This document shows, one piece after another, positions 1-64,000 of a DNA stretch of 64,000 nucleotides. Source of the stretch: an uncultured Clostridia bacterium. Its GTDB lineage: Bacteria > Bacillota > Clostridia > Christensenellales > CAG-314. The notes beneath the pieces were generated by a model, which worked only from the letters and a program-made list of their open reading frames with translations, did no database searches and was not told where the DNA came from. Positions within the stretch are counted from its first letter, which is position 1. Every line of letters starts with the position of its first letter. The stretch is taken from contig CANRFV010000007.1 of NCBI GenBank assembly GCA_947629985.1, positions 3,439 to 67,438 of the forward strand, read 5' to 3'. A program made the position numbers and the translations under genes.

Positions 1-2
1 TG

Positions 3-3000
3 GATAACGACAAGGAAATCGTAGTAGAAATCCCCGATTATTCCGTTAATTGCGTAGATGGCGAAGAACACGTTTGGGTAGACCTTCACAAGGTTGTAGA
101 CGCCAACTGCATTAGCGGCGAAACATGGCTTACCGTTTGCCGCAGACCCGGTTGCAACGCTATGTACCTTAGCCAAAAGGGCGATCCTAACCCCGACAAT
201 CACCTTAACTTGGTAGACGCCGATACAAAACCCACTTGTACAAAAGCGGGCAATACCGACCAAATCTGCAAAGACTGCGGCAAAACCATTAAGGGGCAAG
301 AAGTTGCCGCTCTCGGCCACACTCCGTACATAAAGACGGCAGATAAAACCGCTTGGCGTGCAGAAGACTCGAGTGTTGAGAAAACCGGTTGGGTAAAAGA
401 AGTAACCGACCTTCCCGAAGGCGTAGCCGAAAACTGGGTACCCGTAGTTGACGACCTTAGCGTATTCTGTGTTGACGGCGGTGAAGTTGCGCTTGTTTGT
501 GCAGACTGCCACGAAGAAATTAAGGAATCCGAACATCGCGATGCTCCCGGACACCTTATTACGGGTGAATGGACAATTACACAACGTCCCACCGATGATG
601 CAACAGGTCTTGCGGAAGGTCTTTGCGCACGTTGCGGTGAAACAACGATCGTATTGCCCAAATTGACCGCTAAGGACGCAGAAGGTCATTTGTTGTGGAC
701 GTCAAAGACTGAAAACGGTGTTTGTAAGGAAGGCGCAGACAATACCGTTGCCAAGACAATTTATACATACGTTTACAAGTATCTCGATGAGTCGAAAGAA
801 CCTGCCGAACAGGAAAAGAAATTCTCGTTCGAAGTTTTGGGCGACGTTAAACACACGTATAATGGTGAAGCGATTTATCAGACAGGTGAAATTTCAGGCG
901 ACTCTCCCGTATATGACGACATTACGGACGCTGATGTAGCAGCCGGCACGGTAGAAAAAGCGTTTGAACACTTCGGCAACTCGTCCAACACTTGCAGCAA
1001 AGTGGGCTATGCAATGTTCACATGCGAAGTGTGCGGTGAAAGAATCTTGATCAGAGTACGCGGCACCAACCACAATCCCGATTATAATCAAAAATTGAGC
1101 GAAGTACCCGCTACTTGTACCGAACGCGGATATACCGAATATGTCTGCAAGAACAGCACAGACGGTCATACTTACAAAGAGTACACCAAGGCACTTGGTC
1201 ATAGTTGGAAAGTAGACAACACCAAGAGCACGTTTGATGAAAGCGCAGGCACTGCTGATTTGTACGTATACTGCGACCGCGACGGTTGTGATGCTACAGA
1301 CCATATTGTAGGAACTAACGTTAAAAAGACTGAAACTCCTGCTAAGTGTGAAGAAGCCGGCAAGATTGTTTGGACGTATCAGTATCAACCCGAAGGCGCT
1401 GAAAAGCCCCTAGAAGGTAAATTCGAAGAAACAGTTGACGCTTTGTTCCATGCGCTTATTCACAACGACAATACATTCGAGTTCAAGAATGGTTTGCCCG
1501 ATGACGGCACTGTAACATATGAAATCGAAGATATTGCTAAGGGACTTGGTCTTAGTGTTCAAGAATTGCTCAGCACATACGATGACTTCAACAAGTTTGC
1601 AAACTCGCATCCCGATTGCAAGAATCCCGGTTGGGTTTACATCGATTGCAGCCGTTGTAAACAAAAGATTTTGATTCGCCTTGTTGGTGAACACGATTGG
1701 GATCCCGATAGTGCATACGACGTTAAAGGCACATGTAAAGCCGATGCCGAGCATCCCGACGGAGTTGCTCCTGCAGATGGATATACATGCTCTGTATGCG
1801 GCAAGCATACGACCAAACCGAAAGATGGTCAGGGCATCCCCGATCATACTTGGGAAGTTAAAGTTGACGAAAAAACCAACAAAGTAAACTGCACTTGTAC
1901 CGTTTGCGGCAAGCAAGCAGAAGGTAAACTTGATACGTCTAAGGGCGATGGCAACACCGGTATTGAAAAGAAAGCAGCAACCTGCGCTCCCGGTGATGCC
2001 GGTAAGGGATACACCAAGTATTACTATCTTGACGCTTCTAACAAACCTGGTGTAGCAACCGTTTGGACTGATAGATTGACTACACACTGCTTCGGTTTGG
2101 ATGGCGATGCTACATACCTGACAGGTATTACCGAAGATCCCGATGTATGTCAATCAGACAGCCTGACAGCAGGTAAGTTCCTTGCAGCCGCGCAAAAAGG
2201 CGGAGAAATTGTTGACCCGTCGTTTGCTAACTCGCATCCGACTTGCAAGAAAGAAGGCAAGATTACAATTAAGTGCTCTGTCTGCAACGAACAATTGGTT
2301 CTTACAGTAAAGGGCGACCATACTCTTGGTAAAGAAGAACTCAAAGCGCCGACATGCACAACGGCTGGTTACACCTATCAAAAATGTTCTGAGTGCAACC
2401 AAGAAGTTAAGAAGCCGGGTTCTGACAAAGCGGCACTCGGACACGACTTGACCATTGTTGTTGAAACTGAACCCACCGTCGATCAAGCCGGTAGTGCAAA
2501 GGTATCTTGCAGCAGATGTTCGGTAGGCGGAACAGTTGAATTGCCCAAACTGAGCGATACGACATTCTGGAAACGCACGGAAAAAGCGTCCAGCTGCACC
2601 GTTCCCGGTAGCGACACTTACACGCACGAATTCAACTATGACGGCACTAAGGAGTCCATCTCTGTAGTTGTTGCACGCGTACTTACCGACCATGAATTGG
2701 AAGAAAAACTCCTTGACTGGTACAGTGAAGACACGTTGACGCATTATTGGGGACATCTCTGCAAGAAGTGCGGACAACTGATCGTTGACCACAAAGAGAA
2801 ACTCGACAAACTTACCGATCCCGAAGAAGGCGAATACCTGCTTACATTCTTCCAAGCGGCGAGAAACGATGGAAAAGGTGAAAGATGTTACTTCACCGAT
2901 GAAGTTAAAAACACGTACTTCTTCGCGTCCACAACCGATGTTACAAAGGCTGTTAAAGTAACTCTTACAAAGAGTGGCGAAGACGGTTGGGTAATCAAAG

Positions 3001-3254
3001 TTGGCGAAAAGTACCTTGAACTTGTTGTGAGCGACACACATGTTAACATCAAACTTAACGACGCTCAAACCGAAGGCGCAGTATGGAAATGGAACGCTGA
3101 ACACGGAATCTTTACATTCGTTGCTTCCGGCACCGAAGGTTACATCGGAACCTATGGCACGTATGATACATTCAGCGCATCCGCTCTTGAAAACTATGCA
3201 ACAGGTTCGTACTTCGCAGTTCTCGCAACACTTGCAGAAGATGCTGCTGAATAA
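3..3254 (+). CDS. Large Cys/His-repeat (CxxC...H) putative surface/secreted protein, 5'-truncated by the window edge
   Basis: Frame is open from base 3 (DNDKEIVVEIPDYSVNC...) into ORF 162..3254; about 11 CxxC motifs in repeats of type (P/A)TC-x-G-x-CxxC-x-ALGH; Cys-poor C-terminal domain. Confidence 0.75.
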   Translation, partial: DNDKEIVVEIPDYSVNCVDGEEHVWVDLHKVVDANCISGETWLTVCRRPGCNAMYLSQKGDPNPDNHLNLVDADTKPTCTKAGNTDQICKDCGKTIKGQEVAALGHTPYIKTADKTAWRAEDSSVEKTGWVKEVTDLPEGVAENWVPVVDDLSVFCVDGGEVALVCADCHEEIKESEHRDAPGHLITGEWTITQRPTDDATGLAEGLCARCGETTIVLPKLTAKDAEGHLLWTSKTENGVCKEGADNTVAKTIYTYVYKYLDESKEPAEQEKKFSFEVLGDVKHTYNGEAIYQTGEISGDSPVYDDITDADVAAGTVEKAFEHFGNSSNTCSKVGYAMFTCEVCGERILIRVRGTNHNPDYNQKLSEVPATCTERGYTEYVCKNSTDGHTYKEYTKALGHSWKVDNTKSTFDESAGTADLYVYCDRDGCDATDHIVGTNVKKTETPAKCEEAGKIVWTYQYQPEGAEKPLEGKFEETVDALFHALIHNDNTFEFKNGLPDDGTVTYEIEDIAKGLGLSVQELLSTYDDFNKFANSHPDCKNPGWVYIDCSRCKQKILIRLVGEHDWDPDSAYDVKGTCKADAEHPDGVAPADGYTCSVCGKHTTKPKDGQGIPDHTWEVKVDEKTNKVNCTCTVCGKQAEGKLDTSKGDGNTGIEKKAATCAPGDAGKGYTKYYYLDASNKPGVATVWTDRLTTHCFGLDGDATYLTGITEDPDVCQSDSLTAGKFLAAAQKGGEIVDPSFANSHPTCKKEGKITIKCSVCNEQLVLTVKGDHTLGKEELKAPTCTTAGYTYQKCSECNQEVKKPGSDKAALGHDLTIVVETEPTVDQAGSAKVSCSRCSVGGTVELPKLSDTTFWKRTEKASSCTVPGSDTYTHEFNYDGTKESISVVVARVLTDHELEEKLLDWYSEDTLTHYWGHLCKKCGQLIVDHKEKLDKLTDPEEGEYLLTFFQAARNDGKGERCYFTDEVKNTYFFASTTDVTKAVKVTLTKSGEDGWVIKVGEKYLELVVSDTHVNIKLNDAQTEGAVWKWNAEHGIFTFVASGTEGYIGTYGTYDTFSASALENYATGSYFAVLATLAEDAAE

Positions 3255-3296
3255 TCTATCGCATCAAAGAATCTTAATCTAATCCGAAGATTTCTT

Positions 3297-3333
3297 AAAA
3301 AAGAACCAAGCCGATACGGCTTGGTTCTTTTTT
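3297..3333 (+). terminator. Rho-independent terminator
   Basis: AAGAACCAAGCCG-ATA-CGGCTTGGTTCTT followed by a T-run. Confidence 0.9.
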
Positions 3334-3427
3334 GTTCCGTTCAATGGTTTACTTGCACGTAAATCTGTCTGCATAGCGCAATTTGTGTTTGCAAATTCAA
3401 ATTGTTGGAAAAATTTTGCAAATAGTA

Positions 3428-3456
3428 TTGAAATTACATAGCGATTGTGTTAGAAT
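3428..3456 (+). promoter_or_regulatory. Putative sigma-A promoter of mgtC-like gene
   Basis: TTGAAA-17 bp-TAGAAT with extended -10 TG. Confidence 0.6.
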
Positions 3457-3494
3457 ACAATAACGGTTGCAAACCGCAAGGGAGTATTTAACAA

Positions 3495-4223
3495 ATGAAA
3501 TTGCTTGCATTTGCCAAATCGCTGTCCGAATTGCCCATCGGCATATTGTTCGGGCACAATCTCGGCGATCCCGCCGAAACAGGTTGGGAAGTTCAACTTA
3601 TATTTTTGTTGCGCGTGCTTATTGCGGGCGCATTGGGTATAGTTATCGGTATAGAGCGTAACCGCCGTCAAAAGGAAGCGGGCATGGCTACGCACTTTAT
3701 CGTAGGTTGCGCGGCGGCGTTGTTTACGGTGGTGTCGATGTCGTTGTGGAATATCGGCGACGGCGAACGTATTGCCGCGCAAATAGTATCCGGTATTTCC
3801 TTTTTGTGTGCGGGCGTAATTTTCTTCCGCCGCGAAAACTTGCGCGGTCTTACCACCGCCGCAGGCATATGGGCAACCGCAGCTATTGGTATGTGCGTTG
3901 CAATCGGCGAGCCGATACTTGCCGTTGCCGGCACCGCGCTGATATTGGGCATACAAATGTTTTTGCACAGCAAGGTGGTGCTGCGCAAGAGCCGCAAGCA
4001 TATGCTGTTTGTAAAGTTTGTGTACAGCGACGAAGTAAAGGATATGCTTATCAACCATTTCGGTTGCGACAGTTTTCACCGTTTCAAATTGTACAAGGAC
4101 GGCGATCAAGCCGTTGCCGAAGCGGTTATTTACACCAAGCAAAACTTTTTTGCAAGCGAACTGTCCGAATTGATGACCGCCCACCCGCAAGTGCTTTCGG
4201 TGGAACGGCTGGAAGATTTGTAA
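3495..4223 (+). CDS. MgtC/SapB family membrane protein
   Basis: GIER..KEAGMATH, RIAAQIVSGISFLCAG, GLTTAAGIWATAAIG motifs. Confidence 0.9.
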   Translation: MKLLAFAKSLSELPIGILFGHNLGDPAETGWEVQLIFLLRVLIAGALGIVIGIERNRRQKEAGMATHFIVGCAAALFTVVSMSLWNIGDGERIAAQIVSGISFLCAGVIFFRRENLRGLTTAAGIWATAAIGMCVAIGEPILAVAGTALILGIQMFLHSKVVLRKSRKHMLFVKFVYSDEVKDMLINHFGCDSFHRFKLYKDGDQAVAEAVIYTKQNFFASELSELMTAHPQVLSVERLEDL

Positions 4224-4705
4224 GAGCCGACCACACGTGCGTCGGTCGATTGCAAGTCGCTCGCATATCCCCTGCAAAAAGGCTTCGCTTCGTATGCCGC
4301 AGGAAATGGTAGAAAGAGCGCTCGTGCAATTGCATTCAAAACGGAAAACACGCGCATATCCCCTGCAAAAAGGATATCGCTCGCGTGTTCACTGCAAAAC
4401 GGCTTCACTTCGCGTGCCGCACCTTGTTAGGTGCGGCACACTTGTTGCAGATTGTTTTGCAGTAAACACACTCGCTCTGAGTATATATAAGGTTGTATCT
4501 TAATTAAACACTTGTTTGTTGATAGTATGAATGCAACAGCACTCGCGCATAAAGAACGAAAAGATATAATGCGGCATACTCGTTGCAGATTATTTTGCAG
4601 TGGATACACTCGCTCAGCGGGGTTACAAGGTTAGGTTTAGTTTGGACTGCTTGTTGCTTGTATGAATTTGTGCGCTATCGCGCCGACGTACGTGTGGTCG
4701 GCTAC
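4223..4705. repeat. Composite palindromic intergenic element bounded by inverted REP-like hairpins
   Basis: GCCGACCACACGTGCGTCGG at 4226-4245 and its inverse at 4683-4702 (1 mismatch); central hairpin 4414-4439; internal sub-repeats recur at 11.5 kb and 51.8-52.4 kb. Confidence 0.8.
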
Positions 4706-5607
4706 GCGTTTGGTCGGGGAAATCTTTTATCTGCCCCTTGCAGTTGCGCAACAAAGCAGCGGTTTGCGTCTACCAGCCGCGAAAAAAGCCTTTCGTCGTA
4801 GCGTTGGCGCAGTGCCGCAAGCGACAAATTTGTGCTTACAAACGTTTGTTTTCCGCGCGCTATCCGCTCGTTGATTATGCTGAACAGATATTCCGCCGTT
4901 ACGTTTTTGTACACGTTTTCGGTGCCGAGATCGTCAATTACCAGCACGTCCACGTCCACAAGGCTATCCAACACAGCCTGACAAGTTGCCGTATCGGACA
5001 GGTGCGCGTCCAACAGCGTGGCGTTTAGCGAATACGCCGTTACAAACAGCGTGCTTTTGTCGGTTTGCGCGCAATGGTTGGCGCAAGCGGTAAGCAGGTA
5101 CGTTTTGCCGCAACCCGTGCCGCCTATCAGCAGTATGTTGCCCTGTCCGTCGCAAATTTGGCGCGCCTTTTTGTATATGGCAAGGTTGTGCTTGTCCGTT
5201 TCGGTAGAAGCGTCAAAGGTGTAATTGACGTTTATTACGTTGCTGTCCGCAATGATAAGGTTGCGTATTTCCTTTTGCAAACAGCAACACATTGCGCCGT
5301 TTACGTAGCCGCTGTCGTTGCACTTGGTACAAACATATTTCGGTTGCAGGTCGGCTGCGGTAAGCCCCTTGCTTGCAAGCAATCGGTTTTGCTTGCGGGT
5401 AAGGCTGTTTATTTGCCGCTTGAGATCATCCGCGTTGCCGCGCCCCATTACCAAATCGACCTGCGCCTGTTTCAGCGCGCGCTCGTTTTGCGCCCAGACG
5501 GCGTCCGCGCGCAGGGCTTTGTGCAAGGCGTCGGCTTGGGCAAGCGCGTCGTTGCGGCGCGTATCCACAATACGCTGTGCTTTTGCAATAAGTTGTTGCC
5601 TGTTCAT
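4702..5607 (-). CDS. DnaC/IstB-like AAA+ ATPase (helicase-loader family)
   Basis: CTKCNDSGY Zn motif, Walker A GGTGCGKT, Walker B VLVIDDLGTE, STNL; start at MNRQQ overlaps the upstream stop. Confidence 0.85.
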   Translation of the reverse strand: MNRQQLIAKAQRIVDTRRNDALAQADALHKALRADAVWAQNERALKQAQVDLVMGRGNADDLKRQINSLTRKQNRLLASKGLTAADLQPKYVCTKCNDSGYVNGAMCCCLQKEIRNLIIADSNVINVNYTFDASTETDKHNLAIYKKARQICDGQGNILLIGGTGCGKTYLLTACANHCAQTDKSTLFVTAYSLNATLLDAHLSDTATCQAVLDSLVDVDVLVIDDLGTENVYKNVTAEYLFSIINERIARGKQTFVSTNLSLAALRQRYDERLFSRLVDANRCFVAQLQGADKRFPRPNA

Positions 5608-7058
5608 CAGTCCTCCGTATCCAACGCGGTAAACAGCGCGTTGAGTTGTTCGTCGGTGTAAGTGCGGCGTTCTATATCTTTGCCGCCGATGTAAGCGGTG
5701 GTTGCGGTGGTGGCGTTGCCGTGAGCGTTGGTTTGGCGGCGTTGTTCGGCTGCGGCGGCGGTGTAAATGCCGTTTTGCTTGCAATCGGATAACACGCGGT
5801 TTATGTATGCCAGCGGCGACGATGTTCCCGCGGCAAGTTGCGCCGCGTACATTATCAGTTCGGACGGCATATTCCAATATTCCGTCCAGGTTTTGTACAG
5901 AGTGCGGTCGCTTTGCGTGGGACGGCGATCCAACCCGCAACGTTCCAACACCGACTGTATCGCTTGGTCAAGTTGCGCCAAACGCGACAAATATTCGTCC
6001 AGCGCCGACATTGTGGTTACGCCCGCCTTGTACAATTTGTCTATTTTGTACGCCATGCCGTTTAGCGTGCGTATACCTGTGCGGAAACAGTATTTGGCAA
6101 TGGCAAGCAGCGTTTCGTCGTCGTAGCCGCGTTGCAGCCACACAACGATGTATTCTTCCACGACCGAATCGACGTTTTGATATATTACGCCGATTATTTT
6201 GTTTATTTCGCGCGCAAGGTTGTACAAGTGCGTCTTTTCCGTTTCGTACTGCTCTATTTCCTTTACGGACAGCGCGCCGCGGCGGTAATATTCGCCCAGC
6301 AGACTGTTCAACTTGAACATTCCGCCCGATTTGCAATTTTTTGCCACGGCAACGATAACGTCTTGCGTAAAGCCGTAGGTTTTGGTCCACAGTTCGTAGT
6401 TTTCACGGTCGGCGTGGTCTATTTTGCGGTTGGACGACATCGCCTTGAATACCAATCGCAGGTCGTCGTCGTATTTAAGTTGACTGTTTAGCCGCTCGGA
6501 CACTTCCGCAAGGGTGTACGCGCCGTATTTTTGCAAATTTTGCGCAACGGTAAGTATATAGCGGTAGTTTATCGAGCCGCCCTTCAATTCCGCGCAGTAT
6601 TTTGCCACGGCAACAAGCGCCGACGCGTCGAACCCCGTATTTTCCAAAAAATTGTAATATTCGTTGTATTCCGTTACGGTGATCATTCGCCCCGTAATAA
6701 CTTGCTGAATATCTTGCGAAAACTTTGCATATTTGCCGGGTTTTATCTTTTTAAGACTGCTGTACGAGTCGCGCACGTCCAGATACACAACGTGCGGCGG
6801 ATCTGTTTCCACGCGTACAAGCCCCAATTCTTCCCAATACAGGTATGCGTCCATAACGTCCTGCTCGGAAATGCCCAATTTTTGCGATATGGCAAGGCAA
6901 CTGTTTTGTTCGCCGTCCGTTTGCGTAAGCGTAAAGCCCAACAAATACACCGCGCTGCGCATATCGGGCGCGTCGGGCATATAGTTGGTAAAAAACTTGT
7001 TGTCCACCGAAGTAAATCCGTTGTTAAGCGGCGGCCTTTCTTTTTCGCAAAATGCCAT
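5607..7058 (-). CDS. DnaD domain protein (several DnaB_2-like repeats)
   Basis: N-terminal FTSVDNKFFTNYMP/YWEELGLV; repeated Y-I-xx-V/L-xx-W-type motifs; coupled to dnaC-like gene. Confidence 0.8.
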   Translation of the reverse strand: MAFCEKERPPLNNGFTSVDNKFFTNYMPDAPDMRSAVYLLGFTLTQTDGEQNSCLAISQKLGISEQDVMDAYLYWEELGLVRVETDPPHVVYLDVRDSYSSLKKIKPGKYAKFSQDIQQVITGRMITVTEYNEYYNFLENTGFDASALVAVAKYCAELKGGSINYRYILTVAQNLQKYGAYTLAEVSERLNSQLKYDDDLRLVFKAMSSNRKIDHADRENYELWTKTYGFTQDVIVAVAKNCKSGGMFKLNSLLGEYYRRGALSVKEIEQYETEKTHLYNLAREINKIIGVIYQNVDSVVEEYIVVWLQRGYDDETLLAIAKYCFRTGIRTLNGMAYKIDKLYKAGVTTMSALDEYLSRLAQLDQAIQSVLERCGLDRRPTQSDRTLYKTWTEYWNMPSELIMYAAQLAAGTSSPLAYINRVLSDCKQNGIYTAAAAEQRRQTNAHGNATTATTAYIGGKDIERRTYTDEQLNALFTALDTED

Positions 7059-7084
7059 AAATTACCCCTTTTGTATGCAAAGTA

Positions 7085-7113
7085 TTGATTATTTTTGCGT
7101 AATGAGTTATAAT
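7085..7113 (+). promoter_or_regulatory. Putative sigma-A promoter
   Basis: TTGATT-17 bp-TATAAT. Confidence 0.5.
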
Positions 7114-7251
7114 ATAAAATAATTTACAATGCGCAATTTTGCCTGTGCGCACGTCGCATTGTTTTATTATTTTAACACAAATTGCCGACCATTTCAACCT
7201 ATTTACATAACTTGTCGGCTTTTGTTGATTATTACTTGGCAGAGGTGCTGA

Positions 7252-10200
7252 ATGTTAATCCGCAAAGTTATTGCCACGGATATCAAATCGAAACAAAAAG
7301 TTACGTTTAACTTTGCTACCGCTTCCGGCGGAAAGGACGTTGTTACGTTGCGCGGCGGCAAACTTAACCGCTATTTGGAATACGTTTTTAAGGAAGGCGT
7401 AGACTGTCAAAGCGACGTAGAAGTGTGGTTTGACGTAAACAGCGACAAGTTTATTCTAAGCCGCACTCACGGCGACAACGGCGGCAGCCGCAGCGTACTT
7501 AAAAAATACGTTGACGGGCATTGGCAGGTTGCGGCGCGCAATCGTGCGGTAAATTACGTAGAAGATCTTATCAACGAACAACTTGCCGACATGCTCAAAA
7601 TAAACTACGTCAACAACAAGGCCATTGCCGACTTTCACGGCAATTTGCAGGCTATTGACGAGATCGCTTTGCTTGCCGACATAAACGACGGCATTGCCAA
7701 ATCTATGACCCAAGCCGACGCGCTTAAACAAAACGCATTGCGCCGCGTGCGCGAATATTCGGCGGACGCAAACGACGCTTCATTCGAGCGTTTGGACGAA
7801 GTCAATTCGCAATTGGACGCGGTTGCGCGCGACATTACCGTTGCCACGGCGCAACTCGGCGAACTGAAAGCCAAGCAGGGCGTTGACGCTTTGCGCAAGG
7901 ATATCGAAGCCGAACTTGACAAATCGCAAATAAAGTACGGCAAACTTATGTCTCGCCACAGCGAAATAGAGGACGCTCGCGCCAAGGTAAAACTGCGCGA
8001 CGACCTGGAACTTGTAATTCCCAAGGTAAAAACGCTCAAATCGATAGGGCAGCAGCGCGGCGAACACGACCGCCGTCGCCAAGAAATACAAAGCGAATTG
8101 GATTGGCAGCAAAACGAACTTGACGTTATTACCAAGCAGTTGGAAGAAAAACAGCAACAATTTGACGTATCGCAGGACAAGCGCAACCGCATAGAACGCA
8201 TAAACGGCGAATTGTCCTACATTGCGTCGCTGTACGACAAAAACAAGCGCCTTAACGAAACGCTGTTGGAACTTAACGACCAGCAGGAACGCCTTACCGC
8301 CGAAAAGGCGCTGTACAACAACAAGTTGGAAAACATCGAAAAGTCCATCAACGAAGTGCGCGAAAGTCTCGACTCGTTTGAAATTCCCGCAAGTTCGGTA
8401 AGCGAACTGTTGGAGTTGGTGCGCGTGGACGTCAAAATAGACGAAGTAAACGCCCAAATAGACAAGTTGCAAAGCGAAATTACCGTGCGCGAAAGCCAAA
8501 TCGCCGAAAAAGAGAGCAATCTTGTAATTAAAGTAAAGCGTTTCCGCGCGGTGGCGGATCTGGACGTTGCCGTAACGCCCATCAAAGCCAAGGACACGAT
8601 TTTGCAGGTGTTGGACACCAAGTATTCCAAGTTGGAATCGATCAACACGTCCTTAAAAGAAAAACAGCGCAATTTCGAGCGCGCCTTGGAGGACTACAAG
8701 TACCGCATTATCCAATTGGAGCAATCGCGCAACGTGCTTGTTGCCGAACGCGACAAGGCAATGACGCGCAAGCAGGAAGAGTTCAAGCGCGAAGTGTATC
8801 TTAACAGCCAAAAGGTGTACAGCGACGACTCGACGGGCGTATTTGCCGTAACCGCCAACTTCCACGATCAGGAAATGGAAGATTTCGACAAAAAGATCGT
8901 CCAACGCAATCTGGACAGGGACAACTTGCTGGAACGCGCGTTCAATCTGGACGGCGCAATAAAGGAAATAAAGCGCCACATCGAAATAAACAGCGCCGAA
9001 ATGGAATCGCTGCAACGCGAAAAGGACAACATCAACGCGCGTTACAACGAAATTGTTGCGCAAAACAGCAGCGAAGCGGTATTTAACTATCTCAAAGCGC
9101 TAAGCACCGACAACGGCACCAAGTATTTGCTGGATATGCAGCAGGATTCCGTCCGTTCGGAAGCGGAACTTGCCGAACTCAAACGCACGACCGAAGCGCA
9201 GCGCACCAAGTTGTCGTCGCTTAAATCGCGTCTTAAATATTTGCAGGAAACGCAGCAATCGTTGGACGACGGCTCGACGTCTATCGACAGTCTTATTGCC
9301 ACCAACGACAAAATAAAGGACGAACTTACCGATATCGGCGGCAGATTGTCGTCCGGCTACGAGCAGTACAAAGCGGTTTCGCGGCAGTTGGAAAGCGTCG
9401 AATCCAAGTTGGAGGACGTGCGCGCGGCGATTATCGAAGTTTCCAAAACCGTCAAAGTAAACGAAAACCAAATTGCCGAATCCACCGAAAAGGCAAAAGT
9501 GTACGCCGGCAGCGACAATATCGAACAGGCTGTTGCCAACTTCAAGTACGAATTGGGCGACGTGGAAAGCGAACGGCAAATGTTGATCGAATCCAAACAA
9601 AACGCCGAGCGCGAAGTGTTCAAAAAGCGTCTCGACCTTGAAAAGGCGCAATGGCTGTACGAAACCAAGTGCGCCGAATATCGCGATCTGTATCAGGAAT
9701 TGCAGTTCGAACTAAACCTTAAAGGTCTGGACGTGGACAAAATTGCCGCAATGGATTTCGACATCAATCTGGACGGCTTGCGCAAAATAATTGCGGAATA
9801 CGACACAACCTGCGCAAACGTCTCCGAAAAAATAGACAATTTGTGCGCCATACTCAAAAGTCAACCTGTGTTTACCTTTTCGCCGGACGAAATAGCGCAA
9901 AAGGAAGCCGAAATTGCCAAGTTGCAAAGCCGCCAACGCGAGTTGGAAGCGTCGCGCAACAGGCAGTTGAGTTCGTACGCGGCGGCAAGCACAGCCCGTC
10001 AAAAGGCAACCGTAGCCGCCACGGAAGCGCGCACGTTGGCAAATATGCGCGACGCAATAAACCACAACAAAATAATTGCGCTGTTGATCGACGACAAATT
10101 AAATTCGATTGTCAACTCCGCAAATAAATATCTGCAAGCGCTTACGTCCAACCGTTACAAACTTGTAAGGGACAAGTTCCGCCTGTTTGCCGTGTGCGAC

Positions 10201-10404
10201 AACCAAACCTTGGAATACGACGCCTTGCCCGACGACATAAAAGCGGCGGCGTATATCAGCGTGTTGCTCGGCGCGCCCAATACCGACACGTCGGACGGCA
10301 GATGGCTGATATTCGAAGAGCGCATTGCAATAGACAAAAAGTCGCTTTCCGCAATGTTGCGCAAAGTGGGCAATCTAAGTTACGTTGTAAGCGTAACCAA
10401 ATAA
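7252..10404 (+). CDS. SbcC/SMC-like long coiled-coil protein with degenerate ATPase motifs
   Basis: Globular N- and C-termini resembling SbcC head halves flank ~800 aa of heptad-rich sequence; no Walker A or LSGG. Confidence 0.65.
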   Translation: MLIRKVIATDIKSKQKVTFNFATASGGKDVVTLRGGKLNRYLEYVFKEGVDCQSDVEVWFDVNSDKFILSRTHGDNGGSRSVLKKYVDGHWQVAARNRAVNYVEDLINEQLADMLKINYVNNKAIADFHGNLQAIDEIALLADINDGIAKSMTQADALKQNALRRVREYSADANDASFERLDEVNSQLDAVARDITVATAQLGELKAKQGVDALRKDIEAELDKSQIKYGKLMSRHSEIEDARAKVKLRDDLELVIPKVKTLKSIGQQRGEHDRRRQEIQSELDWQQNELDVITKQLEEKQQQFDVSQDKRNRIERINGELSYIASLYDKNKRLNETLLELNDQQERLTAEKALYNNKLENIEKSINEVRESLDSFEIPASSVSELLELVRVDVKIDEVNAQIDKLQSEITVRESQIAEKESNLVIKVKRFRAVADLDVAVTPIKAKDTILQVLDTKYSKLESINTSLKEKQRNFERALEDYKYRIIQLEQSRNVLVAERDKAMTRKQEEFKREVYLNSQKVYSDDSTGVFAVTANFHDQEMEDFDKKIVQRNLDRDNLLERAFNLDGAIKEIKRHIEINSAEMESLQREKDNINARYNEIVAQNSSEAVFNYLKALSTDNGTKYLLDMQQDSVRSEAELAELKRTTEAQRTKLSSLKSRLKYLQETQQSLDDGSTSIDSLIATNDKIKDELTDIGGRLSSGYEQYKAVSRQLESVESKLEDVRAAIIEVSKTVKVNENQIAESTEKAKVYAGSDNIEQAVANFKYELGDVESERQMLIESKQNAEREVFKKRLDLEKAQWLYETKCAEYRDLYQELQFELNLKGLDVDKIAAMDFDINLDGLRKIIAEYDTTCANVSEKIDNLCAILKSQPVFTFSPDEIAQKEAEIAKLQSRQRELEASRNRQLSSYAAASTARQKATVAATEARTLANMRDAINHNKIIALLIDDKLNSIVNSANKYLQALTSNRYKLVRDKFRLFAVCDNQTLEYDALPDDIKAAAYISVLLGAPNTDTSDGRWLIFEERIAIDKKSLSAMLRKVGNLSYVVSVTK

Positions 10405-10428
10405 AATTCGCCGGGGGGGGTACATATT

Positions 10429-10851
10429 ATGCTATATCAACAACTAAAAGACGCCAACATAACCGCGCTTAAAAATCACGATACCGTTGCGCGCTCCATT
10501 TTGTCGGTAATACTCAACAAAGTAAAACTTGCCGAGATCGATCGCCGCGCCCAAAATGCGGAATTGACCGACGCCGACGTTGTGGCGGTTTTGCAAAAGA
10601 CGCTTAAAGAGTTGGAAGAAGAAAAACAGGCGTTTGCCAAGGCAAATCGCGCCGAAAACGTGCAGGTATTGGCACAGCAGATACAGTTTGTAAACGGCTT
10701 TTTGCCGCAAATGATGTCTGCCGAGCAAATAAAACAGGTAATTTTGTCGCTGGACGACAAATCCGTGCCCGCCGTTATGAAGCATTTTAAGGCAAACTAT
10801 GCCGGTCAGTGCGATATGCGCGAAGTGCAAGCCGTGTTAAAGTCGCTGTAA
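10429..10851 (+). CDS. GatB/YqeY domain protein
   Basis: YqeY-like pattern (LKDANITALKN...FLPQMMSAEQI...G.CDM). Confidence 0.85.
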   Translation: MLYQQLKDANITALKNHDTVARSILSVILNKVKLAEIDRRAQNAELTDADVVAVLQKTLKELEEEKQAFAKANRAENVQVLAQQIQFVNGFLPQMMSAEQIKQVILSLDDKSVPAVMKHFKANYAGQCDMREVQAVLKSL

Positions 10852-10872
10852 TGCGTGTGGGAGAAACGTTTT

Positions 10873-11436
10873 ATGGAAGAAATAGAATATAACAACAATA
10901 ACAATACCGCTTTGTGTCAAATAAAGTTCGAAACAAAACTCAACAATCAGGCGGCGCAGTCTCTTGCGCGCACTTCCATCAAAAGATTGTGGTGGGCTTA
11001 CGTACTGCTTTCGCTTATTTGGATAGTCGTCGGCGTAATAAATATCGTCAACCCCGACGAGCCGGACGTGGCGTTCGGCATTACATTGATCGTTGTCGGC
11101 GTGTTGTTTACACCCGTGTGCATAGCCATCACGTTTGCGGTGGTAAATCGCAACAACAAAAAAATGCCGCTGTTAAGCGACGAAACCACCGAAACTTACG
11201 TATTTACGCCCGATTTTGTTACGCTTACGCAGCGCAAGGGCAGCGACTACGAAAGCACAATGCGCGCCCGTTACAACTGTTTCAACAAGGTGGTAAGCAC
11301 GTCCACGCATTACTATGTGTATTTGTCCGCACAGCAGTGCCACGTAATAAGCAAACGCGACCTTGTAGAAGGTTCGCTTAGCGATTTGGACGATATATTT
11401 GCGCGCAATTTCGGCGCGGCGTTTGTAAGAAAATAA
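10873..11436 (+). CDS. YcxB-like membrane protein
   Basis: Two TM helices then KVVSTSTHYYVYLS...HVISKR; start placed at ATG 10873. Confidence 0.65.
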   Translation: MEEIEYNNNNNTALCQIKFETKLNNQAAQSLARTSIKRLWWAYVLLSLIWIVVGVINIVNPDEPDVAFGITLIVVGVLFTPVCIAITFAVVNRNNKKMPLLSDETTETYVFTPDFVTLTQRKGSDYESTMRARYNCFNKVVSTSTHYYVYLSAQQCHVISKRDLVEGSLSDLDDIFARNFGAAFVRK

Positions 11437-11452
11437 ATTTTTCCGATCAAAC

Positions 11453-11572
11453 GGAGCCGACCACACGTGCGTCGGTCGCTTATACCGCTCGCATATCCCC
11501 TGCAAAAAGGCTTTGCTTCGCGCACTGTGTGCGCTCGTTGCAGATTATTTTGCAGTGGATACACTCGCTCAG
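11453..11572 (+). repeat. REP-like hairpin plus sub-repeats of the 4.2-4.7 kb family
   Basis: GGAG-CCGACCACACGTGCGTCGG; CTCGCATATCCCCTGCAAAAAGGC; CTCGTTGCAGATTATTTTGCAGTGGATACACTCGCTCAG. Confidence 0.85.
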
Positions 11573-11574
11573 GG

Positions 11575-11892
11575 TGTTCGCTAACGCGAACAGTGATATT
11601 TACGCGCAAGCGCGTAAGTGTTATTCGCCTACGGCGAGTGTTATTTTTCCGCCGTTGGCGGAAAAGTGTTATTTTGCCTATCGGCAAAGTTAAGGTTGAC
11701 ATTATTTGAAAATTATTATTGCCGAAAGAGATTATCCTTCGGCAATTATTTTTTATTACAACAAGTTGTTCAATTAACGGTTCCGCAACTGTTTGCGTAG
11801 CAAACAATCTCACTATTCGCGACAGCGAATAATCTCACTTACGCGCTTGCGCGTAAATCTCACTTTTTCGCCGCAGGCGAAAAAATAACACT
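11575..11892. repeat. Two facing arrays of a 9-nt linker (AGTGWKATT) alternating with variable hairpins
   Basis: Linkers at 11592, 11617, 11637, 11665 (+) and 11806, 11831, 11856, 11884 (-). Confidence 0.8.
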
Positions 11893-11962
11893 TTGCTGTA
11901 AGACAAAACATTTGCCTTACAGCAAAATATAACTGCGCAGCATTTCGCGCAAGCGAACAATC

Positions 11963-12508
11963 TTACTGCAAAGCAGGCGTCAGCGCAACCGTATACAGCG
12001 GCTTGTATTGCACGCCGTCCGCGCCGAACACGCTTTCGTACAGCACAACGTTGCACGCGTAAAACGGCTTGTTGTACACTTTTACGTTCTTGGTAACTTC
12101 CGAAAAGGGCAGCGTAAAGTTCTTTTTGCGTATCAACGTTACGTGCGGACGGTACGCGCGGTGTTCCACTTCAAAGCCGTCCCGTTCCAGATATTCGCCC
12201 AAACGGTCGTGCAGCGCAATCAAGTCGTTGCTTTGGCGCAACTTGGCGCACACAATATCGCTTGCGCGCAACAGCACAAATTGGCTTATTGCCAATTCCG
12301 GCGCGGGCATATCCTTTATTTTATCCATTGCGCTCTGCACGTAAATAACGTCGCTGGGCGCAACTTCGCCGAGAAAATGCAGCGTAAGGTGGAAGTTTTG
12401 CTTGGGCACAAAGTTTCCGCCCGCGGCAAATTGTTCAAACTGTTGCGACGACCTTTCCAAATTGTCCTTTGTTTTGTCGGGCAATTCCAATGCGACAAAA
12501 ATTCTCAT
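11963..12508 (-). CDS. thpR: RNA 2',3'-cyclic phosphodiesterase (2H family)
   Basis: MRIFVAL start; two HxT motifs (FHLTLHFLGE, PHVTL). Confidence 0.9.
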   Translation of the reverse strand: MRIFVALELPDKTKDNLERSSQQFEQFAAGGNFVPKQNFHLTLHFLGEVAPSDVIYVQSAMDKIKDMPAPELAISQFVLLRASDIVCAKLRQSNDLIALHDRLGEYLERDGFEVEHRAYRPHVTLIRKKNFTLPFSEVTKNVKVYNKPFYACNVVLYESVFGADGVQYKPLYTVALTPALQ

Positions 12509-12550
12509 AGTGTTACCTCGCGTATATTGTAACACATTTTTGTCGGGTAA

Positions 12551-14035
12551 TCAATCGGTAATTTTGCCCATTATTTCGGTACCTTCCACAAAACTGTTTA
12601 TTATGGTTGCAAGTTCCTTGCCGCCGCATTGGGCAAAACAATCGCACAGCAACGCCGAAGTGGCAATTTCAAACTGTCCGCAGTTATAGTAATCGCTCAG
12701 CGCCTTCCAAAACTTGGCTTCGCCCATTGTTTCGTACAGGGTATTAAACAGCAAACTGCCCTTTATGTAGGTAAATATTACGTATTCGCTGTCGTTTTTG
12801 TAAGCGTCAATCGGGCGCAGAGATCTGTCTACGTTTTCGTAATAGCGGTTAAGCACGTCTACGTACGTGGTGTAAGTTTTAATGCCCGCCATCATCTTTT
12901 GCGAAAGCGGCGCAATTCCGCTCTTGTCCATATACAAATATGTAACAAATTCGCACAATCCTTCGTCCAGCCAGGCGTCGGTTATCTGATTGTTGCCCAC
13001 CACGCCGTAAAACCATTGGTGCGCCGTTTCGTGCGCTATCGCTTCGCGGTACGCCGACGAACCGCTTGTTATCATTGTAATGTTGGGATATTCCATTCCG
13101 CCGTAGCAAAATTCCGTTTCCGCAACGGACAGTTGGCGGTAGGGGTACTTGCCCACGTTGGCGTTAAGCAATTGCATCATATCGCACGCGGTGGCAAGGC
13201 TTGTTTCGGGGTCGGTATCGGCGTAATAGTAGTAGTTTACTTCTATGCCGTCCGTTTGACGGGTAAGTTTTTTGTATTGCTTAGACAATACCATTGCAAA
13301 GTCGCGCACGGCGTCGGCGCTGTAAGTGTACGTAACGTTGCCGTTTGCGCTGTTCGCTTCCTGTATGTTTCCCGTTGCCGCCACGGTGTAGTCTTGCGGC
13401 AGGGTAATGGTAACGTTGTAATTGGCAACGTCGCTTACAAACGGATCGCCAATGCAGTAGTAGGGTGTGCAACTGTATGCGCCGTTATCTATGTGGCACA
13501 GTATGGGGTAAAAATTGCCCAAATTTACCGTCGCGTCGGTGTAGCCCAGCCTGTGCTTGATGTTGGCAAGCGTAACTTGGTAGGTCATTTCTATCGTGGT
13601 TTGCTCGTCGGGGTACAGCGTTTTGCCCAGCGGTACCGACAAAATGTCCATATCCGTGCCTTCCACGGTGTAAGCAACCGCAACGCCGTCCGCTTTTACG
13701 CTGTCCAGCGCAATGTCGCCGTAACTTTCGCCGTTGGGGTACGCCTGCGATTTGTATCCCGCGGGCACAACGCCGTTTTGCGCGTCCTGACGATATTGGT
13801 TGGCATATATGTGGAATTTTATCGCGTCCAGCGTGTTTTCGCTGCGATTGGTAATTTGCACGGTTTGCATAGCCGACAGCACGTGCGCGTTGTCGTCGTA
13901 GCCGGCAACAATGGTGTAAGTATCGCCGTTTTTTGTTGCGGTTTGCATTTTGTTTGCACTGCACCCCACAAGAGAACAGCACACCGCAGCGGCAACTATC
14001 AACAGCGCGGCAAATGTACACAGTAATTTTTTCAT
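12551..14035 (-). CDS. M1 family zinc aminopeptidase, putative lipoprotein
   Basis: GGMEYP, HETAHQWF-x-WLDEG, YIKG; signal peptide ending LVGC. Confidence 0.9.
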   Translation of the reverse strand: MKKLLCTFAALLIVAAAVCCSLVGCSANKMQTATKNGDTYTIVAGYDDNAHVLSAMQTVQITNRSENTLDAIKFHIYANQYRQDAQNGVVPAGYKSQAYPNGESYGDIALDSVKADGVAVAYTVEGTDMDILSVPLGKTLYPDEQTTIEMTYQVTLANIKHRLGYTDATVNLGNFYPILCHIDNGAYSCTPYYCIGDPFVSDVANYNVTITLPQDYTVAATGNIQEANSANGNVTYTYSADAVRDFAMVLSKQYKKLTRQTDGIEVNYYYYADTDPETSLATACDMMQLLNANVGKYPYRQLSVAETEFCYGGMEYPNITMITSGSSAYREAIAHETAHQWFYGVVGNNQITDAWLDEGLCEFVTYLYMDKSGIAPLSQKMMAGIKTYTTYVDVLNRYYENVDRSLRPIDAYKNDSEYVIFTYIKGSLLFNTLYETMGEAKFWKALSDYYNCGQFEIATSALLCDCFAQCGGKELATIINSFVEGTEIMGKITD

Positions 14036-14452
14036 AAATTCTCCCAATGCGTTTATTTCTGTATACATTTTATGGCGGATCGTGTAACGTTATGCCACAA
14101 CGGGTAACGCCGCGCGCACTTTGCGCATATATTAACGTATTGCGCTTGCGCTTGCGGCTCGTCGCATTGCTTGTCGCTCGCACGCGCGCTCGTATGCGGT
14201 TGCGTTTGCGGCGGCAAAACTCTTGTCGGCGTTGCGTAGGGCAACGCGCTTGCGGCGGCAGTAGTGCGTTTGCGCAAAAAAAATGCGCCTTGCGGTAAAC
14301 AAGCGCGCGCAAAATGGGTGGTAATACAATGTTTTGTATAATCAAGGTACATATTTATAAAGCATTTTAAGGTAAATGTCAATACCAAAGCGTAATAAAA
14401 AAATAAAATTACATTTTTTCATTAAAAAATCTCAAAAAGTGCGTTCATATAC

Positions 14453-14482
14453 TTGACGAAATGCGTTTTTCTATGGTAAAAT
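14453..14482 (+). promoter_or_regulatory. Putative sigma-A promoter of opp operon 1
   Basis: TTGACG-18 bp-TAAAAT with extended -10 TG. Confidence 0.6.
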
Positions 14483-14737
14483 CATTGCATTATCAACTGA
14501 GAATAGTTTATCGCCAACTTGCTCGGCTCCGAAGGTTCTCGTCGTTGAAGCGTAGCCACTAATTTAATAATTACGGAGACTCGGAGTCGCTCCATGGTGT
14601 AATTGCTATTAAATGTGATAGTAAAGCCTTGTTGCGTGCCGAGTATTTTTATTGTAATGGGCAACGCAAAATAAAAAGGTCAGGCGGTATTGATAAGCGC
14701 CCAATAAAGTATACACCTAATAAAAAGGTTAAGCAAC

Positions 14738-14816
14738 TCGATTGCAACTCGGGCATGAAGGACCCGATGCAAATAAATAAAAACTATTATATGGAGGAAA
14801 AAACAACAATGAAAAA
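14738..14816 (+). repeat. Outer inverted repeat, left copy (oppA1 leader/RBS)
   Basis: 14738-14805 is the exact reverse complement of 33415-33482 (68 bp); continues with a 1-nt indel through ATGAAAAA. Confidence 0.95.
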
Positions 14817-17490
14817 TTGGAAAAGACTATTGATCATAGTGTTGGTTGTCTGCATGATGACCGGCGTGTTGACAATAGTTGCTGCGTGCAATAAAGATTG
14901 CGGTATCGGCAAACATACAGACGATAACCACGACGGAATTTGCGACGTATGTAGTAAGGCAACTGTTTTCAAACACGTTGACGCAGATGGAGACAAAAAG
15001 TGCGACACTTGCGGAAAGGACATCGTTTACACGATGAACGATTACGTAAGCACCACACCTTCCAACTGGAATGAACTTAGTTCTACCGACGCAAACGATG
15101 ACGCTATTATGGGTTACATCGGTTCGTCGTTCTTCGGTTACGACTTCAAATTCGACGGTAACAAACGTAATGCAGACGGCACAATCAACGCCGCAGGTAT
15201 TATCGACGGTGAATTCGAAGTTACTTACGAAGCGGCAACCGCTCTCGAAGACGTAACGGAAGAATATGCGGAAGAATGGGATTATCTTACGGCTGCACAA
15301 GTTAAAGACGGCGGTTACATTTGGAAGATCACGTTGCGCGACGACCTTAAATGGGACGACGGCACACCCATCAAAGCGCAAGACTTTGTGTACACGATGG
15401 AACAACAATTGGATCCCAACTTCCAACTTGAACGTGCAAGCGAATACTACAACAACGCGGTAAAGATCCACAACGCAAAGAACTATTTGTATCAAGGACA
15501 AAAAGGTTGGTTTACCGGTCGTGCTTTCTCCGCTTACAGTGAAGATCTTGACGATATGTTGATATTTAGTTTGGGTAATCCCGAAGAAAACGCCGCTTAC
15601 AACGGAGTTGTTTGCGAAGTACGTACGGCTATAGGCTTCCCCGCAAATTATACGGCGGAAATGGTGGCAAAATACCTTATTCAAAACGGTATTAACAACA
15701 AGGTCGACGCGACAGTAGAAGAAATTGTCGCTTTGGAAGGCAAAACCCTTGCCGAAATCAAGGCAGATCCCGCTATGGAAGCGACCTGGAAGAAAGTTCT
15801 TGCAAGTTGGCAAACGGAACCCAACGAAGAACTCGACTTCTTTGTTGTAAACTACGAATATCCCGAAATGGACTTCAGTGAAGTTGGTATCTTTGCCGAA
15901 GGCGACTATGATATCGTATTGGTATGCGACAGCCCGATGCAATTCTTCAAAGATGACGGCACTCTGTCCTACTTGGCAGCTTACAACTTTGCCAGCCTGC
16001 CTCTTGTAAAGAAAGATCTGTATGAACAGTGCAAACACGAACCGCAAGCCGGTAGCACGCTGTGGACCACCACATACAACACTTCTCTCGAAACAAGCGC
16101 CAGCTGGGGTCCCTTCAAACTTACATACTTCCAAGCAGGCAGACAGTTCGAACTTTCTCGTAACGACAATTGGTACGGCTACGCCTTGGAAGAAAACAAA
16201 GGTTTGTATCCCGTTGACAAGATCGTAACGCAGGTAATCGAAACCGAAGCCAGTGCGCAATTGGCTTTCTGGAAAGGTCAAGTAGACAGCCTTGGTATCA
16301 GCGTAACCATTGCGGACGACTACAAGAACTCTCCGTATGCGATCTTCTCGCCGAGAGTTGCTACGTTCGGCGTACAAGTACAAGGTAACCTTGACGCTCT
16401 TGTAAAGAGCGGACGTAATAACGGTATACTTGCCATTCCCGAATTCCGTGAAGCGTTGTCGTTGAGCCTTGACAGAAACGAATACAACCGCAGACTGAGC
16501 ACGGCTAACCAACCTTGCTTGGGCTTGATGGGCGAAGACTACTACTACGACGTAGAAAACGGCGGCGTATATCGTTACAGCAAACAAGGTCAGGCTGCGT
16601 TGCTGCGTACTTACGGCTTTGAACAAAACGCTCAAGGTCAGTGGGTAGACAGCGCAACAGGTACCGTATATGCGTCTCAGGACGAAGCGGTTGAAGCGAT
16701 GACCGGCGTAAACCTTCCCCTTGCCAAAGAACTTGTAGAAAAAGCGTACAAAGAACTTGTTGACCACAAGGAAAAGTACAATTACGACGAAACTAAAAAT
16801 ATCGAAATTCAACTCGGCGCAGACTCTCCCGGCGAATCCGTAGACCGTACGGTTACGTTTATGCAGGAATGGGTTGACAATTTGACTTCCGGCACCAGCC
16901 TTGAAGGCAAAGTAAAGATCACTTCTCGTACAGACCTTGGCGAAGAATGGGCAGAAAAATTCCGCGATGGTACTTATGAATTGAGCACAAGCGGTATCGG
17001 TAACGCTCCGTTTGACCCCTTCTATCTGATGGCTGCCCACTTGGGTAACCTGCCCCAAGGCTCAAGCGTATCGTATCACCTGTATTGGGACGTTACTGCG
17101 GAAGATCTTGCAATAGCCATACCCGAAGTTGAAGGCGACTATGATCTCAAAGGCGAAACAGCAACGTTCTCTGTTGCAGAATGGTACAACATCCTTAACA
17201 GTCAATCCCAAGTTGCCAATCTCGGCGCAGGATTCGCTCCCGCGGCAGTGCGTCTTGAAATCTTGGCAAGATTGGAAGAATGTATATTGAAACACTATTA
17301 CACATTGCCCACCAGCCGTGGTATGACCGCTGCTCTTGGCAGTGCAAAATGGAGTTACATCACCAAGACCTACAACACAATGTTGGGATTTGGCGGAATG
17401 AAGTATATGACATTCAACTACGCCGATGACGAATGGGCAGCATTCGTACAAATGTACGGCGGCGACCTGAGAGACTTCTACAAAGGTTAA
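14809..17490 (+). CDS. oppA: Oligopeptide ABC substrate-binding lipoprotein (family 5), copy 1
   Basis: GGAGG RBS, lipobox IVAAC, LRDDLKWDDGTPIKAQDFVY, SWGPFKL, FREALSLSLDR. Confidence 0.9.
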   Translation: MKNWKRLLIIVLVVCMMTGVLTIVAACNKDCGIGKHTDDNHDGICDVCSKATVFKHVDADGDKKCDTCGKDIVYTMNDYVSTTPSNWNELSSTDANDDAIMGYIGSSFFGYDFKFDGNKRNADGTINAAGIIDGEFEVTYEAATALEDVTEEYAEEWDYLTAAQVKDGGYIWKITLRDDLKWDDGTPIKAQDFVYTMEQQLDPNFQLERASEYYNNAVKIHNAKNYLYQGQKGWFTGRAFSAYSEDLDDMLIFSLGNPEENAAYNGVVCEVRTAIGFPANYTAEMVAKYLIQNGINNKVDATVEEIVALEGKTLAEIKADPAMEATWKKVLASWQTEPNEELDFFVVNYEYPEMDFSEVGIFAEGDYDIVLVCDSPMQFFKDDGTLSYLAAYNFASLPLVKKDLYEQCKHEPQAGSTLWTTTYNTSLETSASWGPFKLTYFQAGRQFELSRNDNWYGYALEENKGLYPVDKIVTQVIETEASAQLAFWKGQVDSLGISVTIADDYKNSPYAIFSPRVATFGVQVQGNLDALVKSGRNNGILAIPEFREALSLSLDRNEYNRRLSTANQPCLGLMGEDYYYDVENGGVYRYSKQGQAALLRTYGFEQNAQGQWVDSATGTVYASQDEAVEAMTGVNLPLAKELVEKAYKELVDHKEKYNYDETKNIEIQLGADSPGESVDRTVTFMQEWVDNLTSGTSLEGKVKITSRTDLGEEWAEKFRDGTYELSTSGIGNAPFDPFYLMAAHLGNLPQGSSVSYHLYWDVTAEDLAIAIPEVEGDYDLKGETATFSVAEWYNILNSQSQVANLGAGFAPAAVRLEILARLEECILKHYYTLPTSRGMTAALGSAKWSYITKTYNTMLGFGGMKYMTFNYADDEWAAFVQMYGGDLRDFYKG

Positions 17491-17515
17491 TGTAGATTGT
17501 TTGTAATACTCAGCA

Positions 17516-17553
17516 CTTGATAGCGGGGGTGCAAACGCACCCCCGCTATTTAA
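17516..17553 (+). promoter_or_regulatory. Intercistronic stem-loop after oppA1 (mRNA stabiliser or partial terminator)
   Basis: ATAGCGGGGGTGC-AAAC-GCACCCCCGCTAT with a weak T-run. Confidence 0.7.
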
Positions 17554-17577
17554 GTAGTTACAAGGAGGAACAACTTT

Positions 17578-18585
17578 ATGTATATGTTCAAATACGTGCT
17601 TAAACGCTTGGCATTGATGTTGATGTGTTTTGCAATAATAATGCTTATGTGTTTTGTACTGATAAAAATGTTGCCCATTATTGTTACGGGAACGTTCGGC
17701 GTGGACACAAATATTCAGTATCTTAAATTGGAAGCACGCGGATACATAACAAACTTGCGTTGGGAAGGCACGCGAATTGTCGGTTTTGACAAGGTACCCA
17801 TACTAAAACAGCTGTGGCTATATCTTCAACGTATCTTCAGGGACGGGGACTTCGGTATTGGCACAAGTATGCCGCAATACGAAGGCAAACCCGTGTGGGA
17901 CGCATTTGTGTCCAGATTGCCCCCGACAATATTGATAAACATCTATTCCAGCCTGATAGGCGTACCTATCGGCTTGGGCTTGGGCATACTTGCCGCGCTT
18001 AAAAAGAACACTTGGATAGACCACGTAATAAGTACGGGCGTTATCGTGCTTATTTCGGTGCCGTCCATTGTTTACGCGCTGCTGATACTGTATGTGCTGT
18101 GCTTCAAGTTGCAACTGTTTCCGTTGCGAATGGACGCGGGAACCGACTACCTTAGTTGGTCGATGTTCAAGAGTATGATGCCGGCAACGCTGTCGCTGTG
18201 CTTGGGCAGTATTGCGGGCTATGCGCGCTTTACCCGCGCCGAACTTACCGAAGTGCTTACAAGCGAATTTATGCTGCTTGCGCGCACAAAGGGACTTACC
18301 CGCGGGCAAGCGACTGTGCGCCACGCTATGCGCAACAGCATGGTGCCCATCTTCCCCAGCATTTTGTCGGAATTTATTGCGGTTTTGTCGGGGTCGCTTA
18401 TTATCGAGCAGATGTTCAGCATTCCCGGCGTGGGCAGACTGTATCTTGACGCTATCAATGCCAAGGACTACGACTTCTTTATGTTGCTGTCGGGTTTCTA
18501 CTGCTTGGTGGGACTTGCGGCAGGCATTGTTGTAGATATAAGTTACGGATTTATCGATCCGCGTATCAGAATGGGGGCGAGATAA
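17578..18585 (+). CDS. oppB: Oligopeptide ABC permease OppB, copy 1
   Basis: LARTKGL EAA-type motif, GSLIIEQMFSIPGVG, DPRIR. Confidence 0.92.
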   Translation: MYMFKYVLKRLALMLMCFAIIMLMCFVLIKMLPIIVTGTFGVDTNIQYLKLEARGYITNLRWEGTRIVGFDKVPILKQLWLYLQRIFRDGDFGIGTSMPQYEGKPVWDAFVSRLPPTILINIYSSLIGVPIGLGLGILAALKKNTWIDHVISTGVIVLISVPSIVYALLILYVLCFKLQLFPLRMDAGTDYLSWSMFKSMMPATLSLCLGSIAGYARFTRAELTEVLTSEFMLLARTKGLTRGQATVRHAMRNSMVPIFPSILSEFIAVLSGSLIIEQMFSIPGVGRLYLDAINAKDYDFFMLLSGFYCLVGLAAGIVVDISYGFIDPRIRMGAR

Positions 18586-18586
18586 T

Positions 18587-20179
18587 ATGGCAGAAATCAA
18601 AAATATCCCGCAGGAAAAATTTAAGTTTGTCGGCGACAAAAACCTGTCGCACGACGTCAAGTTGGAAACAAAACCACGCAGTTATTTGCACGACGCTTTC
18701 AGCCGCTTTTGCAAAAACAAAGGTTCGGTTGTTGCCGCGTGCGTAATTGTGGTATTGGTTTTGTTTGCAATAATTACCCCGTGGTGTACGCCGTATCAGG
18801 TGTCGTACAACGACCCCAACTTTGCATTTGCATTGCCCAAATCGCATTTGTTTGAAAACACGAACTTTTGGGACGGCTGTGCGGTAAAGAGAGTGGGTTT
18901 TCACGACTTTATTATCAACTACGCTATCAGCACCGAACTTAACGACGCCAAGGAAGGCAACGGCGGACACAACGTTATCAAGAACGAAGAGTACGAAGTT
19001 GTAACCGACGACGCAAGCGGCTCTACGCTGTACGTGTATCGCGAAGACTCGTACCACAAATTGGGCACGATCTACAAACAGGTAAACGTAGAAGAATACG
19101 AAATGATACAAAAGTATCAGGACGAAACGGGCAATCAGGTAATTTACCCCACCGTTCGTCCGAGCGATCGCCCCAAGGCAAGCCAGGACAACAACAACGC
19201 CAATTACTATTTCAAGACGCAAATGGTAAACAACAAGACGGAAATAGTGCTTGACGACAACGGCAACGTAATACCCGTTTATTGGCAGCAACCCGCTGCC
19301 GACATCAACGACGGATACCATTCGCTGCGTATCGAAGGACAGCAGGGTATCCAACGCGACGGCACAACTTATTACAACGTTTACGCCAGAAATGTTGCCG
19401 GCGGCGACGTGGAATTGCGCATAAATTACTACGAGTATTACATTTTCAGACACGCGTACGTGCTTAAAGACGGCATTACCGAACCGTACTTTGTGTTCGG
19501 CGCAACCGACTCGGGCAGAGATATACTTACGTGTCTGGCAAGCGGCGCTCGGTTCAGTTTTATATTTGCAATTGCCATTGCGGTTGTAAATATGTTCATC
19601 GGCGCAATATGGGGTGCGATTGCCGGCTACTACGGCGGAGCAATAGACCTTACAATGGAACGTATTACCGACGTATTGAGCGCTATTCCTATGATGATAG
19701 TTATTACTTTGCTTAAATATCACATGGAAGAAACCAGCCAAATACTTATACTGTTCCTGGCGTTTATCGCAACGGGTTGGATAGGTATGGCAAGCACGGT
19801 GCGTATGCAGTTTTACCGTTTCAAAAACCAGGAATACGTACTTGCGGCGCGCACGTTGGGCGCAACGGATTGGCGGGTAATGTGGAAACACATCTTCCCC
19901 AACAGTTTGGGCACGCTTGTTACAAGTTGCGCGTTGGTAATTCCCAGCATGATATTCTCGGAAACAAGCCTTACGTATTTGGGCATTATCAGCCTTACGT
20001 CGGGTAACATTACAAGCGTAGGTACGCTTATTGCCGCGGGACAACCGTTTTTGACAAGTTTCCCCCATATAGTTGCATTCCCGTCGGTATTTTTGGCGTT
20101 GCTTATGTTAAGTTTCAACCTATTTGGCAACGGATTGCGGGACGCATTCAATCCTACGTTGCGAGGATCGGAGGGTTAA
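18587..20179 (+). CDS. oppC: Oligopeptide ABC permease OppC, copy 1, with large extracytoplasmic loop
   Basis: FGATDSGRD, EYVLAARTLGA, KHIFPN, GNGLRDAFNP. Confidence 0.92.
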   Translation: MAEIKNIPQEKFKFVGDKNLSHDVKLETKPRSYLHDAFSRFCKNKGSVVAACVIVVLVLFAIITPWCTPYQVSYNDPNFAFALPKSHLFENTNFWDGCAVKRVGFHDFIINYAISTELNDAKEGNGGHNVIKNEEYEVVTDDASGSTLYVYREDSYHKLGTIYKQVNVEEYEMIQKYQDETGNQVIYPTVRPSDRPKASQDNNNANYYFKTQMVNNKTEIVLDDNGNVIPVYWQQPAADINDGYHSLRIEGQQGIQRDGTTYYNVYARNVAGGDVELRINYYEYYIFRHAYVLKDGITEPYFVFGATDSGRDILTCLASGARFSFIFAIAIAVVNMFIGAIWGAIAGYYGGAIDLTMERITDVLSAIPMMIVITLLKYHMEETSQILILFLAFIATGWIGMASTVRMQFYRFKNQEYVLAARTLGATDWRVMWKHIFPNSLGTLVTSCALVIPSMIFSETSLTYLGIISLTSGNITSVGTLIAAGQPFLTSFPHIVAFPSVFLALLMLSFNLFGNGLRDAFNPTLRGSEG

Positions 20180-20183
20180 GGCG

Positions 20184-22364
20184 ATGGAGAAGAAGTTAGA
20201 AGTAAAGAATTTAGTCATATCCTTCCGAACGGACGCGGGCAAGGTGCAAGCGGTAAGGGACATATCTTTTGACCTATACAAAGGCGAGACGTTGGCAATA
20301 GTAGGCGAATCGGGCAGCGGCAAGTCGGTAACCAACCGAGCGGTAATGGGGATACTTGCAGGCAACGGAATGATCGAAGGCGGCGAGATAATCTACGACG
20401 GGCAGGACTTGGTACAGATCTCGGAAGAAGATTTTCACAAGTTGCGCGGAGACAAGATAGCGATGATCTTCCAGGATCCGTTATCCAGCCTTAACCCCAT
20501 AATGCGAGTAGGCAAGCAATTGACGGAAGCGATGTTATTGAAAGGCAGAGCGAGTCAGCGTAATGCCCGCAAGATATTCAACGGCAAGTTAAAGTTGCTT
20601 AATGCCGCCATGGACGAAGTAGCGCAAGGCGACTCTGCAAAGGTAAGCGAAAACAACGGCAAATGCCATACCTTCGATACTTTTTGCATAAACAGCACCA
20701 AGTTAGAGAGCAAGTACAACGAAATACACCGTGCGGCGGAAGAGTTGCAATTAGACATAGACGACTGTGTATTCTTGTTGGAAAAGAAGCAGAAAGTAGA
20801 TATTAAAGCGAAAGTAACGGCGTTTGTAAAGAGAGTAGACAGTACGTTGCATCCGGACATAGTAGTAAAGGACGAGCAATTGACCGAGTTGCTTGCGCAG
20901 TTATCCGAAAGCGGCAATGTTGCTTCTGCCAAGATACACGAAGGCGAAACGGGTTACGTAACGGAAACGTTAATACCGTTATTAAAGCAACTAAGCGGCA
21001 TATTGGGGCAAGCGTGTGCCAAGGACAAACCCAATTACTTTACGTTAGGGTATTATATGATGCGCAATCCCGAAGCGAATTTGGACAATATGCCCATAGA
21101 AGAACTTACGGAGATGACGCGCAAGTATCTTGACGAAGAGTTTATGTTAGGGTTTATTGACGACGGCGCGCAAGGGTTGCAGTACAGTCATAACAAGAGC
21201 ATAGCGTTAAAGAAAGAGTTGCTGACGGCAACGGACGAAGTATTGGAATATTTCCGCAACGAGCAATTGGACAAGAAAGTTGCATACGACAAAGTAAATG
21301 CAATAGCCAAGCAGGAAGAAGCGGCAATAGACAGGCTGGAAGTAATAAAGAACAGTGTGGAATACACATTCCGCAGCAGTATACATTCGGCATTGAAGAA
21401 ATACTTTGCGGGGTTAGCGAAGAACCCGAAGGAAGAGCGCAGATTCGAGCGTCAGACAGCCAAGCGGGAAGCGTTAATAGCCAAGGGCAAGACGCCGGAT
21501 TGGAAGGTAGTACCTGCGGCGTTGTTCGACTTGGAGTTAGGCAGAAAGAATATTAGAGCGGTATTGCACTCGTTAAGGGCAAGCATACGTAAAGACTTGG
21601 ATAGCGACAGCGCATACGACGCCAAAGCGAAGATGGTAAATTTAATAGACTATCTTAAAGAGCAAGCGTCCGCGGTGGTATACAAAGTAACGCCCAAGAT
21701 GGCTAAAGCCAAAGCGTTAAAGTTATTGGAAGAAGTAGGCATACCCGAACCGGCAATAAGATACAGACAGTATCCGTTTGAGTTCAGCGGGGGAATGCGT
21801 CAAAGGATAGTAATAGCCATAGCGTTGGCGGCTAATCCGGACATACTAATATGCGACGAGCCCACTACTGCATTGGACGTAACGATACAAGCGCAGATAT
21901 TGGAACTAATAAACCGCATAAAGGCGGAGCGGCACTTATCTGTAATATTTATTACGCACAACTTAGGCGTAGTAGCGAACATGGCAGACAGGATAGCGGT
22001 AATGTATGCGGGCAAGATAGTAGAATACGGCACGGCAGACGATGTATTTTACGATCCGCGGCACCCGTACACTTGGGCGTTGTTGTCGAGTATGCCCGAC
22101 TTAGAGACCAAAGAGAAGTTGGAAGCGATACCGGGCACACCGCCGAACATGATCTTTCCGCCGAAAGGGGACGCGTTTGCGGCGCGTAACAAGTTTGCGA
22201 TGGAGATAGACTTTGAAGAGCAGCCGCCGATGTTTAAGATAAGCGACACACACTATGCGGCTACCTGGTTATTGCATCCCAACGCGCCGAAAGTAGAACC
22301 TCCCAAGATAGTAACGGACAGGATAGAGAGAATGAAGAAGAAGGAGGCGGAGAGCAATGGCTGA
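20184..22364 (+). CDS. oppD: Oligopeptide ABC ATPase OppD, copy 1, with ~390-aa helical insertion
   Basis: [35 protein letters not shown]; start at MEKKLEV. Confidence 0.92.
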   Translation: MEKKLEVKNLVISFRTDAGKVQAVRDISFDLYKGETLAIVGESGSGKSVTNRAVMGILAGNGMIEGGEIIYDGQDLVQISEEDFHKLRGDKIAMIFQDPLSSLNPIMRVGKQLTEAMLLKGRASQRNARKIFNGKLKLLNAAMDEVAQGDSAKVSENNGKCHTFDTFCINSTKLESKYNEIHRAAEELQLDIDDCVFLLEKKQKVDIKAKVTAFVKRVDSTLHPDIVVKDEQLTELLAQLSESGNVASAKIHEGETGYVTETLIPLLKQLSGILGQACAKDKPNYFTLGYYMMRNPEANLDNMPIEELTEMTRKYLDEEFMLGFIDDGAQGLQYSHNKSIALKKELLTATDEVLEYFRNEQLDKKVAYDKVNAIAKQEEAAIDRLEVIKNSVEYTFRSSIHSALKKYFAGLAKNPKEERRFERQTAKREALIAKGKTPDWKVVPAALFDLELGRKNIRAVLHSLRASIRKDLDSDSAYDAKAKMVNLIDYLKEQASAVVYKVTPKMAKAKALKLLEEVGIPEPAIRYRQYPFEFSGGMRQRIVIAIALAANPDILICDEPTTALDVTIQAQILELINRIKAERHLSVIFITHNLGVVANMADRIAVMYAGKIVEYGTADDVFYDPRHPYTWALLSSMPDLETKEKLEAIPGTPPNMIFPPKGDAFAARNKFAMEIDFEEQPPMFKISDTHYAATWLLHPNAPKVEPPKIVTDRIERMKKKEAESNG

Positions 22365-23643
22365 AAAGGAAGTATTGTTGTCGGTGCAGCATCTTGAACA
22401 ATTTTTCAAGATGGGCAAGCAGCAGTTGAAAGCGGTAAACGACGTATCCTTCGACATATACAAAGGCGAAGTATTCGGATTGGTAGGCGAGTCGGGATGT
22501 GGCAAGACCACGACAGGACGGTCCATAATTAGGTTATACGACATAACGGGAGGATCGGTATATTTTCGCGGGCAGCGGATATGTGCTGGAACCAGACGTT
22601 ACAAGGAAGCGATCAAGGTAGCGCGAGACAAACTGAAAGCGCAGGTAAAGGAACTGAATACCGAGAAAGCGAAAGAGACGGAAGGTATAACCGACGAGAG
22701 CGTACTCAAACAGATAGAAGAGAAATATGCTGCGGCGATAAAGGAGAAGGAAGCGGAGTTCAAGGCGGTAGCGGACGAGCAAAGCGAAGAGATACGCAAA
22801 GCGAAGTTTGACCACAAGAATTGCAACCGCGAGTATGCGAAAGCGCAGCAAAAGAGAGTAGACGACGAATATCTGCCGAAGATAGAGAGAGCGGGCACGC
22901 AGGAAGAGAAGGACGCTTTAACTGCGGAATACAGAAATGCGCGCAAGTTAGCGGGGAAAGACAGGATCACGAACAAGATACAGATGATCTTTCAGGACCC
23001 GATAGCGTCGTTGGATCCGCGAATGACCGTACGCGAGATAATAGCGGAAGGGTTGGTAATACGCGGAATAAAGGACAAAGAGAAGATAAACGAGATGGTA
23101 TTTAAGGTATTGGACCTTGTAGGTTTGGTACCTGAGCATGCCAACAGATACCCGCATGAATTCAGCGGCGGACAGAGACAGCGTATAGGTATAGCGCGGG
23201 CGATAATCTTAGAGCCCGAGTTGATAATAGCCGACGAGCCCATAAGCGCGTTGGACGTATCTATACAGGCGCAGGTAATAAACCTGCTGAACGAGTTGCG
23301 AAACAGATTAGGGTTGACGATACTGTTTATTGCGCACGACCTGTCGGTAGTAAAGTATTTCAGCGACAGGATAGCGGTAATGTATTTCGGGAACTTAGTG
23401 GAGTTGACGACGAGCGACGAGTTATTTGCGCATCCGTTGCACCCGTACACGAAGAGTTTGCTTTCGGCGATACCGGTGCCCGATCCGCACTACGAAAAGC
23501 AGCGCAAGCGTATAACGTACAATCCGATAGCGTCGCACGATTACAGTGTAGACAAGCCGAGTTTACGGGAAGTAAAGCCGGGGCACTATGTACACTGCAA
23601 CGACGAAGAGTTTGTGCGGTACCAAGAAGAACTGAAAGAGTAA
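22357..23643 (+). CDS. oppF: Oligopeptide ABC ATPase OppF, copy 1, with coiled-coil insertion
   Basis: GESGCGKT, IFQDP, FSGGQRQR, IADEPISALD. Confidence 0.92.
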   Translation: MAEKEVLLSVQHLEQFFKMGKQQLKAVNDVSFDIYKGEVFGLVGESGCGKTTTGRSIIRLYDITGGSVYFRGQRICAGTRRYKEAIKVARDKLKAQVKELNTEKAKETEGITDESVLKQIEEKYAAAIKEKEAEFKAVADEQSEEIRKAKFDHKNCNREYAKAQQKRVDDEYLPKIERAGTQEEKDALTAEYRNARKLAGKDRITNKIQMIFQDPIASLDPRMTVREIIAEGLVIRGIKDKEKINEMVFKVLDLVGLVPEHANRYPHEFSGGQRQRIGIARAIILEPELIIADEPISALDVSIQAQVINLLNELRNRLGLTILFIAHDLSVVKYFSDRIAVMYFGNLVELTTSDELFAHPLHPYTKSLLSAIPVPDPHYEKQRKRITYNPIASHDYSVDKPSLREVKPGHYVHCNDEEFVRYQEELKE

Positions 23644-23702
23644 CAAGACGATATCCACTCATAGGTATGGGTGGATATTGGCTGTAAAGAGCGAGGGGCA
23701 AA

Positions 23703-24251
23703 TTGAAGAGAGAAAAAGACGAACGAGAACAAAACAACACAACCGCGCCTGCCGCCGACAATGGATCGACCGTTGCCGATACTACGGAACCTGTTGACAA
23801 AGACAATACAACCGTTGCACAACAAAATTCGGTAAAAAAACCGGCGAACGACGGCAAACGCTGGTTGCCTTATGTTATTACCGCGGCGGCGCTTGCGGTT
23901 ATGGTTGTGCTTATCGGGTGGGTGCAAGGCGGCTTTTCCGATGCGGCGGCGCAAACGCTCGTGGGATATTGGAGCGACGCGTTTTTTGTACCCGGAATAC
24001 TTTGTGTTTGTTTTGGGCTGTTGTTGCTTGCAAGCAACGGCGGCGCATTCGATATGCTGTCATATGCGTTCAAGTCGCTGTTCAGACTGTTCAAAAAGGA
24101 CGTTGTCGACCGCAAATACGGCGGTTATTACGAGTATTCGCAAGCGCGCAAAGCAAAAAAACGTTCGTTTGCGTATATGCTGATAGTTGGCGGCGCTTAT
24201 ACTCTGGTAGGAATTGCCCTGTTGGTGGTTTATTCGGTGTGCTTTGACTGA
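23703..24251 (+). CDS. DUF3899-like small membrane protein
   Basis: SDAFFVPG...SNGGAFDMLSY pattern with three TM segments; typical at the end of opp operons. Confidence 0.7.
   Translation: MKREKDEREQNNTTAPAADNGSTVADTTEPVDKDNTTVAQQNSVKKPANDGKRWLPYVITAAALAVMVVLIGWVQGGFSDAAAQTLVGYWSDAFFVPGILCVCFGLLLLASNGGAFDMLSYAFKSLFRLFKKDVVDRKYGGYYEYSQARKAKKRSFAYMLIVGGAYTLVGIALLVVYSVCFD
23939..24136 (+). repeat. Inner inverted repeat, left copy
   Basis: 198 bp; 194/198 identical to the reverse complement of 24798-24995. Confidence 0.95.
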
Positions 24252-24626
24252 TTTGCCATTTGACCCTGCCCCAATGCGCGCACATATTACGATAACGTGT
24301 GCAAAAATTACTAAAGCACACATTGCTATATCTTGTACAAAACTGCTCAAACGCATGTTGCAGTAACTTGCGTAAAAATACACAAATGTTCATGGCAGTT
24401 ACCTGCGCACCGAATGTGCAAGCACATATTGCGATAACGGCAAGCGCTCATTGCGACAAACTGCGCAAAAGCAAAAATTATCAAAATAAAAACTCTCCTG
24501 CGAGTTGGCACGTTTAAGCGCCGTTACTCGACGGAGAGTTTTTTGCAGTTTAACAAGCGTAGAAAATTTATATTAACTTCTTTTTCCTTTGGGTGTTGCA
24601 CCCGAAAGTATAATTCACCGAACATA

Positions 24627-24659
24627 AAAAAGGGACGCAATTACCATTGCGTCCCTTTT
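24627..24659. terminator. Bidirectional Rho-independent terminator
   Basis: AAAAGGGACGCAAT-TACC-ATTGCGTCCCTTTT. Confidence 0.85.
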
Positions 24660-24667
24660 GCCGTTGG

Positions 24668-24995
24668 TCAATTGGCTGTTTGCGGGGGTAACACTTGGTA
24701 ATAGGCTATTAAAAATACTATTCCCACAAGCAAATATGCCGCTCCCACAATAACAAGATACCAAAAGGAGCGTTTCTTTTCACGGCGCGCCTGTGTGTAC
24801 TCGTAATAGCCGCCGTATTTGCGGTCGACAACGTCCTTTTTGAACAGTCTGAACAGCGACTTGAACGCATACGACAGCATGTCGAATGCGCCGCCGTTAC
24901 TTGCAAGCAACAACAGCCCAAAACAAACACAAAGTATTCCGGGTACAAAAAACGCGTCGCTCCAATATCCCACGAGCGTTTGCGCCGCCGCATCG
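24668..24995 (-). pseudogene. 5'-truncated second DUF3899-like copy with a different C-terminus (contains inner IR right copy 24798-24995)
   Basis: Same protein as the + copy over 65 codons, then diverges; in-frame TAG just upstream and first TM helix missing. Confidence 0.75.
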
Positions 24996-25115
24996 ACATT
25001 TTGCTAAAATATTGTTGCAAAACCGAGTTTATAGTTGATTGTGTATCTTTGCCGACTTGCTATCGCAATAAACTCAAAATAATTATTCGGCGATTGCATT
25101 AAACTCACAAAAACA

Positions 25116-25310
25116 TTACAATACCCCGAAAATTAACATTGCAATTACCGTTAACAGAATCAATATTATAATACAAGGCAGCACTATTACCAATATTGCG
25201 GAAACAATCATGGCAAAGCGATCATGTTTTTCTAACTGTGTAGACATGTATTCCTTATATTCTTTTTCCTTGTCTTTGTTCGGTTTTTTGATAATTTTAA
25301 AAAATTTCAT
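25116..25310 (-). CDS. Small membrane protein at the end of opp operon 2
   Basis: 64 aa, charged N-terminus plus long hydrophobic helix; ATGA overlap with oppF2 stop. Confidence 0.7.
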   Translation of the reverse strand: MKFFKIIKKPNKDKEKEYKEYMSTQLEKHDRFAMIVSAILVIVLPCIIILILLTVIAMLIFGVL

Positions 25311-26950
25311 TCGAGATTTTCGTTTTTTTGTACAGTCTCTGCGGAGCGGTTGACTTTTTTCTCAGTATTAACTTCAAACAAATATTCGCCATTTTCCATT
25401 TTTCTTTCCGGACGATGACAAGCAACAAAATGTCCCGGTTTGATTTCCACAAGAGGCGGCGGAACCCGTTTACATTCATCGCAAGCCATATAGCAACGTG
25501 TGTGGAATTTACAACCTTCCGGCGGAAAAATCGGGCTTGGAATGTTCCCTTCCAACAAGATGCGTTCTTTGTCGAGACTGTCTGCGTCCGTAGTGGGAAT
25601 ACTGCTCAATAACGCAAGCGTGTAAGGATGCCGCGGGTCATTGAATAATTCTGCCGCATCGGCACATTCGACAATATTTCCCAAGTACATTACAATAATT
25701 TTGTCGGAGATATATCTTACTACGGACAAATCGTGGGAGATAAACAAGTATGTAAGATTGTCCTTGTCCTTTAACTCTTGCAACAGGTTAATTATTTGCG
25801 ATTGTATAGATACGTCAAGTGCGGAAACACATTCGTCGCAAACTACAAATTTGGGCTGAACTGCAAGAGCGCGCGCAATACAAATACGTTGTCTTTGACC
25901 ACCGCTAAATTGATGCGGATAGCGATGCAGCATATAATCTTGCAATCCACACTCGTCCATTACATTTAAAATATATTGTTTTAATGCGTCCGTTCCGTGA
26001 GCAAACATCTTGTGTGTTACAAGTCCTTCTTCGATTATTTGCCCAACAGTCATACGAGGGTTAAGCGACGAATACGGATCTTGAAAGATTATTTGCAAAT
26101 CTCTGCGCAAAAAACGCATTTCGCTGTATTTAAGTCGTGAAAGATCAATTCCGCTGTCCAGCAAATTTTCATACTTTACAAATTCGGCATTGTCTGCAAA
26201 ACGCGCCTTTTCATCTTCTAACTGTTGTCTTATTGCAATTCGTAGTTCTTCAAGATGTTCAATTGCAAGGTTATGTTTGGCGTTTTCTTGTTCGATAGCT
26301 GTAATTTTTTTATCAATTCGCGCTTGTAATTTACAGTTGGTCGCTTTTGAACGCTTTTCTTGCAATAGTTCCGTTTTGGTACGATTCAACGCAATAGCAT
26401 TTTTGTGTCGAGCAATTTCCACGTGATTGGCGTGGCGTTTTTTCAGCAAATTTATCCCGTTGGTATTGTCGCTTACGGCCATAAATCCGCCAACAATGCT
26501 TGCTACGTCAGTAAGCGCCTTTTGCGCTGCACCTTTTAGTAAAATTTCTTGTTGAAGTTGAAAGAATGACGCTTCTTTGCCGAGTTTTTCACATTCATCC
26601 GTAATTTTATCCGCTTTTTCTTGCGCCTTGCGGTAGCGTTGAATGTATTTGTGTACGTGATTTAAAGTATCGTATACATAATGTGGCGCCACTTCGGAAC
26701 GGCTACGGCCATAATACATTGTAGTGCCTGCCGTTTGGTCGTATAATTGCAATATTACTCTGCCCAGCGTAGATTTGCCGCATCCGCTTTCACCGACAAT
26801 ACCGATCGTTTCGCCCTCGTATACATCAAAACTTATATCTTCGTTTGCACGAACATAAAGTTGATTACGTTGAAAAATGCTTTTTTTCGCAACAGGAAAG
26901 TATTTTTTTAAATTTGTTATAGACAGCAACTTTTTTCGTTCATCTGACAT
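25307..26950 (-). CDS. oppF: Oligopeptide ABC ATPase OppF, copy 2, with ~220-aa insertion
   Basis: GESGCGKS, IFQDPYSSLNP, FSGGQRQR, VCDECVSALD, GCKFHTRC; start MSDERKK. Confidence 0.92.
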   Translation of the reverse strand: MSDERKKLLSITNLKKYFPVAKKSIFQRNQLYVRANEDISFDVYEGETIGIVGESGCGKSTLGRVILQLYDQTAGTTMYYGRSRSEVAPHYVYDTLNHVHKYIQRYRKAQEKADKITDECEKLGKEASFFQLQQEILLKGAAQKALTDVASIVGGFMAVSDNTNGINLLKKRHANHVEIARHKNAIALNRTKTELLQEKRSKATNCKLQARIDKKITAIEQENAKHNLAIEHLEELRIAIRQQLEDEKARFADNAEFVKYENLLDSGIDLSRLKYSEMRFLRRDLQIIFQDPYSSLNPRMTVGQIIEEGLVTHKMFAHGTDALKQYILNVMDECGLQDYMLHRYPHQFSGGQRQRICIARALAVQPKFVVCDECVSALDVSIQSQIINLLQELKDKDNLTYLFISHDLSVVRYISDKIIVMYLGNIVECADAAELFNDPRHPYTLALLSSIPTTDADSLDKERILLEGNIPSPIFPPEGCKFHTRCYMACDECKRVPPPLVEIKPGHFVACHRPERKMENGEYLFEVNTEKKVNRSAETVQKNENLE

Positions 26951-27932
26951 TTTTCTGTCTTTCCTCCTTACTTGGATAAAAACATCTGACCAATTGCCCC
27001 GGGGCAACTTCTTCCAATATTGGTTCTTCGTCTATGCAACGTTGAGTGCAGTATTTGCAGCGTGGAGCAAATTTACATCCCTTGGGAAGCGCCAATGGGT
27101 GCGGTACCGCGCCCGGGATCGGCTCCAACTTTGTACTGATATTATCTAAGCGCGGAATACTATACATTAGACCTTCTGTATAGGGGTGGCTTAATGCACA
27201 ATTGCTGAATATTACTCTTGCAGAGGCTTTTTCCACAACCTGTCCGCAATACATTACAACTACATCGTCTGCCATTTCGTTTATTACGCCGAGATCATGC
27301 GTTATAAATATAATGGAGGTGCCATTTTCGCGTTGAAGATCGTTCATCAGTTTAAGAATCTGCGCCTGTATCGTTACGTCCAATGCCGTTGTAGGTTCGT
27401 CTGCAATTAAAATTTTTGGTTTGCAAGCAAGCGCCATTGCTATCATTACGCGTTGACGCATACCGCCGGAAAGTTGGTGCGGATACTGACGCGCAACCGC
27501 TTCCGGGTTGGGAATTTGTACGGCATAAAGCATTTCTATTGCTTTTTGTGCGGCTTCCTTTTTGGTCATGTTTTGATGTATCATAAACGGTTCGCTTAAT
27601 TGTTTAGATACGGTAAATACGGGGTTTAAACTTGTCATCGGTTCCTGAAAGATTACGGAAATTTTGTTTCCCCTTATCTGATACATATCTTGCAATTTAA
27701 GTTTGGTAAGGTCGGTCCCTTCAAACATTATTTCGCCGTCTGCAATATAACCGTTGCCGTCCAACAATTGCAATATGCTCATTGCCGAAACGGATTTGCC
27801 GCTGCCCGATTCGCCTACTACGCCGAGCGTTTTGCCTTCCTGCACTTCGTAACTTACGTCGTTAACTGCTTTTACAATGCCTTTGCGTGTTTTGAAATAG
27901 GTATGGAGATTTTTAACTTCAAGTAATGCCAT
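26940..27932 (-). CDS. oppD: Oligopeptide ABC ATPase OppD, copy 2
   Basis: [34 protein letters not shown]. Confidence 0.93.
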
Positions 27933-27944
27933 AATGTTTACCTC

Positions 27945-29996
27945 CTACCTTTCCGAATTGGATTTGGGATCGAAAATATCCCGCAATGTATCGCCTATAA
28001 TATTGACGCAAATAGTAGATATTCCCAAGAAAATGGACGGGAATAGCCATTGCCACCAATAGTTTTGTATAACGATACTGTTATTGCTACCGTTGAGCAT
28101 ATTGCCCCAGGTCGGTTGCGGTTGTTGCACGCCGAACCCCAAATAACTAAGGCTCGACTCGGTCAACATACACCCCGCAAAGTCCAACGTAAGACTTACA
28201 AGTATAACGGAAATAACATTAGGCAAAATGTGTTTAAATGCAATTCTGCGTTCTTTTACGCCCATTGCCTTGGCTGCAACAACAAATTCCTTTTCGCGTT
28301 CGGCAAGCACTTGTCCTCTGATCATGTGAGCCAAGCCTGTCCAGGATAACACACCCAAAATGCACATGATAATAAATATGCGCATCGTTTCGTTGTCGTT
28401 GAGAGGCGTGCTTCGTATAACCATAGACAACATCATTGCAAAAGGCAAAAACGGTATTGCCGAGAATATTTCGGATATTCTCATGAGCAACATATCTACC
28501 CAACCGCCAAAGTAGCCCGCCACACATCCTACTATAATGGCGATAATCGTGGAAATAATAACTGCAACCGCGCCGATAGTCATTGTCATAGTACCGCCAT
28601 GAACAATTCGAGCAAACATATCTCTGCCCATGTTATCGGTTCCCATCAAATAGCCTTTTAGTCCGCACGATTTAACAAGTTGCGCCTCGTCGTTTATTGC
28701 ATAGGTTTGCAATGATACTGCGTACACGTCGGAAATGTTTGTAGTGGAATCCAACTGTGTTTGCTTGTAAAAATTGCTGCCCCAGCAGTGCAGTACGCCA
28801 TTCTCCGTTACTGCGGCAAAATGTTTTGTTCCGGCAGAAATCTTTACATATTTATCGCCGTTTTCCAATACGGGAACTTTGTCCTCGTTGTTTTCGAAAA
28901 TGCCGCTCATGTAAACTTGTCCGTCGCTTGTAACAACGCCCAGTGCATAGTTGCTTGCGGCAATGTCAATTGCCTTTTTGCCTTCAAGCGCAGTCAATGT
29001 AAATTGCTGGTTTGATCCGATATTTACTGTGCCATCTTTTAAAAGTGCAATCGCCGCCGAATTGCCCAGCACAATTTTTTCGACATTTGTAAGCTGCGCT
29101 ATTTCGGACAAATTTCGTGTTGTATTTAGATTGCCCCAAGCATATACCGAACCGTCTTTCATAACAATTGCAGTGGTTTGATTGCCGCAAACAAGTTCGC
29201 TTACATTAGATACGTCTATTGTGCCTTCTACCAATTCTTTCGGTTCGGGAAGCACTCCGAGATTTTCTTCGCCGCCGTACTGTCCGCTGTTATTAGAGCC
29301 CCAACCAAAAACTTTTCCGTCGGTGGTAATAGCGATAATATGGTCTACGCCGGCAGCGGCAAATGCCACTTTGTTGCTATCAAATCCTTCTGGTAGTTCT
29401 TTAAGGTTTATTTGCGCCACACGCAACTTTGCGTCTCCCCAAATAAACATTTCGTTGTCATTGCTTACTCCAACGGTAAAACTGCCGAAACTGCTTATTG
29501 AACGAATATTGTTTTTAAGACGGCGAGGTACGCTTCGCATTGAATAATTCGGCGCAACATTTTTTTGTGTGGTGTCGGTTGCATTCAAGTCAATTGAAAT
29601 AAACATCGGTCCCACAAATACAAATAGAAACATCGCAATCAACACTACGAGCGCCGCTACGGCAAGTTTTTTGCGGAAAAAGGCTTTTAACGTCATTTTT
29701 GACGGACTTTCCAATTTTTCCACAGCAAACACATCGTCGTTTACCAACTCTTTGCTTGCTCCCCAAAAAGTTCGTTTTATCCAACGCCACACAGTTTTAA
29801 GTGCTTTTAATACGCCGTGTCCTACAGTTACAAAAAATGCCGTAAATTTGTTTGTAGGTTGCGCTGTTTTTTGATTGGATTCGGTTTGTAAATCGGATTT
29901 TTCCGTAACTTTTTCCGTATTTTCAACTTCTAACATAAGTTGTTCTGTTTCGGGGGCATATTGTTCTTTTTTTGTTGTTTGTTTATTGTTGCTCAT
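27945..29996 (-). CDS. oppC: Oligopeptide ABC permease OppC, copy 2, with inserted RCC1/BLIP-II-like repeats
   Basis: MGTDNMGRD, EFVVAAKAMG, KHILPN; about seven AG..H..A.T.DG.V..WG.N-type repeats in the loop. Confidence 0.9.
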   Translation of the reverse strand: MSNNKQTTKKEQYAPETEQLMLEVENTEKVTEKSDLQTESNQKTAQPTNKFTAFFVTVGHGVLKALKTVWRWIKRTFWGASKELVNDDVFAVEKLESPSKMTLKAFFRKKLAVAALVVLIAMFLFVFVGPMFISIDLNATDTTQKNVAPNYSMRSVPRRLKNNIRSISSFGSFTVGVSNDNEMFIWGDAKLRVAQINLKELPEGFDSNKVAFAAAGVDHIIAITTDGKVFGWGSNNSGQYGGEENLGVLPEPKELVEGTIDVSNVSELVCGNQTTAIVMKDGSVYAWGNLNTTRNLSEIAQLTNVEKIVLGNSAAIALLKDGTVNIGSNQQFTLTALEGKKAIDIAASNYALGVVTSDGQVYMSGIFENNEDKVPVLENGDKYVKISAGTKHFAAVTENGVLHCWGSNFYKQTQLDSTTNISDVYAVSLQTYAINDEAQLVKSCGLKGYLMGTDNMGRDMFARIVHGGTMTMTIGAVAVIISTIIAIIVGCVAGYFGGWVDMLLMRISEIFSAIPFLPFAMMLSMVIRSTPLNDNETMRIFIIMCILGVLSWTGLAHMIRGQVLAEREKEFVVAAKAMGVKERRIAFKHILPNVISVILVSLTLDFAGCMLTESSLSYLGFGVQQPQPTWGNMLNGSNNSIVIQNYWWQWLFPSIFLGISTICVNIIGDTLRDIFDPKSNSER

Positions 29997-30008
29997 AATA
30001 TCCCCCCC

Positions 30009-31034
30009 TTACTTATTAACTCTTATTCGCGGGTCAATAAATCCATATAAGATGTCTATCAAAAGATTGCCAAGCAATCCTATTACAATATAAAACATTT
30101 GTAATGCCAATATAACGTCATTATCTCTATTAGTCAGTGCCTGATAATACACCCTTCCTATTCCGTTGATCGCAAAAAGGTTTTCTACCATTATCGAACC
30201 GGAGAAAATACCCAAAAACCAGCCTACTACAAGCGTAACTATGGGAATAAGAGCATTTCGCCAAGCATGAGAATATATTACAACTTTCTCTTTTACGCCT
30301 TTTGCGCGGGCTGTGCGAATACAGTCCATAGACAGCGCTTCGATCATTGACGCGCGAACATAGCGCGTCATGCCACCGAGACTGCAAAATGTCATTATAA
30401 TCAACGGCAGACAAAAGTGATACATTTCGTCCCAAAAATATGCCCAAGTTCCCGGTTCGAGATTTTTGCCGGGAGTTATCATACCGCTTACGGGGAAAAT
30501 TCTCAATTCGATTGAGAACAGCCACAAAAACAGTATTGCAATAATAAAGGTAGGCAAACTATAGCCTATAATGGTGCCGACCTGTATGCCTATATCTCGT
30601 TTGCTACCCTTTTTTACCGCACAAAATATTCCCAACGGAATGGTAATACCCAATCCGAGAATTGTTGCAAAGATGTTGAGCAAAACCGTGTTTTTCATCG
30701 GGGCTTTTATTACCTCGGAAACGGGCTTGTTATAATAGGTGGACTTTCCCAGTTCGCCCTCTAACAGACCGCGATATGCGCCGTCTGAAAACGGGTATAC
30801 ACCCAACCAACGCAGATATTGCTCGACCAACGTACCGTCTAATCCGTAATACTTTTGCCAATAGGCGTATCTGTCTTCATATTTCAATGTGCCGTGGCTG
30901 TTTTTTACTTCTTCGGTTGCAGTTTGCGCCGCTATGTCTCCCGGCATTAAACTGTAAATAGAGTAAATCATAAAAGACAGTATCAGCATTACAAGTAATA
31001 TGTAGAAAATACGTTTTACTATATATTTTGCCAT
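30009..31034 (-). CDS. oppB: Oligopeptide ABC permease OppB, copy 2
   Basis: TARAKGV, HAWRNALIP, DPRIR. Confidence 0.92.
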   Translation of the reverse strand: MAKYIVKRIFYILLVMLILSFMIYSIYSLMPGDIAAQTATEEVKNSHGTLKYEDRYAYWQKYYGLDGTLVEQYLRWLGVYPFSDGAYRGLLEGELGKSTYYNKPVSEVIKAPMKNTVLLNIFATILGLGITIPLGIFCAVKKGSKRDIGIQVGTIIGYSLPTFIIAILFLWLFSIELRIFPVSGMITPGKNLEPGTWAYFWDEMYHFCLPLIIMTFCSLGGMTRYVRASMIEALSMDCIRTARAKGVKEKVVIYSHAWRNALIPIVTLVVGWFLGIFSGSIMVENLFAINGIGRVYYQALTNRDNDVILALQMFYIVIGLLGNLLIDILYGFIDPRIRVNK

Positions 31035-31091
31035 AAAGTGTTCTCCGCTGTTATGTTGATAAAGTTAACAGTTTGTGTGCTGCTAAAATTA

Positions 31092-31129
31092 GCAATGTAC
31101 GGAGTAACATTGCGCTACTCCGTACTTGC
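31092..31129 (-). promoter_or_regulatory. Intercistronic stem-loop after oppA2
   Basis: GTACGGAGTA...TACTCCGTAC stem. Confidence 0.6.
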
Positions 31130-31159
31130 ATTATATTTTATTACAAATTGTAGCTGTTG

Positions 31160-33412
31160 CTATTTAGTCTGGTAATCCGCCCAGAAATCGGCAGGATCCA
31201 TCAATTGCATATTGTAATCCGCATAGTATTCAGGATTGATACTCCAATTTAACGAGAAGTCGTAAACAGCGCTGGTAAAACCGGTTGCAAAGTTCACAGC
31301 CGATACGTTGGGGTGGTCTCCTCTGCTGTAACCGTACTGTTCCATTTGTTGGTAATCTCCGTACAAAAGGGGATTGAATTCGCCTTCTGTGCAAGTTACA
31401 TACATACCAAGGTCTTTTACCGTTTGCGATTCAGCCCAGCTGGTCTTTAACAAATCCGTAACTTCGTTGGGTTGCGTTCCGCTCCAGTTGATTACCAACG
31501 GAATAAGGTATCTGCTGCTACCGTCTTTGTTTTCCAGACGAACCGTACCGTATTTACCGTCGGTCGACTCGTACTGAATGTTTGCAACGGACAGGTAGTT
31601 ACCGGTAAGTTCTTTGTATCTTACAGTATCTTTGCCGGGACGGAATTCTTGTCCTTTTTCATTGAGCGTCCAACCGTTATCGGTAAGAAGTTTAAGAGCA
31701 GTGTCTTTATTTGCGGTATATTGATTAAGTTTAATTGTGTCTTTGTTTGCTTGGAAAGCGTCCATACCTTCGTAATACGGACCGTGTACAACCGTACCGT
31801 AACCGCCGGTAAATGTTGTCGCAAAGTCATTACGGTTAATAGAGTACATAATCGCCTGACGTACTTCTACAAATTGCGTCGCGCCGTAATCGCATTTGAA
31901 AGCAAGTTTACCGTAGCCCGCGCGGTCATAGTGCGTTTCCTTAAATTGCGGATTGTCGCCTTTGGTAAGTGCCAAAGCCGCTTCGGTATCGGCTGCGCCG
32001 GTTATACCTTCAAGAAGGTTGACTTCGCCGTTTTTAAGCATATCCGTTTGAGTTTCGGAAACTATCTTTACATAGGTTATTTCTGTAATATTGCCTTCTT
32101 TCAACTCGCCGTTATCGTTGAATTTGCGATAATCTTCGGTTACATATTGATCGTTTTTCGCAAGTACAGCGGTATGCGTTCCTTGGTCGTAACTCTTTAC
32201 GACAAACGGTCCGGAGTAAGCGAATTTACTTGCGTCAAGTTCGTGAATATTTTCGTTGATTTTTTTCGCATTTGTATATACTTCCGCACCGGATTCGGTC
32301 GATTTAGCATAAAATTCGTCGCTAAGACCTACAGCCTTTGTTTCGGGGTCTACTTGCAATTCTGTTCCGCAGAGATAAATATCTACGTCAACAGGCGAAA
32401 AACCGGCATATGTTACTGCATAGTAGTAATCGGCATAATCGGGGTTGATAGTAACAGAGAATTTGTATGTATCAAGTTTTTTAATACCGCTAAGCCACTT
32501 GGACGCCGTAACTTTGTTAACGGTTTTGCCGTCATTTGTTCCATCGTATGCGGCAAATGCGGCTGCCCCAGCCAAACTCGGACTTACCGAAGAGTTTCCG
32601 CCTGCGGCACCGTACAGGGGCGATTGACCCACAACGCTTGCTGCGATATAGTTATCTGCGGTAATTTCGCTACCGTCGCTGAGTTTAAGACCCTGCTTTA
32701 TTTCTATCGTATAAGTTAAGAAACCTTTTTCGTCAATAACGCCTTCGTCGTGCGAAGCAACAACGTCATCGTTCCATATATAGGCTCCGCCGCTTGTGGC
32801 AACAACGGTGTCGTATCCGCTTGTAAGGTTGCTTATGGCAAGGTCGCTGGCTCCCGGGCTGGATTTTCCGAATGAAGGCTCACGGAACTCACCGCTAAGG
32901 TCTGTTGTGTTACCGATAATTATTTTACCGTCGGTTGACGTTGCCCCCACAACTGCTTTTGCAGCGTCCCAGAAAGGAGACGTCTGGAATTGTCCGATTT
33001 TAGCGGCATAAATATCAAAGTATTGGTTAGAGTAAAGGGGAATTTCGGGAACCATCTGATTCCAACGCTGAATGTACAATTTCCACCATTCGTTGTAAAC
33101 GTCTTCGCGCGTTTCCCATTTACCGTCTTCGGGGACAGAGCAGTTGTAAACCATTGCCATGGACAAAAAGTCAAGTCCCAAAGTATATGTAATACCATCA
33201 ACAGTTACGGTAGCAACGCCGTTTGCGTCTTCTTTAACTTGGTCGATAGTTACTTTAGAACCGATTTTGTCGTAGACTGACGTAAAATCTGTTCTTTCGT
33301 TAGCATCACCTATCCATTCGGATCTGTTAACATCTTTTTGGCACGCTGTAAGTCCCAGTGTCAAAACAAGTATGACAGCCACAAGACAGGCAATCAGTTT
33401 TGCTTTTTTCAT
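31160..33412 (-). CDS. oppA: Oligopeptide ABC substrate-binding lipoprotein (family 5), copy 2, apparently circularly permuted
   Basis: Lipobox LTAC, LKLSDGSEITADNY, SGPFVV, VRQAIMYSINR. Confidence 0.85.
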   Translation of the reverse strand: MKKAKLIACLVAVILVLTLGLTACQKDVNRSEWIGDANERTDFTSVYDKIGSKVTIDQVKEDANGVATVTVDGITYTLGLDFLSMAMVYNCSVPEDGKWETREDVYNEWWKLYIQRWNQMVPEIPLYSNQYFDIYAAKIGQFQTSPFWDAAKAVVGATSTDGKIIIGNTTDLSGEFREPSFGKSSPGASDLAISNLTSGYDTVVATSGGAYIWNDDVVASHDEGVIDEKGFLTYTIEIKQGLKLSDGSEITADNYIAASVVGQSPLYGAAGGNSSVSPSLAGAAAFAAYDGTNDGKTVNKVTASKWLSGIKKLDTYKFSVTINPDYADYYYAVTYAGFSPVDVDIYLCGTELQVDPETKAVGLSDEFYAKSTESGAEVYTNAKKINENIHELDASKFAYSGPFVVKSYDQGTHTAVLAKNDQYVTEDYRKFNDNGELKEGNITEITYVKIVSETQTDMLKNGEVNLLEGITGAADTEAALALTKGDNPQFKETHYDRAGYGKLAFKCDYGATQFVEVRQAIMYSINRNDFATTFTGGYGTVVHGPYYEGMDAFQANKDTIKLNQYTANKDTALKLLTDNGWTLNEKGQEFRPGKDTVRYKELTGNYLSVANIQYESTDGKYGTVRLENKDGSSRYLIPLVINWSGTQPNEVTDLLKTSWAESQTVKDLGMYVTCTEGEFNPLLYGDYQQMEQYGYSRGDHPNVSAVNFATGFTSAVYDFSLNWSINPEYYADYNMQLMDPADFWADYQTK

Positions 33413-33482
33413 TGTGTTTTTTCCTCCATATAATAGTTTTTATTTATTTGCATCGGGTCCTTCATGCCCGAGTTGCAATCGA
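33405..33482 (-). repeat. Outer inverted repeat, right copy (oppA2 leader/RBS)
   Basis: Reverse complement of 14738-14816. Confidence 0.95.
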
Positions 33483-33860
33483 TTTTGTAACGGTACCCGC
33501 AAGCCGTTCATTTACTCCGCAAGCGTGCGCTGTTGCCGCAAGCGCGTGCGCCGTGGTCGCCAGCCGCAAACATATTTAATAATTGCGTGTATTTGGGTGC
33601 GGCAGGGGTAACCTTTTTATTTAGTCTGCACTTTTCGGGGCGCTTATCAATATGCAGTGGTACCGTTTGGCGCAGTGGAAATAAAAAGGTGTACGCACCA
33701 AGCGCCGTTTTGGGGCAATTTGTTTGCAAAATTTTGCAAAAAGTGTAAAATAAACGCTATACAAAGCGCACGCAGCCGCCGTGCGAGCAATTGACAAAAA
33801 GTTATTTTGCCGCACACGCAGCCGCACGCGCCCATCGAAAAAATTTACGGAGGTACTATT

Positions 33861-34172
33861 ATGGCAGGAAAAGCGGGAATGACGCATTACGACAAAGATT
33901 TCAGAATGACGGTGGTGGACATGCATCTCAACAAGGGGTGGTCGTTACATCAATTGGAAGGAGAGTTCAACATCAACGATACGCAAATAGTAAATTGGTG
34001 CAATTGGTACAAAAAGTACGGCACGCCCTTTCAGCAAACGGGCAAAGTACGCGGCAGACCGCGCAAAAATTATTCCGACCTTGCGGAAAAAGTAAAAAAG
34101 TTGGAAATGGAGGTAACTCTGCTAAAAAAATTAAACGAGTTGCTATTGCACGAAGAAGCCGAAAGTCTGTAA
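33861..34172 (+). CDS. IS3-family transposase OrfA (HTH)
   Basis: GGAGG RBS; YDKDFRMTVV...IVNW...RGRPRK...LEMEVTLLKK. Confidence 0.85.
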   Translation: MAGKAGMTHYDKDFRMTVVDMHLNKGWSLHQLEGEFNINDTQIVNWCNWYKKYGTPFQQTGKVRGRPRKNYSDLAEKVKKLEMEVTLLKKLNELLLHEEAESL

Positions 34173-35059
34173 TATTTCAAACCATACAACTTTTTAGCAA
34201 CTCGTATGCGGTTTCTTCTATGTGTAAATGTATGGAAGTAAGCGTAAGCGGTTATTACAAATACGTAAAGCGCCGCCGTTGTTCGGACGAAACGTTGCGC
34301 GACGCCATTGCCGATGTGCAGCGGTCGTGCGGCAGTACGTACGGATACCGCCGAATGAAAATAGCCATCAGGCGCGAGACGGGACAAAACGTCAATCACA
34401 AACGGCTGTTGCGCGTTATGCGCAAATACAAATTGCAAAGTCGTATTCGCAGACGGTTTGCCTATTCGCGCTCCAAATATTCGTTGCGCAAGTACGACAA
34501 TTTGTACAAGCAAAACTTTACCGCAACCGCAATCAATCAAAAGTGGACAACCGACATCTCGTACGTTCTTACCCCCGAAGGAACGCTTTTTTTGTCTGTA
34601 ATAAAGGACGTTTACGACGGCTTTGTGGTGGGGTACAAGTATTCGCTCACGCAGGACTTGCGCCTTGTGTCCGACACGGTAAAAAACGCGGTAAAAACCG
34701 CCGCCGATCTGTATTGCAACGCCGGTTGCGCCGATATGCCCATCAACGCCGTGTTACATTCCGACCAAGGCTTTCAGTACACGACGCAAAGTTATTGCAA
34801 CCTGCTGAAAAATTGCGGGTTAAAGCCCAGCATGTCCCGCAAGTCCACTCCGCTGGACAACGCTCCCGCCGAAAGTTTCTTTTCCGCGTTCAAGTCGGAG
34901 TGTATATATCTGCATCGACCCAAGTCGCTTGACGACGCCGCCAAAATGACTGACGCGTACATCGAATTTTACAATTACCGCCGCATACGGCTTAAAAACA
35001 ACGGCACTCCTTACGAAATGCGGCTAAACGCAATGCGCGGCGCACAGGGCGGCGCTTGA
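34124..35059 (+). CDS. IS3-family transposase OrfB (rve DDE), reached by -1 frameshift
   Basis: YGYRR, NHKR, WTTDISY, LHSDQGFQY, DNAPAESFF; slippery A_AAA_AAG (34094-34100) and A_AAA_AAA (34124-34130) with GGAGG 10 nt upstream of the latter. Confidence 0.88.
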   Translation, partial: KKIKRVAIARRSRKSVIFQTIQLFSNSYAVSSMCKCMEVSVSGYYKYVKRRRCSDETLRDAIADVQRSCGSTYGYRRMKIAIRRETGQNVNHKRLLRVMRKYKLQSRIRRRFAYSRSKYSLRKYDNLYKQNFTATAINQKWTTDISYVLTPEGTLFLSVIKDVYDGFVVGYKYSLTQDLRLVSDTVKNAVKTAADLYCNAGCADMPINAVLHSDQGFQYTTQSYCNLLKNCGLKPSMSRKSTPLDNAPAESFFSAFKSECIYLHRPKSLDDAAKMTDAYIEFYNYRRIRLKNNGTPYEMRLNAMRGAQGGA

Positions 35060-35131
35060 CGCAAAAAGTCCGCAATCCGCAAATAATTGCAAAAAAACGC
35101 AAAAAATACGCCGCAAACCGCGTAAAAACGT

Positions 35132-35161
35132 TTGACACCCTATTGACTTGTGTGATAAAAT
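35132..35161 (+). promoter_or_regulatory. S10 operon promoter
   Basis: TTGACA-18 bp-TAAAAT with TG extension. Confidence 0.75.
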
Positions 35162-35167
35162 CAAAAG

Positions 35168-35410
35168 GCTGCGAAGTATGGGCTGACGCGTAAGGTTACT
35201 GAGAAAACAGAAAACTTACTGCCGACCGAGCAACGCCGAGAGCGTTGCGACCGAACGATCTTTTAAGCAGTATCAGGCGTTAAGTGGCTGCAAAGTCAAA
35301 CTGACGCAGATATTTTGACGGCAAATTCAATTTGCTTTATTAAAAGCCGCAGCAGGAAACACACGGAAGTGTTGTTCCCACAAAGTTCGGACAATAAAAC
35401 ATTATAAAAG
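35168..35410 (+). ncRNA. Putative structured S10 ribosomal-protein leader
   Basis: ~250-nt leader with hairpins (GCAACGC-CGAGA-GCGTTGC; GGAAACAC...GTGTTGTTCC); position typical of r-protein leaders. Confidence 0.4.
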
Positions 35411-35421
35411 GAGTATCTTAC

Positions 35422-35730
35422 ATGGCTAACCAAAGAATCAGAATCAGATTGAAGTCCTACGACCACAACTTAGTTGACCTTGCGTGTTCCAAGATAGTGG
35501 AAGCGGCTCAAAAGATGGGCAGCAAGGTGTCGGGACCTATCCCCCTTCCCACCGAGAAGGAAATTGTAACCGTTTTGCGCGCAACGCACATATGTAAGGA
35601 CGCGCGCGAACAATTCGAACTAAGAACATACAAACGTTTGATAGACATTTACAGCCCCAACGCCAAGACCGTTGACAGTCTTACCAAGTTGGACTTGCCC
35701 GCGGGCATCGATGTCAAAATCAAACTGTAA
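35422..35730 (+). CDS. rpsJ: 30S ribosomal protein S10
   Basis: [11 protein letters not shown]...GPIPLPT. Confidence 0.98.
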
Positions 35731-35755
35731 CAATAAACGGAGGTGAACTTTATCT

Positions 35756-36382
35756 ATGAATAAAGCAATCATTGGTAAAAAGTTGGGTATGTCGCAAGTA
35801 TTTCAACCCGACGGCACGATGGTACCCGTAACGGTAATACAGGCGGGTCCGTGCACAGTAACACAAAAGAAAACGGTAGAGCGCGACGGCTACGAAGCGA
35901 TCCAATTGGGTTACGAAGAAGTTCCGGAAAGAAAACTGAACAAACCGCAACTCGGGCATCTTAAACCAAGCGGCGCAACGGTAAAACATCTGCACGAGTT
36001 CAAACTTGATAATTGTCAATTGAAAGTGGGCGCACGGGTAGAATGCGACGTGTTTGCCGCGGGCGATTACGTAGACGTAACCGGCATAACCAAGGGACAC
36101 GGATTTACCGGCGTAATAAAGCGTTGGAATCAACACAGATTGAAGGAAACCCATGGTGTGGGTCCCGTTCACAGAGAAGTAGGTTCCATGGGTCCGATAA
36201 GCAGTCCTTCGCGCGTAATGCCCGGCAAAAACCTTCCCGGACACTACGGTGTGGAACAAGTAACCGTATTAAATCTTTCTGTTGTAAAAGTCGACAAAGA
36301 ATTGGGCGTTATCCTTGTAAAAGGCGCTGTGCCCGGTGCAAAGAACAGTATAGTTTACGTGCGTAACGCCGTAAAGAAATAG
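35756..36382 (+). CDS. rplC: 50S ribosomal protein L3
   Basis: GKKLGMSQVF, KGHGFTGVIKR. Confidence 0.98.
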   Translation: MNKAIIGKKLGMSQVFQPDGTMVPVTVIQAGPCTVTQKKTVERDGYEAIQLGYEEVPERKLNKPQLGHLKPSGATVKHLHEFKLDNCQLKVGARVECDVFAAGDYVDVTGITKGHGFTGVIKRWNQHRLKETHGVGPVHREVGSMGPISSPSRVMPGKNLPGHYGVEQVTVLNLSVVKVDKELGVILVKGAVPGAKNSIVYVRNAVKK

Positions 36383-36402
36383 GTGATTAGGAGATTACAA
36401 CT

Positions 36403-37026
36403 ATGCAAGTAAAAGTTTTCAATACTAAGGCAAGTGAAGTCGGAACACTCGAACTGAACGACGCCGTATTCGCTTGTGAGTACAACGAACCCCTTATTCA
36501 CCAAGCGGTAGTAACATATCTGGCAAATCAACGGCAGGGCACCAAGTCTGCGCTTACCCGTACGGAAGTTCGCGGCGGCGGCGTAAAGCCTTGGCGTCAA
36601 AAGGGTACCGGTCGCGCAAGACAAGGCTCCATTCGCGCTCCGCAATGGACAAAGGGCGGCGTTGTATTCGCACCCAAACCGAGAGATTTCTCCAAAAAAT
36701 TAAACAAAAAGATGCGCGCGCAATCTTTCCGCAGTGCAATCAGTTACAAAATTGCCCACAACGAACTTATTGTTGTAGACGAAATAAAACTCGACGCACC
36801 CAAGACCAAACTTGTTGCCGAAATACTCGCCAACTTCAAGTTGGACAAGCGCACGTTGCTGCTTGTTTCGGGCGACAGCGCAGATATTTTGAGAGCAGGT
36901 TCCAATATCCCCACGCTTACGATAGCGGACGCAAGTCTTGCAAACGTATATCAACTTGTTTCCAACGTTGCCGTAATTGCAACCAAGGACGCAATAAAGC
37001 AAATTGAGGAGGCTTATTCGTTATGA
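36403..37026 (+). CDS. rplD: 50S ribosomal protein L4
   Basis: KPWRQKGTGRARQGS. Confidence 0.98.
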   Translation: MQVKVFNTKASEVGTLELNDAVFACEYNEPLIHQAVVTYLANQRQGTKSALTRTEVRGGGVKPWRQKGTGRARQGSIRAPQWTKGGVVFAPKPRDFSKKLNKKMRAQSFRSAISYKIAHNELIVVDEIKLDAPKTKLVAEILANFKLDKRTLLLVSGDSADILRAGSNIPTLTIADASLANVYQLVSNVAVIATKDAIKQIEEAYSL

Positions 37027-37313
37027 GTTCCTACGATATTATCAAACGTCCCGTGCTGACGGAAAAAAGTTATGCCGGTATCCCCGCCAAAACGTACACT
37101 TTCGAAGTGGTAAAAAGCGCCAACAAAGTGCAAATAAAAAGAGCGGTTGAAGAAATTTTCGGCGTAAAAGTAAAAGAAGTAACAACCTCTACCGTAAAGG
37201 GTAAGCAAAGACGACAGGGAAGAACGCAAGGTTACACCCCCGATTGGAAAAAGGCAACCGTTCGCCTTACTTCCGACAGCAAGGCAATCGAGTTCTTTGA
37301 AAGTTTGTCCTAA
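37023..37313 (+). CDS. rplW: 50S ribosomal protein L23
   Basis: PVLTEKS, WKKATVRL. Confidence 0.98.
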   Translation: MSSYDIIKRPVLTEKSYAGIPAKTYTFEVVKSANKVQIKRAVEEIFGVKVKEVTTSTVKGKQRRQGRTQGYTPDWKKATVRLTSDSKAIEFFESLS

Positions 37314-37331
37314 TAGGGAGGAATAAGAACA

Positions 37332-38156
37332 ATGGCTATTAAAAAGTATAAACCCACATCGGCAGGACGCCGTTTTATGTCTGTATCGACGTTCGAAGAA
37401 ATAACGACCGACACTCCGGAAAAAAGCCTATTGGCTGTGCGTAAAAAGTCCGGCGGCCGCAACGCAACAGGCAAAATCACCGTTCGCCATATCGGCGGCG
37501 GAAACCGTATCAAGTACAGAATAATCGACTTCAAGCGCGACAAGAGCATACCCGCCAAGGTTGCGACCATCGAATACGACCCCAACCGCACGGCAAATAT
37601 CGCATTGCTGCATTACGCAGACGGCGAAAAGAGATACATTCTTGCTCCCATCGGGCTTAACGTAGGCGACACGGTTGTAGCGTCTCCCGAAGCGGACATC
37701 AAAGTGGGCAACAATCTTCCCTTGGAAAATATTCCCGTAGGTACTATCGTACACAACATCGAGATGAATCCCGGCAAGGGCGGACAAATCGCACGCGCCG
37801 CGGGAATATTCGCTCAACTTATGGCAAAAGAAGGCAAATACGCAACGTTGCGTATGCCCAGCGGCGAAATGAGACTTATTCTGCTCAAATGCCACGCAAC
37901 CATCGGACAGGTAGGCAATCTGGATCACGAAATAGTTGCAATAGGCAAAGCGGGCAAAAAACGCCATATGGGAATTAAACCTACCGTTCGCGGCAGCGTT
38001 ATGAACCCCTGCGACCACCCGCACGGCGGCGGCGAAGGCAAATCGCCCGTAGGCAGACCCGGTCCCGTAACTCCGTGGGGCAAGCCCGCACTCGGTTACA
38101 AGACCAGAAAGAAGAAAAAGGCGTCTGACAAATTTATCGTCAAACGCGTCAACTGA
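37332..38156 (+). CDS. rplB: 50S ribosomal protein L2
   Basis: [21 protein letters not shown]. Confidence 0.98.
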
Positions 38157-38170
38157 TCGGAGGAAGTACA

Positions 38171-38449
38171 ATGAGTAGATCGATTAAAAAAGGACCTTAT
38201 GTTCAACCCGTATTGCTCAAACGCATACAAGAAATGAACCAAAAAGGCGAAAAGAAAGTTGTAAAAACGTGGTCGAGAAGTTCAACGATCTTTCCCGATT
38301 TCGTAGGACACACAATTGCGGTACACGACGGCAGAAAACACGTTCCCGTTTACATTACGGAAGATATGGTGGGCTTGAAATTGGGCGAATTTGCCCCCAC
38401 CAGAACGTTCAGAGGACACGCGGGCAGTAAGACCAGCGGAGCCAAATAG
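38171..38449 (+). CDS. rpsS: 30S ribosomal protein S19
   Basis: [20 protein letters not shown]. Confidence 0.98.
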
Positions 38450-38460
38450 GAGGATAAAAG

Positions 38461-38847
38461 ATGGCTACAAGAATTAAGGCGAAAGCCGAAATGCGCAAAG
38501 CAAACAGGGACACGCGCCCCAAGGCAATAGCAAAATACATCCGTATATCCCCTTCTAAGGTTCACATCGTATTGGATCTTATTCGCGGCAAGGATTACGC
38601 GCAAGCCGTTGCAATACTCAAAACCACACCCAAAGCCGCTTGCGAGCCGGTACTTAAATGTCTCAACTCGGCTGCGGCAAATGCGGAAGTAAATCTCGGT
38701 ATGAGCAAAGACGAACTTTACGTTGCCGAGTGCTATGCAGACCAAGGTCCGACCCTCAAAAGAATGCAGCCCGTTTCGCGCGGCAGAGGTTACCGTATCT
38801 TGAAGAGAACAAGCCACATAACGGTGGTTTTGGACAAGAGAGCGTAA
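38461..38847 (+). CDS. rplV: 50S ribosomal protein L22
   Basis: [16 protein letters not shown]. Confidence 0.97.
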
Positions 38848-38861
38848 GGAGGACAGGATTT

Positions 38862-39530
38862 ATGGGACAAAAAGTTAATCCGCACGGAATGAGAGTAGGC
38901 GTTATTCACGATTGGAATGCCAAGTGGATCGCGGACAAAAAAGATTTTGCCAAATTCATCAAAGAAGACGACAATATCCGCACGTTCTTGAAGAAAAAAT
39001 ACTTTCAAGCCGGCATAAGCAAAATAGTTGTAGAAAGAAGCGAAGGCAAAGTTGTTGTTGATATCCACACCGGACGTCCCGGCGTGCTTATCGGCAAGGC
39101 AGGCGCAGGCGCGGAAGAAATAAAAGCCGAAGTTGCCAAAATGGTAGGCGACAAAGCGGTTACGGTAAACATCATCGAAGTTAAACGTCCCGATATGGAC
39201 GCTCAGTTGGTTGCCGAAGCGATCGCCGCTCAGTTGGAAAAGCGCGTATCGTTCCGCAGAGCAATGCGTCAATGCATGGGCAGAGCGACTCGTTCGGGCG
39301 CAAAGGGAATCAAAACAATGGTTTCCGGACGTCTTGACGGCGCCGAAATCGCCAGAACAGAACAATATCACGAAGGCAGTATTCCCCTGCACACATTAAG
39401 AGCGGATATCGACTACGGTTACGCTACGGCGCTTACCACGTTCGGTATCATCGGCGTAAAGGTGTGGGTATACAAAGGAGAAATACTCCCCAAAAAGAAA
39501 AAGACCGTAAAAAAGGAGGTAACTGAATAA
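38862..39530 (+). CDS. rpsC: 30S ribosomal protein S3
   Basis: MGQKVNPHG start, [10 protein letters not shown]. Confidence 0.98.
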
Positions 39531-39964
39531 TGTTAATGCCTAAAAGAGTGAAGAGACGCCGTCAATTCCGCGGAAGAATGAAGGGCGAAGCGCACAAGGG
39601 CAATAAGGTTGCTTACGGCGAATACGGTCTTCAAGCGTTGGAATGCGGTTGGATCACTTCCAATCAGATAGAAGCGGCACGTGTCGCAATGACGCGTTTC
39701 GTAAAGCGTGGCGGTAAAGTATGGGTAGACATCTTCCCCCACAAACCCGTAACAAAAAAACCCGCCGAAACCAGAATGGGTTCCGGTAAAGGTTCGCCCG
39801 AATATTGGGTGGCAGTAGTAAAGCCGGGCAGAGTAATGTTCGAAATGGCAGGCGTCCCCGAGGACGTTGCAAGAGAAGCGCTGCGTCTGGCTAGTCATAA
39901 ATTGCCCGTTAAGTGCAAATTTGTGAAAAAGGTTGAAGAGGTAACGGCAAATGAAAGCAAGTAA
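39530..39964 (+). CDS. rplP: 50S ribosomal protein L16
   Basis: [14 protein letters not shown]. Confidence 0.98.
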
Positions 39965-40151
39965 TATTCGAGAATTGAGTAATGCGGAATTGGCAGCAAA
40001 ACTTGCCGATTTGAAAAAAGAATTGTTTAACTTGCGTTTGTCTCACGCAACGGGACAACTGACCAACCCTCTTGCTCTCAACAGCGTCAAAAAGGACATT
40101 GCAAGAGTAAAAACGGTGCTCCGTGAAAGAGAGCAAGCCGCCAAGGCGTAA
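39951..40151 (+). CDS. rpmC: 50S ribosomal protein L29
   Basis: LKKELFNLR...KKDIARVKT. Confidence 0.97.
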
Positions 40152-40166
40152 CGGAGGTAACAAACA

Positions 40167-40421
40167 ATGGAAAGAAATAGCAGAAAAGAAAGAGTCGGCA
40201 TCGTCGTTTCGGACAAGATGGACAAAACGATCGTTGTCGCGGTAGAAAACAGATACAAACACCCCCTTTACAAAAAGACGGTGTCTGCAACCAAAAAATA
40301 CAAAGTTCACGATGAAAACAACGAATGCGGTATCGGCGACACGGTTCGCATTGCGGAAACGAGAAAGTTGTCCAAGGACAAAAATTGGCGTTTGTTGGAA
40401 ATCGTCGAAAAGGCTAAATAA
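40167..40421 (+). CDS. rpsQ: 30S ribosomal protein S17
   Basis: [18 protein letters not shown]. Confidence 0.98.
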
Positions 40422-40436
40422 CAGGAGGACGGTACA

Positions 40437-40805
40437 GTGATACAACCACAAACAAGACTTAAAGCCGCGGATAACAGCGGTGCAAAAGAACTTATGTGCA
40501 TCAAGGTACTCGGCGGTTCCTTCCGTAAGTTCGGCAATATCGGCGACGTGATCGTTGCCAGCGTAAAGAGCGCCAACCCCGGCGGCGTTGTCAAAAAGGG
40601 CGACGTTGTAAAGGCGGTTATCGTTCGCAGCGCGTCAGGTATCAACAGAAAGGACGGCACGCATATCCGTTTCGACGACAACGCGGCTGTCATTATCGAT
40701 CAGCAAAAGCAACCCAGAGGTACCCGTATCTTTGGGCCGGTAGCAAGAGAACTTCGTGAAAAAGACTACATGAAGATCGTCTCTTTGGCACCCGAAGTGC
40801 TGTAA
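40437..40805 (+). CDS. rplN: 50S ribosomal protein L14
   Basis: [19 protein letters not shown]. Confidence 0.98.
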
Positions 40806-40820
40806 AAGGAGGACACATAA

Positions 40821-41228
40821 ATGGCAAGTATGAATATACGGTCCGGCGATACGGTCAAAATTCTTGTCGGCGACGTGGAAAACCGCGGCAAACAAGGCAA
40901 AGTTATCGTAGCCGACCCCAAAACGAACAGAGTAATCGTTGAAAACCTCAACCTGGTTACCAAACACAAAAAACCGCGTTCGGCACAGGAGCAGGGCGGC
41001 AAGGTGGAAAGACCTCGCGCAATCGACGTAAGCAATGTTGCGTTGGTGTGTCCCAAATGCGGACAGCCCACTCGCGTGGGACATGTTCTCGGCGACAACG
41101 GCAAATATATCAGATGCTGCAAAAAATGCGGCGCAGTTATAGATACCAAAGCCGAAAAGAAACAAACAAAGGCAGCCAAGGCCAAAACTGCCAAAAAATC
41201 TCAAAAAACAGAAGCCGAAGTTGAATAA
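40821..41228 (+). CDS. rplX: 50S ribosomal protein L24 (Zn motif, Lys/Ala-rich C-tail)
   Basis: [26 protein letters not shown]. Confidence 0.96.
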
Positions 41229-41239
41229 GGAGGAACAAG

Positions 41240-41818
41240 ATGGCTACAAAGAAATCCGCTGCAACAAGCGAACAACCGATTGAATGCAGATTGAGAACAT
41301 TGTACAAAGAAACGGTAGTTCCTCAACTCATAAAAGAATTCGGTTACAAAAACATTAACGAAGTTCCCCGCCTTGAAAAGATCGTACTCAATGCCGGTCT
41401 CGGCGACGTAAAGGACAACTCCAAGTCGTTCCAATTGGCGGTAGAAGAACTTAAAGCGATCTCCGGACAAAAGCCTTTGGTAACAAACAGCAAACTGTCT
41501 GTTGCAAACTTCAAAGTAAGAAAGGGCATGGCTGTCGGAGCAAAGGTAACTCTTCGCGGCGAGCGTATGTATTCGTTTTTCGACAAACTTATCAGTATCG
41601 CTCTTCCCCGAGTACGCGACTTCCACGGTGTAAGCACCAATCTGGACGGACGCGGCAACTACACGCTGGGTATTCGCGAGCAACTTATTTTCCCCGAAAT
41701 CGTTTACGACCAGGTGGAAAAGACAAGAGGTTTCGACGTAACGTTTGTAACAACCGCCAAGTCGGATGCGGAAGGTAAAGCATTGCTCAAATATTTGGGA
41801 ATGCCTTTCAGAGCGTAG
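41240..41818 (+). CDS. rplE: 50S ribosomal protein L5
   Basis: [17 protein letters not shown]. Confidence 0.98.
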
Positions 41819-41833
41819 TAAAGAGGTAATATT

Positions 41834-42019
41834 ATGGCAAAAAAAGCAATGATAAATAAACAACAAAGAACGCCCAAGTATTCCACTCGCGGATACACGC
41901 GTTGTTCGATCTGCGGCCGTCCGCACGCAGTGCTTAGAAAGTACGGTATTTGCAGAATTTGTTTCAGAGAAAAGGCGTACAAGGGAGAAATCCCCGGCGT
42001 TAAAAAAGCAAGTTGGTAA
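41834..42019 (+). CDS. rpsN: 30S ribosomal protein S14 type Z
   Basis: 61 aa, CSICGR...CRICFR. Confidence 0.98.
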
Positions 42020-42036
42020 AATGGAGGTAAATACAA

Positions 42037-42435
42037 ATGGTTGTTACAGATCCTATTGCTGATATGTTGACTCGTATCAGAAACGCTATCACCGCCAAAC
42101 ACGCCGACGTAGAGATCCCCGCTTCCAAGACGAAAAAAGCCATTGTGGATATATTGCTCGAAGAAGGCTATATCGCAGGCTATGAAGTTGTGGAAAAGGA
42201 ATTGCAAAATTCTCTTAAAATAACGTTGAAGTACGGCTACAAAGGCGAAAGAGTCATTACAGGTTTGAAACGCATTTCCAAGCCCGGTTTGAGAGTATAT
42301 GCCAAGAGCGAAGATTTGCCCAAGGTTCTCAACGGATTGGGAATTGCAATCGTGTCCACAAGCAAGGGCATTATGACAGACAAAAACGCTCGCAGTCAAA
42401 ATTTGGGCGGCGAAGTGCTTGCGTACGTGTGGTAA
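42037..42435 (+). CDS. rpsH: 30S ribosomal protein S8
   Basis: [13 protein letters not shown]. Confidence 0.98.
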
Positions 42436-42446
42436 GGAGGTAGGAA

Positions 42447-42989
42447 ATGTCAAGAATCGGTAAAAAACCTATCGCCATACCCGCAGGCGTAACGGTAAAC
42501 TTCAATGACGGCGTAATTACCGTCAAGGGTCCCAAAGGCACACTCAGCCGTTCGATAGATTCCTGCATAACGGTGGAAATCGACGGCGCGGTAATCAATC
42601 TGTCCTGCCCGCACGACGCGGAAAGAGACGTTCAGGCTAAACACGGCCTTTACAGAGCGTTGATCGCCAATATGGTAAAGGGCGTATCCGAAGGTTTTTC
42701 GCGTAATCTCGTCATTAACGGCGTAGGTTACAAAGCCGCCGTTCAGGGCGACAAACTCGTACTTAACATCGGATATTCGCATCCCATCGAAGTGGTTGCT
42801 CCGCAAGGCATCAAGTTCGATTGCCCCACAGCCACCGATATAGTGGTTTCGGGCTTCGACAAGGAACTTGTCGGTCAAACCGCGGCAAACATCAAGGCTA
42901 AACGTCCTGTCGAGCCTTACCACGCTTACGGCGTCCGCTACAAGGAAGAGACCGTAACGTTGAAAGAAGGCAAGAAAGCAGGCAAGTAA
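42447..42989 (+). CDS. rplF: 50S ribosomal protein L6
   Basis: MSRIGKKPI, GVGYKA. Confidence 0.98.
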   Translation: MSRIGKKPIAIPAGVTVNFNDGVITVKGPKGTLSRSIDSCITVEIDGAVINLSCPHDAERDVQAKHGLYRALIANMVKGVSEGFSRNLVINGVGYKAAVQGDKLVLNIGYSHPIEVVAPQGIKFDCPTATDIVVSGFDKELVGQTAANIKAKRPVEPYHAYGVRYKEETVTLKEGKKAGK

Positions 42990-43001
42990 GGAGTGTAGAA
43001 T

Positions 43002-43364
43002 ATGATAAAGAAATTAAACAAAAATGCAGACAGAAAAATCCGTCATGCAAGAGTAAGAAAAAAGGTATTCGGCACGGTTGTTAAACCCCGTTTGTGCGTG
43101 TACCGTTCAACAAGCAATATCTACGCTCAGGTAATAGACGACGTAAACGGCAAAACGCTGTGTTCATCCAACACGCTTACCATTTCCGCTCAGGTGGCTG
43201 GCAAATCCAAAACGGAAGCCGCCAAGTTGGTAGGTAAAGACATTGCAGGCAAAGCGCTTAAACTCGGCTTGACCGAAGTGGTGTTCGACCGCGGCGGTTA
43301 CATCTATACGGGCAGAGTTGCCGCTTTGGCAGACGGCGCAAGAGAAGCCGGACTTAAATTCTAA
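43002..43364 (+). CDS. rplR: 50S ribosomal protein L18
   Basis: [16 protein letters not shown]. Confidence 0.98.
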
Positions 43365-43378
43365 TCGGAGGCAAGATA

Positions 43379-43999
43379 ATGGAAAACGAACAAGTTGAAG
43401 TTGTTGCAACCGAGGTTGCAGCCGAAACCGCTCCCCAACAGGAGCAACCCAAACGTAACTTCCGCGACGCTCGCCCCGACAGAAAAGGCGGCAGACGCAA
43501 CAATCGCGAAAGAGAAAACAGAGAAGACGACGGTCTTATCAAAAAAACCGTGGCTATCAACCGTGTAACAAAGGTTGTTAAGGGCGGACGTACAATGCGT
43601 TTTTCGGCGCTGTGCGTAGTCGGCGACGGCAAAGGCTCGGTCGGTATCGGTATGGCTAAGGCGGCGGAAGTTCCCCAAGCCATCGAAAAGGCCAATTTGA
43701 GAGCGAAAAAAGCAATGGTACAAATTGCTTTGGTAGATACTACTATTCCCCACGAAACGATCGGTAAGTTCGGCAAGGGTCATGTATTGATGATGCCTGC
43801 TCAACCCGGTACCGGCGTTATTGCGGGCGGTCCCGTTCGTAACGTACTCGAAGCGGTGGGCATCAAGGATATCCGTACCAAATCGTACGGTTCCAACAAC
43901 CCCGTAAACTGCGTAAAAGCAACGTTTAACGGTCTTGTGGGACTTCGTTCTCGCGAACATATCGCCGCATTGCGCGGAAAGAGCGTTGAGGAAATTTAA
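43379..43999 (+). CDS. rpsE: 30S ribosomal protein S5
   Basis: [19 protein letters not shown]. Confidence 0.98.
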
Positions 44000-44010
44000 G
44001 GAGGCGCACC

Positions 44011-44388
44011 ATGGCAGAAAAGAAAGAACAAGTTGCAGTGGAAGTTGCGGAAGAAGTAAGCGCTGCTCCCGCCAAAAAGCCCGCTGCTAAAAAAGCATCC
44101 AAGAAAAATGCTACCAAGCAACCTCTTTACATCAACGGCAGATACGTTGCGGAAAAGCAACTTCCCGCCAAACCCGCCAAGGGTGCAAAACCCTATCCTG
44201 CGGCAAAGGGAAAAGTTAAGGTAACGTTGGTCAAGAGCACGGCAGGTTGTCTTGCGGATCAACAGGCAACGGTAAGGGCGCTGGGTTTGACAAAAATACG
44301 CACCAGCAACGTTTTGCCCGACAACGAAGCGATCCGCGGAATGATCTTCAAGGTAAAACACCTTGTTGTCGTGGAAGAAGTAAAGTAG
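44011..44388 (+). CDS. rpmD: 50S ribosomal protein L30 with ~65-aa N-terminal extension
   Basis: Core KVTLVKS...TVRALGL...IRGMIFKVKHLV; AAGGAGG RBS at the long start. Confidence 0.93.
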   Translation: MAEKKEQVAVEVAEEVSAAPAKKPAAKKASKKNATKQPLYINGRYVAEKQLPAKPAKGAKPYPAAKGKVKVTLVKSTAGCLADQQATVRALGLTKIRTSNVLPDNEAIRGMIFKVKHLVVVEEVK

Positions 44389-44397
44389 GAGGCTAAT

Positions 44398-44841
44398 ATG
44401 AGAATACATACAATTCAGCCCGCCGTCGGAGCAACCACTTCCGAAAAGAGATTGGGCAGAGGCGTAGGCAGCGGTCTCGGTAAGACTGCCGGCAAGGGCC
44501 ACAAGGGTCAATGGGCGCGTAGCGGCGGCGGAGTTCGCCCCGGTTTCGAAGGCGGACAAACCCCCATTGCAAGACGTTTGCCCAAACGTGGTTTCAACAA
44601 CAAATTCCGTATCGATTACGATATAGTAAATGTAGACGCATTAAATGTGTTTGAAGAAGGTACTGTGGTAACTCCGCAACTTCTTGCCGAACACCGTCTC
44701 GTCAGTTGCAAAGCCAACGGCGGCGTAAAAGTTCTCGGCAACGGACACTTGACCAAAAAACTTACTGTTCAGGCAGATAAGTTCTCCGCTTCTGCAAAGG
44801 CAGCGATCGAAGCGGCAGGCGGAGTGGCAGAGGTACTTTAA
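44398..44841 (+). CDS. rplO: 50S ribosomal protein L15
   Basis: [16 protein letters not shown]. Confidence 0.98.
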
Positions 44842-44843
44842 TA

Positions 44844-46226
44844 ATGTTTGAAACCATCAGAAATGCCTTTAAGATAAAGGACGTACGTAAAAAAATCTTT
44901 ATGACAATCCTGTTTATCATTATATTCAGACTGGGTTGTTATATCACAATTCCCGGGCTGCGGGATATCAGTTCCACCATTGCGGCGGAACAGTCCGGCG
45001 GAATGGACATTTTCGGACTGTTGGACTCTATTACAGGTAGCGCGCTAAGTCAGGGTACTCTCTTTTCTCTCGGCATTTCCCCGTACATCAACGCGTCCAT
45101 TATCGTGCAGTTGTTGACGGTGGCCATTCCCGCACTCGAAAGAATGTCTAAGGAAGGCGACGAAGGTAGAGAAAAAATAAACAAAATTACCCGTTGGGCA
45201 ACACTTGTGCTGGCAATCGTAAGCGCGATAGGTATATTCCTTACGCTGAAAAACAACTACACGGATTACGTCAATGTCAATTGGCTTGGCGCACAATACG
45301 CGTCGTTCTTCGGTAGCACAGCCGGTCAGTGGATAATGGGTATTTACGTAGTTTTGGTACTTGTAGGCGGCAGCATGCTGTGCATGTGGATAGGCGAACG
45401 CATTACCGAATACGGCGTTTCCAACGGTATTTCGCTGTTGATTTTCGTCGGTATCGTAGCCACTGCGGCACAACAGTTTGCAAGCACGCTCAGCAACGGT
45501 CAATGGGTGGAAGCGCTTATATTCGTTGTTGAACTGATATTGATATTCGGCTTTATCGTATGGGTAGACGGAGCCGAAAGAAAAATCAAGGTTCAGTACG
45601 CCAAGCAAGTAAAGGGCAACAAAATGTACGGCGGACAATCGACGTTTATCCCCATCAAAGTAAACGCGTCCGGCGTTATGCCGTTGATCTTCGCTTACGC
45701 GCTGATGAGTTTCCCCTCGATGTTGATACAAACATTCTGGGGCGACAGCAATTTTGCCAATTGGTGGAACACCTATATGACTGCCACTAACGGGCACGTT
45801 GTAGGTACAATAGTGTACAATGTGTTGTTGGCAGTATTCATCTTTATATTTGCCTACTTCTACTCGACAATACAGTTCAATCCCGTCGAAATTTCGCGTA
45901 ACATTCAAAATAACGGCGGCTTTGTAACAGGTATACGACCGGGCAGAGAAACGGCGGAATACCTTGACAAAGTGGTAAAACGTATCACTTTGTGGGGCGC
46001 AATCTTCCTTGCGATCATCGCGTTCGTTCCGTCCATTCTGTTCTCCGCGTTCGGTTGGCTGGGAGTAACAAGCACTGCGTCAAGATTGATTAGCAGTTTC
46101 AGCGCAACGGGTATGTTGATTTGCGTATCGGTAGCGTTGGAATTCAACAAAGCGTTGGAAAATCAAATTTTGATGCGCCATTACAAAGGTTTGTTGGGAT
46201 CCAACTCCAAAGGATTTTTGAAATAG
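44844..46226 (+). CDS. secY: Preprotein translocase subunit SecY
   Basis: LGISPYINASII, NGISLLIF, GIRPG. Confidence 0.98.
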   Translation: MFETIRNAFKIKDVRKKIFMTILFIIIFRLGCYITIPGLRDISSTIAAEQSGGMDIFGLLDSITGSALSQGTLFSLGISPYINASIIVQLLTVAIPALERMSKEGDEGREKINKITRWATLVLAIVSAIGIFLTLKNNYTDYVNVNWLGAQYASFFGSTAGQWIMGIYVVLVLVGGSMLCMWIGERITEYGVSNGISLLIFVGIVATAAQQFASTLSNGQWVEALIFVVELILIFGFIVWVDGAERKIKVQYAKQVKGNKMYGGQSTFIPIKVNASGVMPLIFAYALMSFPSMLIQTFWGDSNFANWWNTYMTATNGHVVGTIVYNVLLAVFIFIFAYFYSTIQFNPVEISRNIQNNGGFVTGIRPGRETAEYLDKVVKRITLWGAIFLAIIAFVPSILFSAFGWLGVTSTASRLISSFSATGMLICVSVALEFNKALENQILMRHYKGLLGSNSKGFLK

Positions 46227-46227
46227 T

Positions 46228-46851
46228 ATGAACATAATTCTTTTGGGCGCGCCGGGCAGCGGCAAAGGCACCATGGCGCAAAAACTCACAAACGAATTGC
46301 ATATTCCGCAAATATCGACAGGCGACATCTTCCGCAAAAACTTAAAGGAAGAAACGCCGCTCGGTTTGCAGATAAAGGACATTGTGGCAAGCGGCGGGCT
46401 TGTTCCCGACAGTATCACGATCGAAATTGTCAAAAACAGGCTTGCCGAAAACGACTGCGCAAACGGATATATTCTGGACGGTTTTCCGCGTTCCATCGCG
46501 CAAGCGGAAGCGTTGGATACTTTTCAGAATATAGACTGCGCGATCAATCTCGATGTGGACAAGGAAACGGTGGTAAGACGTTTGTCGGGCAGAAGATTTT
46601 GCCCCGATTGCAACGGAACATTCCACGTTTCGACGTTGCAAAACACCGAAGTGTGCCCCGTTTGCGGCGGCAAACTTATCGTTCGTCCGGACGACTCCGA
46701 AGCGACGGTGCGCGAACGTCTTAAAGTTTACGAAAATACGACATTGCCGCTTATCGAGTATTATTCGCACAGGCACAAGTTGGTTACGGTAGACGGCAAC
46801 GGATCCGTCGAAACAGTGTATCGCCGCATACTGAGCGTGCTTAACAAATGA
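46228..46851 (+). CDS. adk: Adenylate kinase (Zn lid)
   Basis: GAPGSGKGT, LDGFPR. Confidence 0.97.
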   Translation: MNIILLGAPGSGKGTMAQKLTNELHIPQISTGDIFRKNLKEETPLGLQIKDIVASGGLVPDSITIEIVKNRLAENDCANGYILDGFPRSIAQAEALDTFQNIDCAINLDVDKETVVRRLSGRRFCPDCNGTFHVSTLQNTEVCPVCGGKLIVRPDDSEATVRERLKVYENTTLPLIEYYSHRHKLVTVDGNGSVETVYRRILSVLNK

Positions 46852-47597
46852 TTTCGGTAAAAACACCTGCTCAAATCGCGCTTATGCGCAAGGCAAATCA
46901 AATTGTGCGTGATACGCTCAACTTGTTGCGCGAGCATACAAAACCGGGCGTATCCACGTACGAATTGAACAAATTGGCGCACGAATATATCCTTTCACAA
47001 GGCGCTGTACCGAGTTTTTTGAATTACAACGGCTTTCCCGCAAGTATATGCGTGTCGGTGGACAGCGAAGTGGTCCACGGCATACCCTCCCGCAAAAAGG
47101 TTTTGCACGAGGGGCAAATCGTAAGTTACGATTGCGGCGCAATATACAAAGGTTGGCACGGCGACGCCGCGCGGACTGTGGGCGTGGGATACATTTCGCC
47201 CGAATGTCAGCAACTTATCGACGTTACCGAACAATGCTTTTTTAAGGGCGTCAATTCCATCAAGGCGGGCGTAACCCGCTTGGGCGACTTGGGGCACGTA
47301 ATACAAAGTTATGCCGAAAGTTTCGGCTACGGGGTCGTACGCGAGTTGGTAGGGCACGGTATCGGGCGCAATATGCACGAAGATCCGGAAGTTCCCAATT
47401 TCGGAATACCCGGGCACGGTATGAGATTGTCCGCGGGAATGACGATAGCGGTGGAACCTATGATAACAATGGGGACCGAGCGCGTGGATTGGATGGACGA
47501 TGGTTGGACTGTCAAAACGCGCGATCGCAAACCTGCCGCTCATTACGAAAACACGATTGCTATTTCGGACGACGGAATAGAGATACTCAGTTTGTAG
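46848..47597 (+). CDS. map: Methionine aminopeptidase type I
   Basis: VVHGIP, GHGIG, HEDP, AHYENT. Confidence 0.97.
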   Translation: MISVKTPAQIALMRKANQIVRDTLNLLREHTKPGVSTYELNKLAHEYILSQGAVPSFLNYNGFPASICVSVDSEVVHGIPSRKKVLHEGQIVSYDCGAIYKGWHGDAARTVGVGYISPECQQLIDVTEQCFFKGVNSIKAGVTRLGDLGHVIQSYAESFGYGVVRELVGHGIGRNMHEDPEVPNFGIPGHGMRLSAGMTIAVEPMITMGTERVDWMDDGWTVKTRDRKPAAHYENTIAISDDGIEILSL

Positions 47598-47604
47598 GTG
47601 TACA

Positions 47605-47898
47605 ATGAACAGCAATATTGCAATAGGCAGCGTGGTGCTGTCCACGCAAGGGCGCGACAAGGGAATGTACTTTGTTGTAACGGCGGTTGACGACGGGCAG
47701 GTTTATCTTGCCGACGGCGGTATGCGTAAACTAAGCAATCCCAAAAAGAAAAACGTCAAGCATGTATCGGATAGCGGAACCGTGTTGGAATCCATTGCCA
47801 ACAAACTTGTTTCGGGCAAAAAAGTGTTCGACAGTGAAGTAAAAAGCGCACTGCGGCAATTCAATCAGCAAATAAAACAGGAGAAACCAAATGTCTAA
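47605..47898 (+). CDS. KOW-domain RNA-binding protein (L14e-like)
   Basis: [28 protein letters not shown]; conserved position between map and infA. Confidence 0.9.
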
Positions 47899-48118
47899 AG
47901 ACGATGTAATCGAGGTGGAAGGCGTAGTTGTCGAAGCGTTGCGCAATGCGGAATTTCGCGTAAGACTTACCAACAACCATGAAATTACAGCCTACGTATC
48001 GGGAAAACTTCGCATACACTCTATACGAATTTTGCCCGGCGATGCCGTCAAATTGGAAATGAGCCCCTACGACCTTACAAAGGGACGCATAGTTTGGCGC
48101 ACAAAAGGCGTGCAATAA
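47891..48118 (+). CDS. infA: Translation initiation factor IF-1
   Basis: [21 protein letters not shown]. Confidence 0.98.
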
Positions 48119-48168
48119 CACAAAATTACAGTTACACGGCGCAGCAAGCCTGTATTAAGGAGGATAAA

Positions 48169-48285
48169 ATGAAAGTAAAACCGTCTGTAAAACCGATGTG
48201 CGACAAGTGCAAGGTTATCAAACGTAACGGCAAAGTTATGGTTATTTGTTCCAAATATCCCAAACACAAGCAAAGACAAGGCTAA
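48169..48285 (+). CDS. rpmJ: 50S ribosomal protein L36
   Basis: [14 protein letters not shown]...HKQRQG after AAGGAGG. Confidence 0.97.
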
Positions 48286-48432
48286 TAAATTAAGTTCGCC
48301 CCAATGCGGGCGCCAACTTAGGATTCAATCGCGTACAACGGCCAAGCGACATCATTCCACTTAGGCTCGCCGCCTTTGGCGCGTAAATATACAATTACAA
48401 AAACGTATTAAAAATCAAGGAGAAAAAATCAA

Positions 48433-48810
48433 ATGGCTCGTATTTCCGGTGTAGATTTACCCAGAGAAAAACGTATTGAAATCGGCTTGACCTACATTTA
48501 CGGAATAGGACGCACCACGGCAAAAAAGATCCTTGCCGAAACGGGCGTCAATCCCGATACGCGCGTAAAAGATCTTACAGAGGACGACGTATCGAAGATC
48601 CGTGATTGTATAGAAAAGAATATTCACGTAGAAGGCGACCTTCGCCGTGAAGTTTCTATGAATATCAAAAGACAAATAGAAATCGGCTCATACCGTGGTA
48701 TTCGTCATCGTAAGGGGCTTCCCGTACGCGGACAATCCACCAAGCAAAACGCTCGCACGCGCAAGGGACCCAAGCGTACCGTATCGCGCGGCAAAAAAGC
48801 GGCTAAATAG
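48433..48810 (+). CDS. rpsM: 30S ribosomal protein S13
   Basis: [17 protein letters not shown]. Confidence 0.98.
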
Positions 48811-48826
48811 GGGAGGACAGTAGATA

Positions 48827-49219
48827 ATGGCAGGTAAAAAAGTTGTCAAAAAAAGACGCGACATAAGAAAAGTTGACAAAGGACAAGTTCATATCCACGC
48901 TTCCTTCAACAACACAATAGTAACGTTTACGGACCTTAACGGCAATGCGCTTACGCAGTGCAGTTCGGGTGCGTTGGGTTTCCGCGGTTCGCGTAAAAGC
49001 ACCGCTTTCGCAGCGCAGCAAGCGGCGGAAACAGCAGCCAAGGCAGCAAAAGACTCTTACGGAATCCGTTCGGTAGAAGTGTACGTCAAAGGTCCCGGTC
49101 AAGGACGCGAATCGGCTATTCGCGCATTGCAAACAGCCGAAATCGAAGTTACGCTTATCCGCGACGTATCGCCCATTGCACACAACGGATGCCGTCCGCC
49201 CAAGCGCAGAAGAGTATAG
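48827..49219 (+). CDS. rpsK: 30S ribosomal protein S11
   Basis: [19 protein letters not shown]. Confidence 0.98.
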
Positions 49220-49237
49220 TAAAGGAGATAATAAGAT

Positions 49238-49864
49238 ATGGCAAGAAATACAGGTGCAGATTGCCGTCAATGCAGACGTGAAAAATGCAAATTGTTTCTT
49301 AAAGGCGATAGATGCTACACCGAAAAATGCGCTTTTACAAAACGCGGTAAGATCCCCGGTGTACACGCCGACAGCAGAAAGAAAACCACAGAATACGGTC
49401 TCCAATTGAGAGAAAAGCAAAAGACCAAACGTATTTACGGTTTGCAAGAAAAGCAATTCCACAAATATTACGAAGAGGCGGAACGTCAAAAGGGCGTAAC
49501 AGGCGCCAATATGCTTATTTTGTTGGAACAGCGTCTTGACAACGTAGTATATCGTATGGGCTTGGGCGCGTCTCGCAGTCAGGCAAGACAGTTTGTCAAC
49601 CACGGTTTGATCACCGTCAACGGCAAACGCGTAACAATTCCCAGTTTTCAGGTAAAGGTTGGCGATGTTATTTCCGTTAAGGACAACAAACGCGAACAAC
49701 CCTTGTTTGCGGAACTCAAACAAGCCAAAAAACCGGCAAATCTTCCCCAATGGTTAGATTTCGAACCTGCCGAACTGACAGGTAAAGTGCTTGCTAAACC
49801 CGTAAGAGAAGATATCGACATGAATATCCAGGAACATATGATTGTCGAATTGTACTCCAAGTAA
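49238..49864 (+). CDS. rpsD: 30S ribosomal protein S4
   Basis: [25 protein letters not shown]. Confidence 0.98.
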
Positions 49865-49950
49865 CAGCAACACGTTGCAACACAGGTTGCATCAACTGCA
49901 CGGTTTGGTGCGGTACTTATTAAATTTAATATAAAGGAGATTGTTGTCCA

Positions 49951-50922
49951 ATGATGGAAATAGAAAAGCCGGTTATGACAGTTGAAGAAAGCGGACAGAA
50001 CGCCAGCGTCATCAAGATTGTGGCAGAGCCATTGGAAAGGGGCTACGGTATAACGCTCGGCAACGCCTTGCGTCGCGTGCTTCTTGCGGCATTGCCCGGC
50101 GTAGCGGTAGTTGGTCTGCGCATCGAGGGTATTCAGCACGAATTTTCAACGGTTCCCGGCGTCAAAGAAGACGTAACGGACATTATCCTTAACATCAAAC
50201 GCCTTGCGTTAAGATCGGATAATGAAGACAATGATTTCAGAAAGACAATATCAATAAACAAAGTCGGTCCCTGCGAAGTACACGCGGAAGACATCATTAC
50301 CGACAGCGAAGTGGAAGTTTTGAACCCCGAACTGTATATTTGCACCCTTGAAGAAGGCGCGTCGCTCAATTGCGAACTGTACGTTGCCCGCGGCTGCGGA
50401 TATTACTCCGTAGAAAAGAACAAGGAACGCAACAGAGAGTTGAAACTTAACTACCCCATCGGTTACATAACCATCGATTCGGTTTTCGGCCCCGTAAAAA
50501 AGGCAAGTTACACGGTAGAAAGCGCCCGCGTCGGTCAGGATATCACCCGCGACAAACTTACGTTGGAAGTGGAAACAAACGGCGCGTTTTCCGGCAGAGA
50601 GATCGTTTCTTTGGCGGCGCGCATTATCGAAGACCACATCAAAATGTTTGTTGATTTGTCCGAAAATTTCAACAGGGATATACTTATCCCCCGCGAAAGC
50701 GACAACCACAAAAAAGTTTTGGAAATGAACATCGACGATATGGATCTGTCCGTACGCTCGTACAACTGCTTAAAGCGCGCGGGTATCCAAACGGTCGAAG
50801 ACCTTACTCGCCGTACCGAAGACGATATGCTCAAAGTACGCAACCTTGGCAGAAAATCGCTTGATGAAGTAATAGCCAAACTTGAAAGTTACGGTCTGTC
50901 TTTGAAAAATAAGGATGAATAG
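49951..50922 (+). CDS. rpoA: RNA polymerase alpha subunit
   Basis: EPLERGYGITLGNALRR, LSVRSYNCLKRA. Confidence 0.98.
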   Translation: MMEIEKPVMTVEESGQNASVIKIVAEPLERGYGITLGNALRRVLLAALPGVAVVGLRIEGIQHEFSTVPGVKEDVTDIILNIKRLALRSDNEDNDFRKTISINKVGPCEVHAEDIITDSEVEVLNPELYICTLEEGASLNCELYVARGCGYYSVEKNKERNRELKLNYPIGYITIDSVFGPVKKASYTVESARVGQDITRDKLTLEVETNGAFSGREIVSLAARIIEDHIKMFVDLSENFNRDILIPRESDNHKKVLEMNIDDMDLSVRSYNCLKRAGIQTVEDLTRRTEDDMLKVRNLGRKSLDEVIAKLESYGLSLKNKDE

Positions 50923-50934
50923 GAGAAAGACAAT

Positions 50935-51438
50935 ATGGCAAGAAAACTATCTAAACCCACAGACGCAAGACTTGCTCTGTTAAAAAACCAAGTTTCTCAA
51001 TTGTTGTGGAACGGCAAACTTGAAACTACCGAAGCGCGCGCCAAGGAAGTTCAAAAACTTGCCGAAAAATACATTACCATTGCAGTAAACGCATACAAAG
51101 ATACTGTCGAAGTGGAAAAAGTAAAAATCGTCAACGGCAAGGAAACCAAAGTTACCGTTATCAACGACGGACCCAAAAAACTCGCCGCAAGGCGCAGACT
51201 TATGGCTAACTTGGCAGACTTGCAGGAGACGCGCCGTCCCAAGGAAAGCGCAACCGAATACAAAGTGCGCACCAAGACGGTAAAACATCCCCTTATCGAA
51301 AAGATGTTCAACGATTACGCTCCCAAGTTCGACAAACAGGCGGAAGAAAGCGGTCAAAAGGGCGGCTATACGGCAGTCTACAAGATGAACGCACGTCGCG
51401 GCGACGGCGCCGAAATGGCACTTGTTGTTGTTTTGTAA
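50935..51438 (+). CDS. rplQ: 50S ribosomal protein L17 (long form with insertions)
   Basis: ETTEARAKE, GGYT, RRGDGAEMA. Confidence 0.95.
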   Translation: MARKLSKPTDARLALLKNQVSQLLWNGKLETTEARAKEVQKLAEKYITIAVNAYKDTVEVEKVKIVNGKETKVTVINDGPKKLAARRRLMANLADLQETRRPKESATEYKVRTKTVKHPLIEKMFNDYAPKFDKQAEESGQKGGYTAVYKMNARRGDGAEMALVVVL

Positions 51439-51469
51439 TCGCAACTGCAGTAGAGTAACGCTTTTTGCT

Positions 51470-51488
51470 CCGACCACACGTGCGTCGG
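51470..51488 (+). repeat. REP-like hairpin copy
   Basis: CCGACCACACGTGCGTCGG, identical to copies at 4227 and 11457. Confidence 0.85.
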
Positions 51489-51539
51489 TCGATTGCTTGC
51501 TGCTGCGCTAACGCGAGCGCAATCGACGGCATAATTACT

Positions 51540-51587
51540 AAAATAAAACAGTCAATCTCGGTATAAGATTGGCTGTTTTTTATTTTG
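51540..51587 (+). terminator. Terminator of the ribosomal cluster
   Basis: AAAACAGTCAATCT-CGGTATA-AGATTGGCTGTTTT plus T-rich tail. Confidence 0.8.
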
Positions 51588-51845
51588 TTTGTTACATATA
51601 TTGCCGCGCTATCGCGCCGCCGCAGTCGGACTTGGGAGTTGCGCGTGAACGCACGCGCGGCATTGTTTAGACTTTCGGTGGGGAGTCGCATACCCCACCA
51701 ACCCCCGCAAGGTCGCAAACTTCGGCACCGGTCCGTAGTTTGCGGTAGTTTAATTTGAACAACTATTGATTTGATTTAGTTGATTTATTAACTACTTAGT
51801 TTAATGCTTAGCGTATTTTCAATAAATAGGTGTATCCCGCCCCCT

Positions 51846-52405
51846 GTTAGGTGCGGCATACTCGTTGCAGATTATTTTGCAGTGGATACACTCGCTCGGC
51901 GGGTTACAAGGTTGGGTTTAATTAGTACTACTTGTTGCGTGTATGCACTTGTTGCAGATTATTTTGAGTCGCGACGCACTCGGCTCCGAGTGAGAACAAG
52001 GTAGTATTTTAATTAAAACTTTTTGTTGATAGTGTAAATGCAACAGCACTCGCGCCATAAAAAATAATATTTTGCGCGGCATACTCGTTGCAGATTATTT
52101 TGCAGTGGATACACTCGCTCAGCGGGATTACAAGGTTGGGTTTAATTAGTACTACTTGTTGCGTGTATGCACTTGTTGCAGATTATTTTGAGTTGCGACG
52201 CACTCGGCTCCAAGTGAGAACAAGGTAGTATTTTAATTAAAAACTTGTTTGTTGATTGTATGAATGCAACAGCGCTCGCACTTTAAGCAATAAAGATATA
52301 ATGCGGCAGCGCACTCGTTGCAGATTGTTTTGCCGTAAACACACTCGCGTTGCGAGATTACAATGTTGGGGTTAATTGGGACTGCTTGTTGCTCGTATAA
52401 ATTTG
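51846..52405 (+). repeat. Tandem array of ~2.5 copies of a ~225-bp unit
   Basis: Units start at 51853, 52076 and 52303; ACTYGTTGCAGATTRTTTTG at 51860, 51947, 52083, 52171, 52313. Confidence 0.9.
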
Positions 52406-52419
52406 CCGCGCGGGCGCAA

Positions 52420-52590
52420 ATCGATAGTTTAGTTGGAAAACCATTTCAGCACCTTTATCTTGTTGTTCTTCTCTTCAATAAACCCGTTTGTGTACGATGT
52501 ATCCGGCGAGTCGATTACGTACCCCAACCAAATTTCAAACGCTCTTATACATTCTCCAAATTTCGGTATGTTGCTTTTTTTTGCTATCGC
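52420..52590 (-). pseudogene. ISL3-family transposase C-terminal remnant
   Basis: Minus strand reads PKFGECIRAFEIWLGYVIDSPDTSYTNGFIEEKNNKIKVLKW then stop; resembles the ISL3 TNG..EG.NNKIK.LKR motif. Confidence 0.7.
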
Positions 52591-52679
52591 TATTTAATTG
52601 TTAATGTCAAGTGTTTGAAAACCAACGATGAGAGAACCGTACACAGCAAAAACTTAACAGCAATATCATCGAAATTCGC

Positions 52680-52708
52680 TTGACAGTATGTTTTAATTAT
52701 GCTAACAT
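52680..52708 (+). promoter_or_regulatory. Promoter of metNIQ leader
   Basis: TTGACA-17 bp-TAACAT with TG extension. Confidence 0.75.
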
Positions 52709-52737
52709 TGAGAGCAAGAAAAAGGCAAGAAAAAATT

Positions 52738-52821
52738 ATGTTGCAAATAAAATTCGCAAATCAAATAATGTGCATGTGCAAGAACCGAGCAAAGAAGCGC
52801 GGCTTTTGTGTTATGCTTTGA
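52738..52821 (+). CDS. Putative Met/Cys-rich leader peptide (27 aa)
   Basis: MLQIKFANQIMCMCKNRAKKRGFCVML*; ATG-TGC-ATG-TGC at 52768-52779. Confidence 0.6.
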   Translation: MLQIKFANQIMCMCKNRAKKRGFCVML

Positions 52822-52880
52822 CAAGCGACCAAAAACAACTTCTTCGCTCGGACTTTTACAGTCCGGGCGATTTTTTATTT
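52785..52880 (+). terminator. Attenuator: antiterminator (52785-52797/52839-52851) overlapping terminator (52844-52880)
   Basis: CCGAGCAAAGAAG pairs 12/13 with CTTCTTCGCTCGG; TCGCTCGGACT-TTTAC-AGTCCGGGCGA-TTTTTTATTT. Confidence 0.75.
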
Positions 52881-52895
52881 CGGGAGTAAAAACAA

Positions 52896-53882
52896 ATGAT
52901 AGAATTCAGACATTTGAGAAAAGAATATCCCGCTGCAAACGGGACGCTCGTCGCGCTTGACGACATAAACCTTTCGATAGAAAACGGAGTCATATACGGC
53001 ATAATAGGTTTGTCGGGAGCGGGCAAAAGCACTTTGGTGCGGTGCATCAATTTGCTTGAACGTCCTACGGCGGGCGAGATCGTAATCGACGGAGAAGATC
53101 TCGTCAAGGCGAGCGGCAAGCGGTTGCGAGAGATACGTCGAAATATCGGCATGATATTTCAAGGCTTCAATCTTTTGGAACAGCGCACAGTGGAAGCGAA
53201 CGTGCGATTTCCGCTCGAACTTGTCAAAACGCCCAAGGAACAAGCAAATCGGCGCATAGACGAATTGCTTAGGTTAGTGGGGTTGCAAGACAAAGCAAAG
53301 GCATATCCGTCGCAAATTTCGGGCGGACAAAAGCAACGCGTTGCCATAGCGCGAGCGCTCGCCACCGGTCCCAAATATCTGCTTTGCGACGAGGCAACGA
53401 GTGCGCTCGACCCCAATACGACCAATTCCATTTTGGAACTGCTCAAAGACATAAATCGCAAGTTGGGCGTTACGATAGTTATAATAACGCACGAGATGAA
53501 GGTGGTGGAGAGCATTTGTTCGTATGTGGCGGTAATAGACAAAAGCAAGATAGTCGAGCACGGCAAAGTGGCGGAACTGTTTTCGTGCCCCAAGTCGGAA
53601 ATAGCCAAAGAACTGATTTTGCCGGGGCTTATTCGTTCCGAAAGTACGCCGGGCAACAAACTGAGATTGATTTTCGACGGGAGCGTAACCGACAAGCCGC
53701 TCATATCCGCGCTTTCGCGGGAGTGCGGCGTAGAAGTCAACATTTTGTTTGCTGACACTAAGACGATCGACGGCAAGATATTCGGGCATATGGTTATAGC
53801 AATGCCGAATGACGATCGTGCCGTAGCCGAAATAAAATCATTTTTAGACAAAAACGGCGTTACATACAAGGAGGGAATATGA
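52896..53882 (+). CDS. metN: Methionine ABC transporter ATPase
   Basis: GLSGAGKS, ISGGQKQR, CDEATSALDP, C-terminal NIL-like domain. Confidence 0.93.
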   Translation: MIEFRHLRKEYPAANGTLVALDDINLSIENGVIYGIIGLSGAGKSTLVRCINLLERPTAGEIVIDGEDLVKASGKRLREIRRNIGMIFQGFNLLEQRTVEANVRFPLELVKTPKEQANRRIDELLRLVGLQDKAKAYPSQISGGQKQRVAIARALATGPKYLLCDEATSALDPNTTNSILELLKDINRKLGVTIVIITHEMKVVESICSYVAVIDKSKIVEHGKVAELFSCPKSEIAKELILPGLIRSESTPGNKLRLIFDGSVTDKPLISALSRECGVEVNILFADTKTIDGKIFGHMVIAMPNDDRAVAEIKSFLDKNGVTYKEGI

Positions 53883-54577
53883 GCGAATTACTAAAACAAC
53901 TGTTTCAAAGCGGAGAAATTTACAAGCATGCCTGGATCACGATATGGACGACCTTACTAAGCACATTTATCGCTTATCTTATAGGCTTGCCGATAGGCGT
54001 TCTGCTCAATGTAACAGACAAAGAAGGACTTCGTCCTTGCGTACCGTTAAACAGAGCGCTCGGGCTTATCGTCAATATTTTGCGAAGCATGCCCTTTGTA
54101 ATACTGATGGTGGCGTTTTTGCCGGTGGCGAAGTTCTTCGTAGGGTCAAGCACGGGCAACGCGGCAATGCTTGTTATGTTGATAATCGCGGCGGCTCCGT
54201 ATGTGGCTCGTCTTGTGGAGTCGTCTTTGAAAGAAGTGGACAGGGGCGTAATAGAAGCCGCCCGTTCGATGGGCGCGAGCGACCTTCAAATAATATTCAA
54301 AGTTTTCTTGCCTGAAGCCAAACCGTCCCTGATAGTGGGCGCGGTAATATCGACGGTAACGATACTCGGATATTCGGCTATGGCAAGCACGATAGGCGGC
54401 GACGGACTAGGCAAGGTGGCGATAATTTACGGACACCAAAGGTTCAACGAAGATATAATATGGGTTTGCGTGGCATTTACGGTTGTTATAGTGCAGATAA
54501 TTCAGGAAGTGGGAATATTTATAGCGCACAAAACGGACAAACGTATCAGAAAAATCAAAAAAAGGAGAGTTTTATAA
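53879..54577 (+). CDS. metI: Methionine ABC transporter permease
   Basis: NILRSMPFVIL, EAARSMGA, GYSAMA. Confidence 0.93.
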   Translation: MSELLKQLFQSGEIYKHAWITIWTTLLSTFIAYLIGLPIGVLLNVTDKEGLRPCVPLNRALGLIVNILRSMPFVILMVAFLPVAKFFVGSSTGNAAMLVMLIIAAAPYVARLVESSLKEVDRGVIEAARSMGASDLQIIFKVFLPEAKPSLIVGAVISTVTILGYSAMASTIGGDGLGKVAIIYGHQRFNEDIIWVCVAFTVVIVQIIQEVGIFIAHKTDKRIRKIKKRRVL

Positions 54578-54578
54578 A

Positions 54579-55418
54579 ATGAAAAAATTATTATTGACAT
54601 TACTCGGCATATCGCTTGTATTTGCGTTTTCATTAGGGGCGACGGCTTGTAACGTCGGCACTCCCGACAAGACAATTGTGGTGGGCGCAAGTTCCACTCC
54701 CCACGCCGAGATACTCGAAGCGATTCGCGAAGACTTGCGTAACGAAGGATTCGAACTGGATATTCGCATTTACGACGATTACGTGCTTCCCAACAAGTCG
54801 CTCGAAGACGGCGATCTTGACGCGAATTACTTCCAGCATACGCCTTATCTCGACGATTTCAATGCCAAAAACGGCACTCATATCGTTTCGGCGGGTAAGA
54901 TCCATTACGAACCGTTTGGAGTGTACGGCAAAAACGTAACAAAAGCGGACTTCGAGACTACCAAGACCGGACGCACCATATTTATTCCCGGCGACGGCTC
55001 CAACTGCACTCGAGCACTCTTCGTGCTTGCAGACAACGGCTATCTGACGCTTAAAGACGGCGTTTCGGCGTCCGACACGCTCAGCGACAAGGATATCGCC
55101 GACAACAAAGGAAACACTGTGATCCTTGTCGAAGCGTCCAATATTCCCGCACAACTCAACAATTCAAGCGACGGTACCATAGCGGTAATAAACGGCAATT
55201 ATGCGCTCGAAGCGGGGCTTAAAATATCCGACGCGCTTGCGGTGGAAAATGCGTCGGGCGAGGCGGCTCAGTTGTATGCCAACATTGTAGCCGTAAAGCA
55301 AGGCAACGAAAACAGCGCAAAGACAAAGGCCCTTTTAAAAGTGCTCAAAACCAAAAAAGTTTACGACTTTATTACCGAGCATTATAACGGAGCCGTTTCG
55401 CCTTCGTTTACCCTTTAA
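54579..55418 (+). CDS. metQ: Methionine ABC substrate-binding lipoprotein (MetQ/NlpA)
   Basis: PHAEILE, DYVLPN, DANYFQHTPYL, INGNYA. Confidence 0.93.
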   Translation: MKKLLLTLLGISLVFAFSLGATACNVGTPDKTIVVGASSTPHAEILEAIREDLRNEGFELDIRIYDDYVLPNKSLEDGDLDANYFQHTPYLDDFNAKNGTHIVSAGKIHYEPFGVYGKNVTKADFETTKTGRTIFIPGDGSNCTRALFVLADNGYLTLKDGVSASDTLSDKDIADNKGNTVILVEASNIPAQLNNSSDGTIAVINGNYALEAGLKISDALAVENASGEAAQLYANIVAVKQGNENSAKTKALLKVLKTKKVYDFITEHYNGAVSPSFTL

Positions 55419-55495
55419 TACAAAAACACTGCCTGAATTTAATAAATGCGTTTTATTGACGCATTGATAGCGAAAGGACGGCGGCACCGTCTTTT

Positions 55496-55536
55496 GCAAT
55501 AAAAATCCGCGCCTTCAAGACGCGGATTTTTATTGC
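55496..55536. terminator. Bidirectional terminator between metQ and bsh
   Basis: GCAATAAAAATCCGCG...CGCGGATTTTTATTGC. Confidence 0.8.
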
Positions 55537-55544
55537 GCAAACGA

Positions 55545-56516
55545 TCAGTTTTCCCAAGCGATTTGTTGGGCGGTACGCAGGGGGTAACTTGTCAATTGGG
55601 TGCCGTCCAAGTCGGTTTTGTGCATATTTACGGCGGTAATTTGTTGATTGTTGTAGGTCGTGTAATAGTAAATGCCTTTGTCGGTGTTGCAACAGGACGA
55701 GTAGATGGTGTATTCGTAGCCGTGTTCTACGCTACAAGCGCCTTTTTGTTGCGCCACGCTGCCCAAAATATGGAAAAATTGCGCCACGCTCGACGTTTCG
55801 TCGCCGTCGCACACCGAGTTGTTGAGCACAAATGCCGCTCGCACAAAGCGCGACGCCGACGACAGATCGCCCGGCAACCCAAATCCGCCCGCGCCGCGGC
55901 TGTACGCCGTTATGTCGATATTCGGGGCAAAGCGGTTGTTTGCAATTTGGCGCGTTGCGCCCATATAGTGCGACAGGTTAAGCAAATGGAAGTCAAACGT
56001 GGGGCTGTTGGTCATTACGTTTACGGGGTTGTCGTAAACGGCAAGTCCGTTGACGGTGCTTTCCACAACGATAGACTGCGTTTTGTCTGCAATATGCCAA
56101 TGCAGCGGCGACGCGGGCAGTTGATCGCTGAAATTTATTGCCGCAATGTTTACATTGCGCAACAGTTCGCGCGCTTGTTGTACGGTGGCGCATTGCGCAA
56201 GTATCCAAGGGATAAATTCAAACGGAGCGACGTTTATTTTGTCCGCCGCGGGCGGCGTGTAGTGTGCAAATTGCGGAAAGTTAAGTCCCGCAACGCTAAG
56301 CCCCTTTTCGTTGGTAGCGTCGTAGTACAGCGGATAGTTTTGCTGAACAAACGCCATACCTATCATTGCGTAGTGCGTTTGTATTGTGTCCGCCATGCGC
56401 AGGGCAAGCGGATAGTTGCGCGGCGTTACGGTAACCGTTTCGTTGTAACTGAATTCGTAATCGAGATTGCGCCCGAAATAATGGTCGGCGCTGTTAAATG
56501 ATGCAGATGTACACAT
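55545..56516 (-). CDS. bsh: Choloylglycine hydrolase (bile salt hydrolase/penicillin V acylase family)
   Basis: N-terminal nucleophile MCT..., YFGRNLDYE, NEKGL, MTNSP, GLPGDLSSASRFVRA. Confidence 0.88.
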   Translation of the reverse strand: MCTSASFNSADHYFGRNLDYEFSYNETVTVTPRNYPLALRMADTIQTHYAMIGMAFVQQNYPLYYDATNEKGLSVAGLNFPQFAHYTPPAADKINVAPFEFIPWILAQCATVQQARELLRNVNIAAINFSDQLPASPLHWHIADKTQSIVVESTVNGLAVYDNPVNVMTNSPTFDFHLLNLSHYMGATRQIANNRFAPNIDITAYSRGAGGFGLPGDLSSASRFVRAAFVLNNSVCDGDETSSVAQFFHILGSVAQQKGACSVEHGYEYTIYSSCCNTDKGIYYYTTYNNQQITAVNMHKTDLDGTQLTSYPLRTAQQIAWEN

Positions 56517-56993
56517 TTTTGTAACCGTCCTTGTGTTAATGTCGGTAAGTATTATAACCTGTTTTGCGGATATTTGCAATACCCGATTTGTACAACGGCA
56601 ATTTCGTAATGAGATTTGTATGCGCGCGGTATATCGGTGCGGCAAGGCGTCCATGCGCGTTTATCATTGCGCGCAGCGTAACATTGCCGTCAGATGTGCG
56701 TCGTTACAGCGCACACGTCTGTTTTGTCGCAACTTCGTACAGTGTGCAGTCTCGCCCACCCCGCGCAAAAAACTCACAAGGGCAAACGCTTTGGCGGCCG
56801 CCGCAATGGTTGCAGTCAGTTATGCGCCTGCCCCGCGCGAAAAACATACTATCTCGCCCGAATGGGACAAGGCGTCGCTTCCCGTCTCGCCTGCGCCCGC
56901 CCGCGCAAAAATATATTTGTTGCAAAACGTGCATACTACCGATATTTGTGATACAATACAGGCAAGCGATTTGTGCCTGTAACAGGGGGCAAA

Positions 56994-57455
56994 ATGAGCA
57001 AAAATTTACCTGTTTGCGTGGCGTTGGCGTTTTTGTGCGTCGCGTCCGTATTGATGGGAGATGCGGCAATGCAAGTACAGGGCGGCAAACTAAGCAGCGA
57101 CAACGGCAATCCCTTTGTGGTATTTACAAGCGCGCAACAGTTGCGCGAGTATTCTCGGCAGCACAAGGGCGACTTTTTTAACCTTTCCGCGCGGCAGTGC
57201 GCCAAGTATACCGACGAATTTTTTGCCGAAAGCGCGTTGGTTATGTTTTTGACCGACGGAATGAGCGGCAGTATCAAGGTAAAGTGCGAAGGTTACGCGT
57301 TTTCCGACGGCAAACTGCTCGTAACCGTGCGCGAAAGCAGTCCGCCAATGCACACAATGGACCTTAAATACAACGTGCTTACCGTTGCCGTTCCGCAAGA
57401 TATCGCACGCAAAATCACATCGGTTGCAATACGCAGTTATCGTGTGGATATCTGA
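56994..57455 (+). CDS. Hypothetical exported protein (possible PrcB C-terminal-like domain)
   Basis: Hydrophobic N-terminus; SGS...DGKLLVTV..SP..TMD pattern. Confidence 0.5.
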   Translation: MSKNLPVCVALAFLCVASVLMGDAAMQVQGGKLSSDNGNPFVVFTSAQQLREYSRQHKGDFFNLSARQCAKYTDEFFAESALVMFLTDGMSGSIKVKCEGYAFSDGKLLVTVRESSPPMHTMDLKYNVLTVAVPQDIARKITSVAIRSYRVDI

Positions 57456-57717
57456 CCGCGCACAAATTGGGCGTTGGCGCCGGTTGCCGTCGTCGGTTGT
57501 TGCGTTGGCATACCGCCGTGCGCTTACAAAACATATCGTCGCGCAATCGTCGTGCGCGTAACGGGCGGTAATTTGCGGCAGGGCGCGTGTTGTATTTCCG
57601 CGGGCGCAGGGGTCGTATGCGGCAATATGGGCGCAAATCAAGCGCGATTTGCGCAAACAATAGACAAAAAATCGGTAATGTGCAATAATATGTTTGTAAC
57701 AAATTTCGGAGATAATT

Positions 57718-58869
57718 ATGAAAGTAACAAATGACATTTTTTACGTGGGCGTAAACGACCGCGAAATAGACCTATTCGAAGGGCAGTACGTTGTTCCCAA
57801 CGGCATGGCGTACAACAGTTATGTAATAGCGGACGACAAAGTTGCCGTTATGGACACCGTCGACGCGCGCTTTTCCGCGCAGTGGCTGGGCAACATCGAG
57901 CGCGTTTTGGGCGATCGCAAGCCCGATTACCTTATTATTCAGCACGTCGAACCCGACCATTCATCCGGCATAGCCGATTTTGTCGCGCGCTATCCCGACG
58001 TTACGGTTGTTGCCAATGCCAAGGCGTGGCTACTCATCAACAACTTTTACGGCGCGCAATTGTGCGGCAATCGCATTACGCTGAACGACGGCGATTCGCT
58101 TTGCTTGGGCGCGCACACTCTTACATTTATTTTTGCGCCTATGGTGCATTGGCCGGAAGTTACCGTTACGTACGACAGCGCCGACAAGGTGTTGTTTTCC
58201 GCCGACGGCTTTGGCAAATTCGGCGCATTGGACGCGGACGAAGATTGGGATTGCGAAGCGCGCAGATATTACTTCGGCATAGTGGGCAAGTACGGCGTAT
58301 CGGTGCAGGCGTTGCTCAAAAAAGCCGCCGCGCTGGATATTGACATTATCTGCCCCTTGCACGGACCTGTTTTGCGCGAAAATCTCGGCTATTACCTTAA
58401 TTTATACAATATTTGGTCGTCCTACGGCGTGGAAAGCGACGGCGTGATGATCGCGTACACTTCGGTATACGGGCACACCAAGGCGGCGGCGGAATATCTT
58501 GCCGAGCGCCTTAAAGACAACGGTTGCGCCAAAGTGGTGCTGTGCGACCTTGCTCGCAGCGATATGGCGGAAGCGGTAGAGGACGCTTTTCGTTACGGCA
58601 AATTGGTGTTGGCGTCCACAACGTACAACGCGTCGGTATTTCCCTTTATGCACGATTTTGTCGATCGCCTTGCAGAACACAATTACCAAAACCGTACCGT
58701 TGCCGTCATCGAAAACGGCAGTTGGGCGCCCATGGCAGCAAAGGCGATAACGGGCGTGCTTGCCCCTTGCAAAAATATCAATTGGGCGGGCACGGTTACC
58801 ATAATGTCGGCGCTTACCCGGCAAAATTTGGAGCAACTTGACGCGCTTGCGGCAACTTTGTGCAAATAA
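57718..58869 (+). CDS. fprA: FprA family A-type flavoprotein (flavodiiron)
   Basis: YNSY, HVEPDHS, MVHWPE, SADGFG, PLHGP, YTSVYGHT. Confidence 0.93.
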   Translation: MKVTNDIFYVGVNDREIDLFEGQYVVPNGMAYNSYVIADDKVAVMDTVDARFSAQWLGNIERVLGDRKPDYLIIQHVEPDHSSGIADFVARYPDVTVVANAKAWLLINNFYGAQLCGNRITLNDGDSLCLGAHTLTFIFAPMVHWPEVTVTYDSADKVLFSADGFGKFGALDADEDWDCEARRYYFGIVGKYGVSVQALLKKAAALDIDIICPLHGPVLRENLGYYLNLYNIWSSYGVESDGVMIAYTSVYGHTKAAAEYLAERLKDNGCAKVVLCDLARSDMAEAVEDAFRYGKLVLASTTYNASVFPFMHDFVDRLAEHNYQNRTVAVIENGSWAPMAAKAITGVLAPCKNINWAGTVTIMSALTRQNLEQLDALAATLCK

Positions 58870-59270
58870 CGCATGTTTACGTTGCAATTGCGGCTGTTGG
58901 GGCATATTATATACGCAATTTGTTGCAACGCGTCTGCAATACTCGGATATTTGTATTCAAGTCGGCAATTTGCGTAAATAATGCCGCAATCCAATGTCGC
59001 TTGGGCGGATAATTTTGCCGCATACGGCAATTCGGCACGCGGTATCATTGCATATCGACAACAAACCAAGTTTTGTAAACAGATATTCGCACCCGAGAGC
59101 CGAACGCGCAATAAATAAGTTGCGAAGTATTCCAAATGGAAGCACATCGGCAAATTTCAATGCAATTACGATAAATCAAATGTAACGCCGCTACATTCCG
59201 ATAGAACATCGATAAAAAACATCGCAGAATTAAAAGTACGAAAACAAAAATTAATAACTTTTTACACACA

Positions 59271-59303
59271 AAAACCGCTTTCCCGTATTGGGAGAGCGGT
59301 TTT
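59271..59303. terminator. Rho-independent terminator-like hairpin
   Basis: AAAACCGCTTTCCC-GTATT-GGGAGAGCGGTTTT. Confidence 0.7.
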
Positions 59304-59470
59304 GTGTTATTTTCTTGTCGTTTTACACATTATTTCTTTTGCGACAATTATATCGTTTATGTAAAGTGGGCATTATGTAATTCCGTACATTGTTTATTGA
59401 ATAATTTTATTATGAAATTTTACTTTTCGTACTGTTTTTGTAATATTAGTTTTGTTTGTTTTTTTACGCG

Positions 59471-59572
59471 TTATTTGTCCGTGCGACCGAGCAAATAGTC
59501 GATTGTAACGTCGAATATGTCAGCCAAAGCAATCAGAGTTTGGTAATCGGCTTGCCTTTTGCCCGATTAGTA
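59471..59572 (-). pseudogene. XRE-family HTH regulator remnant
   Basis: Minus strand reads Y*SGKRQADYQTLIALADIFDVTIDYLLGRTDK*; C-terminal half only. Confidence 0.7.
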
Positions 59573-59605
59573 CCGTCAATCCGTATTGTGCGGTGTGGGG
59601 GCATG

Positions 59606-60172
59606 TCAGGCTTTAAGGTTGTATTTTTGCATAACTTTGTCAAGTTCTTCGCCGTGTAGGTAGTCGAACAGCGCGTCTGCGGCGCGGTCGAGTACGGGGT
59701 CGAGCAGCGCGTGATCGTCGTCGGTTACCTGCGAAAGCACGTAATCTATCAGCGCCATCGGCGTTTGTTTGCCTATGCCCACGCGCATACGGGCAAAGTC
59801 GTCGGTGCCCAGCATTTGCACGATGTTGCGCATGCCGTTGTGGCTTCCCGCAGAGCCGTTGTGGCGTATACGCAAACTGCCCATCGGTATGTCTACGTCG
59901 TCGTAAACCACAACAAGATGTCCGTATTCTACTTTGTATTTGCGGCACAGTTCGGCAACCGCCTGTCCGCTAAGGTTCATATATGTTACAGGCTTGGCAA
60001 TAATAACTTTTGCGCCGTTTATTTTGGCGTGGGCAGTAACGGCGCAACATTCGCCCTTGGTAAATTGAACGTTCAATTTGGCGGCAAGTCTGTCTGCGCA
60101 GTTGAAGCCCATATTGTGGAAAGTATTGTAATATTTTTGTTCGGGATTACCCAATCCTACAACCAGATACAT
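59606..60172 (-). CDS. pth: Peptidyl-tRNA hydrolase
   Basis: VVGLGNP, HNMGF, KPVTYMNLSG, GSHNGM. Confidence 0.97.
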   Translation of the reverse strand: MYLVVGLGNPEQKYYNTFHNMGFNCADRLAAKLNVQFTKGECCAVTAHAKINGAKVIIAKPVTYMNLSGQAVAELCRKYKVEYGHLVVVYDDVDIPMGSLRIRHNGSAGSHNGMRNIVQMLGTDDFARMRVGIGKQTPMALIDYVLSQVTDDDHALLDPVLDRAADALFDYLHGEELDKVMQKYNLKA

Positions 60173-60347
60173 TGCGTTTTCCTGTTACGGCGGATATAAA
60201 TATTGCCGCTTGCCGCGCATATTTTGCCGTGCGGGCGGCTGTTATTACCGTATTTTTAATAATATCACATTTGTTGCAAATTGTAAATGTTTGTCAGGCG
60301 GTTTACAATTGCAAGTTGTTGTGGTAAACTACATTAAGTAAACAAGC

Positions 60348-63300
60348 ATGCGCAAGCGTGCAAAAAACGAGCAAAATATGCACGGTTTTTTCGACAAGGT
60401 AAATAACGTACAGGCATATCGCAATTTGCTTGCAGATACCCGCGACAAAAAATTTGTCGCGGCTTTTGGCGTGCAACCAAACGAAAAACCCTTTATCGCC
60501 GCCAATACCGACGGCTTTTGTTTGTATGTAACGTCGGATTACGTCGAAGCGCAGCGGGTATTTCGCACGATCTGTGCCATCGCGCCCGAGCGCAACACGG
60601 TATATCTTCCGCACAAGGACGACGTATTGCTGTACAAGAGCAACGCGTCGCATAACGGCGTATACACCCGCAACCGCGCGTTGTATTCCATATTGAACGG
60701 TGCCGACTGCGCGGTAACGTGCGTCGAAGCGTTGTTGCAATATTTACCGTCGCGCGATATTTTTGCAAACGACTGCTTCGCTTTGCAAACGGGGTTGTGT
60801 TACGACTTTGCAATGCTGTCCGCCAAGTTGACGAAAATAGGTTACGCGCGCGTGGACGGAATAGGCGGCGAAGGTCAGTTTGTGTTGCGCGGCGACATTT
60901 TGGATATAAGCATGCCTTTCGGCGAAAGGTATCGCGTCGACTTTTGGGACGATCAAATCGAGTCGGTACGCCGAGTAAACGACGACGGTTCGTCCGCCGA
61001 AGCCGTAAACCAAGTAAACGTTTACCCGTTGTACGATACCGTCGGCTTGGGCAGCGCCGCATTGGACAAGTTGCGGCAATATGCGGCAGCGCAGGCGCGC
61101 AAAAACAAACTTTCGCCCAACGCGCAGGCTCGGCTTGCGCAAATAACCGACGAATTGACGGTGCTTTCGGGCGGACGGCGCGCCTACAGCGGTTGGCTTA
61201 CGCCCTTTACCGACAACTCGGTATTGCAGGATTATTTGCCTGCCGACGCCACGGTGTTTTGGGACGAGCCCAAGTTGCTGTCCGCGCGTATCGCATTTGT
61301 CTGCCGTGAACACGCCGAGCGCGTAGCCAATTTGTCCGCCGCGGGCGAAGTGCTTGCCGCGCATTACAATTCGTTGCGTGCGGACAACTCGGTATTTCAA
61401 TGCGATTGCGCGCAGATTTCGTTGCAAACATTACCTTATCAAAGCGACTTTTTCCGTCCGCAGGCGATACACACGTTCAAGACGGGCGCCGTATCCGATT
61501 ACGCGGCAAAAGAGGACTTGCTGGCTACGGATATAAAAAATTGGCTGCGTTTGGGGTACGAAACGGTTATTTTTGCCGGTAGCGACGGCGTAAAAGCCAC
61601 TAAAGACAAGTTGGCGGGGCTGGGCGTGTACGTGTCCGACGCCGACAAGTTGCAGCCCCATTCCGCCGACGGGCTTATCGTACCCATCGGCATAGAAAAA
61701 GGTTTTGTGTCGCACAGCAACAAACTTGCGGTAATAGGCACTCGCAATATCGGGCGCGGACTTAAAAGTCAAACTTTGTCCGGAGGTGTGGGTAAACAGG
61801 CATTTTTGTCCGTGGAAAAGGGCGATTACGTTGTACACGACATTCACGGCATCGGTCTGTGCGAAGGCATACAAAAAATTACCGCGGCAAGCGGCGAGCA
61901 GAAAGATTACATCGTTGTGCTGTACAAAAACGGCGACAGGCTGTACGTGCCCGTGGACGCGACCAATTTGCTGTCGCGCTATTCGGGCGGCGAACACCCG
62001 ACTTTGTCCCGCTTGGGCGGCGAGGACTTTGCCAAGGTAAAAGCCAAGGTAAAGTCGAGCGTAAAGGAAATGTCCGTCAATTTGTTGCAACTGTACGCTC
62101 AACGCAGACAGCCGCGCGGTTTCAAATATACCGTCGATACCTATCTCGACGAAGAATTCGAGCAATATTTTCCCTACAAAGCCACGGAAGATCAACTGCG
62201 CTGTCAGGCGGACATAGTAAAAGATCTTACAAGCGACAAAATAATGGACAGACTGCTGGTGGGAGACGTGGGCTACGGCAAAACCGAAGTGGCAATGCGC
62301 GCCGCGTTCGACGTGGTAAGCAACGGCTATCAAGTGGCGGTATTGGCGCCCACGACAATTCTTACCGAACAGCATTACAACACCTTTTGCGAACGAATGT
62401 CGCACTTCGACGTACACGTTGCGTGTCTTAACCGTTTTCGCAGCGCCGAAGAAGTAAAGCAAATACTAAGCGATCTTGCGCAGGGCAAGATAGATATAAT
62501 TATCGGTACGCACCGTCTGTTGTCGTCCGACGTGCATTTTGCCCGTCTGGGCTTGCTTGTGCTGGACGAAGAACAGCGTTTCGGAGTTGAACACAAGGAA
62601 AAAATAAAGGCGCTCAAAACCAACGTGGACGTGTTGACTATGTCCGCAACGCCCATTCCGCGCACATTGCATATGGCGCTTTCCGGCATACGCGACATCT
62701 CCACAATATCCACCCCGCCCGTAGAACGCATTGCGGTGGAAACCTTTGTGGTGGAAGAAAGCGACGCGTTGCTGTGCGACGTCATCACGCGCGAACTTGC
62801 CCGCGGCGGACAGGTCTACTGCGTGTACAACAAGGTGCAATTCATCGACGCATTTGCGCGTAATTTGTCCGAATTGCTACCCCATATTAAAATAATCGTC
62901 GCCCACGGGCAGATGGACGAAATGCAGTTGGAGGACGCGGTAGTGGGGTTTGCCCACGGCAAAGGCGACGTGCTTGTGTGTACCACAATAATCGAAAACG
63001 GCATCGACATACCCAACGTAAACACTCTTATCGTAATCGACTCCGACAAATTGGGCTTGTCGCAACTGTATCAATTGCGCGGACGCGTGGGACGCAGTAA
63101 CCGTTTGGCGTATGCGTATTTTACATACCGCCGCGACAAAATATTAAACGAAGTTGCCTACAAACGCTTGTCGTCCATAACCGAATACAGCGAATTGGGC
63201 AGCGGTTTCAAAATAGCGATGAAAGATCTGGAAATTCGCGGCGCGGGCAATATTTTGGGGCGCGAACAGCACGGGCATATGATGAAAGTGGGGTACGATA

Positions 63301-63800
63301 TGTACGCCCGTCTGCTCAAAGAAGCCGTTGCCGAACTTAAAGGCGAACAAGTAAAGAGCAAATTGAACACCGACGTGGAAATAGACATCGAAGCCTACGC
63401 TCCCGATACGTATATCGTACTGCAAACGGACAGGATCAATTTTTACAGGCAGTTGGCTTCCTGCGAAACGTTGCAACAAATAGATAGCGTAAAAGCGCGC
63501 ATAACCGACATATACGGCGTGCCGCCGCAACAGGTGGACAATCTGTTCGACATCGCGCGGCTCAAAGTATTGGCAAACAAGGCGGGCATTGCCAAGGTGT
63601 CCGTCCGTTCGGGCAGGGGCGAATTGGTATTTGCCGACAAACAGTCGATGATGCGCAGGGAAGTTTTCGAAGCGTTGTCCAAGGCGGGCGAACGCGTAAC
63701 GGCGTCGTCGGGAAGTTATTCGATAGTATTTGCGTCTCCCGATTTTATGCAAAAACGCCGTCTGACCGACGCAATGACGGAATTTTTGCAAAGTATTTGA
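60348..63800 (+). CDS. mfd: Transcription-repair coupling factor (start may be 60378)
   Basis: GDYVVH..HGIG, GDVGYGKTEVA, DEEQRFG, SATPIPRTL, QLRGRVGR, DLEIRGAGN. Confidence 0.97.
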   Translation: MRKRAKNEQNMHGFFDKVNNVQAYRNLLADTRDKKFVAAFGVQPNEKPFIAANTDGFCLYVTSDYVEAQRVFRTICAIAPERNTVYLPHKDDVLLYKSNASHNGVYTRNRALYSILNGADCAVTCVEALLQYLPSRDIFANDCFALQTGLCYDFAMLSAKLTKIGYARVDGIGGEGQFVLRGDILDISMPFGERYRVDFWDDQIESVRRVNDDGSSAEAVNQVNVYPLYDTVGLGSAALDKLRQYAAAQARKNKLSPNAQARLAQITDELTVLSGGRRAYSGWLTPFTDNSVLQDYLPADATVFWDEPKLLSARIAFVCREHAERVANLSAAGEVLAAHYNSLRADNSVFQCDCAQISLQTLPYQSDFFRPQAIHTFKTGAVSDYAAKEDLLATDIKNWLRLGYETVIFAGSDGVKATKDKLAGLGVYVSDADKLQPHSADGLIVPIGIEKGFVSHSNKLAVIGTRNIGRGLKSQTLSGGVGKQAFLSVEKGDYVVHDIHGIGLCEGIQKITAASGEQKDYIVVLYKNGDRLYVPVDATNLLSRYSGGEHPTLSRLGGEDFAKVKAKVKSSVKEMSVNLLQLYAQRRQPRGFKYTVDTYLDEEFEQYFPYKATEDQLRCQADIVKDLTSDKIMDRLLVGDVGYGKTEVAMRAAFDVVSNGYQVAVLAPTTILTEQHYNTFCERMSHFDVHVACLNRFRSAEEVKQILSDLAQGKIDIIIGTHRLLSSDVHFARLGLLVLDEEQRFGVEHKEKIKALKTNVDVLTMSATPIPRTLHMALSGIRDISTISTPPVERIAVETFVVEESDALLCDVITRELARGGQVYCVYNKVQFIDAFARNLSELLPHIKIIVAHGQMDEMQLEDAVVGFAHGKGDVLVCTTIIENGIDIPNVNTLIVIDSDKLGLSQLYQLRGRVGRSNRLAYAYFTYRRDKILNEVAYKRLSSITEYSELGSGFKIAMKDLEIRGAGNILGREQHGHMMKVGYDMYARLLKEAVAELKGEQVKSKLNTDVEIDIEAYAPDTYIVLQTDRINFYRQLASCETLQQIDSVKARITDIYGVPPQQVDNLFDIARLKVLANKAGIAKVSVRSGRGELVFADKQSMMRREVFEALSKAGERVTASSGSYSIVFASPDFMQKRRLTDAMTEFLQSI

Positions 63801-63830
63801 AGTTATTGCAGACAAAATGGGGCAAAGCGC

Positions 63831-63859
63831 TTGCCAATTAGTAAGTAAAAATGTATAAT
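63831..63859 (+). promoter_or_regulatory. Putative sigma-A promoter
   Basis: TTGCCA-17 bp-TATAAT. Confidence 0.65.
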
Positions 63860-63923
63860 ATAAAAGCATAATGTGGCGGTATGTCCTTCGAAACGCCGTC
63901 ATTAAGGTTAGGAGCAAACGAAA

Positions 63924-64000
63924 ATGAAAAAAGCAAGTAGAATACTTACGCTGCTGCTGGTTGCCGTTATGGTATTGGGAATATTTGCAGGCTGCGATCT
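63924..64000 (+). CDS. Lipoprotein, 3'-truncated by the window edge
   Basis: AGGAG RBS; MKKASRILTLLLVAVMVLGIFAGCD lipobox. Confidence 0.7.
   Translation, partial: MKKASRILTLLLVAVMVLGIFAGCD

Follow-up and report, generated by a model that had tools for sequence, protein, structure and literature searches.

Capsule and O-antigen loci vary by allelic replacement of variable cassettes between conserved flanks. The sap locus of Campylobacter fetus has one promoter and alternative full-length genes; inversion between conserved 5' regions activates a silent gene. From the work of Dworkin and Blaser this inversion is reportedly largely RecA-dependent, with no dedicated invertase nearby. The sap inversion and a recA-disrupted mutant are mentioned in the part of PMC5634654 cited here. 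The same part describes the vpma locus of Mycoplasma agalactiae, i.e., a unique promoter or expression site, silent lipoprotein genes, recombination in the conserved 5' region and, adjacent to these genes, one for a recombinase, and it reports recombinase-independent rearrangements at vpma in vivo (PMC5634654). In the portion of the survey by Milman et al. used here, tail-to-tail arrangements with 5' repeats and one copy without the TSS region are enriched in programmed inversions, and ABC-transporter genes are depleted among the predicted programmed inversions with odds ratios of 0.34-0.57 (PMC9881135).

The locus described here comprises two complete Opp-type operons which are convergent (tail to tail) and carry a perfect 68-nt inverted repeat at their 5' ends. 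It is located in a stretch of 64,000 nucleotides (the window) on an 80-kb contig of G000, the metagenome-assembled genome (MAG) of an uncultured Clostridia bacterium (157 contigs, 2.37 Mb, 93% complete, 3.3% contamination). As in C. fetus sap, inversion between the conserved 5' regions would place a silent cassette behind one promoter, and no tyrosine or serine invertase is encoded nearby. The sap promoter, however, resides on the invertible element, the sap cassettes are single genes and the repeats measure about 600 bp, whereas here the promoter lies outside, the cassettes are five-gene operons of 8-9 kb and the repeat has 68 nt; further, flipping at this locus is a proposal. With capsule and O-antigen loci it shares hypervariable genes, oppA, oppB and oppC, between conserved blocks, yet those loci hold one cassette per genome, whereas four species have two here, in inverted orientation. 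The expression site, unique by prediction, the conserved 5' region and a recombinase-type gene alongside recall vpma and the related vsp and vsa systems, as far as the cited part of PMC5634654 describes them; vpma relies on Xer1, a tyrosine recombinase, and on single genes of small size, whereas here a DDE transposase is adjacent and whole transporter operons are concerned. The pattern of Milman et al., as given in the cited part of PMC9881135, is matched by the outer locus (tail to tail, 5' repeats and, by prediction, one copy without the TSS-proximal part). Unlike the inversions considered there, which are short and often have adjacent recombinases, the outer segment spans 18.6 kb and would swap regulation, not coding sequence; the depletion of ABC-transporter genes in that survey likewise speaks against an inverting locus.

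Two divergent transporter operons between conserved flanks

The conserved left anchor is an M1-family peptidase gene (12551-14068, minus strand; Pfam Peptidase_M1), which is present in 45 of 47 genomes of the genus and lies beside the opp leader wherever the context is readable. Slot 1 holds operon 1 (type 1; 14809-23643, plus strand). It consists of oppA1 encoding a lipoprotein (14809-17490), oppB1 (17578-18585), oppC1 (18587-20179), oppD1 (20124-22364) encoding an ATPase with an insert of about 380 aa, and oppF1 (22357-23643). The true start of oppD1 is probably near 20181, because the oppD matches of relatives begin at about residue 20 of the query. Slot 2 holds operon 2 (type 2; 25116-33412, minus strand), in which every frame is open: oppA2, again for a lipoprotein (33412-31160), oppB2 (31034-30009), oppC2 with RCC1 repeats in the N-terminal half (29996-27945), oppD2 (27932-26940), oppF2 (27007-25307) and, last, an ORF for a 64-aa membrane protein (25310-25116). 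The conserved right anchor is the S10 ribosomal-protein operon with promoter (35132-35161), leader and first genes (35132-36382, plus strand), i.e., an ORF at 35422-35730, read as S10 by position only, and the L3 gene (35756-36382).

According to Pfam the ten Opp proteins are, in each operon, one SBP_bac_5 protein, two BPD_transp_1 permeases and two ATPases with ABC_tran and oligo_HPY domains. By their domains both operons encode Opp/Dpp-type peptide ABC importers, the substrate being a prediction. OppA1 and OppA2 have no detectable similarity (best BLASTP E 0.11). The initial annotation had seen two complete, highly divergent opp operons in tail-to-tail position; Pfam content, orientation and the OppA comparison bear this out.

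Outer repeat and shared leader

An inverted-repeat scan returned arms of 82 nt at 14735-14816 and 33404-33485, which are 93% complementary. They enclose a perfect core, 14738-14805 (plus strand) being the reverse complement of 33415-33482 (minus strand) in 68 of 68 letters, precisely as initially described; a 1-nt indel follows right after the core, just before each ATG. The 82-mer matched the whole G000 assembly in two places only at E<1e-30, and the remaining five of seven matches had E values of at least 0.17. The identity of the outer repeat is far beyond chance. The core, termed module B, contains a hairpin (base TTGCA/TGCAA), an A-rich spacer and a GGAGG ribosome binding site (RBS). This agrees with the hairpin, AT-rich spacer and RBS which had been read from it, and constitutes the common 5' leader of both operons.

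The module B hairpin of G000 has a predicted energy of -12 kcal/mol (z -3.28; 0 of 200 shuffles as good). It is kept before opp operons across the genus, with stems which have changed and yet are still complementary. Genomes with only one operon have kept hairpin and RBS as well, thus a switch does not follow from the mere presence of the repeat. More than a site for recombination, the repeat looks like a functional leader made up of a hairpin and an RBS. Hairpins were assessed by single-sequence folds against shuffles. RNAalifold on a MAFFT alignment of 16 hairpin regions returned 0 pairs because stems of unequal length were misaligned. A CsrA site in the hairpin loop, considered on account of a GGA, was dropped since the loops of relatives are devoid of GGA.

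A third homology block, overlooked in the initial annotation, has 44 nt at 82% identity (14688-14731, plus strand; 33609-33652, minus strand). This module A begins with TATTGAT and has a small hairpin, degenerate in the slot-1 copy, and an A-rich tail. In operon 2 about 121 additional nt lie between it and the 68-mer. This extra stretch (33483-33608, minus strand; about 121-126 nt) has four TTGCGG-like repeats and is confined to slot 2 in G000; it does not occur in the slot-2 leaders of G007 and G022. Module A is present in both slots of G000, G007 and G022, from which leaders were extracted, and at both contig ends in G018; it is absent from all single-slot leaders extracted. The outer edge of the shared leader falls on the same TATTGAT motif in all four two-slot genomes.

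Promoter and attenuator-like leader of slot 1

A consensus scan located a sigma-70-type promoter of slot 1 at 14453-14482 (plus strand; TTGACG, 18 nt, TAAAAT, with TG). The same -35 and TG-extended -10 elements, read by eye, precede the conserved leader in most of 16 genomes. The scan, by which the absence of a slot-2 promoter is defined, found no sigma-70-like site on the operon-2 strand of G000 between 33413 and 33860, none upstream of slot 2 on the operon strand in G000, G007 and G022, and one weak 9/12 match at slot 2 of G018. As a prediction, then, a clear sigma-A promoter ahead of operon 1 only, as claimed initially, is confirmed. Slot 2 has no recognisable promoter, yet all operon-2 frames are open; we presume that it is silent. 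The TGGCA motif conserved ahead of slot 2 was considered as a sigma-54 promoter and dropped as such, its spacing being kept neither in G000 nor in G007; a Sigma54_DBD match was not found in G000, at 93% completeness.

Slot 1 alone has a conserved attenuator-like 5' leader (14489-14660, plus strand) which ends in a stem plus T-run. Conserved sequence blocks are evident across 16 genomes, and the core motif occurs once in G000. Rfam 15 gave no match at gathering score anywhere in the window, and in 14380-14830 matches were at chance level only (E>3), thus a known riboswitch or T-box was rejected. Folded alone, the G000 leader does not exceed its shuffles in stability (z -0.77), and RNAalifold on 16 such leaders produced no more than 9 pairs, of which 2 show compensatory changes. 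Therefore, conservation of this leader is established, and its structure is a prediction.

Two-slot loci in related genomes

Three genomes from other species, G007, G018 and G022, share the layout of G000 in the order M1 peptidase, promoter with attenuator-like leader, operon, inverted operon, IS3 element and S10 operon. Between the same M1-peptidase and IS3/S10 flanks slots 1 and 2 contain types 3 and 1 in G007, and types 1 and 3 in G022. Thus, the comparison of orientation in relatives, which had been suggested as a check, revealed the same cassette types in opposite slots, as a block flip predicts. The OppA proteins of G007 slot 1 and G022 slot 2 are 81-86% identical; the slot-2 OppA of G007 is 58% identical to the slot-1 OppA of G022 and 69% to OppA1 of G000. 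Further, the M1 peptidases of G020 and G049 are nearly identical, whereas their OppA proteins are only 24-28% alike. This contrast and the unequal divergence of the G007 and G022 cassettes indicate that cassette replacement with foreign DNA happens and that it could swap slots without inversion. Which type is found at a given slot, 1, 2 or 3, varies with the species, and hypervariable oppA, oppB and oppC are bounded by conserved blocks, the leader on one side and oppD/oppF or the flanking genes on the other.

Over 78 nt the two leader copies within a genome are 96% identical in G000 and 97% in G007, whereas identities between genomes are 58-79%. In G018 no difference separates the two copies over the 75 nt or more available before the contigs end. 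By these alignments the leader follows the genome and not the cassette, which is concerted evolution. The two leaders of G022 share just 79%, a value also reached between genomes, hence homogenisation is not universal.

Inner repeat and DUF3899 genes

The 198-bp inverted repeat reported at the 3' ends of the operons is present (23939-24136, plus strand, and 24798-24995, minus strand; 194 of 198 identical), yet it is not bare DNA, as it is inside two DUF3899 genes. One is intact and encodes a small membrane protein (23703-24251, plus strand; Pfam DUF3899, E 5e-15). The inverted copy (24668-24995, minus strand) is 5'-truncated; its translation can be aligned to the last two thirds of the intact protein, and a stop codon is upstream. 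The arms are part of a longer 276-nt repeat which is 88% alike; beyond the 198 nt similarity decays to about 70%. In the single-slot type-1 and type-3 relatives that were fetched a DUF3899 gene follows the operon. With 68 of 68 letters beside a block of 82%, and 194 of 198 decaying to about 70%, both repeat pairs have the appearance of recent conversion tracts within older, diverged homology. The DUF3899 pair closely fits the pattern described in the cited part of PMC9881135, i.e., an intact gene and a 5'-truncated inverted copy with a 198-nt repeat and about 660 bp between the arms.

Recombinases and the IS3 element

That no tyrosine or serine invertase is encoded in the window was correctly noted: G000 has 15 PF00589 and 22 PF00239 matches, and none is on the 80-kb contig. 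The only recombinase-like gene nearby is that of an IS3-family DDE transposase (33861-35059, plus strand; Pfam rve/HTH_21), with orfA at 33861-34172 and orfB in the -1 frame up to 35059. It is directly beside the right arm and had escaped the initial annotation. The coding features of an IS3 element are there, i.e., orfA/orfB, a -1 frameshift site and the DDE (rve) core; an A7 slippery site, both open frames and the D, D and E motifs are conserved in four of four two-slot genomes. The element is single copy in G000 and occupies the orthologous position in all four, and it was found in 4 of 82 genomes of the family; in the other 43 genomes of the genus these IS3 genes were not found at >60% identity. 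Between the four, dN/dS is 0.04-0.16 at dS 0.57-2.8, i.e., purifying selection is strong. Signs of mobility such as several copies or varying sites were not seen, the element being single copy in G000 and at the same site in four species, and a search for terminal inverted repeats gave none that is convincing (best candidate 34 nt at 71%). OrfB searched against metagenome contigs hit 37 loci without an orthologue (best 54% over part of the query); against genome contigs it retrieved only the three MAGs already known at 73-75%, the next best being 45% or less.

Orientation in metagenome contigs

Sequencing runs were compared as Logan k=31 contigs, which break at repeats of at least 31 nt and in which minority forms are not visible. 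Run X5 comes from an independent study; here the left arm is crossed by one contig (14688-15432) and the right arm by another (24952-33652), each in the reference orientation. In X1 contigs stop within both arms. The operon-2 leader of X5 and X7 has 2-3 extra T at 33436, thus the repeat is not perfect in every strain. In X7 one contig continues from the left arm into yet another signal-peptide start, a third one unlike the other two (loose end at 14816). Contig depth in X7 differs between the operons; contig depth cannot rank genes.

One X9 contig (depth 2.85) joins 14779 and 33441, equivalent positions of the arms, on opposite strands at a likeness of 92, the shorter side having 39 nt. This joint was not counted as an inversion because only about 12 letters discriminate, and these fit the starts of other cassettes too. 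The region 25072-33075 is without an X9 contig at a likeness of at least 92%, while parts of operon 1 and 33601-34399 are covered; the X9 strain may be without operon 2, the uncovered part being in itself no evidence. Both orientations within one sample were seen in none of the runs compared, at the level of k=31 contigs.

Proposed explanation and alternatives

On balance, we lean towards a recombination-driven two-slot locus which stores alternative opp operons and inverts on the timescale of strains or species. Slot 1, beside the M1 peptidase gene, would offer the sole recognisable promoter and the conserved attenuator-like leader; slot 2, inverted beside the resident IS3 element and the S10 operon, would lack a recognisable promoter. 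The common leader with its hairpin, A-rich spacer and strong RBS may serve mRNA stability or translation of the binding-protein gene and, being common to both operons, would double as a portable block of homology. Gene conversion in the course of RecA-type homologous recombination would keep the inverted leader copies identical; resolution as a crossover would invert the 18.6-kb block and bring the other operon behind promoter and attenuator. Inversion or exchange on evolutionary timescales is likely. Presumably, the swap between G007 and G022 was made by inversion rather than replacement, and inversion would happen in the species of G000 as well, probably at a low frequency, i.e., at the strain level rather than the colony level. 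Of the phase switch by flipping that was initially proposed, geometry, predicted promoter asymmetry, conversion tracts and the opposite slots in G007 and G022 stand; frequent programmed inversion is a hypothesis, only the reference orientation being bridged in X5.

Alternatively, the operons may be static paralogues, both expressed from their own promoters without inversion in this species. The leader would be held by selection on RNA function and occasional gene conversion, and the differences between species would be due to cassette replacement from the DNA of co-resident relatives. We are inclined to doubt this, yet take it seriously. Selection on leader function explains part of the similarity, as hairpin and RBS are conserved in single-slot genomes; however, selection of this kind preserves the pairing in an RNA hairpin rather than every one of 68 letters, and stems differ freely between genomes. 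The reference orientation as the only one bridged in X5, the replacement seen in G020 versus G049, the unequally diverged cassette types of G007 and G022 (81-86% versus 58%) and the X7 contig leading from the left arm into a third signal-peptide start all conform to static operons. On the other hand, a promoter-like site at slot 2 was not found in three of four genomes, and a conversion tract between inverted copies implies recombination intermediates that also give inversions. It is highly improbable that an assembler joined two strain variants through the shared repeats and that no cell has both operons. A MAG of 157 contigs with 3.3% contamination, and a probable source run whose contigs break at both repeats, would be compatible with such a misjoin, yet each arm has unique sequence on both sides and independent X5 contigs cross each arm with the same neighbours. 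Further, two-slot junctions were assembled independently in G007 and G022, the G022 leaders are too different for misjoins, and the inner copies, 88% alike overall, are not a collapsed node.

A programmed, enzyme-driven switch, i.e., true phase variation by one of the many tyrosine or serine recombinases encoded elsewhere or by the IS3 transposase nicking or breaking DNA beside slot 2, appears unlikely. It would agree with the fixed outer edge of the shared leader at TATTGAT in all four genomes, with a module A seen only in two-slot genomes, with intact, single-copy IS3 genes at the same site in all four at a dN/dS of 0.04-0.16, and with the PF00589 and PF00239 matches elsewhere in G000. However, the 80-kb contig has no tyrosine or serine recombinase, a minority orientation was not seen in contigs, and the diverged G022 leaders argue against a strictly maintained site. 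The association of IS3 element and operons may be purely historical, from one insertion event, and conservative inversion by IS3-family DDE transposases is not known. In its most far-reaching version, which we regard as a long shot, the two-slot locus would be a cassette-switching device for whole importer operons with the immobilised IS3 transposase as trigger. The transposase, long kept at the slot-2 boundary by purifying selection, would nick or break DNA next to the silent leader and so start recombination with the expressed copy, and an inner inversion nested in the outer one would exchange the C-terminal end of the DUF3899 membrane protein as well. Parallels would be Piv in Moraxella, and domesticated transposases and the HO endonuclease which start yeast mating-type switching.

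Biological significance

Even without fast switching the locus is a hot spot which exchanges oppABC cassettes between conserved blocks in co-resident species, and diversifying selection by phages or niches would be expected to yield oppABC variation of this kind. Two more items emerge, an opp leader RNA that is conserved and belongs to no Rfam family, and an IS3 transposase which behaves like a host gene. If the block flips, one recombination event would change an entire surface-exposed peptide importer in uncultured gut Clostridia while a single regulated expression site is kept. The exchange would affect the binding lipoprotein as well as permeases that carry large extracellular inserts. Expression-site switching, which is known for adhesins, S-layers and restriction specificity genes, would then extend to nutrient-uptake operons of 8-9 kb.

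Two Divergent opp Operons Between Inverted Repeats

Operon 1 (14809..23643, forward strand) and operon 2 (25116..33412, reverse strand) are complete, convergent Opp-type operons, each encoding a family-5 binding protein, two permeases and two oligo_HPY-tailed ATPases; operon 2 consists of five open full-length genes and a small membrane ORF. The initial annotation had described them as complete, tail-to-tail, highly divergent and different in architecture, and this description holds. OppA1 and OppA2 share no significant similarity in BLASTP (best E 0.11). When the translations are read directly, both start with lipoprotein-type signal peptides. OppD1 (20124-22364, 746 aa) has its ATPase domain split by an insert of about 380 aa, which is kept in relatives at 65-83% identity. 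The N-terminal half of OppC2 (27945-29996) contains RCC1 repeats, and OppF2 (25307-27007, 566 aa) possesses an N-terminal or internal extension.

Both operons are headed by an arm of an outer inverted repeat, detected by a repeat finder at 14735-14816 and 33404-33485 (82 nt, 93% complementary). Reading both strands and aligning the upstream regions yields the perfect 68-nt core which had been claimed, i.e., 14738-14805 is the reverse complement of 33415-33482. The core stops a few bases 5' of each ATG, at a 1-nt indel. The window belongs to assembly G000 (157 contigs, 93% complete), and a search of all of it placed the 82-mer at these two sites only; the five remaining matches have E≥0.17. At 2.37 Mb G000 exceeds most relatives in the genus (most 1.2-1.8 Mb, a few 2.1-2.3 Mb); mobile elements may be abundant in it, or it may include some foreign contigs (contamination estimate 3.3%).

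The inner inverted repeat at the 3' ends, also claimed beforehand, is equally real: 23939-24136 and 24798-24995 are identical at 194/198 positions, beyond which likeness falls to about 70%. Its arms are placed within an intact gene for a DUF3899 membrane protein and a 5'-truncated, inverted DUF3899 copy. A third homology block, module A (14688-14731 and 33609-33652; 44 nt, 82%), had been overlooked; in operon 2 about 121 additional bases part it from the 68-mer.

The additional stretch in the operon-2 leader (33483-33608, ~121-126 nt) is present in G000 only and contains four TTGCGG-like repeats spaced about every 20 nt. A 19-nt A/T-rich inverted repeat (33611-33629 and 33672-33690) lies on either side of the slot-2 copy of module A, slot 2 being the inverted position beside an IS3 element and the S10 operon; by eye it is similar in three other genomes of the genus (G007, G018, G022). 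At slot 1, the position beside an M1 peptidase gene, the outer copy of this motif is in direct orientation instead. The DUF3899 pair (23703-24995), a 198-nt, 98% repeat with about 660 bp between its arms, has the classic arrangement of a gene-altering inversion. Such an inversion, if it occurs, would exchange the last ~38 residues of the protein. Contigs from sequencing runs end at this inner repeat, so that orientation is unreadable there. The spacer between the DUF3899 copies (24256-24440) contains tandem-like repeats, and contigs of run X7 have three different deletions or replacements in it.

A Conserved Leader and an Asymmetric Promoter

In the 68-mer, termed module B, a hairpin whose base (TTGCA/TGCAA) is conserved is joined by an A-rich spacer to a ribosome-binding site (GGAGG). 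The regions 5' of oppA were compared for 13 genomes of the genus, which gave 16 leaders. On folding, the hairpin is found at a constant distance from the start codon in all 16. The stem has a conserved base, and its upper part varies among genomes yet remains complementary. Shuffling was applied to 13 of the 16 leaders (200 shuffles each); G049 and the second copies of G000 and G007 were omitted as near-duplicates. The z-scores range from -1.5 to -4.3; no shuffle was as stable in four of these 13 leaders, and 1-13 of 200 were as stable in the remaining nine. Because the hairpin is retained throughout with complementary stems and such z-scores, module B is a conserved leader feature of the opp operons of the genus, single-operon genomes included. 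It may act on the stability of the mRNA or on how the binding-protein gene is translated.

A promoter scan shows a single good promoter at slot 1 (14453-14482) and none for slot 2, in agreement with the earlier remark that a clear sigma-A promoter is visible only upstream of operon 1. A consensus scan of the operon strand upstream of slot 2 detected no sigma-70-like site in G000, G007 and G022; in G018 there is a single weak 9/12 match within the start region of the IS3 element. A sigma-54 gene was not found in the 93% complete G000 assembly. According to PMC9881135, programmed inversions are enriched in tail-to-tail genes with 5' repeats of which one copy is without a TSS region, all features of this locus, and ABC-transporter genes are depleted in them. 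Downstream of the slot-1 promoter follows a leader of about 170 nt (14489-14660) with conserved or invariant sequence blocks and a stem plus T-run at its end. The leader blocks recur 5' of the opp locus in the 16 genus genomes compared, the promoter likewise in most of them, and the core motif occurs once in G000. No Rfam family matched this leader. Alifold gives nine pairs, two with compensatory changes, and the single-sequence z-score is -0.77; the structure is thus not established, and the leader is a candidate for a new attenuator or riboswitch.

The Locus in Related Genomes

Of 47 genomes of the genus, 45 contain the M1 peptidase gene that flanks operon 1 on the left; its surroundings were fetched for 10 of the 45. 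In six the peptidase is followed by a single opp operon, then a DUF3899 gene, then the ribosomal S10/L3 operon; in two (G007 and G022) the contig stops within the operon; in the last two (G008, locus L029; G014, locus L040) the peptidase adjoins the S10/L3 operon and the whole opp locus is missing. According to a BLASTP matrix three operon types occupy the peptidase slot: type 1, like operon 1, in G022 and G049 and, distantly, in G020 and G006; type 3 in G047, G045, G062 and G007; and type 2, like operon 2. OppA2-like proteins occur in five of the 47 genomes, G000 counted, and those of G052, G041 and G009 are located at the peptidase slot.

G007 and G022 possess a second slot on further contigs, in which an opp operon is directed away from an IS3 transposase orthologue followed by the S10 operon, the same arrangement as 33412-36382 in the window. 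G018 has both flanks alike, yet each of its two contigs ends inside identical leader copies. G000 carries type 1 in slot 1 and type 2 in slot 2. The comparison of orientation in related genomes, which had been proposed as a check, gave opposite slot contents: type 3 then type 1 in G007, type 1 then type 3 in G022. Two cassette types in opposite slots between like flanks are the outcome which a block flip would predict. OppA of G007 slot 1 and G022 slot 2 are 81-86% identical; OppA of G007 slot 2 is 58% identical to that of G022 slot 1 and 69% to OppA1 of the window. Given this unequal divergence (81-86% versus 58%), one flip alone cannot account for the full history of the locus.

Traces of Recombination

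Copy against copy, the 78-nt leader is 96% identical in G000, 97% in G007 and 79% in G022; between genomes the values are 58-79%, and the G022 pair is no better than that. Cassette type does not bring leaders closer across genomes, the three type-1 leaders being 67-79% alike. The G018 copies are identical over at least 75 nt. In all four two-slot genomes the shared stretch starts at a TATTGAT motif, and wherever the contigs reach far enough (three of the four) it ends a few bases from the start codon. The G000 repeat pairs look like fresh conversion tracts inside older, diverged homology: 68/68 beside a block of 82%, and 194/198 beside about 70%. The G007 and G022 contigs end where two oppD copies grow similar, at 88% and 92% identity up to the contig ends. 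Two partial oppD copies lie at contig ends in G007 and one in G018; G022 has none. This fits an inverted repeat there that is long and was left unresolved. Since leader copies are near-identical within G000, G007 and G018, and in view of the conversion-like tracts and the oppD contig ends, the inverted copies appear to be still recombining in at least three of the four two-slot lineages.

An M1-peptidase tree was built from 15 of the 47 genomes, those with fetched loci. By phylogeny and ALTERNATIVES the two-slot genomes are not a single clade. G018 and G022 form a sister pair, with which G007 groups, as it does with G008, G014 and G052, which are without a second slot; G000 lies outside this group. 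With two-slot genomes so scattered, one has to assume losses, or else transfer among co-resident species.

Orientation, Recombinases, and Competing Readings

Runs with window DNA are labelled as rabbit gut metagenomes. Region 14400-34399 was compared with assembled k=31 contigs of four of them. In X1, which may be the source run, contigs stop within both arms, as a perfect repeat longer than k would lead one to expect. In X5, from a separate study, one contig covers 14688-15432 and a second 24952-33652; both arms are bridged, with neighbors as in the window. That the locus is an assembly artefact is thus highly improbable. At 33436 the operon-2 leader has two extra T in X5 and three in X7. An X7 contig crosses the left arm and from 14816 enters a different signal-peptide start; the module-B leader therefore also precedes a third cassette in some strain. 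One low-depth X9 contig switches between the equivalent arm positions 14779 and 33441; resting on about 12 discriminating letters, this joint was discounted as evidence of inversion. Orientation polymorphism was not demonstrated in contigs of X1, X5, X7 or X9, a material which can miss a minority form; of the two orientations only that of the window is bridged (X5).

This result sits well with a static arrangement in which cassettes are only replaced, and replacement does happen: G020 (L033) and G049 (L037) have almost identical peptidases while their same-slot OppA are only 24-28% alike and OppB and OppC differ. Their OppD/OppF pairs score similarly, 70-73%, each against operon 1 rather than directly against each other. 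This indicates a recent replacement of the oppABC module. We consider the static alternative possible but less probable than the two-slot locus favored below.

A fast switch programmed by an enzyme is unlikely. G000 has 15 PF00589 (tyrosine) and 22 PF00239 (serine) recombinase matches, many on short contigs; none is on the 80-kb contig holding the window, which bears out the earlier statement that the window encodes no such invertase. The sole recombinase-like gene nearby belongs to an IS3-family element (orfA 33861-34172, orfB in the -1 frame to 35059) in which an A7 slippery site is present and the D, D, E motifs are intact. G000 has one copy, and the element occupies the identical site in all four two-slot genomes (window 33861-35059; L042 6065-7222; L043 6703-7851; L054 228-1406). 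It is found in only four of 47 genus and four of 82 family genomes; among species representatives no further relative exceeds 45% identity. Pairwise dN/dS is 0.04-0.16 at dS 0.57-2.8, and convincing terminal repeats were not seen. Being intact at one site over such divergence, the IS3 pair behaves like a host, conceivably domesticated, gene.

The initial proposal of an invertible two-slot cassette is thus supported in part: geometry, promoter asymmetry and the opposite slots of G007 and G022 agree with it, but the contigs provide no orientation polymorphism. On balance we lean, with modest confidence, toward a two-slot cassette locus whose leader works as a functional 5' element and at the same time as a substrate of homologous recombination, subject to conversion plus occasional 18.6-kb inversion. 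The closest known systems are the expression-site switches of C. fetus sap and Mycoplasma vpma; here, in contrast, the cargo is whole ABC-importer operons, a classical invertase is lacking from the locus, and a conserved IS3 transposase stands at the boundary. In the two-slot locus which we favor, general homologous recombination would act on the shared leader copies, gene conversion would hold them alike, and occasional crossovers would invert the 18.6-kb block, thereby exchanging the importer that is placed behind the single promoter and putative attenuator.

Follow-up and report, generated by a model that had tools for sequence, protein, structure and literature searches.

A candidate methionine-responsive leader-peptide attenuator upstream of metNIQ in an uncultured Clostridia bacterium

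Introduction

Transcription attenuation is textbook knowledge for Trp, His, Leu, Thr, Phe and Ile/Val. Methionine control as it is taught comprises the S-box, the T-box, MetJ or the MET-box, and leader peptides are regarded as rare in Firmicutes. In the enterobacterial leaders trpL, hisL, leuL, thrL and pheL a short leader ORF contains codons of the regulated amino acid, and clamp, antiterminator and terminator exclude each other, the system being off by default. Leader-peptide control is a classic type, but it is barely documented for methionine: the cases that we found in the accessible literature are predictions, from Streptomyces and Campylobacter.

In Streptomyces lividans TK24 the available text describes a predicted leader peptide, metL, 5' of metNIQ, for which attenuation is proposed (PMC8079986). 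For Campylobacter jejuni two small ORFs rich in Met codons, MetL 5' of metBA and CJsORF19 5' of a MetQ-like gene, have been proposed as leader peptides according to the accessible parts of two reports (PMC3847290; bioRxiv 10.1101/2022.11.09.515450), one of which gives initiation-site peaks for MetL (bioRxiv 10.1101/2022.11.09.515450). In Bacilli a histidine leader peptide is described before hisS and hisZ (Naville and Gautheret 2010, PMC2965389), and in mycobacteria polycysteine leaderless sORFs act as attenuators (bioRxiv 10.1101/834739), both according to the text available. We found no description of methionine leader-peptide attenuation in Clostridia in the literature.

Here we analyze the region upstream of metNIQ in 64,000 nucleotides of an uncultured Clostridia bacterium (GTDB order Christensenellales, CAG-314; assembly GCA_947629985.1, contig CANRFV010000007.1, positions 3,439 to 67,438), referred to as the window. 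All coordinates are positions on its forward strand. The locus shares with the enterobacterial leaders the short ORF with codons of the regulated amino acid, the mutually exclusive clamp, antiterminator and terminator and the predicted default off state, and it has two sensor codons like trpL. It differs from them in that it would sense methionine and that its host belongs to the uncultured Clostridia; no sequence relation to them was seen, no family being matched in the Rfam scan. S. lividans metL precedes the same operon and likewise has alternating Met and Cys codons near the end of its ORF (...ARCMCRRMCAF); it is actinobacterial and leaderless, has no clear intrinsic terminator in the view of its authors as given in the available text, is known from RNA-seq annotation only and was compared with our leader by its printed peptide (PMC8079986). 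The C. jejuni ORFs are epsilonproteobacterial and precede other genes, and the likeness lies in the Met-rich ORFs. The Met T-box (RF00230) has in common with our leader the position before metN, tRNA-Met charging as signal and a terminator/antiterminator output. Unlike the mechanism proposed here it binds uncharged tRNA directly and does not need translation. The histidine leader of Bacilli is also a Firmicutes leader peptide taking the place of a T-box at one and the same gene, but amino acid, genes and host lineage are different as far as the text goes (PMC2965389). The mycobacterial sORFs, as described in the available text, likewise sense a sulfur amino acid via the codons of a small upstream ORF; they are leaderless and contain Cys runs, whereas our leader is Met-dominated, lies on a leadered mRNA and belongs to a clade in which Cys is dispensable (bioRxiv 10.1101/834739).

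Results

The metNIQ operon and its leader

The operon consists of metN (52896..53882), encoding the ABC ATPase, metI (53879..54577), encoding the permease, and metQ (54579..55418), encoding the substrate-binding lipoprotein. The best NCBIfam match of metN is TIGR02314 MetN with 372.5 bits, below the equivalog cut-off of 499.7; metI matches NF008049 MetI with 183.7 bits (cut-off 212), and metQ matches NF008285 with 120 bits and TIGR00363 with 116 bits, each under its cut-off. A search of the 93%-complete assembly returned no MetE, no MetH and no homocysteine-methyltransferase domain, and the importer is therefore probably essential for the host, as judged from its gene content. A second copy of the leader was searched for elsewhere in the same genome and none was found.

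Upstream of metN a promoter scan identified a -35 hexamer TTGACA (52680..52685) and, after a 17-nt spacer, an extended -10 element TG-n-TAACAT (52700..52708, TAACAT at 52703-52708). This promoter matches 10 of 12 consensus positions and is the best among 7 promoter-like sites in 51400-53100 (shuffles: 3.2 +/- 1.8). In the leaders of relatives, TTGAC, 17 nt and a TAnAAT-like -10 can be read by eye at the same place. Transcription would start at about 52715. A weak Shine-Dalgarno site, AAGG (52722..52725), lies 12 nt 5' of the ATG of a leader ORF; in contigs of close strains the substitution A52730G produces AAGGA 6 nt 5' of this ATG. The ORF itself, MLQIKFANQIMCMCKNRAKKRGFCVML, comprises 27 codons and TGA (52738..52821, TGA at 52819-52821) and has homologous uORFs in relatives (see below). 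It contains the putative sensor codons ATG TGC ATG TGC for Met11, Cys12, Met13 and Cys14 (52768..52779). Among its 26 non-start codons there are 3 Met codons, two in the sensor run and one late, which is a modest enrichment.

The leader ORF is followed by an intrinsic terminator, a hairpin of 11 bp (7 G-C) with a 5-nt loop and a folding energy of -18.1 kcal/mol (52844..52870), then T6 in the T-tract TTTTTTATTT (52871..52880). The Shine-Dalgarno site of metN, GGGAG, is located at 52882..52886. In close strains C52863T retains a G.U pair in the terminator hairpin, and contigs of runs X5, X7 and X10 have one additional T in the T-tract. As in a leader-peptide attenuator, the uORF follows the promoter in the 5' leader, with a ribosome-binding site, and the terminator separates the leader ORF from the first structural gene. 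With its Met-poor sensor run and its poor Shine-Dalgarno site the window is the weakest member of the set of leaders described below.

The sequence-only reading of this region had listed promoter, 27-codon uORF, Met-Cys-Met-Cys codons, a 12/13 pairing of an antiterminator strand and the terminator, and all of these were recovered at the same coordinates. It had also seen neither S-box nor T-box, in agreement with our Rfam scan, which gave no match at gathering thresholds and nothing credible at E <=10. In particular, no covariance match to SAM-I (RF00162) was found in the window, the only one of the genome preceding metK on another contig. Neither was there a T-box match (RF00230) in the window, with the same search detecting the T-boxes of sister loci; the three T-box-like matches of the host genome score under the gathering threshold and are all located outside the window.

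Clamp, antiterminator and terminator

In the minimum free energy fold, the 3' part of the uORF forms a clamp (anti-antiterminator) hairpin, P1 (52761..52821; 5' arm 52761-52790, 3' arm 52797-52821; -17.6 kcal/mol). Its 5' arm includes the sensor codons, and its upper part contains the antiterminator strand "c", CCGAGCAAAGAAG (52785..52797), which lies within uORF codons 16-20. This strand can alternatively pair with a partner strand "h", CTTCTTCGCTCGG (52839..52851), which overlaps the 5' arm of the terminator. Twelve of 13 positions are paired with a single A.C mismatch, and the extended duplex reaches -19.8 kcal/mol. Pairing, alignment and a swap of partners between leaders (see below) all point to an antiterminator that excludes the terminator. 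An inner hairpin with the stop codon in its loop (52804..52834) belongs to the predicted antiterminated fold, and its equivalent is predicted in relatives too. The fold of the leader has a z-score of -2.63, 3 of 200 shuffles being equally stable. The antiterminator duplex has -18.9 kcal/mol; dinucleotide-shuffled uORF ends give -12.8 +/- 2.5 kcal/mol, and 43 of 2000 of these shuffles reach the observed value. Chance estimates from the window by itself are moderate; the weight of the evidence is conservation in relatives.

We modelled a stalled ribosome by masking the nucleotides it would cover. With the A site at Met11 or Met13, P1 of the window is predicted to weaken from -17.3 to -7.5 kcal/mol. 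A mask on the Met codons of the run has this weakening effect in 11 of the 12 leaders described below, i.e. in all that have a P1; in the model the clamp thus includes the sensor codons and is disrupted by the stalled ribosome. When the 3' arm of the terminator is absent, the 5' arm is predicted to be paired upstream in 12/12 leaders (P 0.49-1.00).

No switch emerged from equilibrium folding with ribosome masks, Pterm in the window being 0.94-0.96 in all masked states. In 7 of 12 leaders the antiterminator persists in these calculations even when the stop codon is occupied by a ribosome (Pterm <=0.08). Textbook-attenuator behaviour under masks is seen for L070 only, a leader from a pattern scan (see below), with Pterm 0.00 in the stalled state and 0.87 with the ribosome at the stop codon. 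In contrast to enterobacterial attenuators, the antiterminator strand of the window is situated within the ORF, 27-33 nt before the stop (20-41 nt in 11/12 leaders), where a terminating ribosome would not mask it, and the clamp's 3' arm is part of the reading frame and is ended by the stop codon. The window would therefore depend on the clamp hairpin and not on the terminating ribosome. Since that ribosome would not cover the strand, the model requires either that P1 refolds fast or that steric exclusion operates. The classical placement of the stop codon is found only in L070 among the 12 leaders, but also in most of 29 Met-rich leaders of a wider family. We regard its absence from the window as a difference of variant and not of principle.

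A model of the switch

We propose that metNIQ is under ribosome-mediated (leader-peptide) transcription attenuation, its leader reading the supply of charged elongator Met-tRNA, and we assign this reading a probability of roughly 0.78. The 27-codon leader ORF would be translated while being transcribed. When methionine is plentiful, or translation is absent, no ribosome would be parked on the Met codons and P1 (52761-52821) would fold. P1 would lock 52785-52797, so that the terminator at 52844-52870 with its T-tract could form and most transcripts would stop before metN. When Met-tRNA is scarce, a ribosome would wait with its A site at Met11 or Met13 and cover the 5' arm of P1, so that no more than a weak local hairpin (-6 to -7 kcal/mol) remained. 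The freed strand 52785-52797 could then pair with 52839-52851 as the latter exits the polymerase. This duplex would take up the 5' arm of the terminator, and RNA polymerase would continue into metNIQ.

The core of this model had already been put forward in the sequence-only reading and stands; that stalling frees the antiterminator is a step that we infer, with the terminator present in every masked equilibrium state. Likewise we infer that the uORF is translated, that ribosomes stall on it, the kinetics and the methionine response, whereas the sequence data show the elements, that they exclude one another, their conservation together with that of frame and Met codons, and the exchange with Met T-boxes in sister species. 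Two general points count against the model: shortage of methionine limits the charging of the initiator tRNA as well, and in Bacillus subtilis at least, transcription and translation are loosely coupled.

Conservation of the leader in relatives

Homologous metN leaders were found in 11 further genomes, with uORFs of 26-27 codons (one of 20, one of 23). Within the genus, 7 of 14 other genomes with a metN match have an alignable leader. A DNA search of 60 relatives with the leader gave matches at noise level (best E 0.0028), three of which (G028, G014, G032) were later located just 5' of metN. The covariance model R1 was run on a drawn sample of 151 genomes of the order and gave one new true match, in G133, which belongs to another family. 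A second match, in G165, was false and was rejected, the terminator there lying 3' of a coding region. Three further leaders (L070, L075, L079) were added by a pattern scan; of its 14 matches, 3 arose by chance in coding-like sequence (L068, L071, L077). The window, the 7 genus genomes, G133 and these three loci make up the 12-leader set. The pattern scan is anchored on Met codons and is therefore unusable for counting Met-codon conservation.

Base pairing is well preserved in this set. Across P1 and terminator 89.2% of the alignment cells are paired and 7 pairs are changed on both sides, which none of 500 shuffles matches; sliding the strands lowers the fraction to 25-50%. Covarying stems in relatives, named earlier as a check on the attenuator, are thereby present. 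The terminator is conserved with 4 compensatory pairs, and the consensus fold of P1 has compensatory pairs as well. For the antiterminator core 86.7% of the cells are paired over the 12 sequences (15-54% when slid). Here covariation is thin: two pairs are changed on both sides, both in L070 alone, where the two strands are altered together (CTCCCGGACA with TGTCCGGGAG), and 99 of 500 shuffles reach the score. Duplexes formed with the leader's own partner are more stable than those with swapped partners (-23.5 versus -19.5 kcal/mol, permutation p = 0.00035).

The uORF, its frame and Met codons are conserved in all 12 leaders. Each of them has, near a Shine-Dalgarno site, an ATG that shares its frame with a run of 2-4 Met codons, taking forms such as M-x-M-x-M or MMMRM; the I-M-C-M of the window is aligned with the M-x-M-x-M run of the relatives. 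The Shine-Dalgarno site is clear in all 11 relatives (GAGG, GGAG or AAGGA). The group of the window (set A) has 15.6% Met codons. The expected conservation of Cys codons does not hold: a Cys codon is absent from 6 of 12 uORFs, with Arg, Ser or Phe in its place.

A wider family and exchange with T-boxes

Related metagenomic metN loci were sampled blind to the leader and 77 upstream regions were counted. At least 5 in-frame ATG in one open frame are present in 70 of these 77 regions compared to 30 of 3850 shuffles (0.8%). The remaining 7 loci have a T-box in 4 cases and nothing recognisable in 3. In 29 Met-rich leaders of this wider family 28.4% of the codons are Met and 10.3% Cys, the latter being enriched in all 29. 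Codons for the amino acid of the operon are enriched modestly in the window and strongly in the family. A terminator is present in all 41 leaders examined (12 and 29 Met-rich). A crude duplex test on these 41 leaders gave a mean z of -0.79, and own partners of the Met-rich leaders barely beat swapped ones, in an assay whose terminator-side interval clipped part of the pairing. Model R1 gave 4 weak matches on 80 metagenomic loci (E 0.32-0.91), all at the position of the leader; it is too specific for the wider family. In a MetN tree the clade of the window (7 rows, support 100) is nested in a larger one of 39 rows (support 98), of which 29 have Met-rich leaders. The Met-poor version of the window is a derived one.

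Six other species of the window's genus have a T-box before metN at the position of the leader. Rfam confirms 3 of 3 tested with 93.6-112.3 bits, and the 2 that are shown as alignments have an AUG specifier.

The sequence-only reading had suggested sensing of both sulfur amino acids. This is not supported for Cys in the nearest clade of the window, and it fits the Cys enrichment of the wider family; Cys codons may be a second input in many family members, though not conserved in the window's clade.

Alternative explanations

The leader could be an RNA-only switch, i.e. a riboswitch of unknown type or a leader that binds a protein or a tRNA. Hairpin and terminator would then respond to a ligand, and the reading frame would be fortuitous. 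RNA constraint alone could suffice to hold the most conserved nucleotides (ATGNNNATGYGNATG, CCCGAGC and GCGCGGG), which all lie in paired P1, and the conserved S-R-A and R-G residues are a direct consequence of the c and d strands. Against this, every leader has a Shine-Dalgarno site and an in-frame start, and ATG counts are 46 in frame versus 2 in the other two frames for the 12 leaders, and 290, 8 and 6 by frame for the 41 uORFs. All indels within the uORF between the window and G032 are of 3 nt, and codons 2-7 vary freely while the frame is kept open. The wider family retains Met codons despite changing RNA sequence. Furthermore, P1 is a plain hairpin without a conserved internal-loop pocket, and no Rfam family matches. 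We therefore consider a switch of this kind improbable.

Somewhat less probable still is sensing by nascent-peptide arrest as in TnaC or SpeFL, in which the peptide in the tunnel would sense free methionine or SAM. Leu-Lys is found 5' of the Met run in 8/12 leaders and this Leu is encoded by four different codons (CTC, CTT, CTA, TTG), a hint of selection on the amino acid. Against this, the peptides are highly variable across the family except for Met. G008 has the only frameshifting deletion, of 1 nt and 3' of the Met run, which alters the peptide tail alone, and the element is kept. In addition, arrest at high methionine must cause termination, which would require another geometry.

The uORF might also encode a functional Met/Cys-rich micro-protein, e.g. 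metal-binding or membrane-active, co-transcribed with metNIQ behind an ordinary leaky terminator. Met- and Cys-rich motifs are able to bind Cu(I), longer relatives are predicted by gene callers, and the exact peptide of locus L084 is present on at least 1000 contigs. Such a role is very unlikely given that Met and Cys content alone is conserved and not the sequence, that the uORF always overlaps the strand pairing with the 5' arm of the terminator, and that sister species have T-boxes in the same place. Least likely of all is an accidental short ORF beside a terminator insulating metNIQ from upstream transcription: the statistics quoted for chance are modest (the 43 of 2000 duplex shuffles of the window, and 169 of 3850 shuffles, or 4.4%, with at least 4 in-frame ATG, the latter made from the metagenomic upstream regions and not from the window), but 11 other genomes and 70 of 77 related loci retain the element, and a dedicated promoter is located immediately 5' of it.

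Discussion

Beyond the attenuator reading of the window, to a broader proposition we give even odds. The leaders, seen at 70 of 77 related metN loci, might form a large, undescribed class of Met/Cys-codon attenuators that chiefly governs methionine import in uncultured gut Clostridia and was swapped with Met T-boxes at least twice. The window would then be a derived, Met-poor "clamp" form, in which the ribosome melts a translated hairpin rather than masking the antiterminator at the stop codon, and the interleaved Cys codons would make most members two-input sensors of sulfur amino acids.

If the leader is functional, ribosome-mediated sensing of Met-tRNA would be widespread within one of the major groups of gut anaerobes, a group apparently unable to make methionine. 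T-box and leader peptide, two sensors of one signal, could then be compared within one genus, and the leader would offer a simple regulatory part responsive to methionine supply. There is also a consequence for annotation. Short uORFs of this kind are unnamed in public collections or are called just "hypothetical protein", which is also the one source name of the L084 peptide.

Elements of the metNIQ leader

Upstream of metN a sigma-70-type promoter is located on the + strand (TTGACA at 52680–52685, a spacer of 17 nt, TAACAT at 52703–52708), matching at 10 of 12 positions and with a TG preceding the -10 box. It is followed on the same strand by a leader ORF (uORF) of 27 codons from the ATG at 52738 to the TGA at 52819–52821, with the product MLQIKFANQIMCMCKNRAKKRGFCVML and the putative sensor codons ATG TGC ATG TGC at 52768–52779. 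Its Shine-Dalgarno sequence is weak (AAGG, with the ATG 12 nt downstream). The 13-nt antiterminator strand at 52785–52797 can pair with 52839–52851 at 12 of 13 positions. The terminator hairpin at 52844–52870 comprises 11 bp (-18.1 kcal/mol) and is followed by T6, the metN Shine-Dalgarno sequence (52882–52886) and the metN start at 52896. All elements on which the sequence-only reading had built its attenuator (promoter, uORF, Met-Cys-Met-Cys codons, 12/13 pairing and terminator) are thus in place. Taken alone, the window does not forcefully exclude chance: the leader fold has z = -2.63 in comparison to shuffles, and dinucleotide shuffling of the uORF end reached the energy of the antiterminator duplex in 43 of 2000 cases.

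In contigs of close strains from the coded sequencing runs positions 52738–52795 are unchanged. Differences include A52730G, which improves the uORF Shine-Dalgarno sequence, C52863T in the terminator, which retains a G·U pair, and a T-tract longer by one T. Between rplQ and the leader (51853–52405) we noticed a unit of ~225 bp in three tandem copies, each with a small hairpin and a subsequent T-run; the unit is part of a dispersed repeat for which the genome of the window contains 57 matches and which has no Rfam match.

The best NCBIfam matches of the three downstream genes are MetN, MetI and MetQ, all below the equivalog cut-offs (372.5 of 499.7, 183.7 of 212 and 120 of 374, respectively). 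The 93%-complete assembly yielded no MetE, MetH-activation or homocysteine-methyltransferase domain (PF01717, PF02965, PF02574); in the control such domains were detected in 7–9 of 14 reference genomes. Their absence suggests methionine auxotrophy, and the organism probably has to take up its methionine from outside. Convergent with metQ, on the - strand, lies a choloylglycine (bile-salt) hydrolase gene (55545–56654; NF038245, 468 bits, cut-off 350).

Known RNA families and previously described leader peptides

Methionine transport operons may be controlled by a SAM-I riboswitch or a T-box, and an Rfam scan had been proposed to exclude both here. Neither is present at the leader: Rfam 15 gave zero matches at gathering thresholds in the whole 64-kb window, and at E-values up to 10 nothing credible between 51400 and 53000, the top match being an unrelated sRNA (22 bits, threshold 99 bits). 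Likewise, no family matched the leaders of 15 leader-bearing loci. Elsewhere the genome contains a single SAM-I riboswitch (64.9 bits, G000:C4:114056-114172) ahead of metK, which carries all three S-adenosylmethionine synthetase domains, and three T-box-like matches of 67–87 bits, slightly below the 93-bit threshold.

The sequence-only reading had not recognized the mechanism for metNIQ in Clostridia, and our full-text literature search found no methionine leader peptide described in Clostridia or other Firmicutes. The methionine leader peptides in print are predictions only: passages in the respective reports predict metL upstream of metNIQ in Streptomyces lividans (PMC8079986) and MetL upstream of metBA in Campylobacter jejuni (PMC3847290), and one describes initiation-site peaks for MetL as well as a Met-rich sORF ahead of a MetQ-like gene (bioRxiv 10.1101/2022.11.09.515450). 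Firmicutes leader peptides are described as rare in a passage by Naville and Gautheret (PMC2965389).

Leaders in related genomes

Since a DNA search with the leader sequence against relatives failed, orthologous leaders were located via MetN, which matched at an E-value of 1e-60 or better in 14 of 46 other genomes of the genus. Upstream of these we found 7 alignable leaders (G032, G028, G065, G008, G014, G010, G070), 6 T-boxes and 1 contig ending inside an apparent leader end. A covariance model built on 8 leaders (R1) detected one further leader in G133, from a different family of the order, and produced a single false hit. Scanning the genomes of 185,579 species with a pattern gave 14 hits, 11 of them upstream of a metN homologue (tblastn), including three new leaders (L070, L075, L079); the remaining 3 are chance matches. 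As its pattern was anchored on Met codons, the scan was not used for counting Met conservation.

The uORF, which had been expected to be conserved together with its Met and Cys codons, is retained in all 12 leaders: an ATG near a Shine-Dalgarno sequence opens a frame of 20–27 codons in which 2 to 4 Met codons form a run at a fixed position (KMVMCMC, KMVMRMC, KMVMRMS or KMMMRM; QIMCMC in the window). The Cys codons did not hold up: Arg, Ser, Phe or Leu stand in their place, and half of the uORFs (6 of 12) contain none. Between the window and G032 every indel within the ORF is 3 nt long. Only in G008 does an indel shift the frame; it measures 1 nt, lies 3' of the Met run and leaves a rewritten and shortened tail. 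Codons 2–7 vary freely in sequence while the frame is kept open. Loss of Cys, the indels and the free codons 2–7 fit a putative sensor built on Met codons better than a defined peptide or a motif acting purely as RNA; cysteine might be sensed as well. In six close relatives (L040–L045), unlike in the window, a small hairpin lies just 5' of the uORF Shine-Dalgarno sequence and downstream of the -10 box; its arms vary yet, by eye, stay complementary (e.g. CCGAG/CTCGG, CCGA/TCGG, CCAAA/TTTGG).

Pairing and the proposed switch

The leaders share a consensus fold of a long hairpin, P1 (52761–52821 in the window), and the terminator. Met run and antiterminator strand both lie in the 5' arm of P1, the remainder of the ORF in the 3' arm. 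Relatives had been suggested as a source of covarying stems, and across the 12 sequences 89.2% of the cells in P1 and terminator are indeed paired, with 7 pairs changed on both sides; none of 500 shuffles reached these values and slid alignments gave 25–50%. The antiterminator core (9 pairs) is 86.7% paired versus 15–54% in slid alignments. Because this core is so conserved, only 2 of its pairs covary, both in L070 (CTCCCGGACA opposite TGTCCGGGAG). Antiterminator duplexes are more stable with their own partner than with a swapped one (-23.5 versus -19.5 kcal/mol; permutation p = 0.00035), and beyond the core the spacer of each species is complementary to its own hairpin loop. Conservation, pairing and the absence of Rfam families support the proposed reading of the element as a leader-peptide transcription attenuator of metNIQ, which stays a prediction from sequence.

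According to this prediction a ribosome that pauses on Met11 or Met13 would cover the 5' arm of P1, so that this clamp collapses and the antiterminator strand is free to pair with the emerging 52839–52851, blocking the terminator. If no ribosome stalls, or if the leader is not translated, P1 would keep the antiterminator strand and the terminator would form. In the window, P1 has a stability of -17.6 kcal/mol, the local hairpin remaining when its base is covered -6.4 to -7.5 kcal/mol, and the extended antiterminator duplex -19.8 kcal/mol. Before transcription has reached the 3' arm of the terminator, folding predicts upstream pairing of the 5' arm for every one of the 12 leaders (P 0.49–1.00), and ribosome masks reduce the stability of P1 in all 11 leaders that have it. 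Against the switch, equilibrium folding of the complete window leader with masks yields the terminator in every state (0.94–0.96). In 7 of 12 relatives the antiterminator persists with a ribosome at the stop codon, and only L070 shows textbook attenuator behaviour.

This misfit is due to the leader geometry. In the Met-rich leaders of a wider metagenomic family the partner of the terminator 5' arm is mostly located ~20 nt or less from the stop codon; this corresponds to the classical arrangement, with the partner strand masked by a ribosome that terminates translation. In the window's group it lies 27–41 nt ahead of the stop codon, except in L070 and G008. In the window the stop codon closes the 3' arm of P1, in G032 it comes a few nt after this arm. 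In this model the off state would therefore have to rest on rapid refolding of P1 after ribosome release or on a ribosome sitting between the strands.

Wider distribution and T-boxes in sister species

With the window's MetN we found 80 metagenomic loci (57–63% identity), chosen blind to the upstream region, which was of sufficient length in 77. At least 5 in-frame ATG in one open frame were present in 70 of 77 loci, compared with 30 among 3850 shuffles. Of the 7 remaining loci, 4 have a T-box and 3 contain nothing recognisable. Example peptides are MSIRRSDNMMMGMMRMMFMCMMMRAQNCSLAS and MKQLFTTAMMMPMCMRSMCMFSHTQNSARFVS. In 29 cluster representatives Met and Cys account for 28.4% and 10.3% of codons, and every uORF contains at least one Cys. 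Taken together with the window's group (41 uORFs), ATG counts are 290, 8 and 6 in frames 0, +1 and +2, a partly biased comparison as the ATG-densest frame was picked, and a terminator is present in 41 of 41 leaders. Some of these peptides are predicted by gene callers, one exact sequence occurring on at least 1000 contigs with "hypothetical protein" as its sole source name; the window's own peptide was absent from the collection searched.

T-boxes ahead of metN were confirmed by Rfam in all 5 motif-bearing loci tested (L047, L049, L052, L149, L151). Two alignments have AUG as the final loop triplet, directly ahead of the conserved purine, so the operon in sister species is controlled by tRNA-Met charging. 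Among indirect arguments, this exchange of leader and T-box is the strongest as to the signal the leader may sense.

In a quick maximum-likelihood tree of MetN the window groups with its 6 nearest relatives (support 100). This clade is nested in a larger one of support 98, where Met-rich leaders occur in 29 of 39 rows. The window's Met-poor leader is therefore a derived form. More divergent contigs of run X9 (window positions 52600–53000) carry window-type leaders with different N-terminal codons ahead of an identical ATG TGC ATG TGC; further variants of the Met-poor form are thus present in gut metagenomes. At least 4 changes between window-type leader, Met-rich leader and T-box are required on the tree. 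Leaders of the KMMMRM type (L048, L075, L078, L079) can be aligned with the window's type and are detected by R1, and their MetN clusters with those MetN proteins of the genus whose operons carry a T-box (support 100), apart from the window's MetN group (L039–L045). The discrepancy is due either to transfer of the leader between operons or to long branches misleading the tree.

In L110 the Met-rich leader with its terminator is located 267 nt ahead of metN, with extra sequence in between; among the other 29 Met-rich loci this distance is 62–131 nt in 28 and 245 nt in L154. The MetN of L110 is identical to that of L108.
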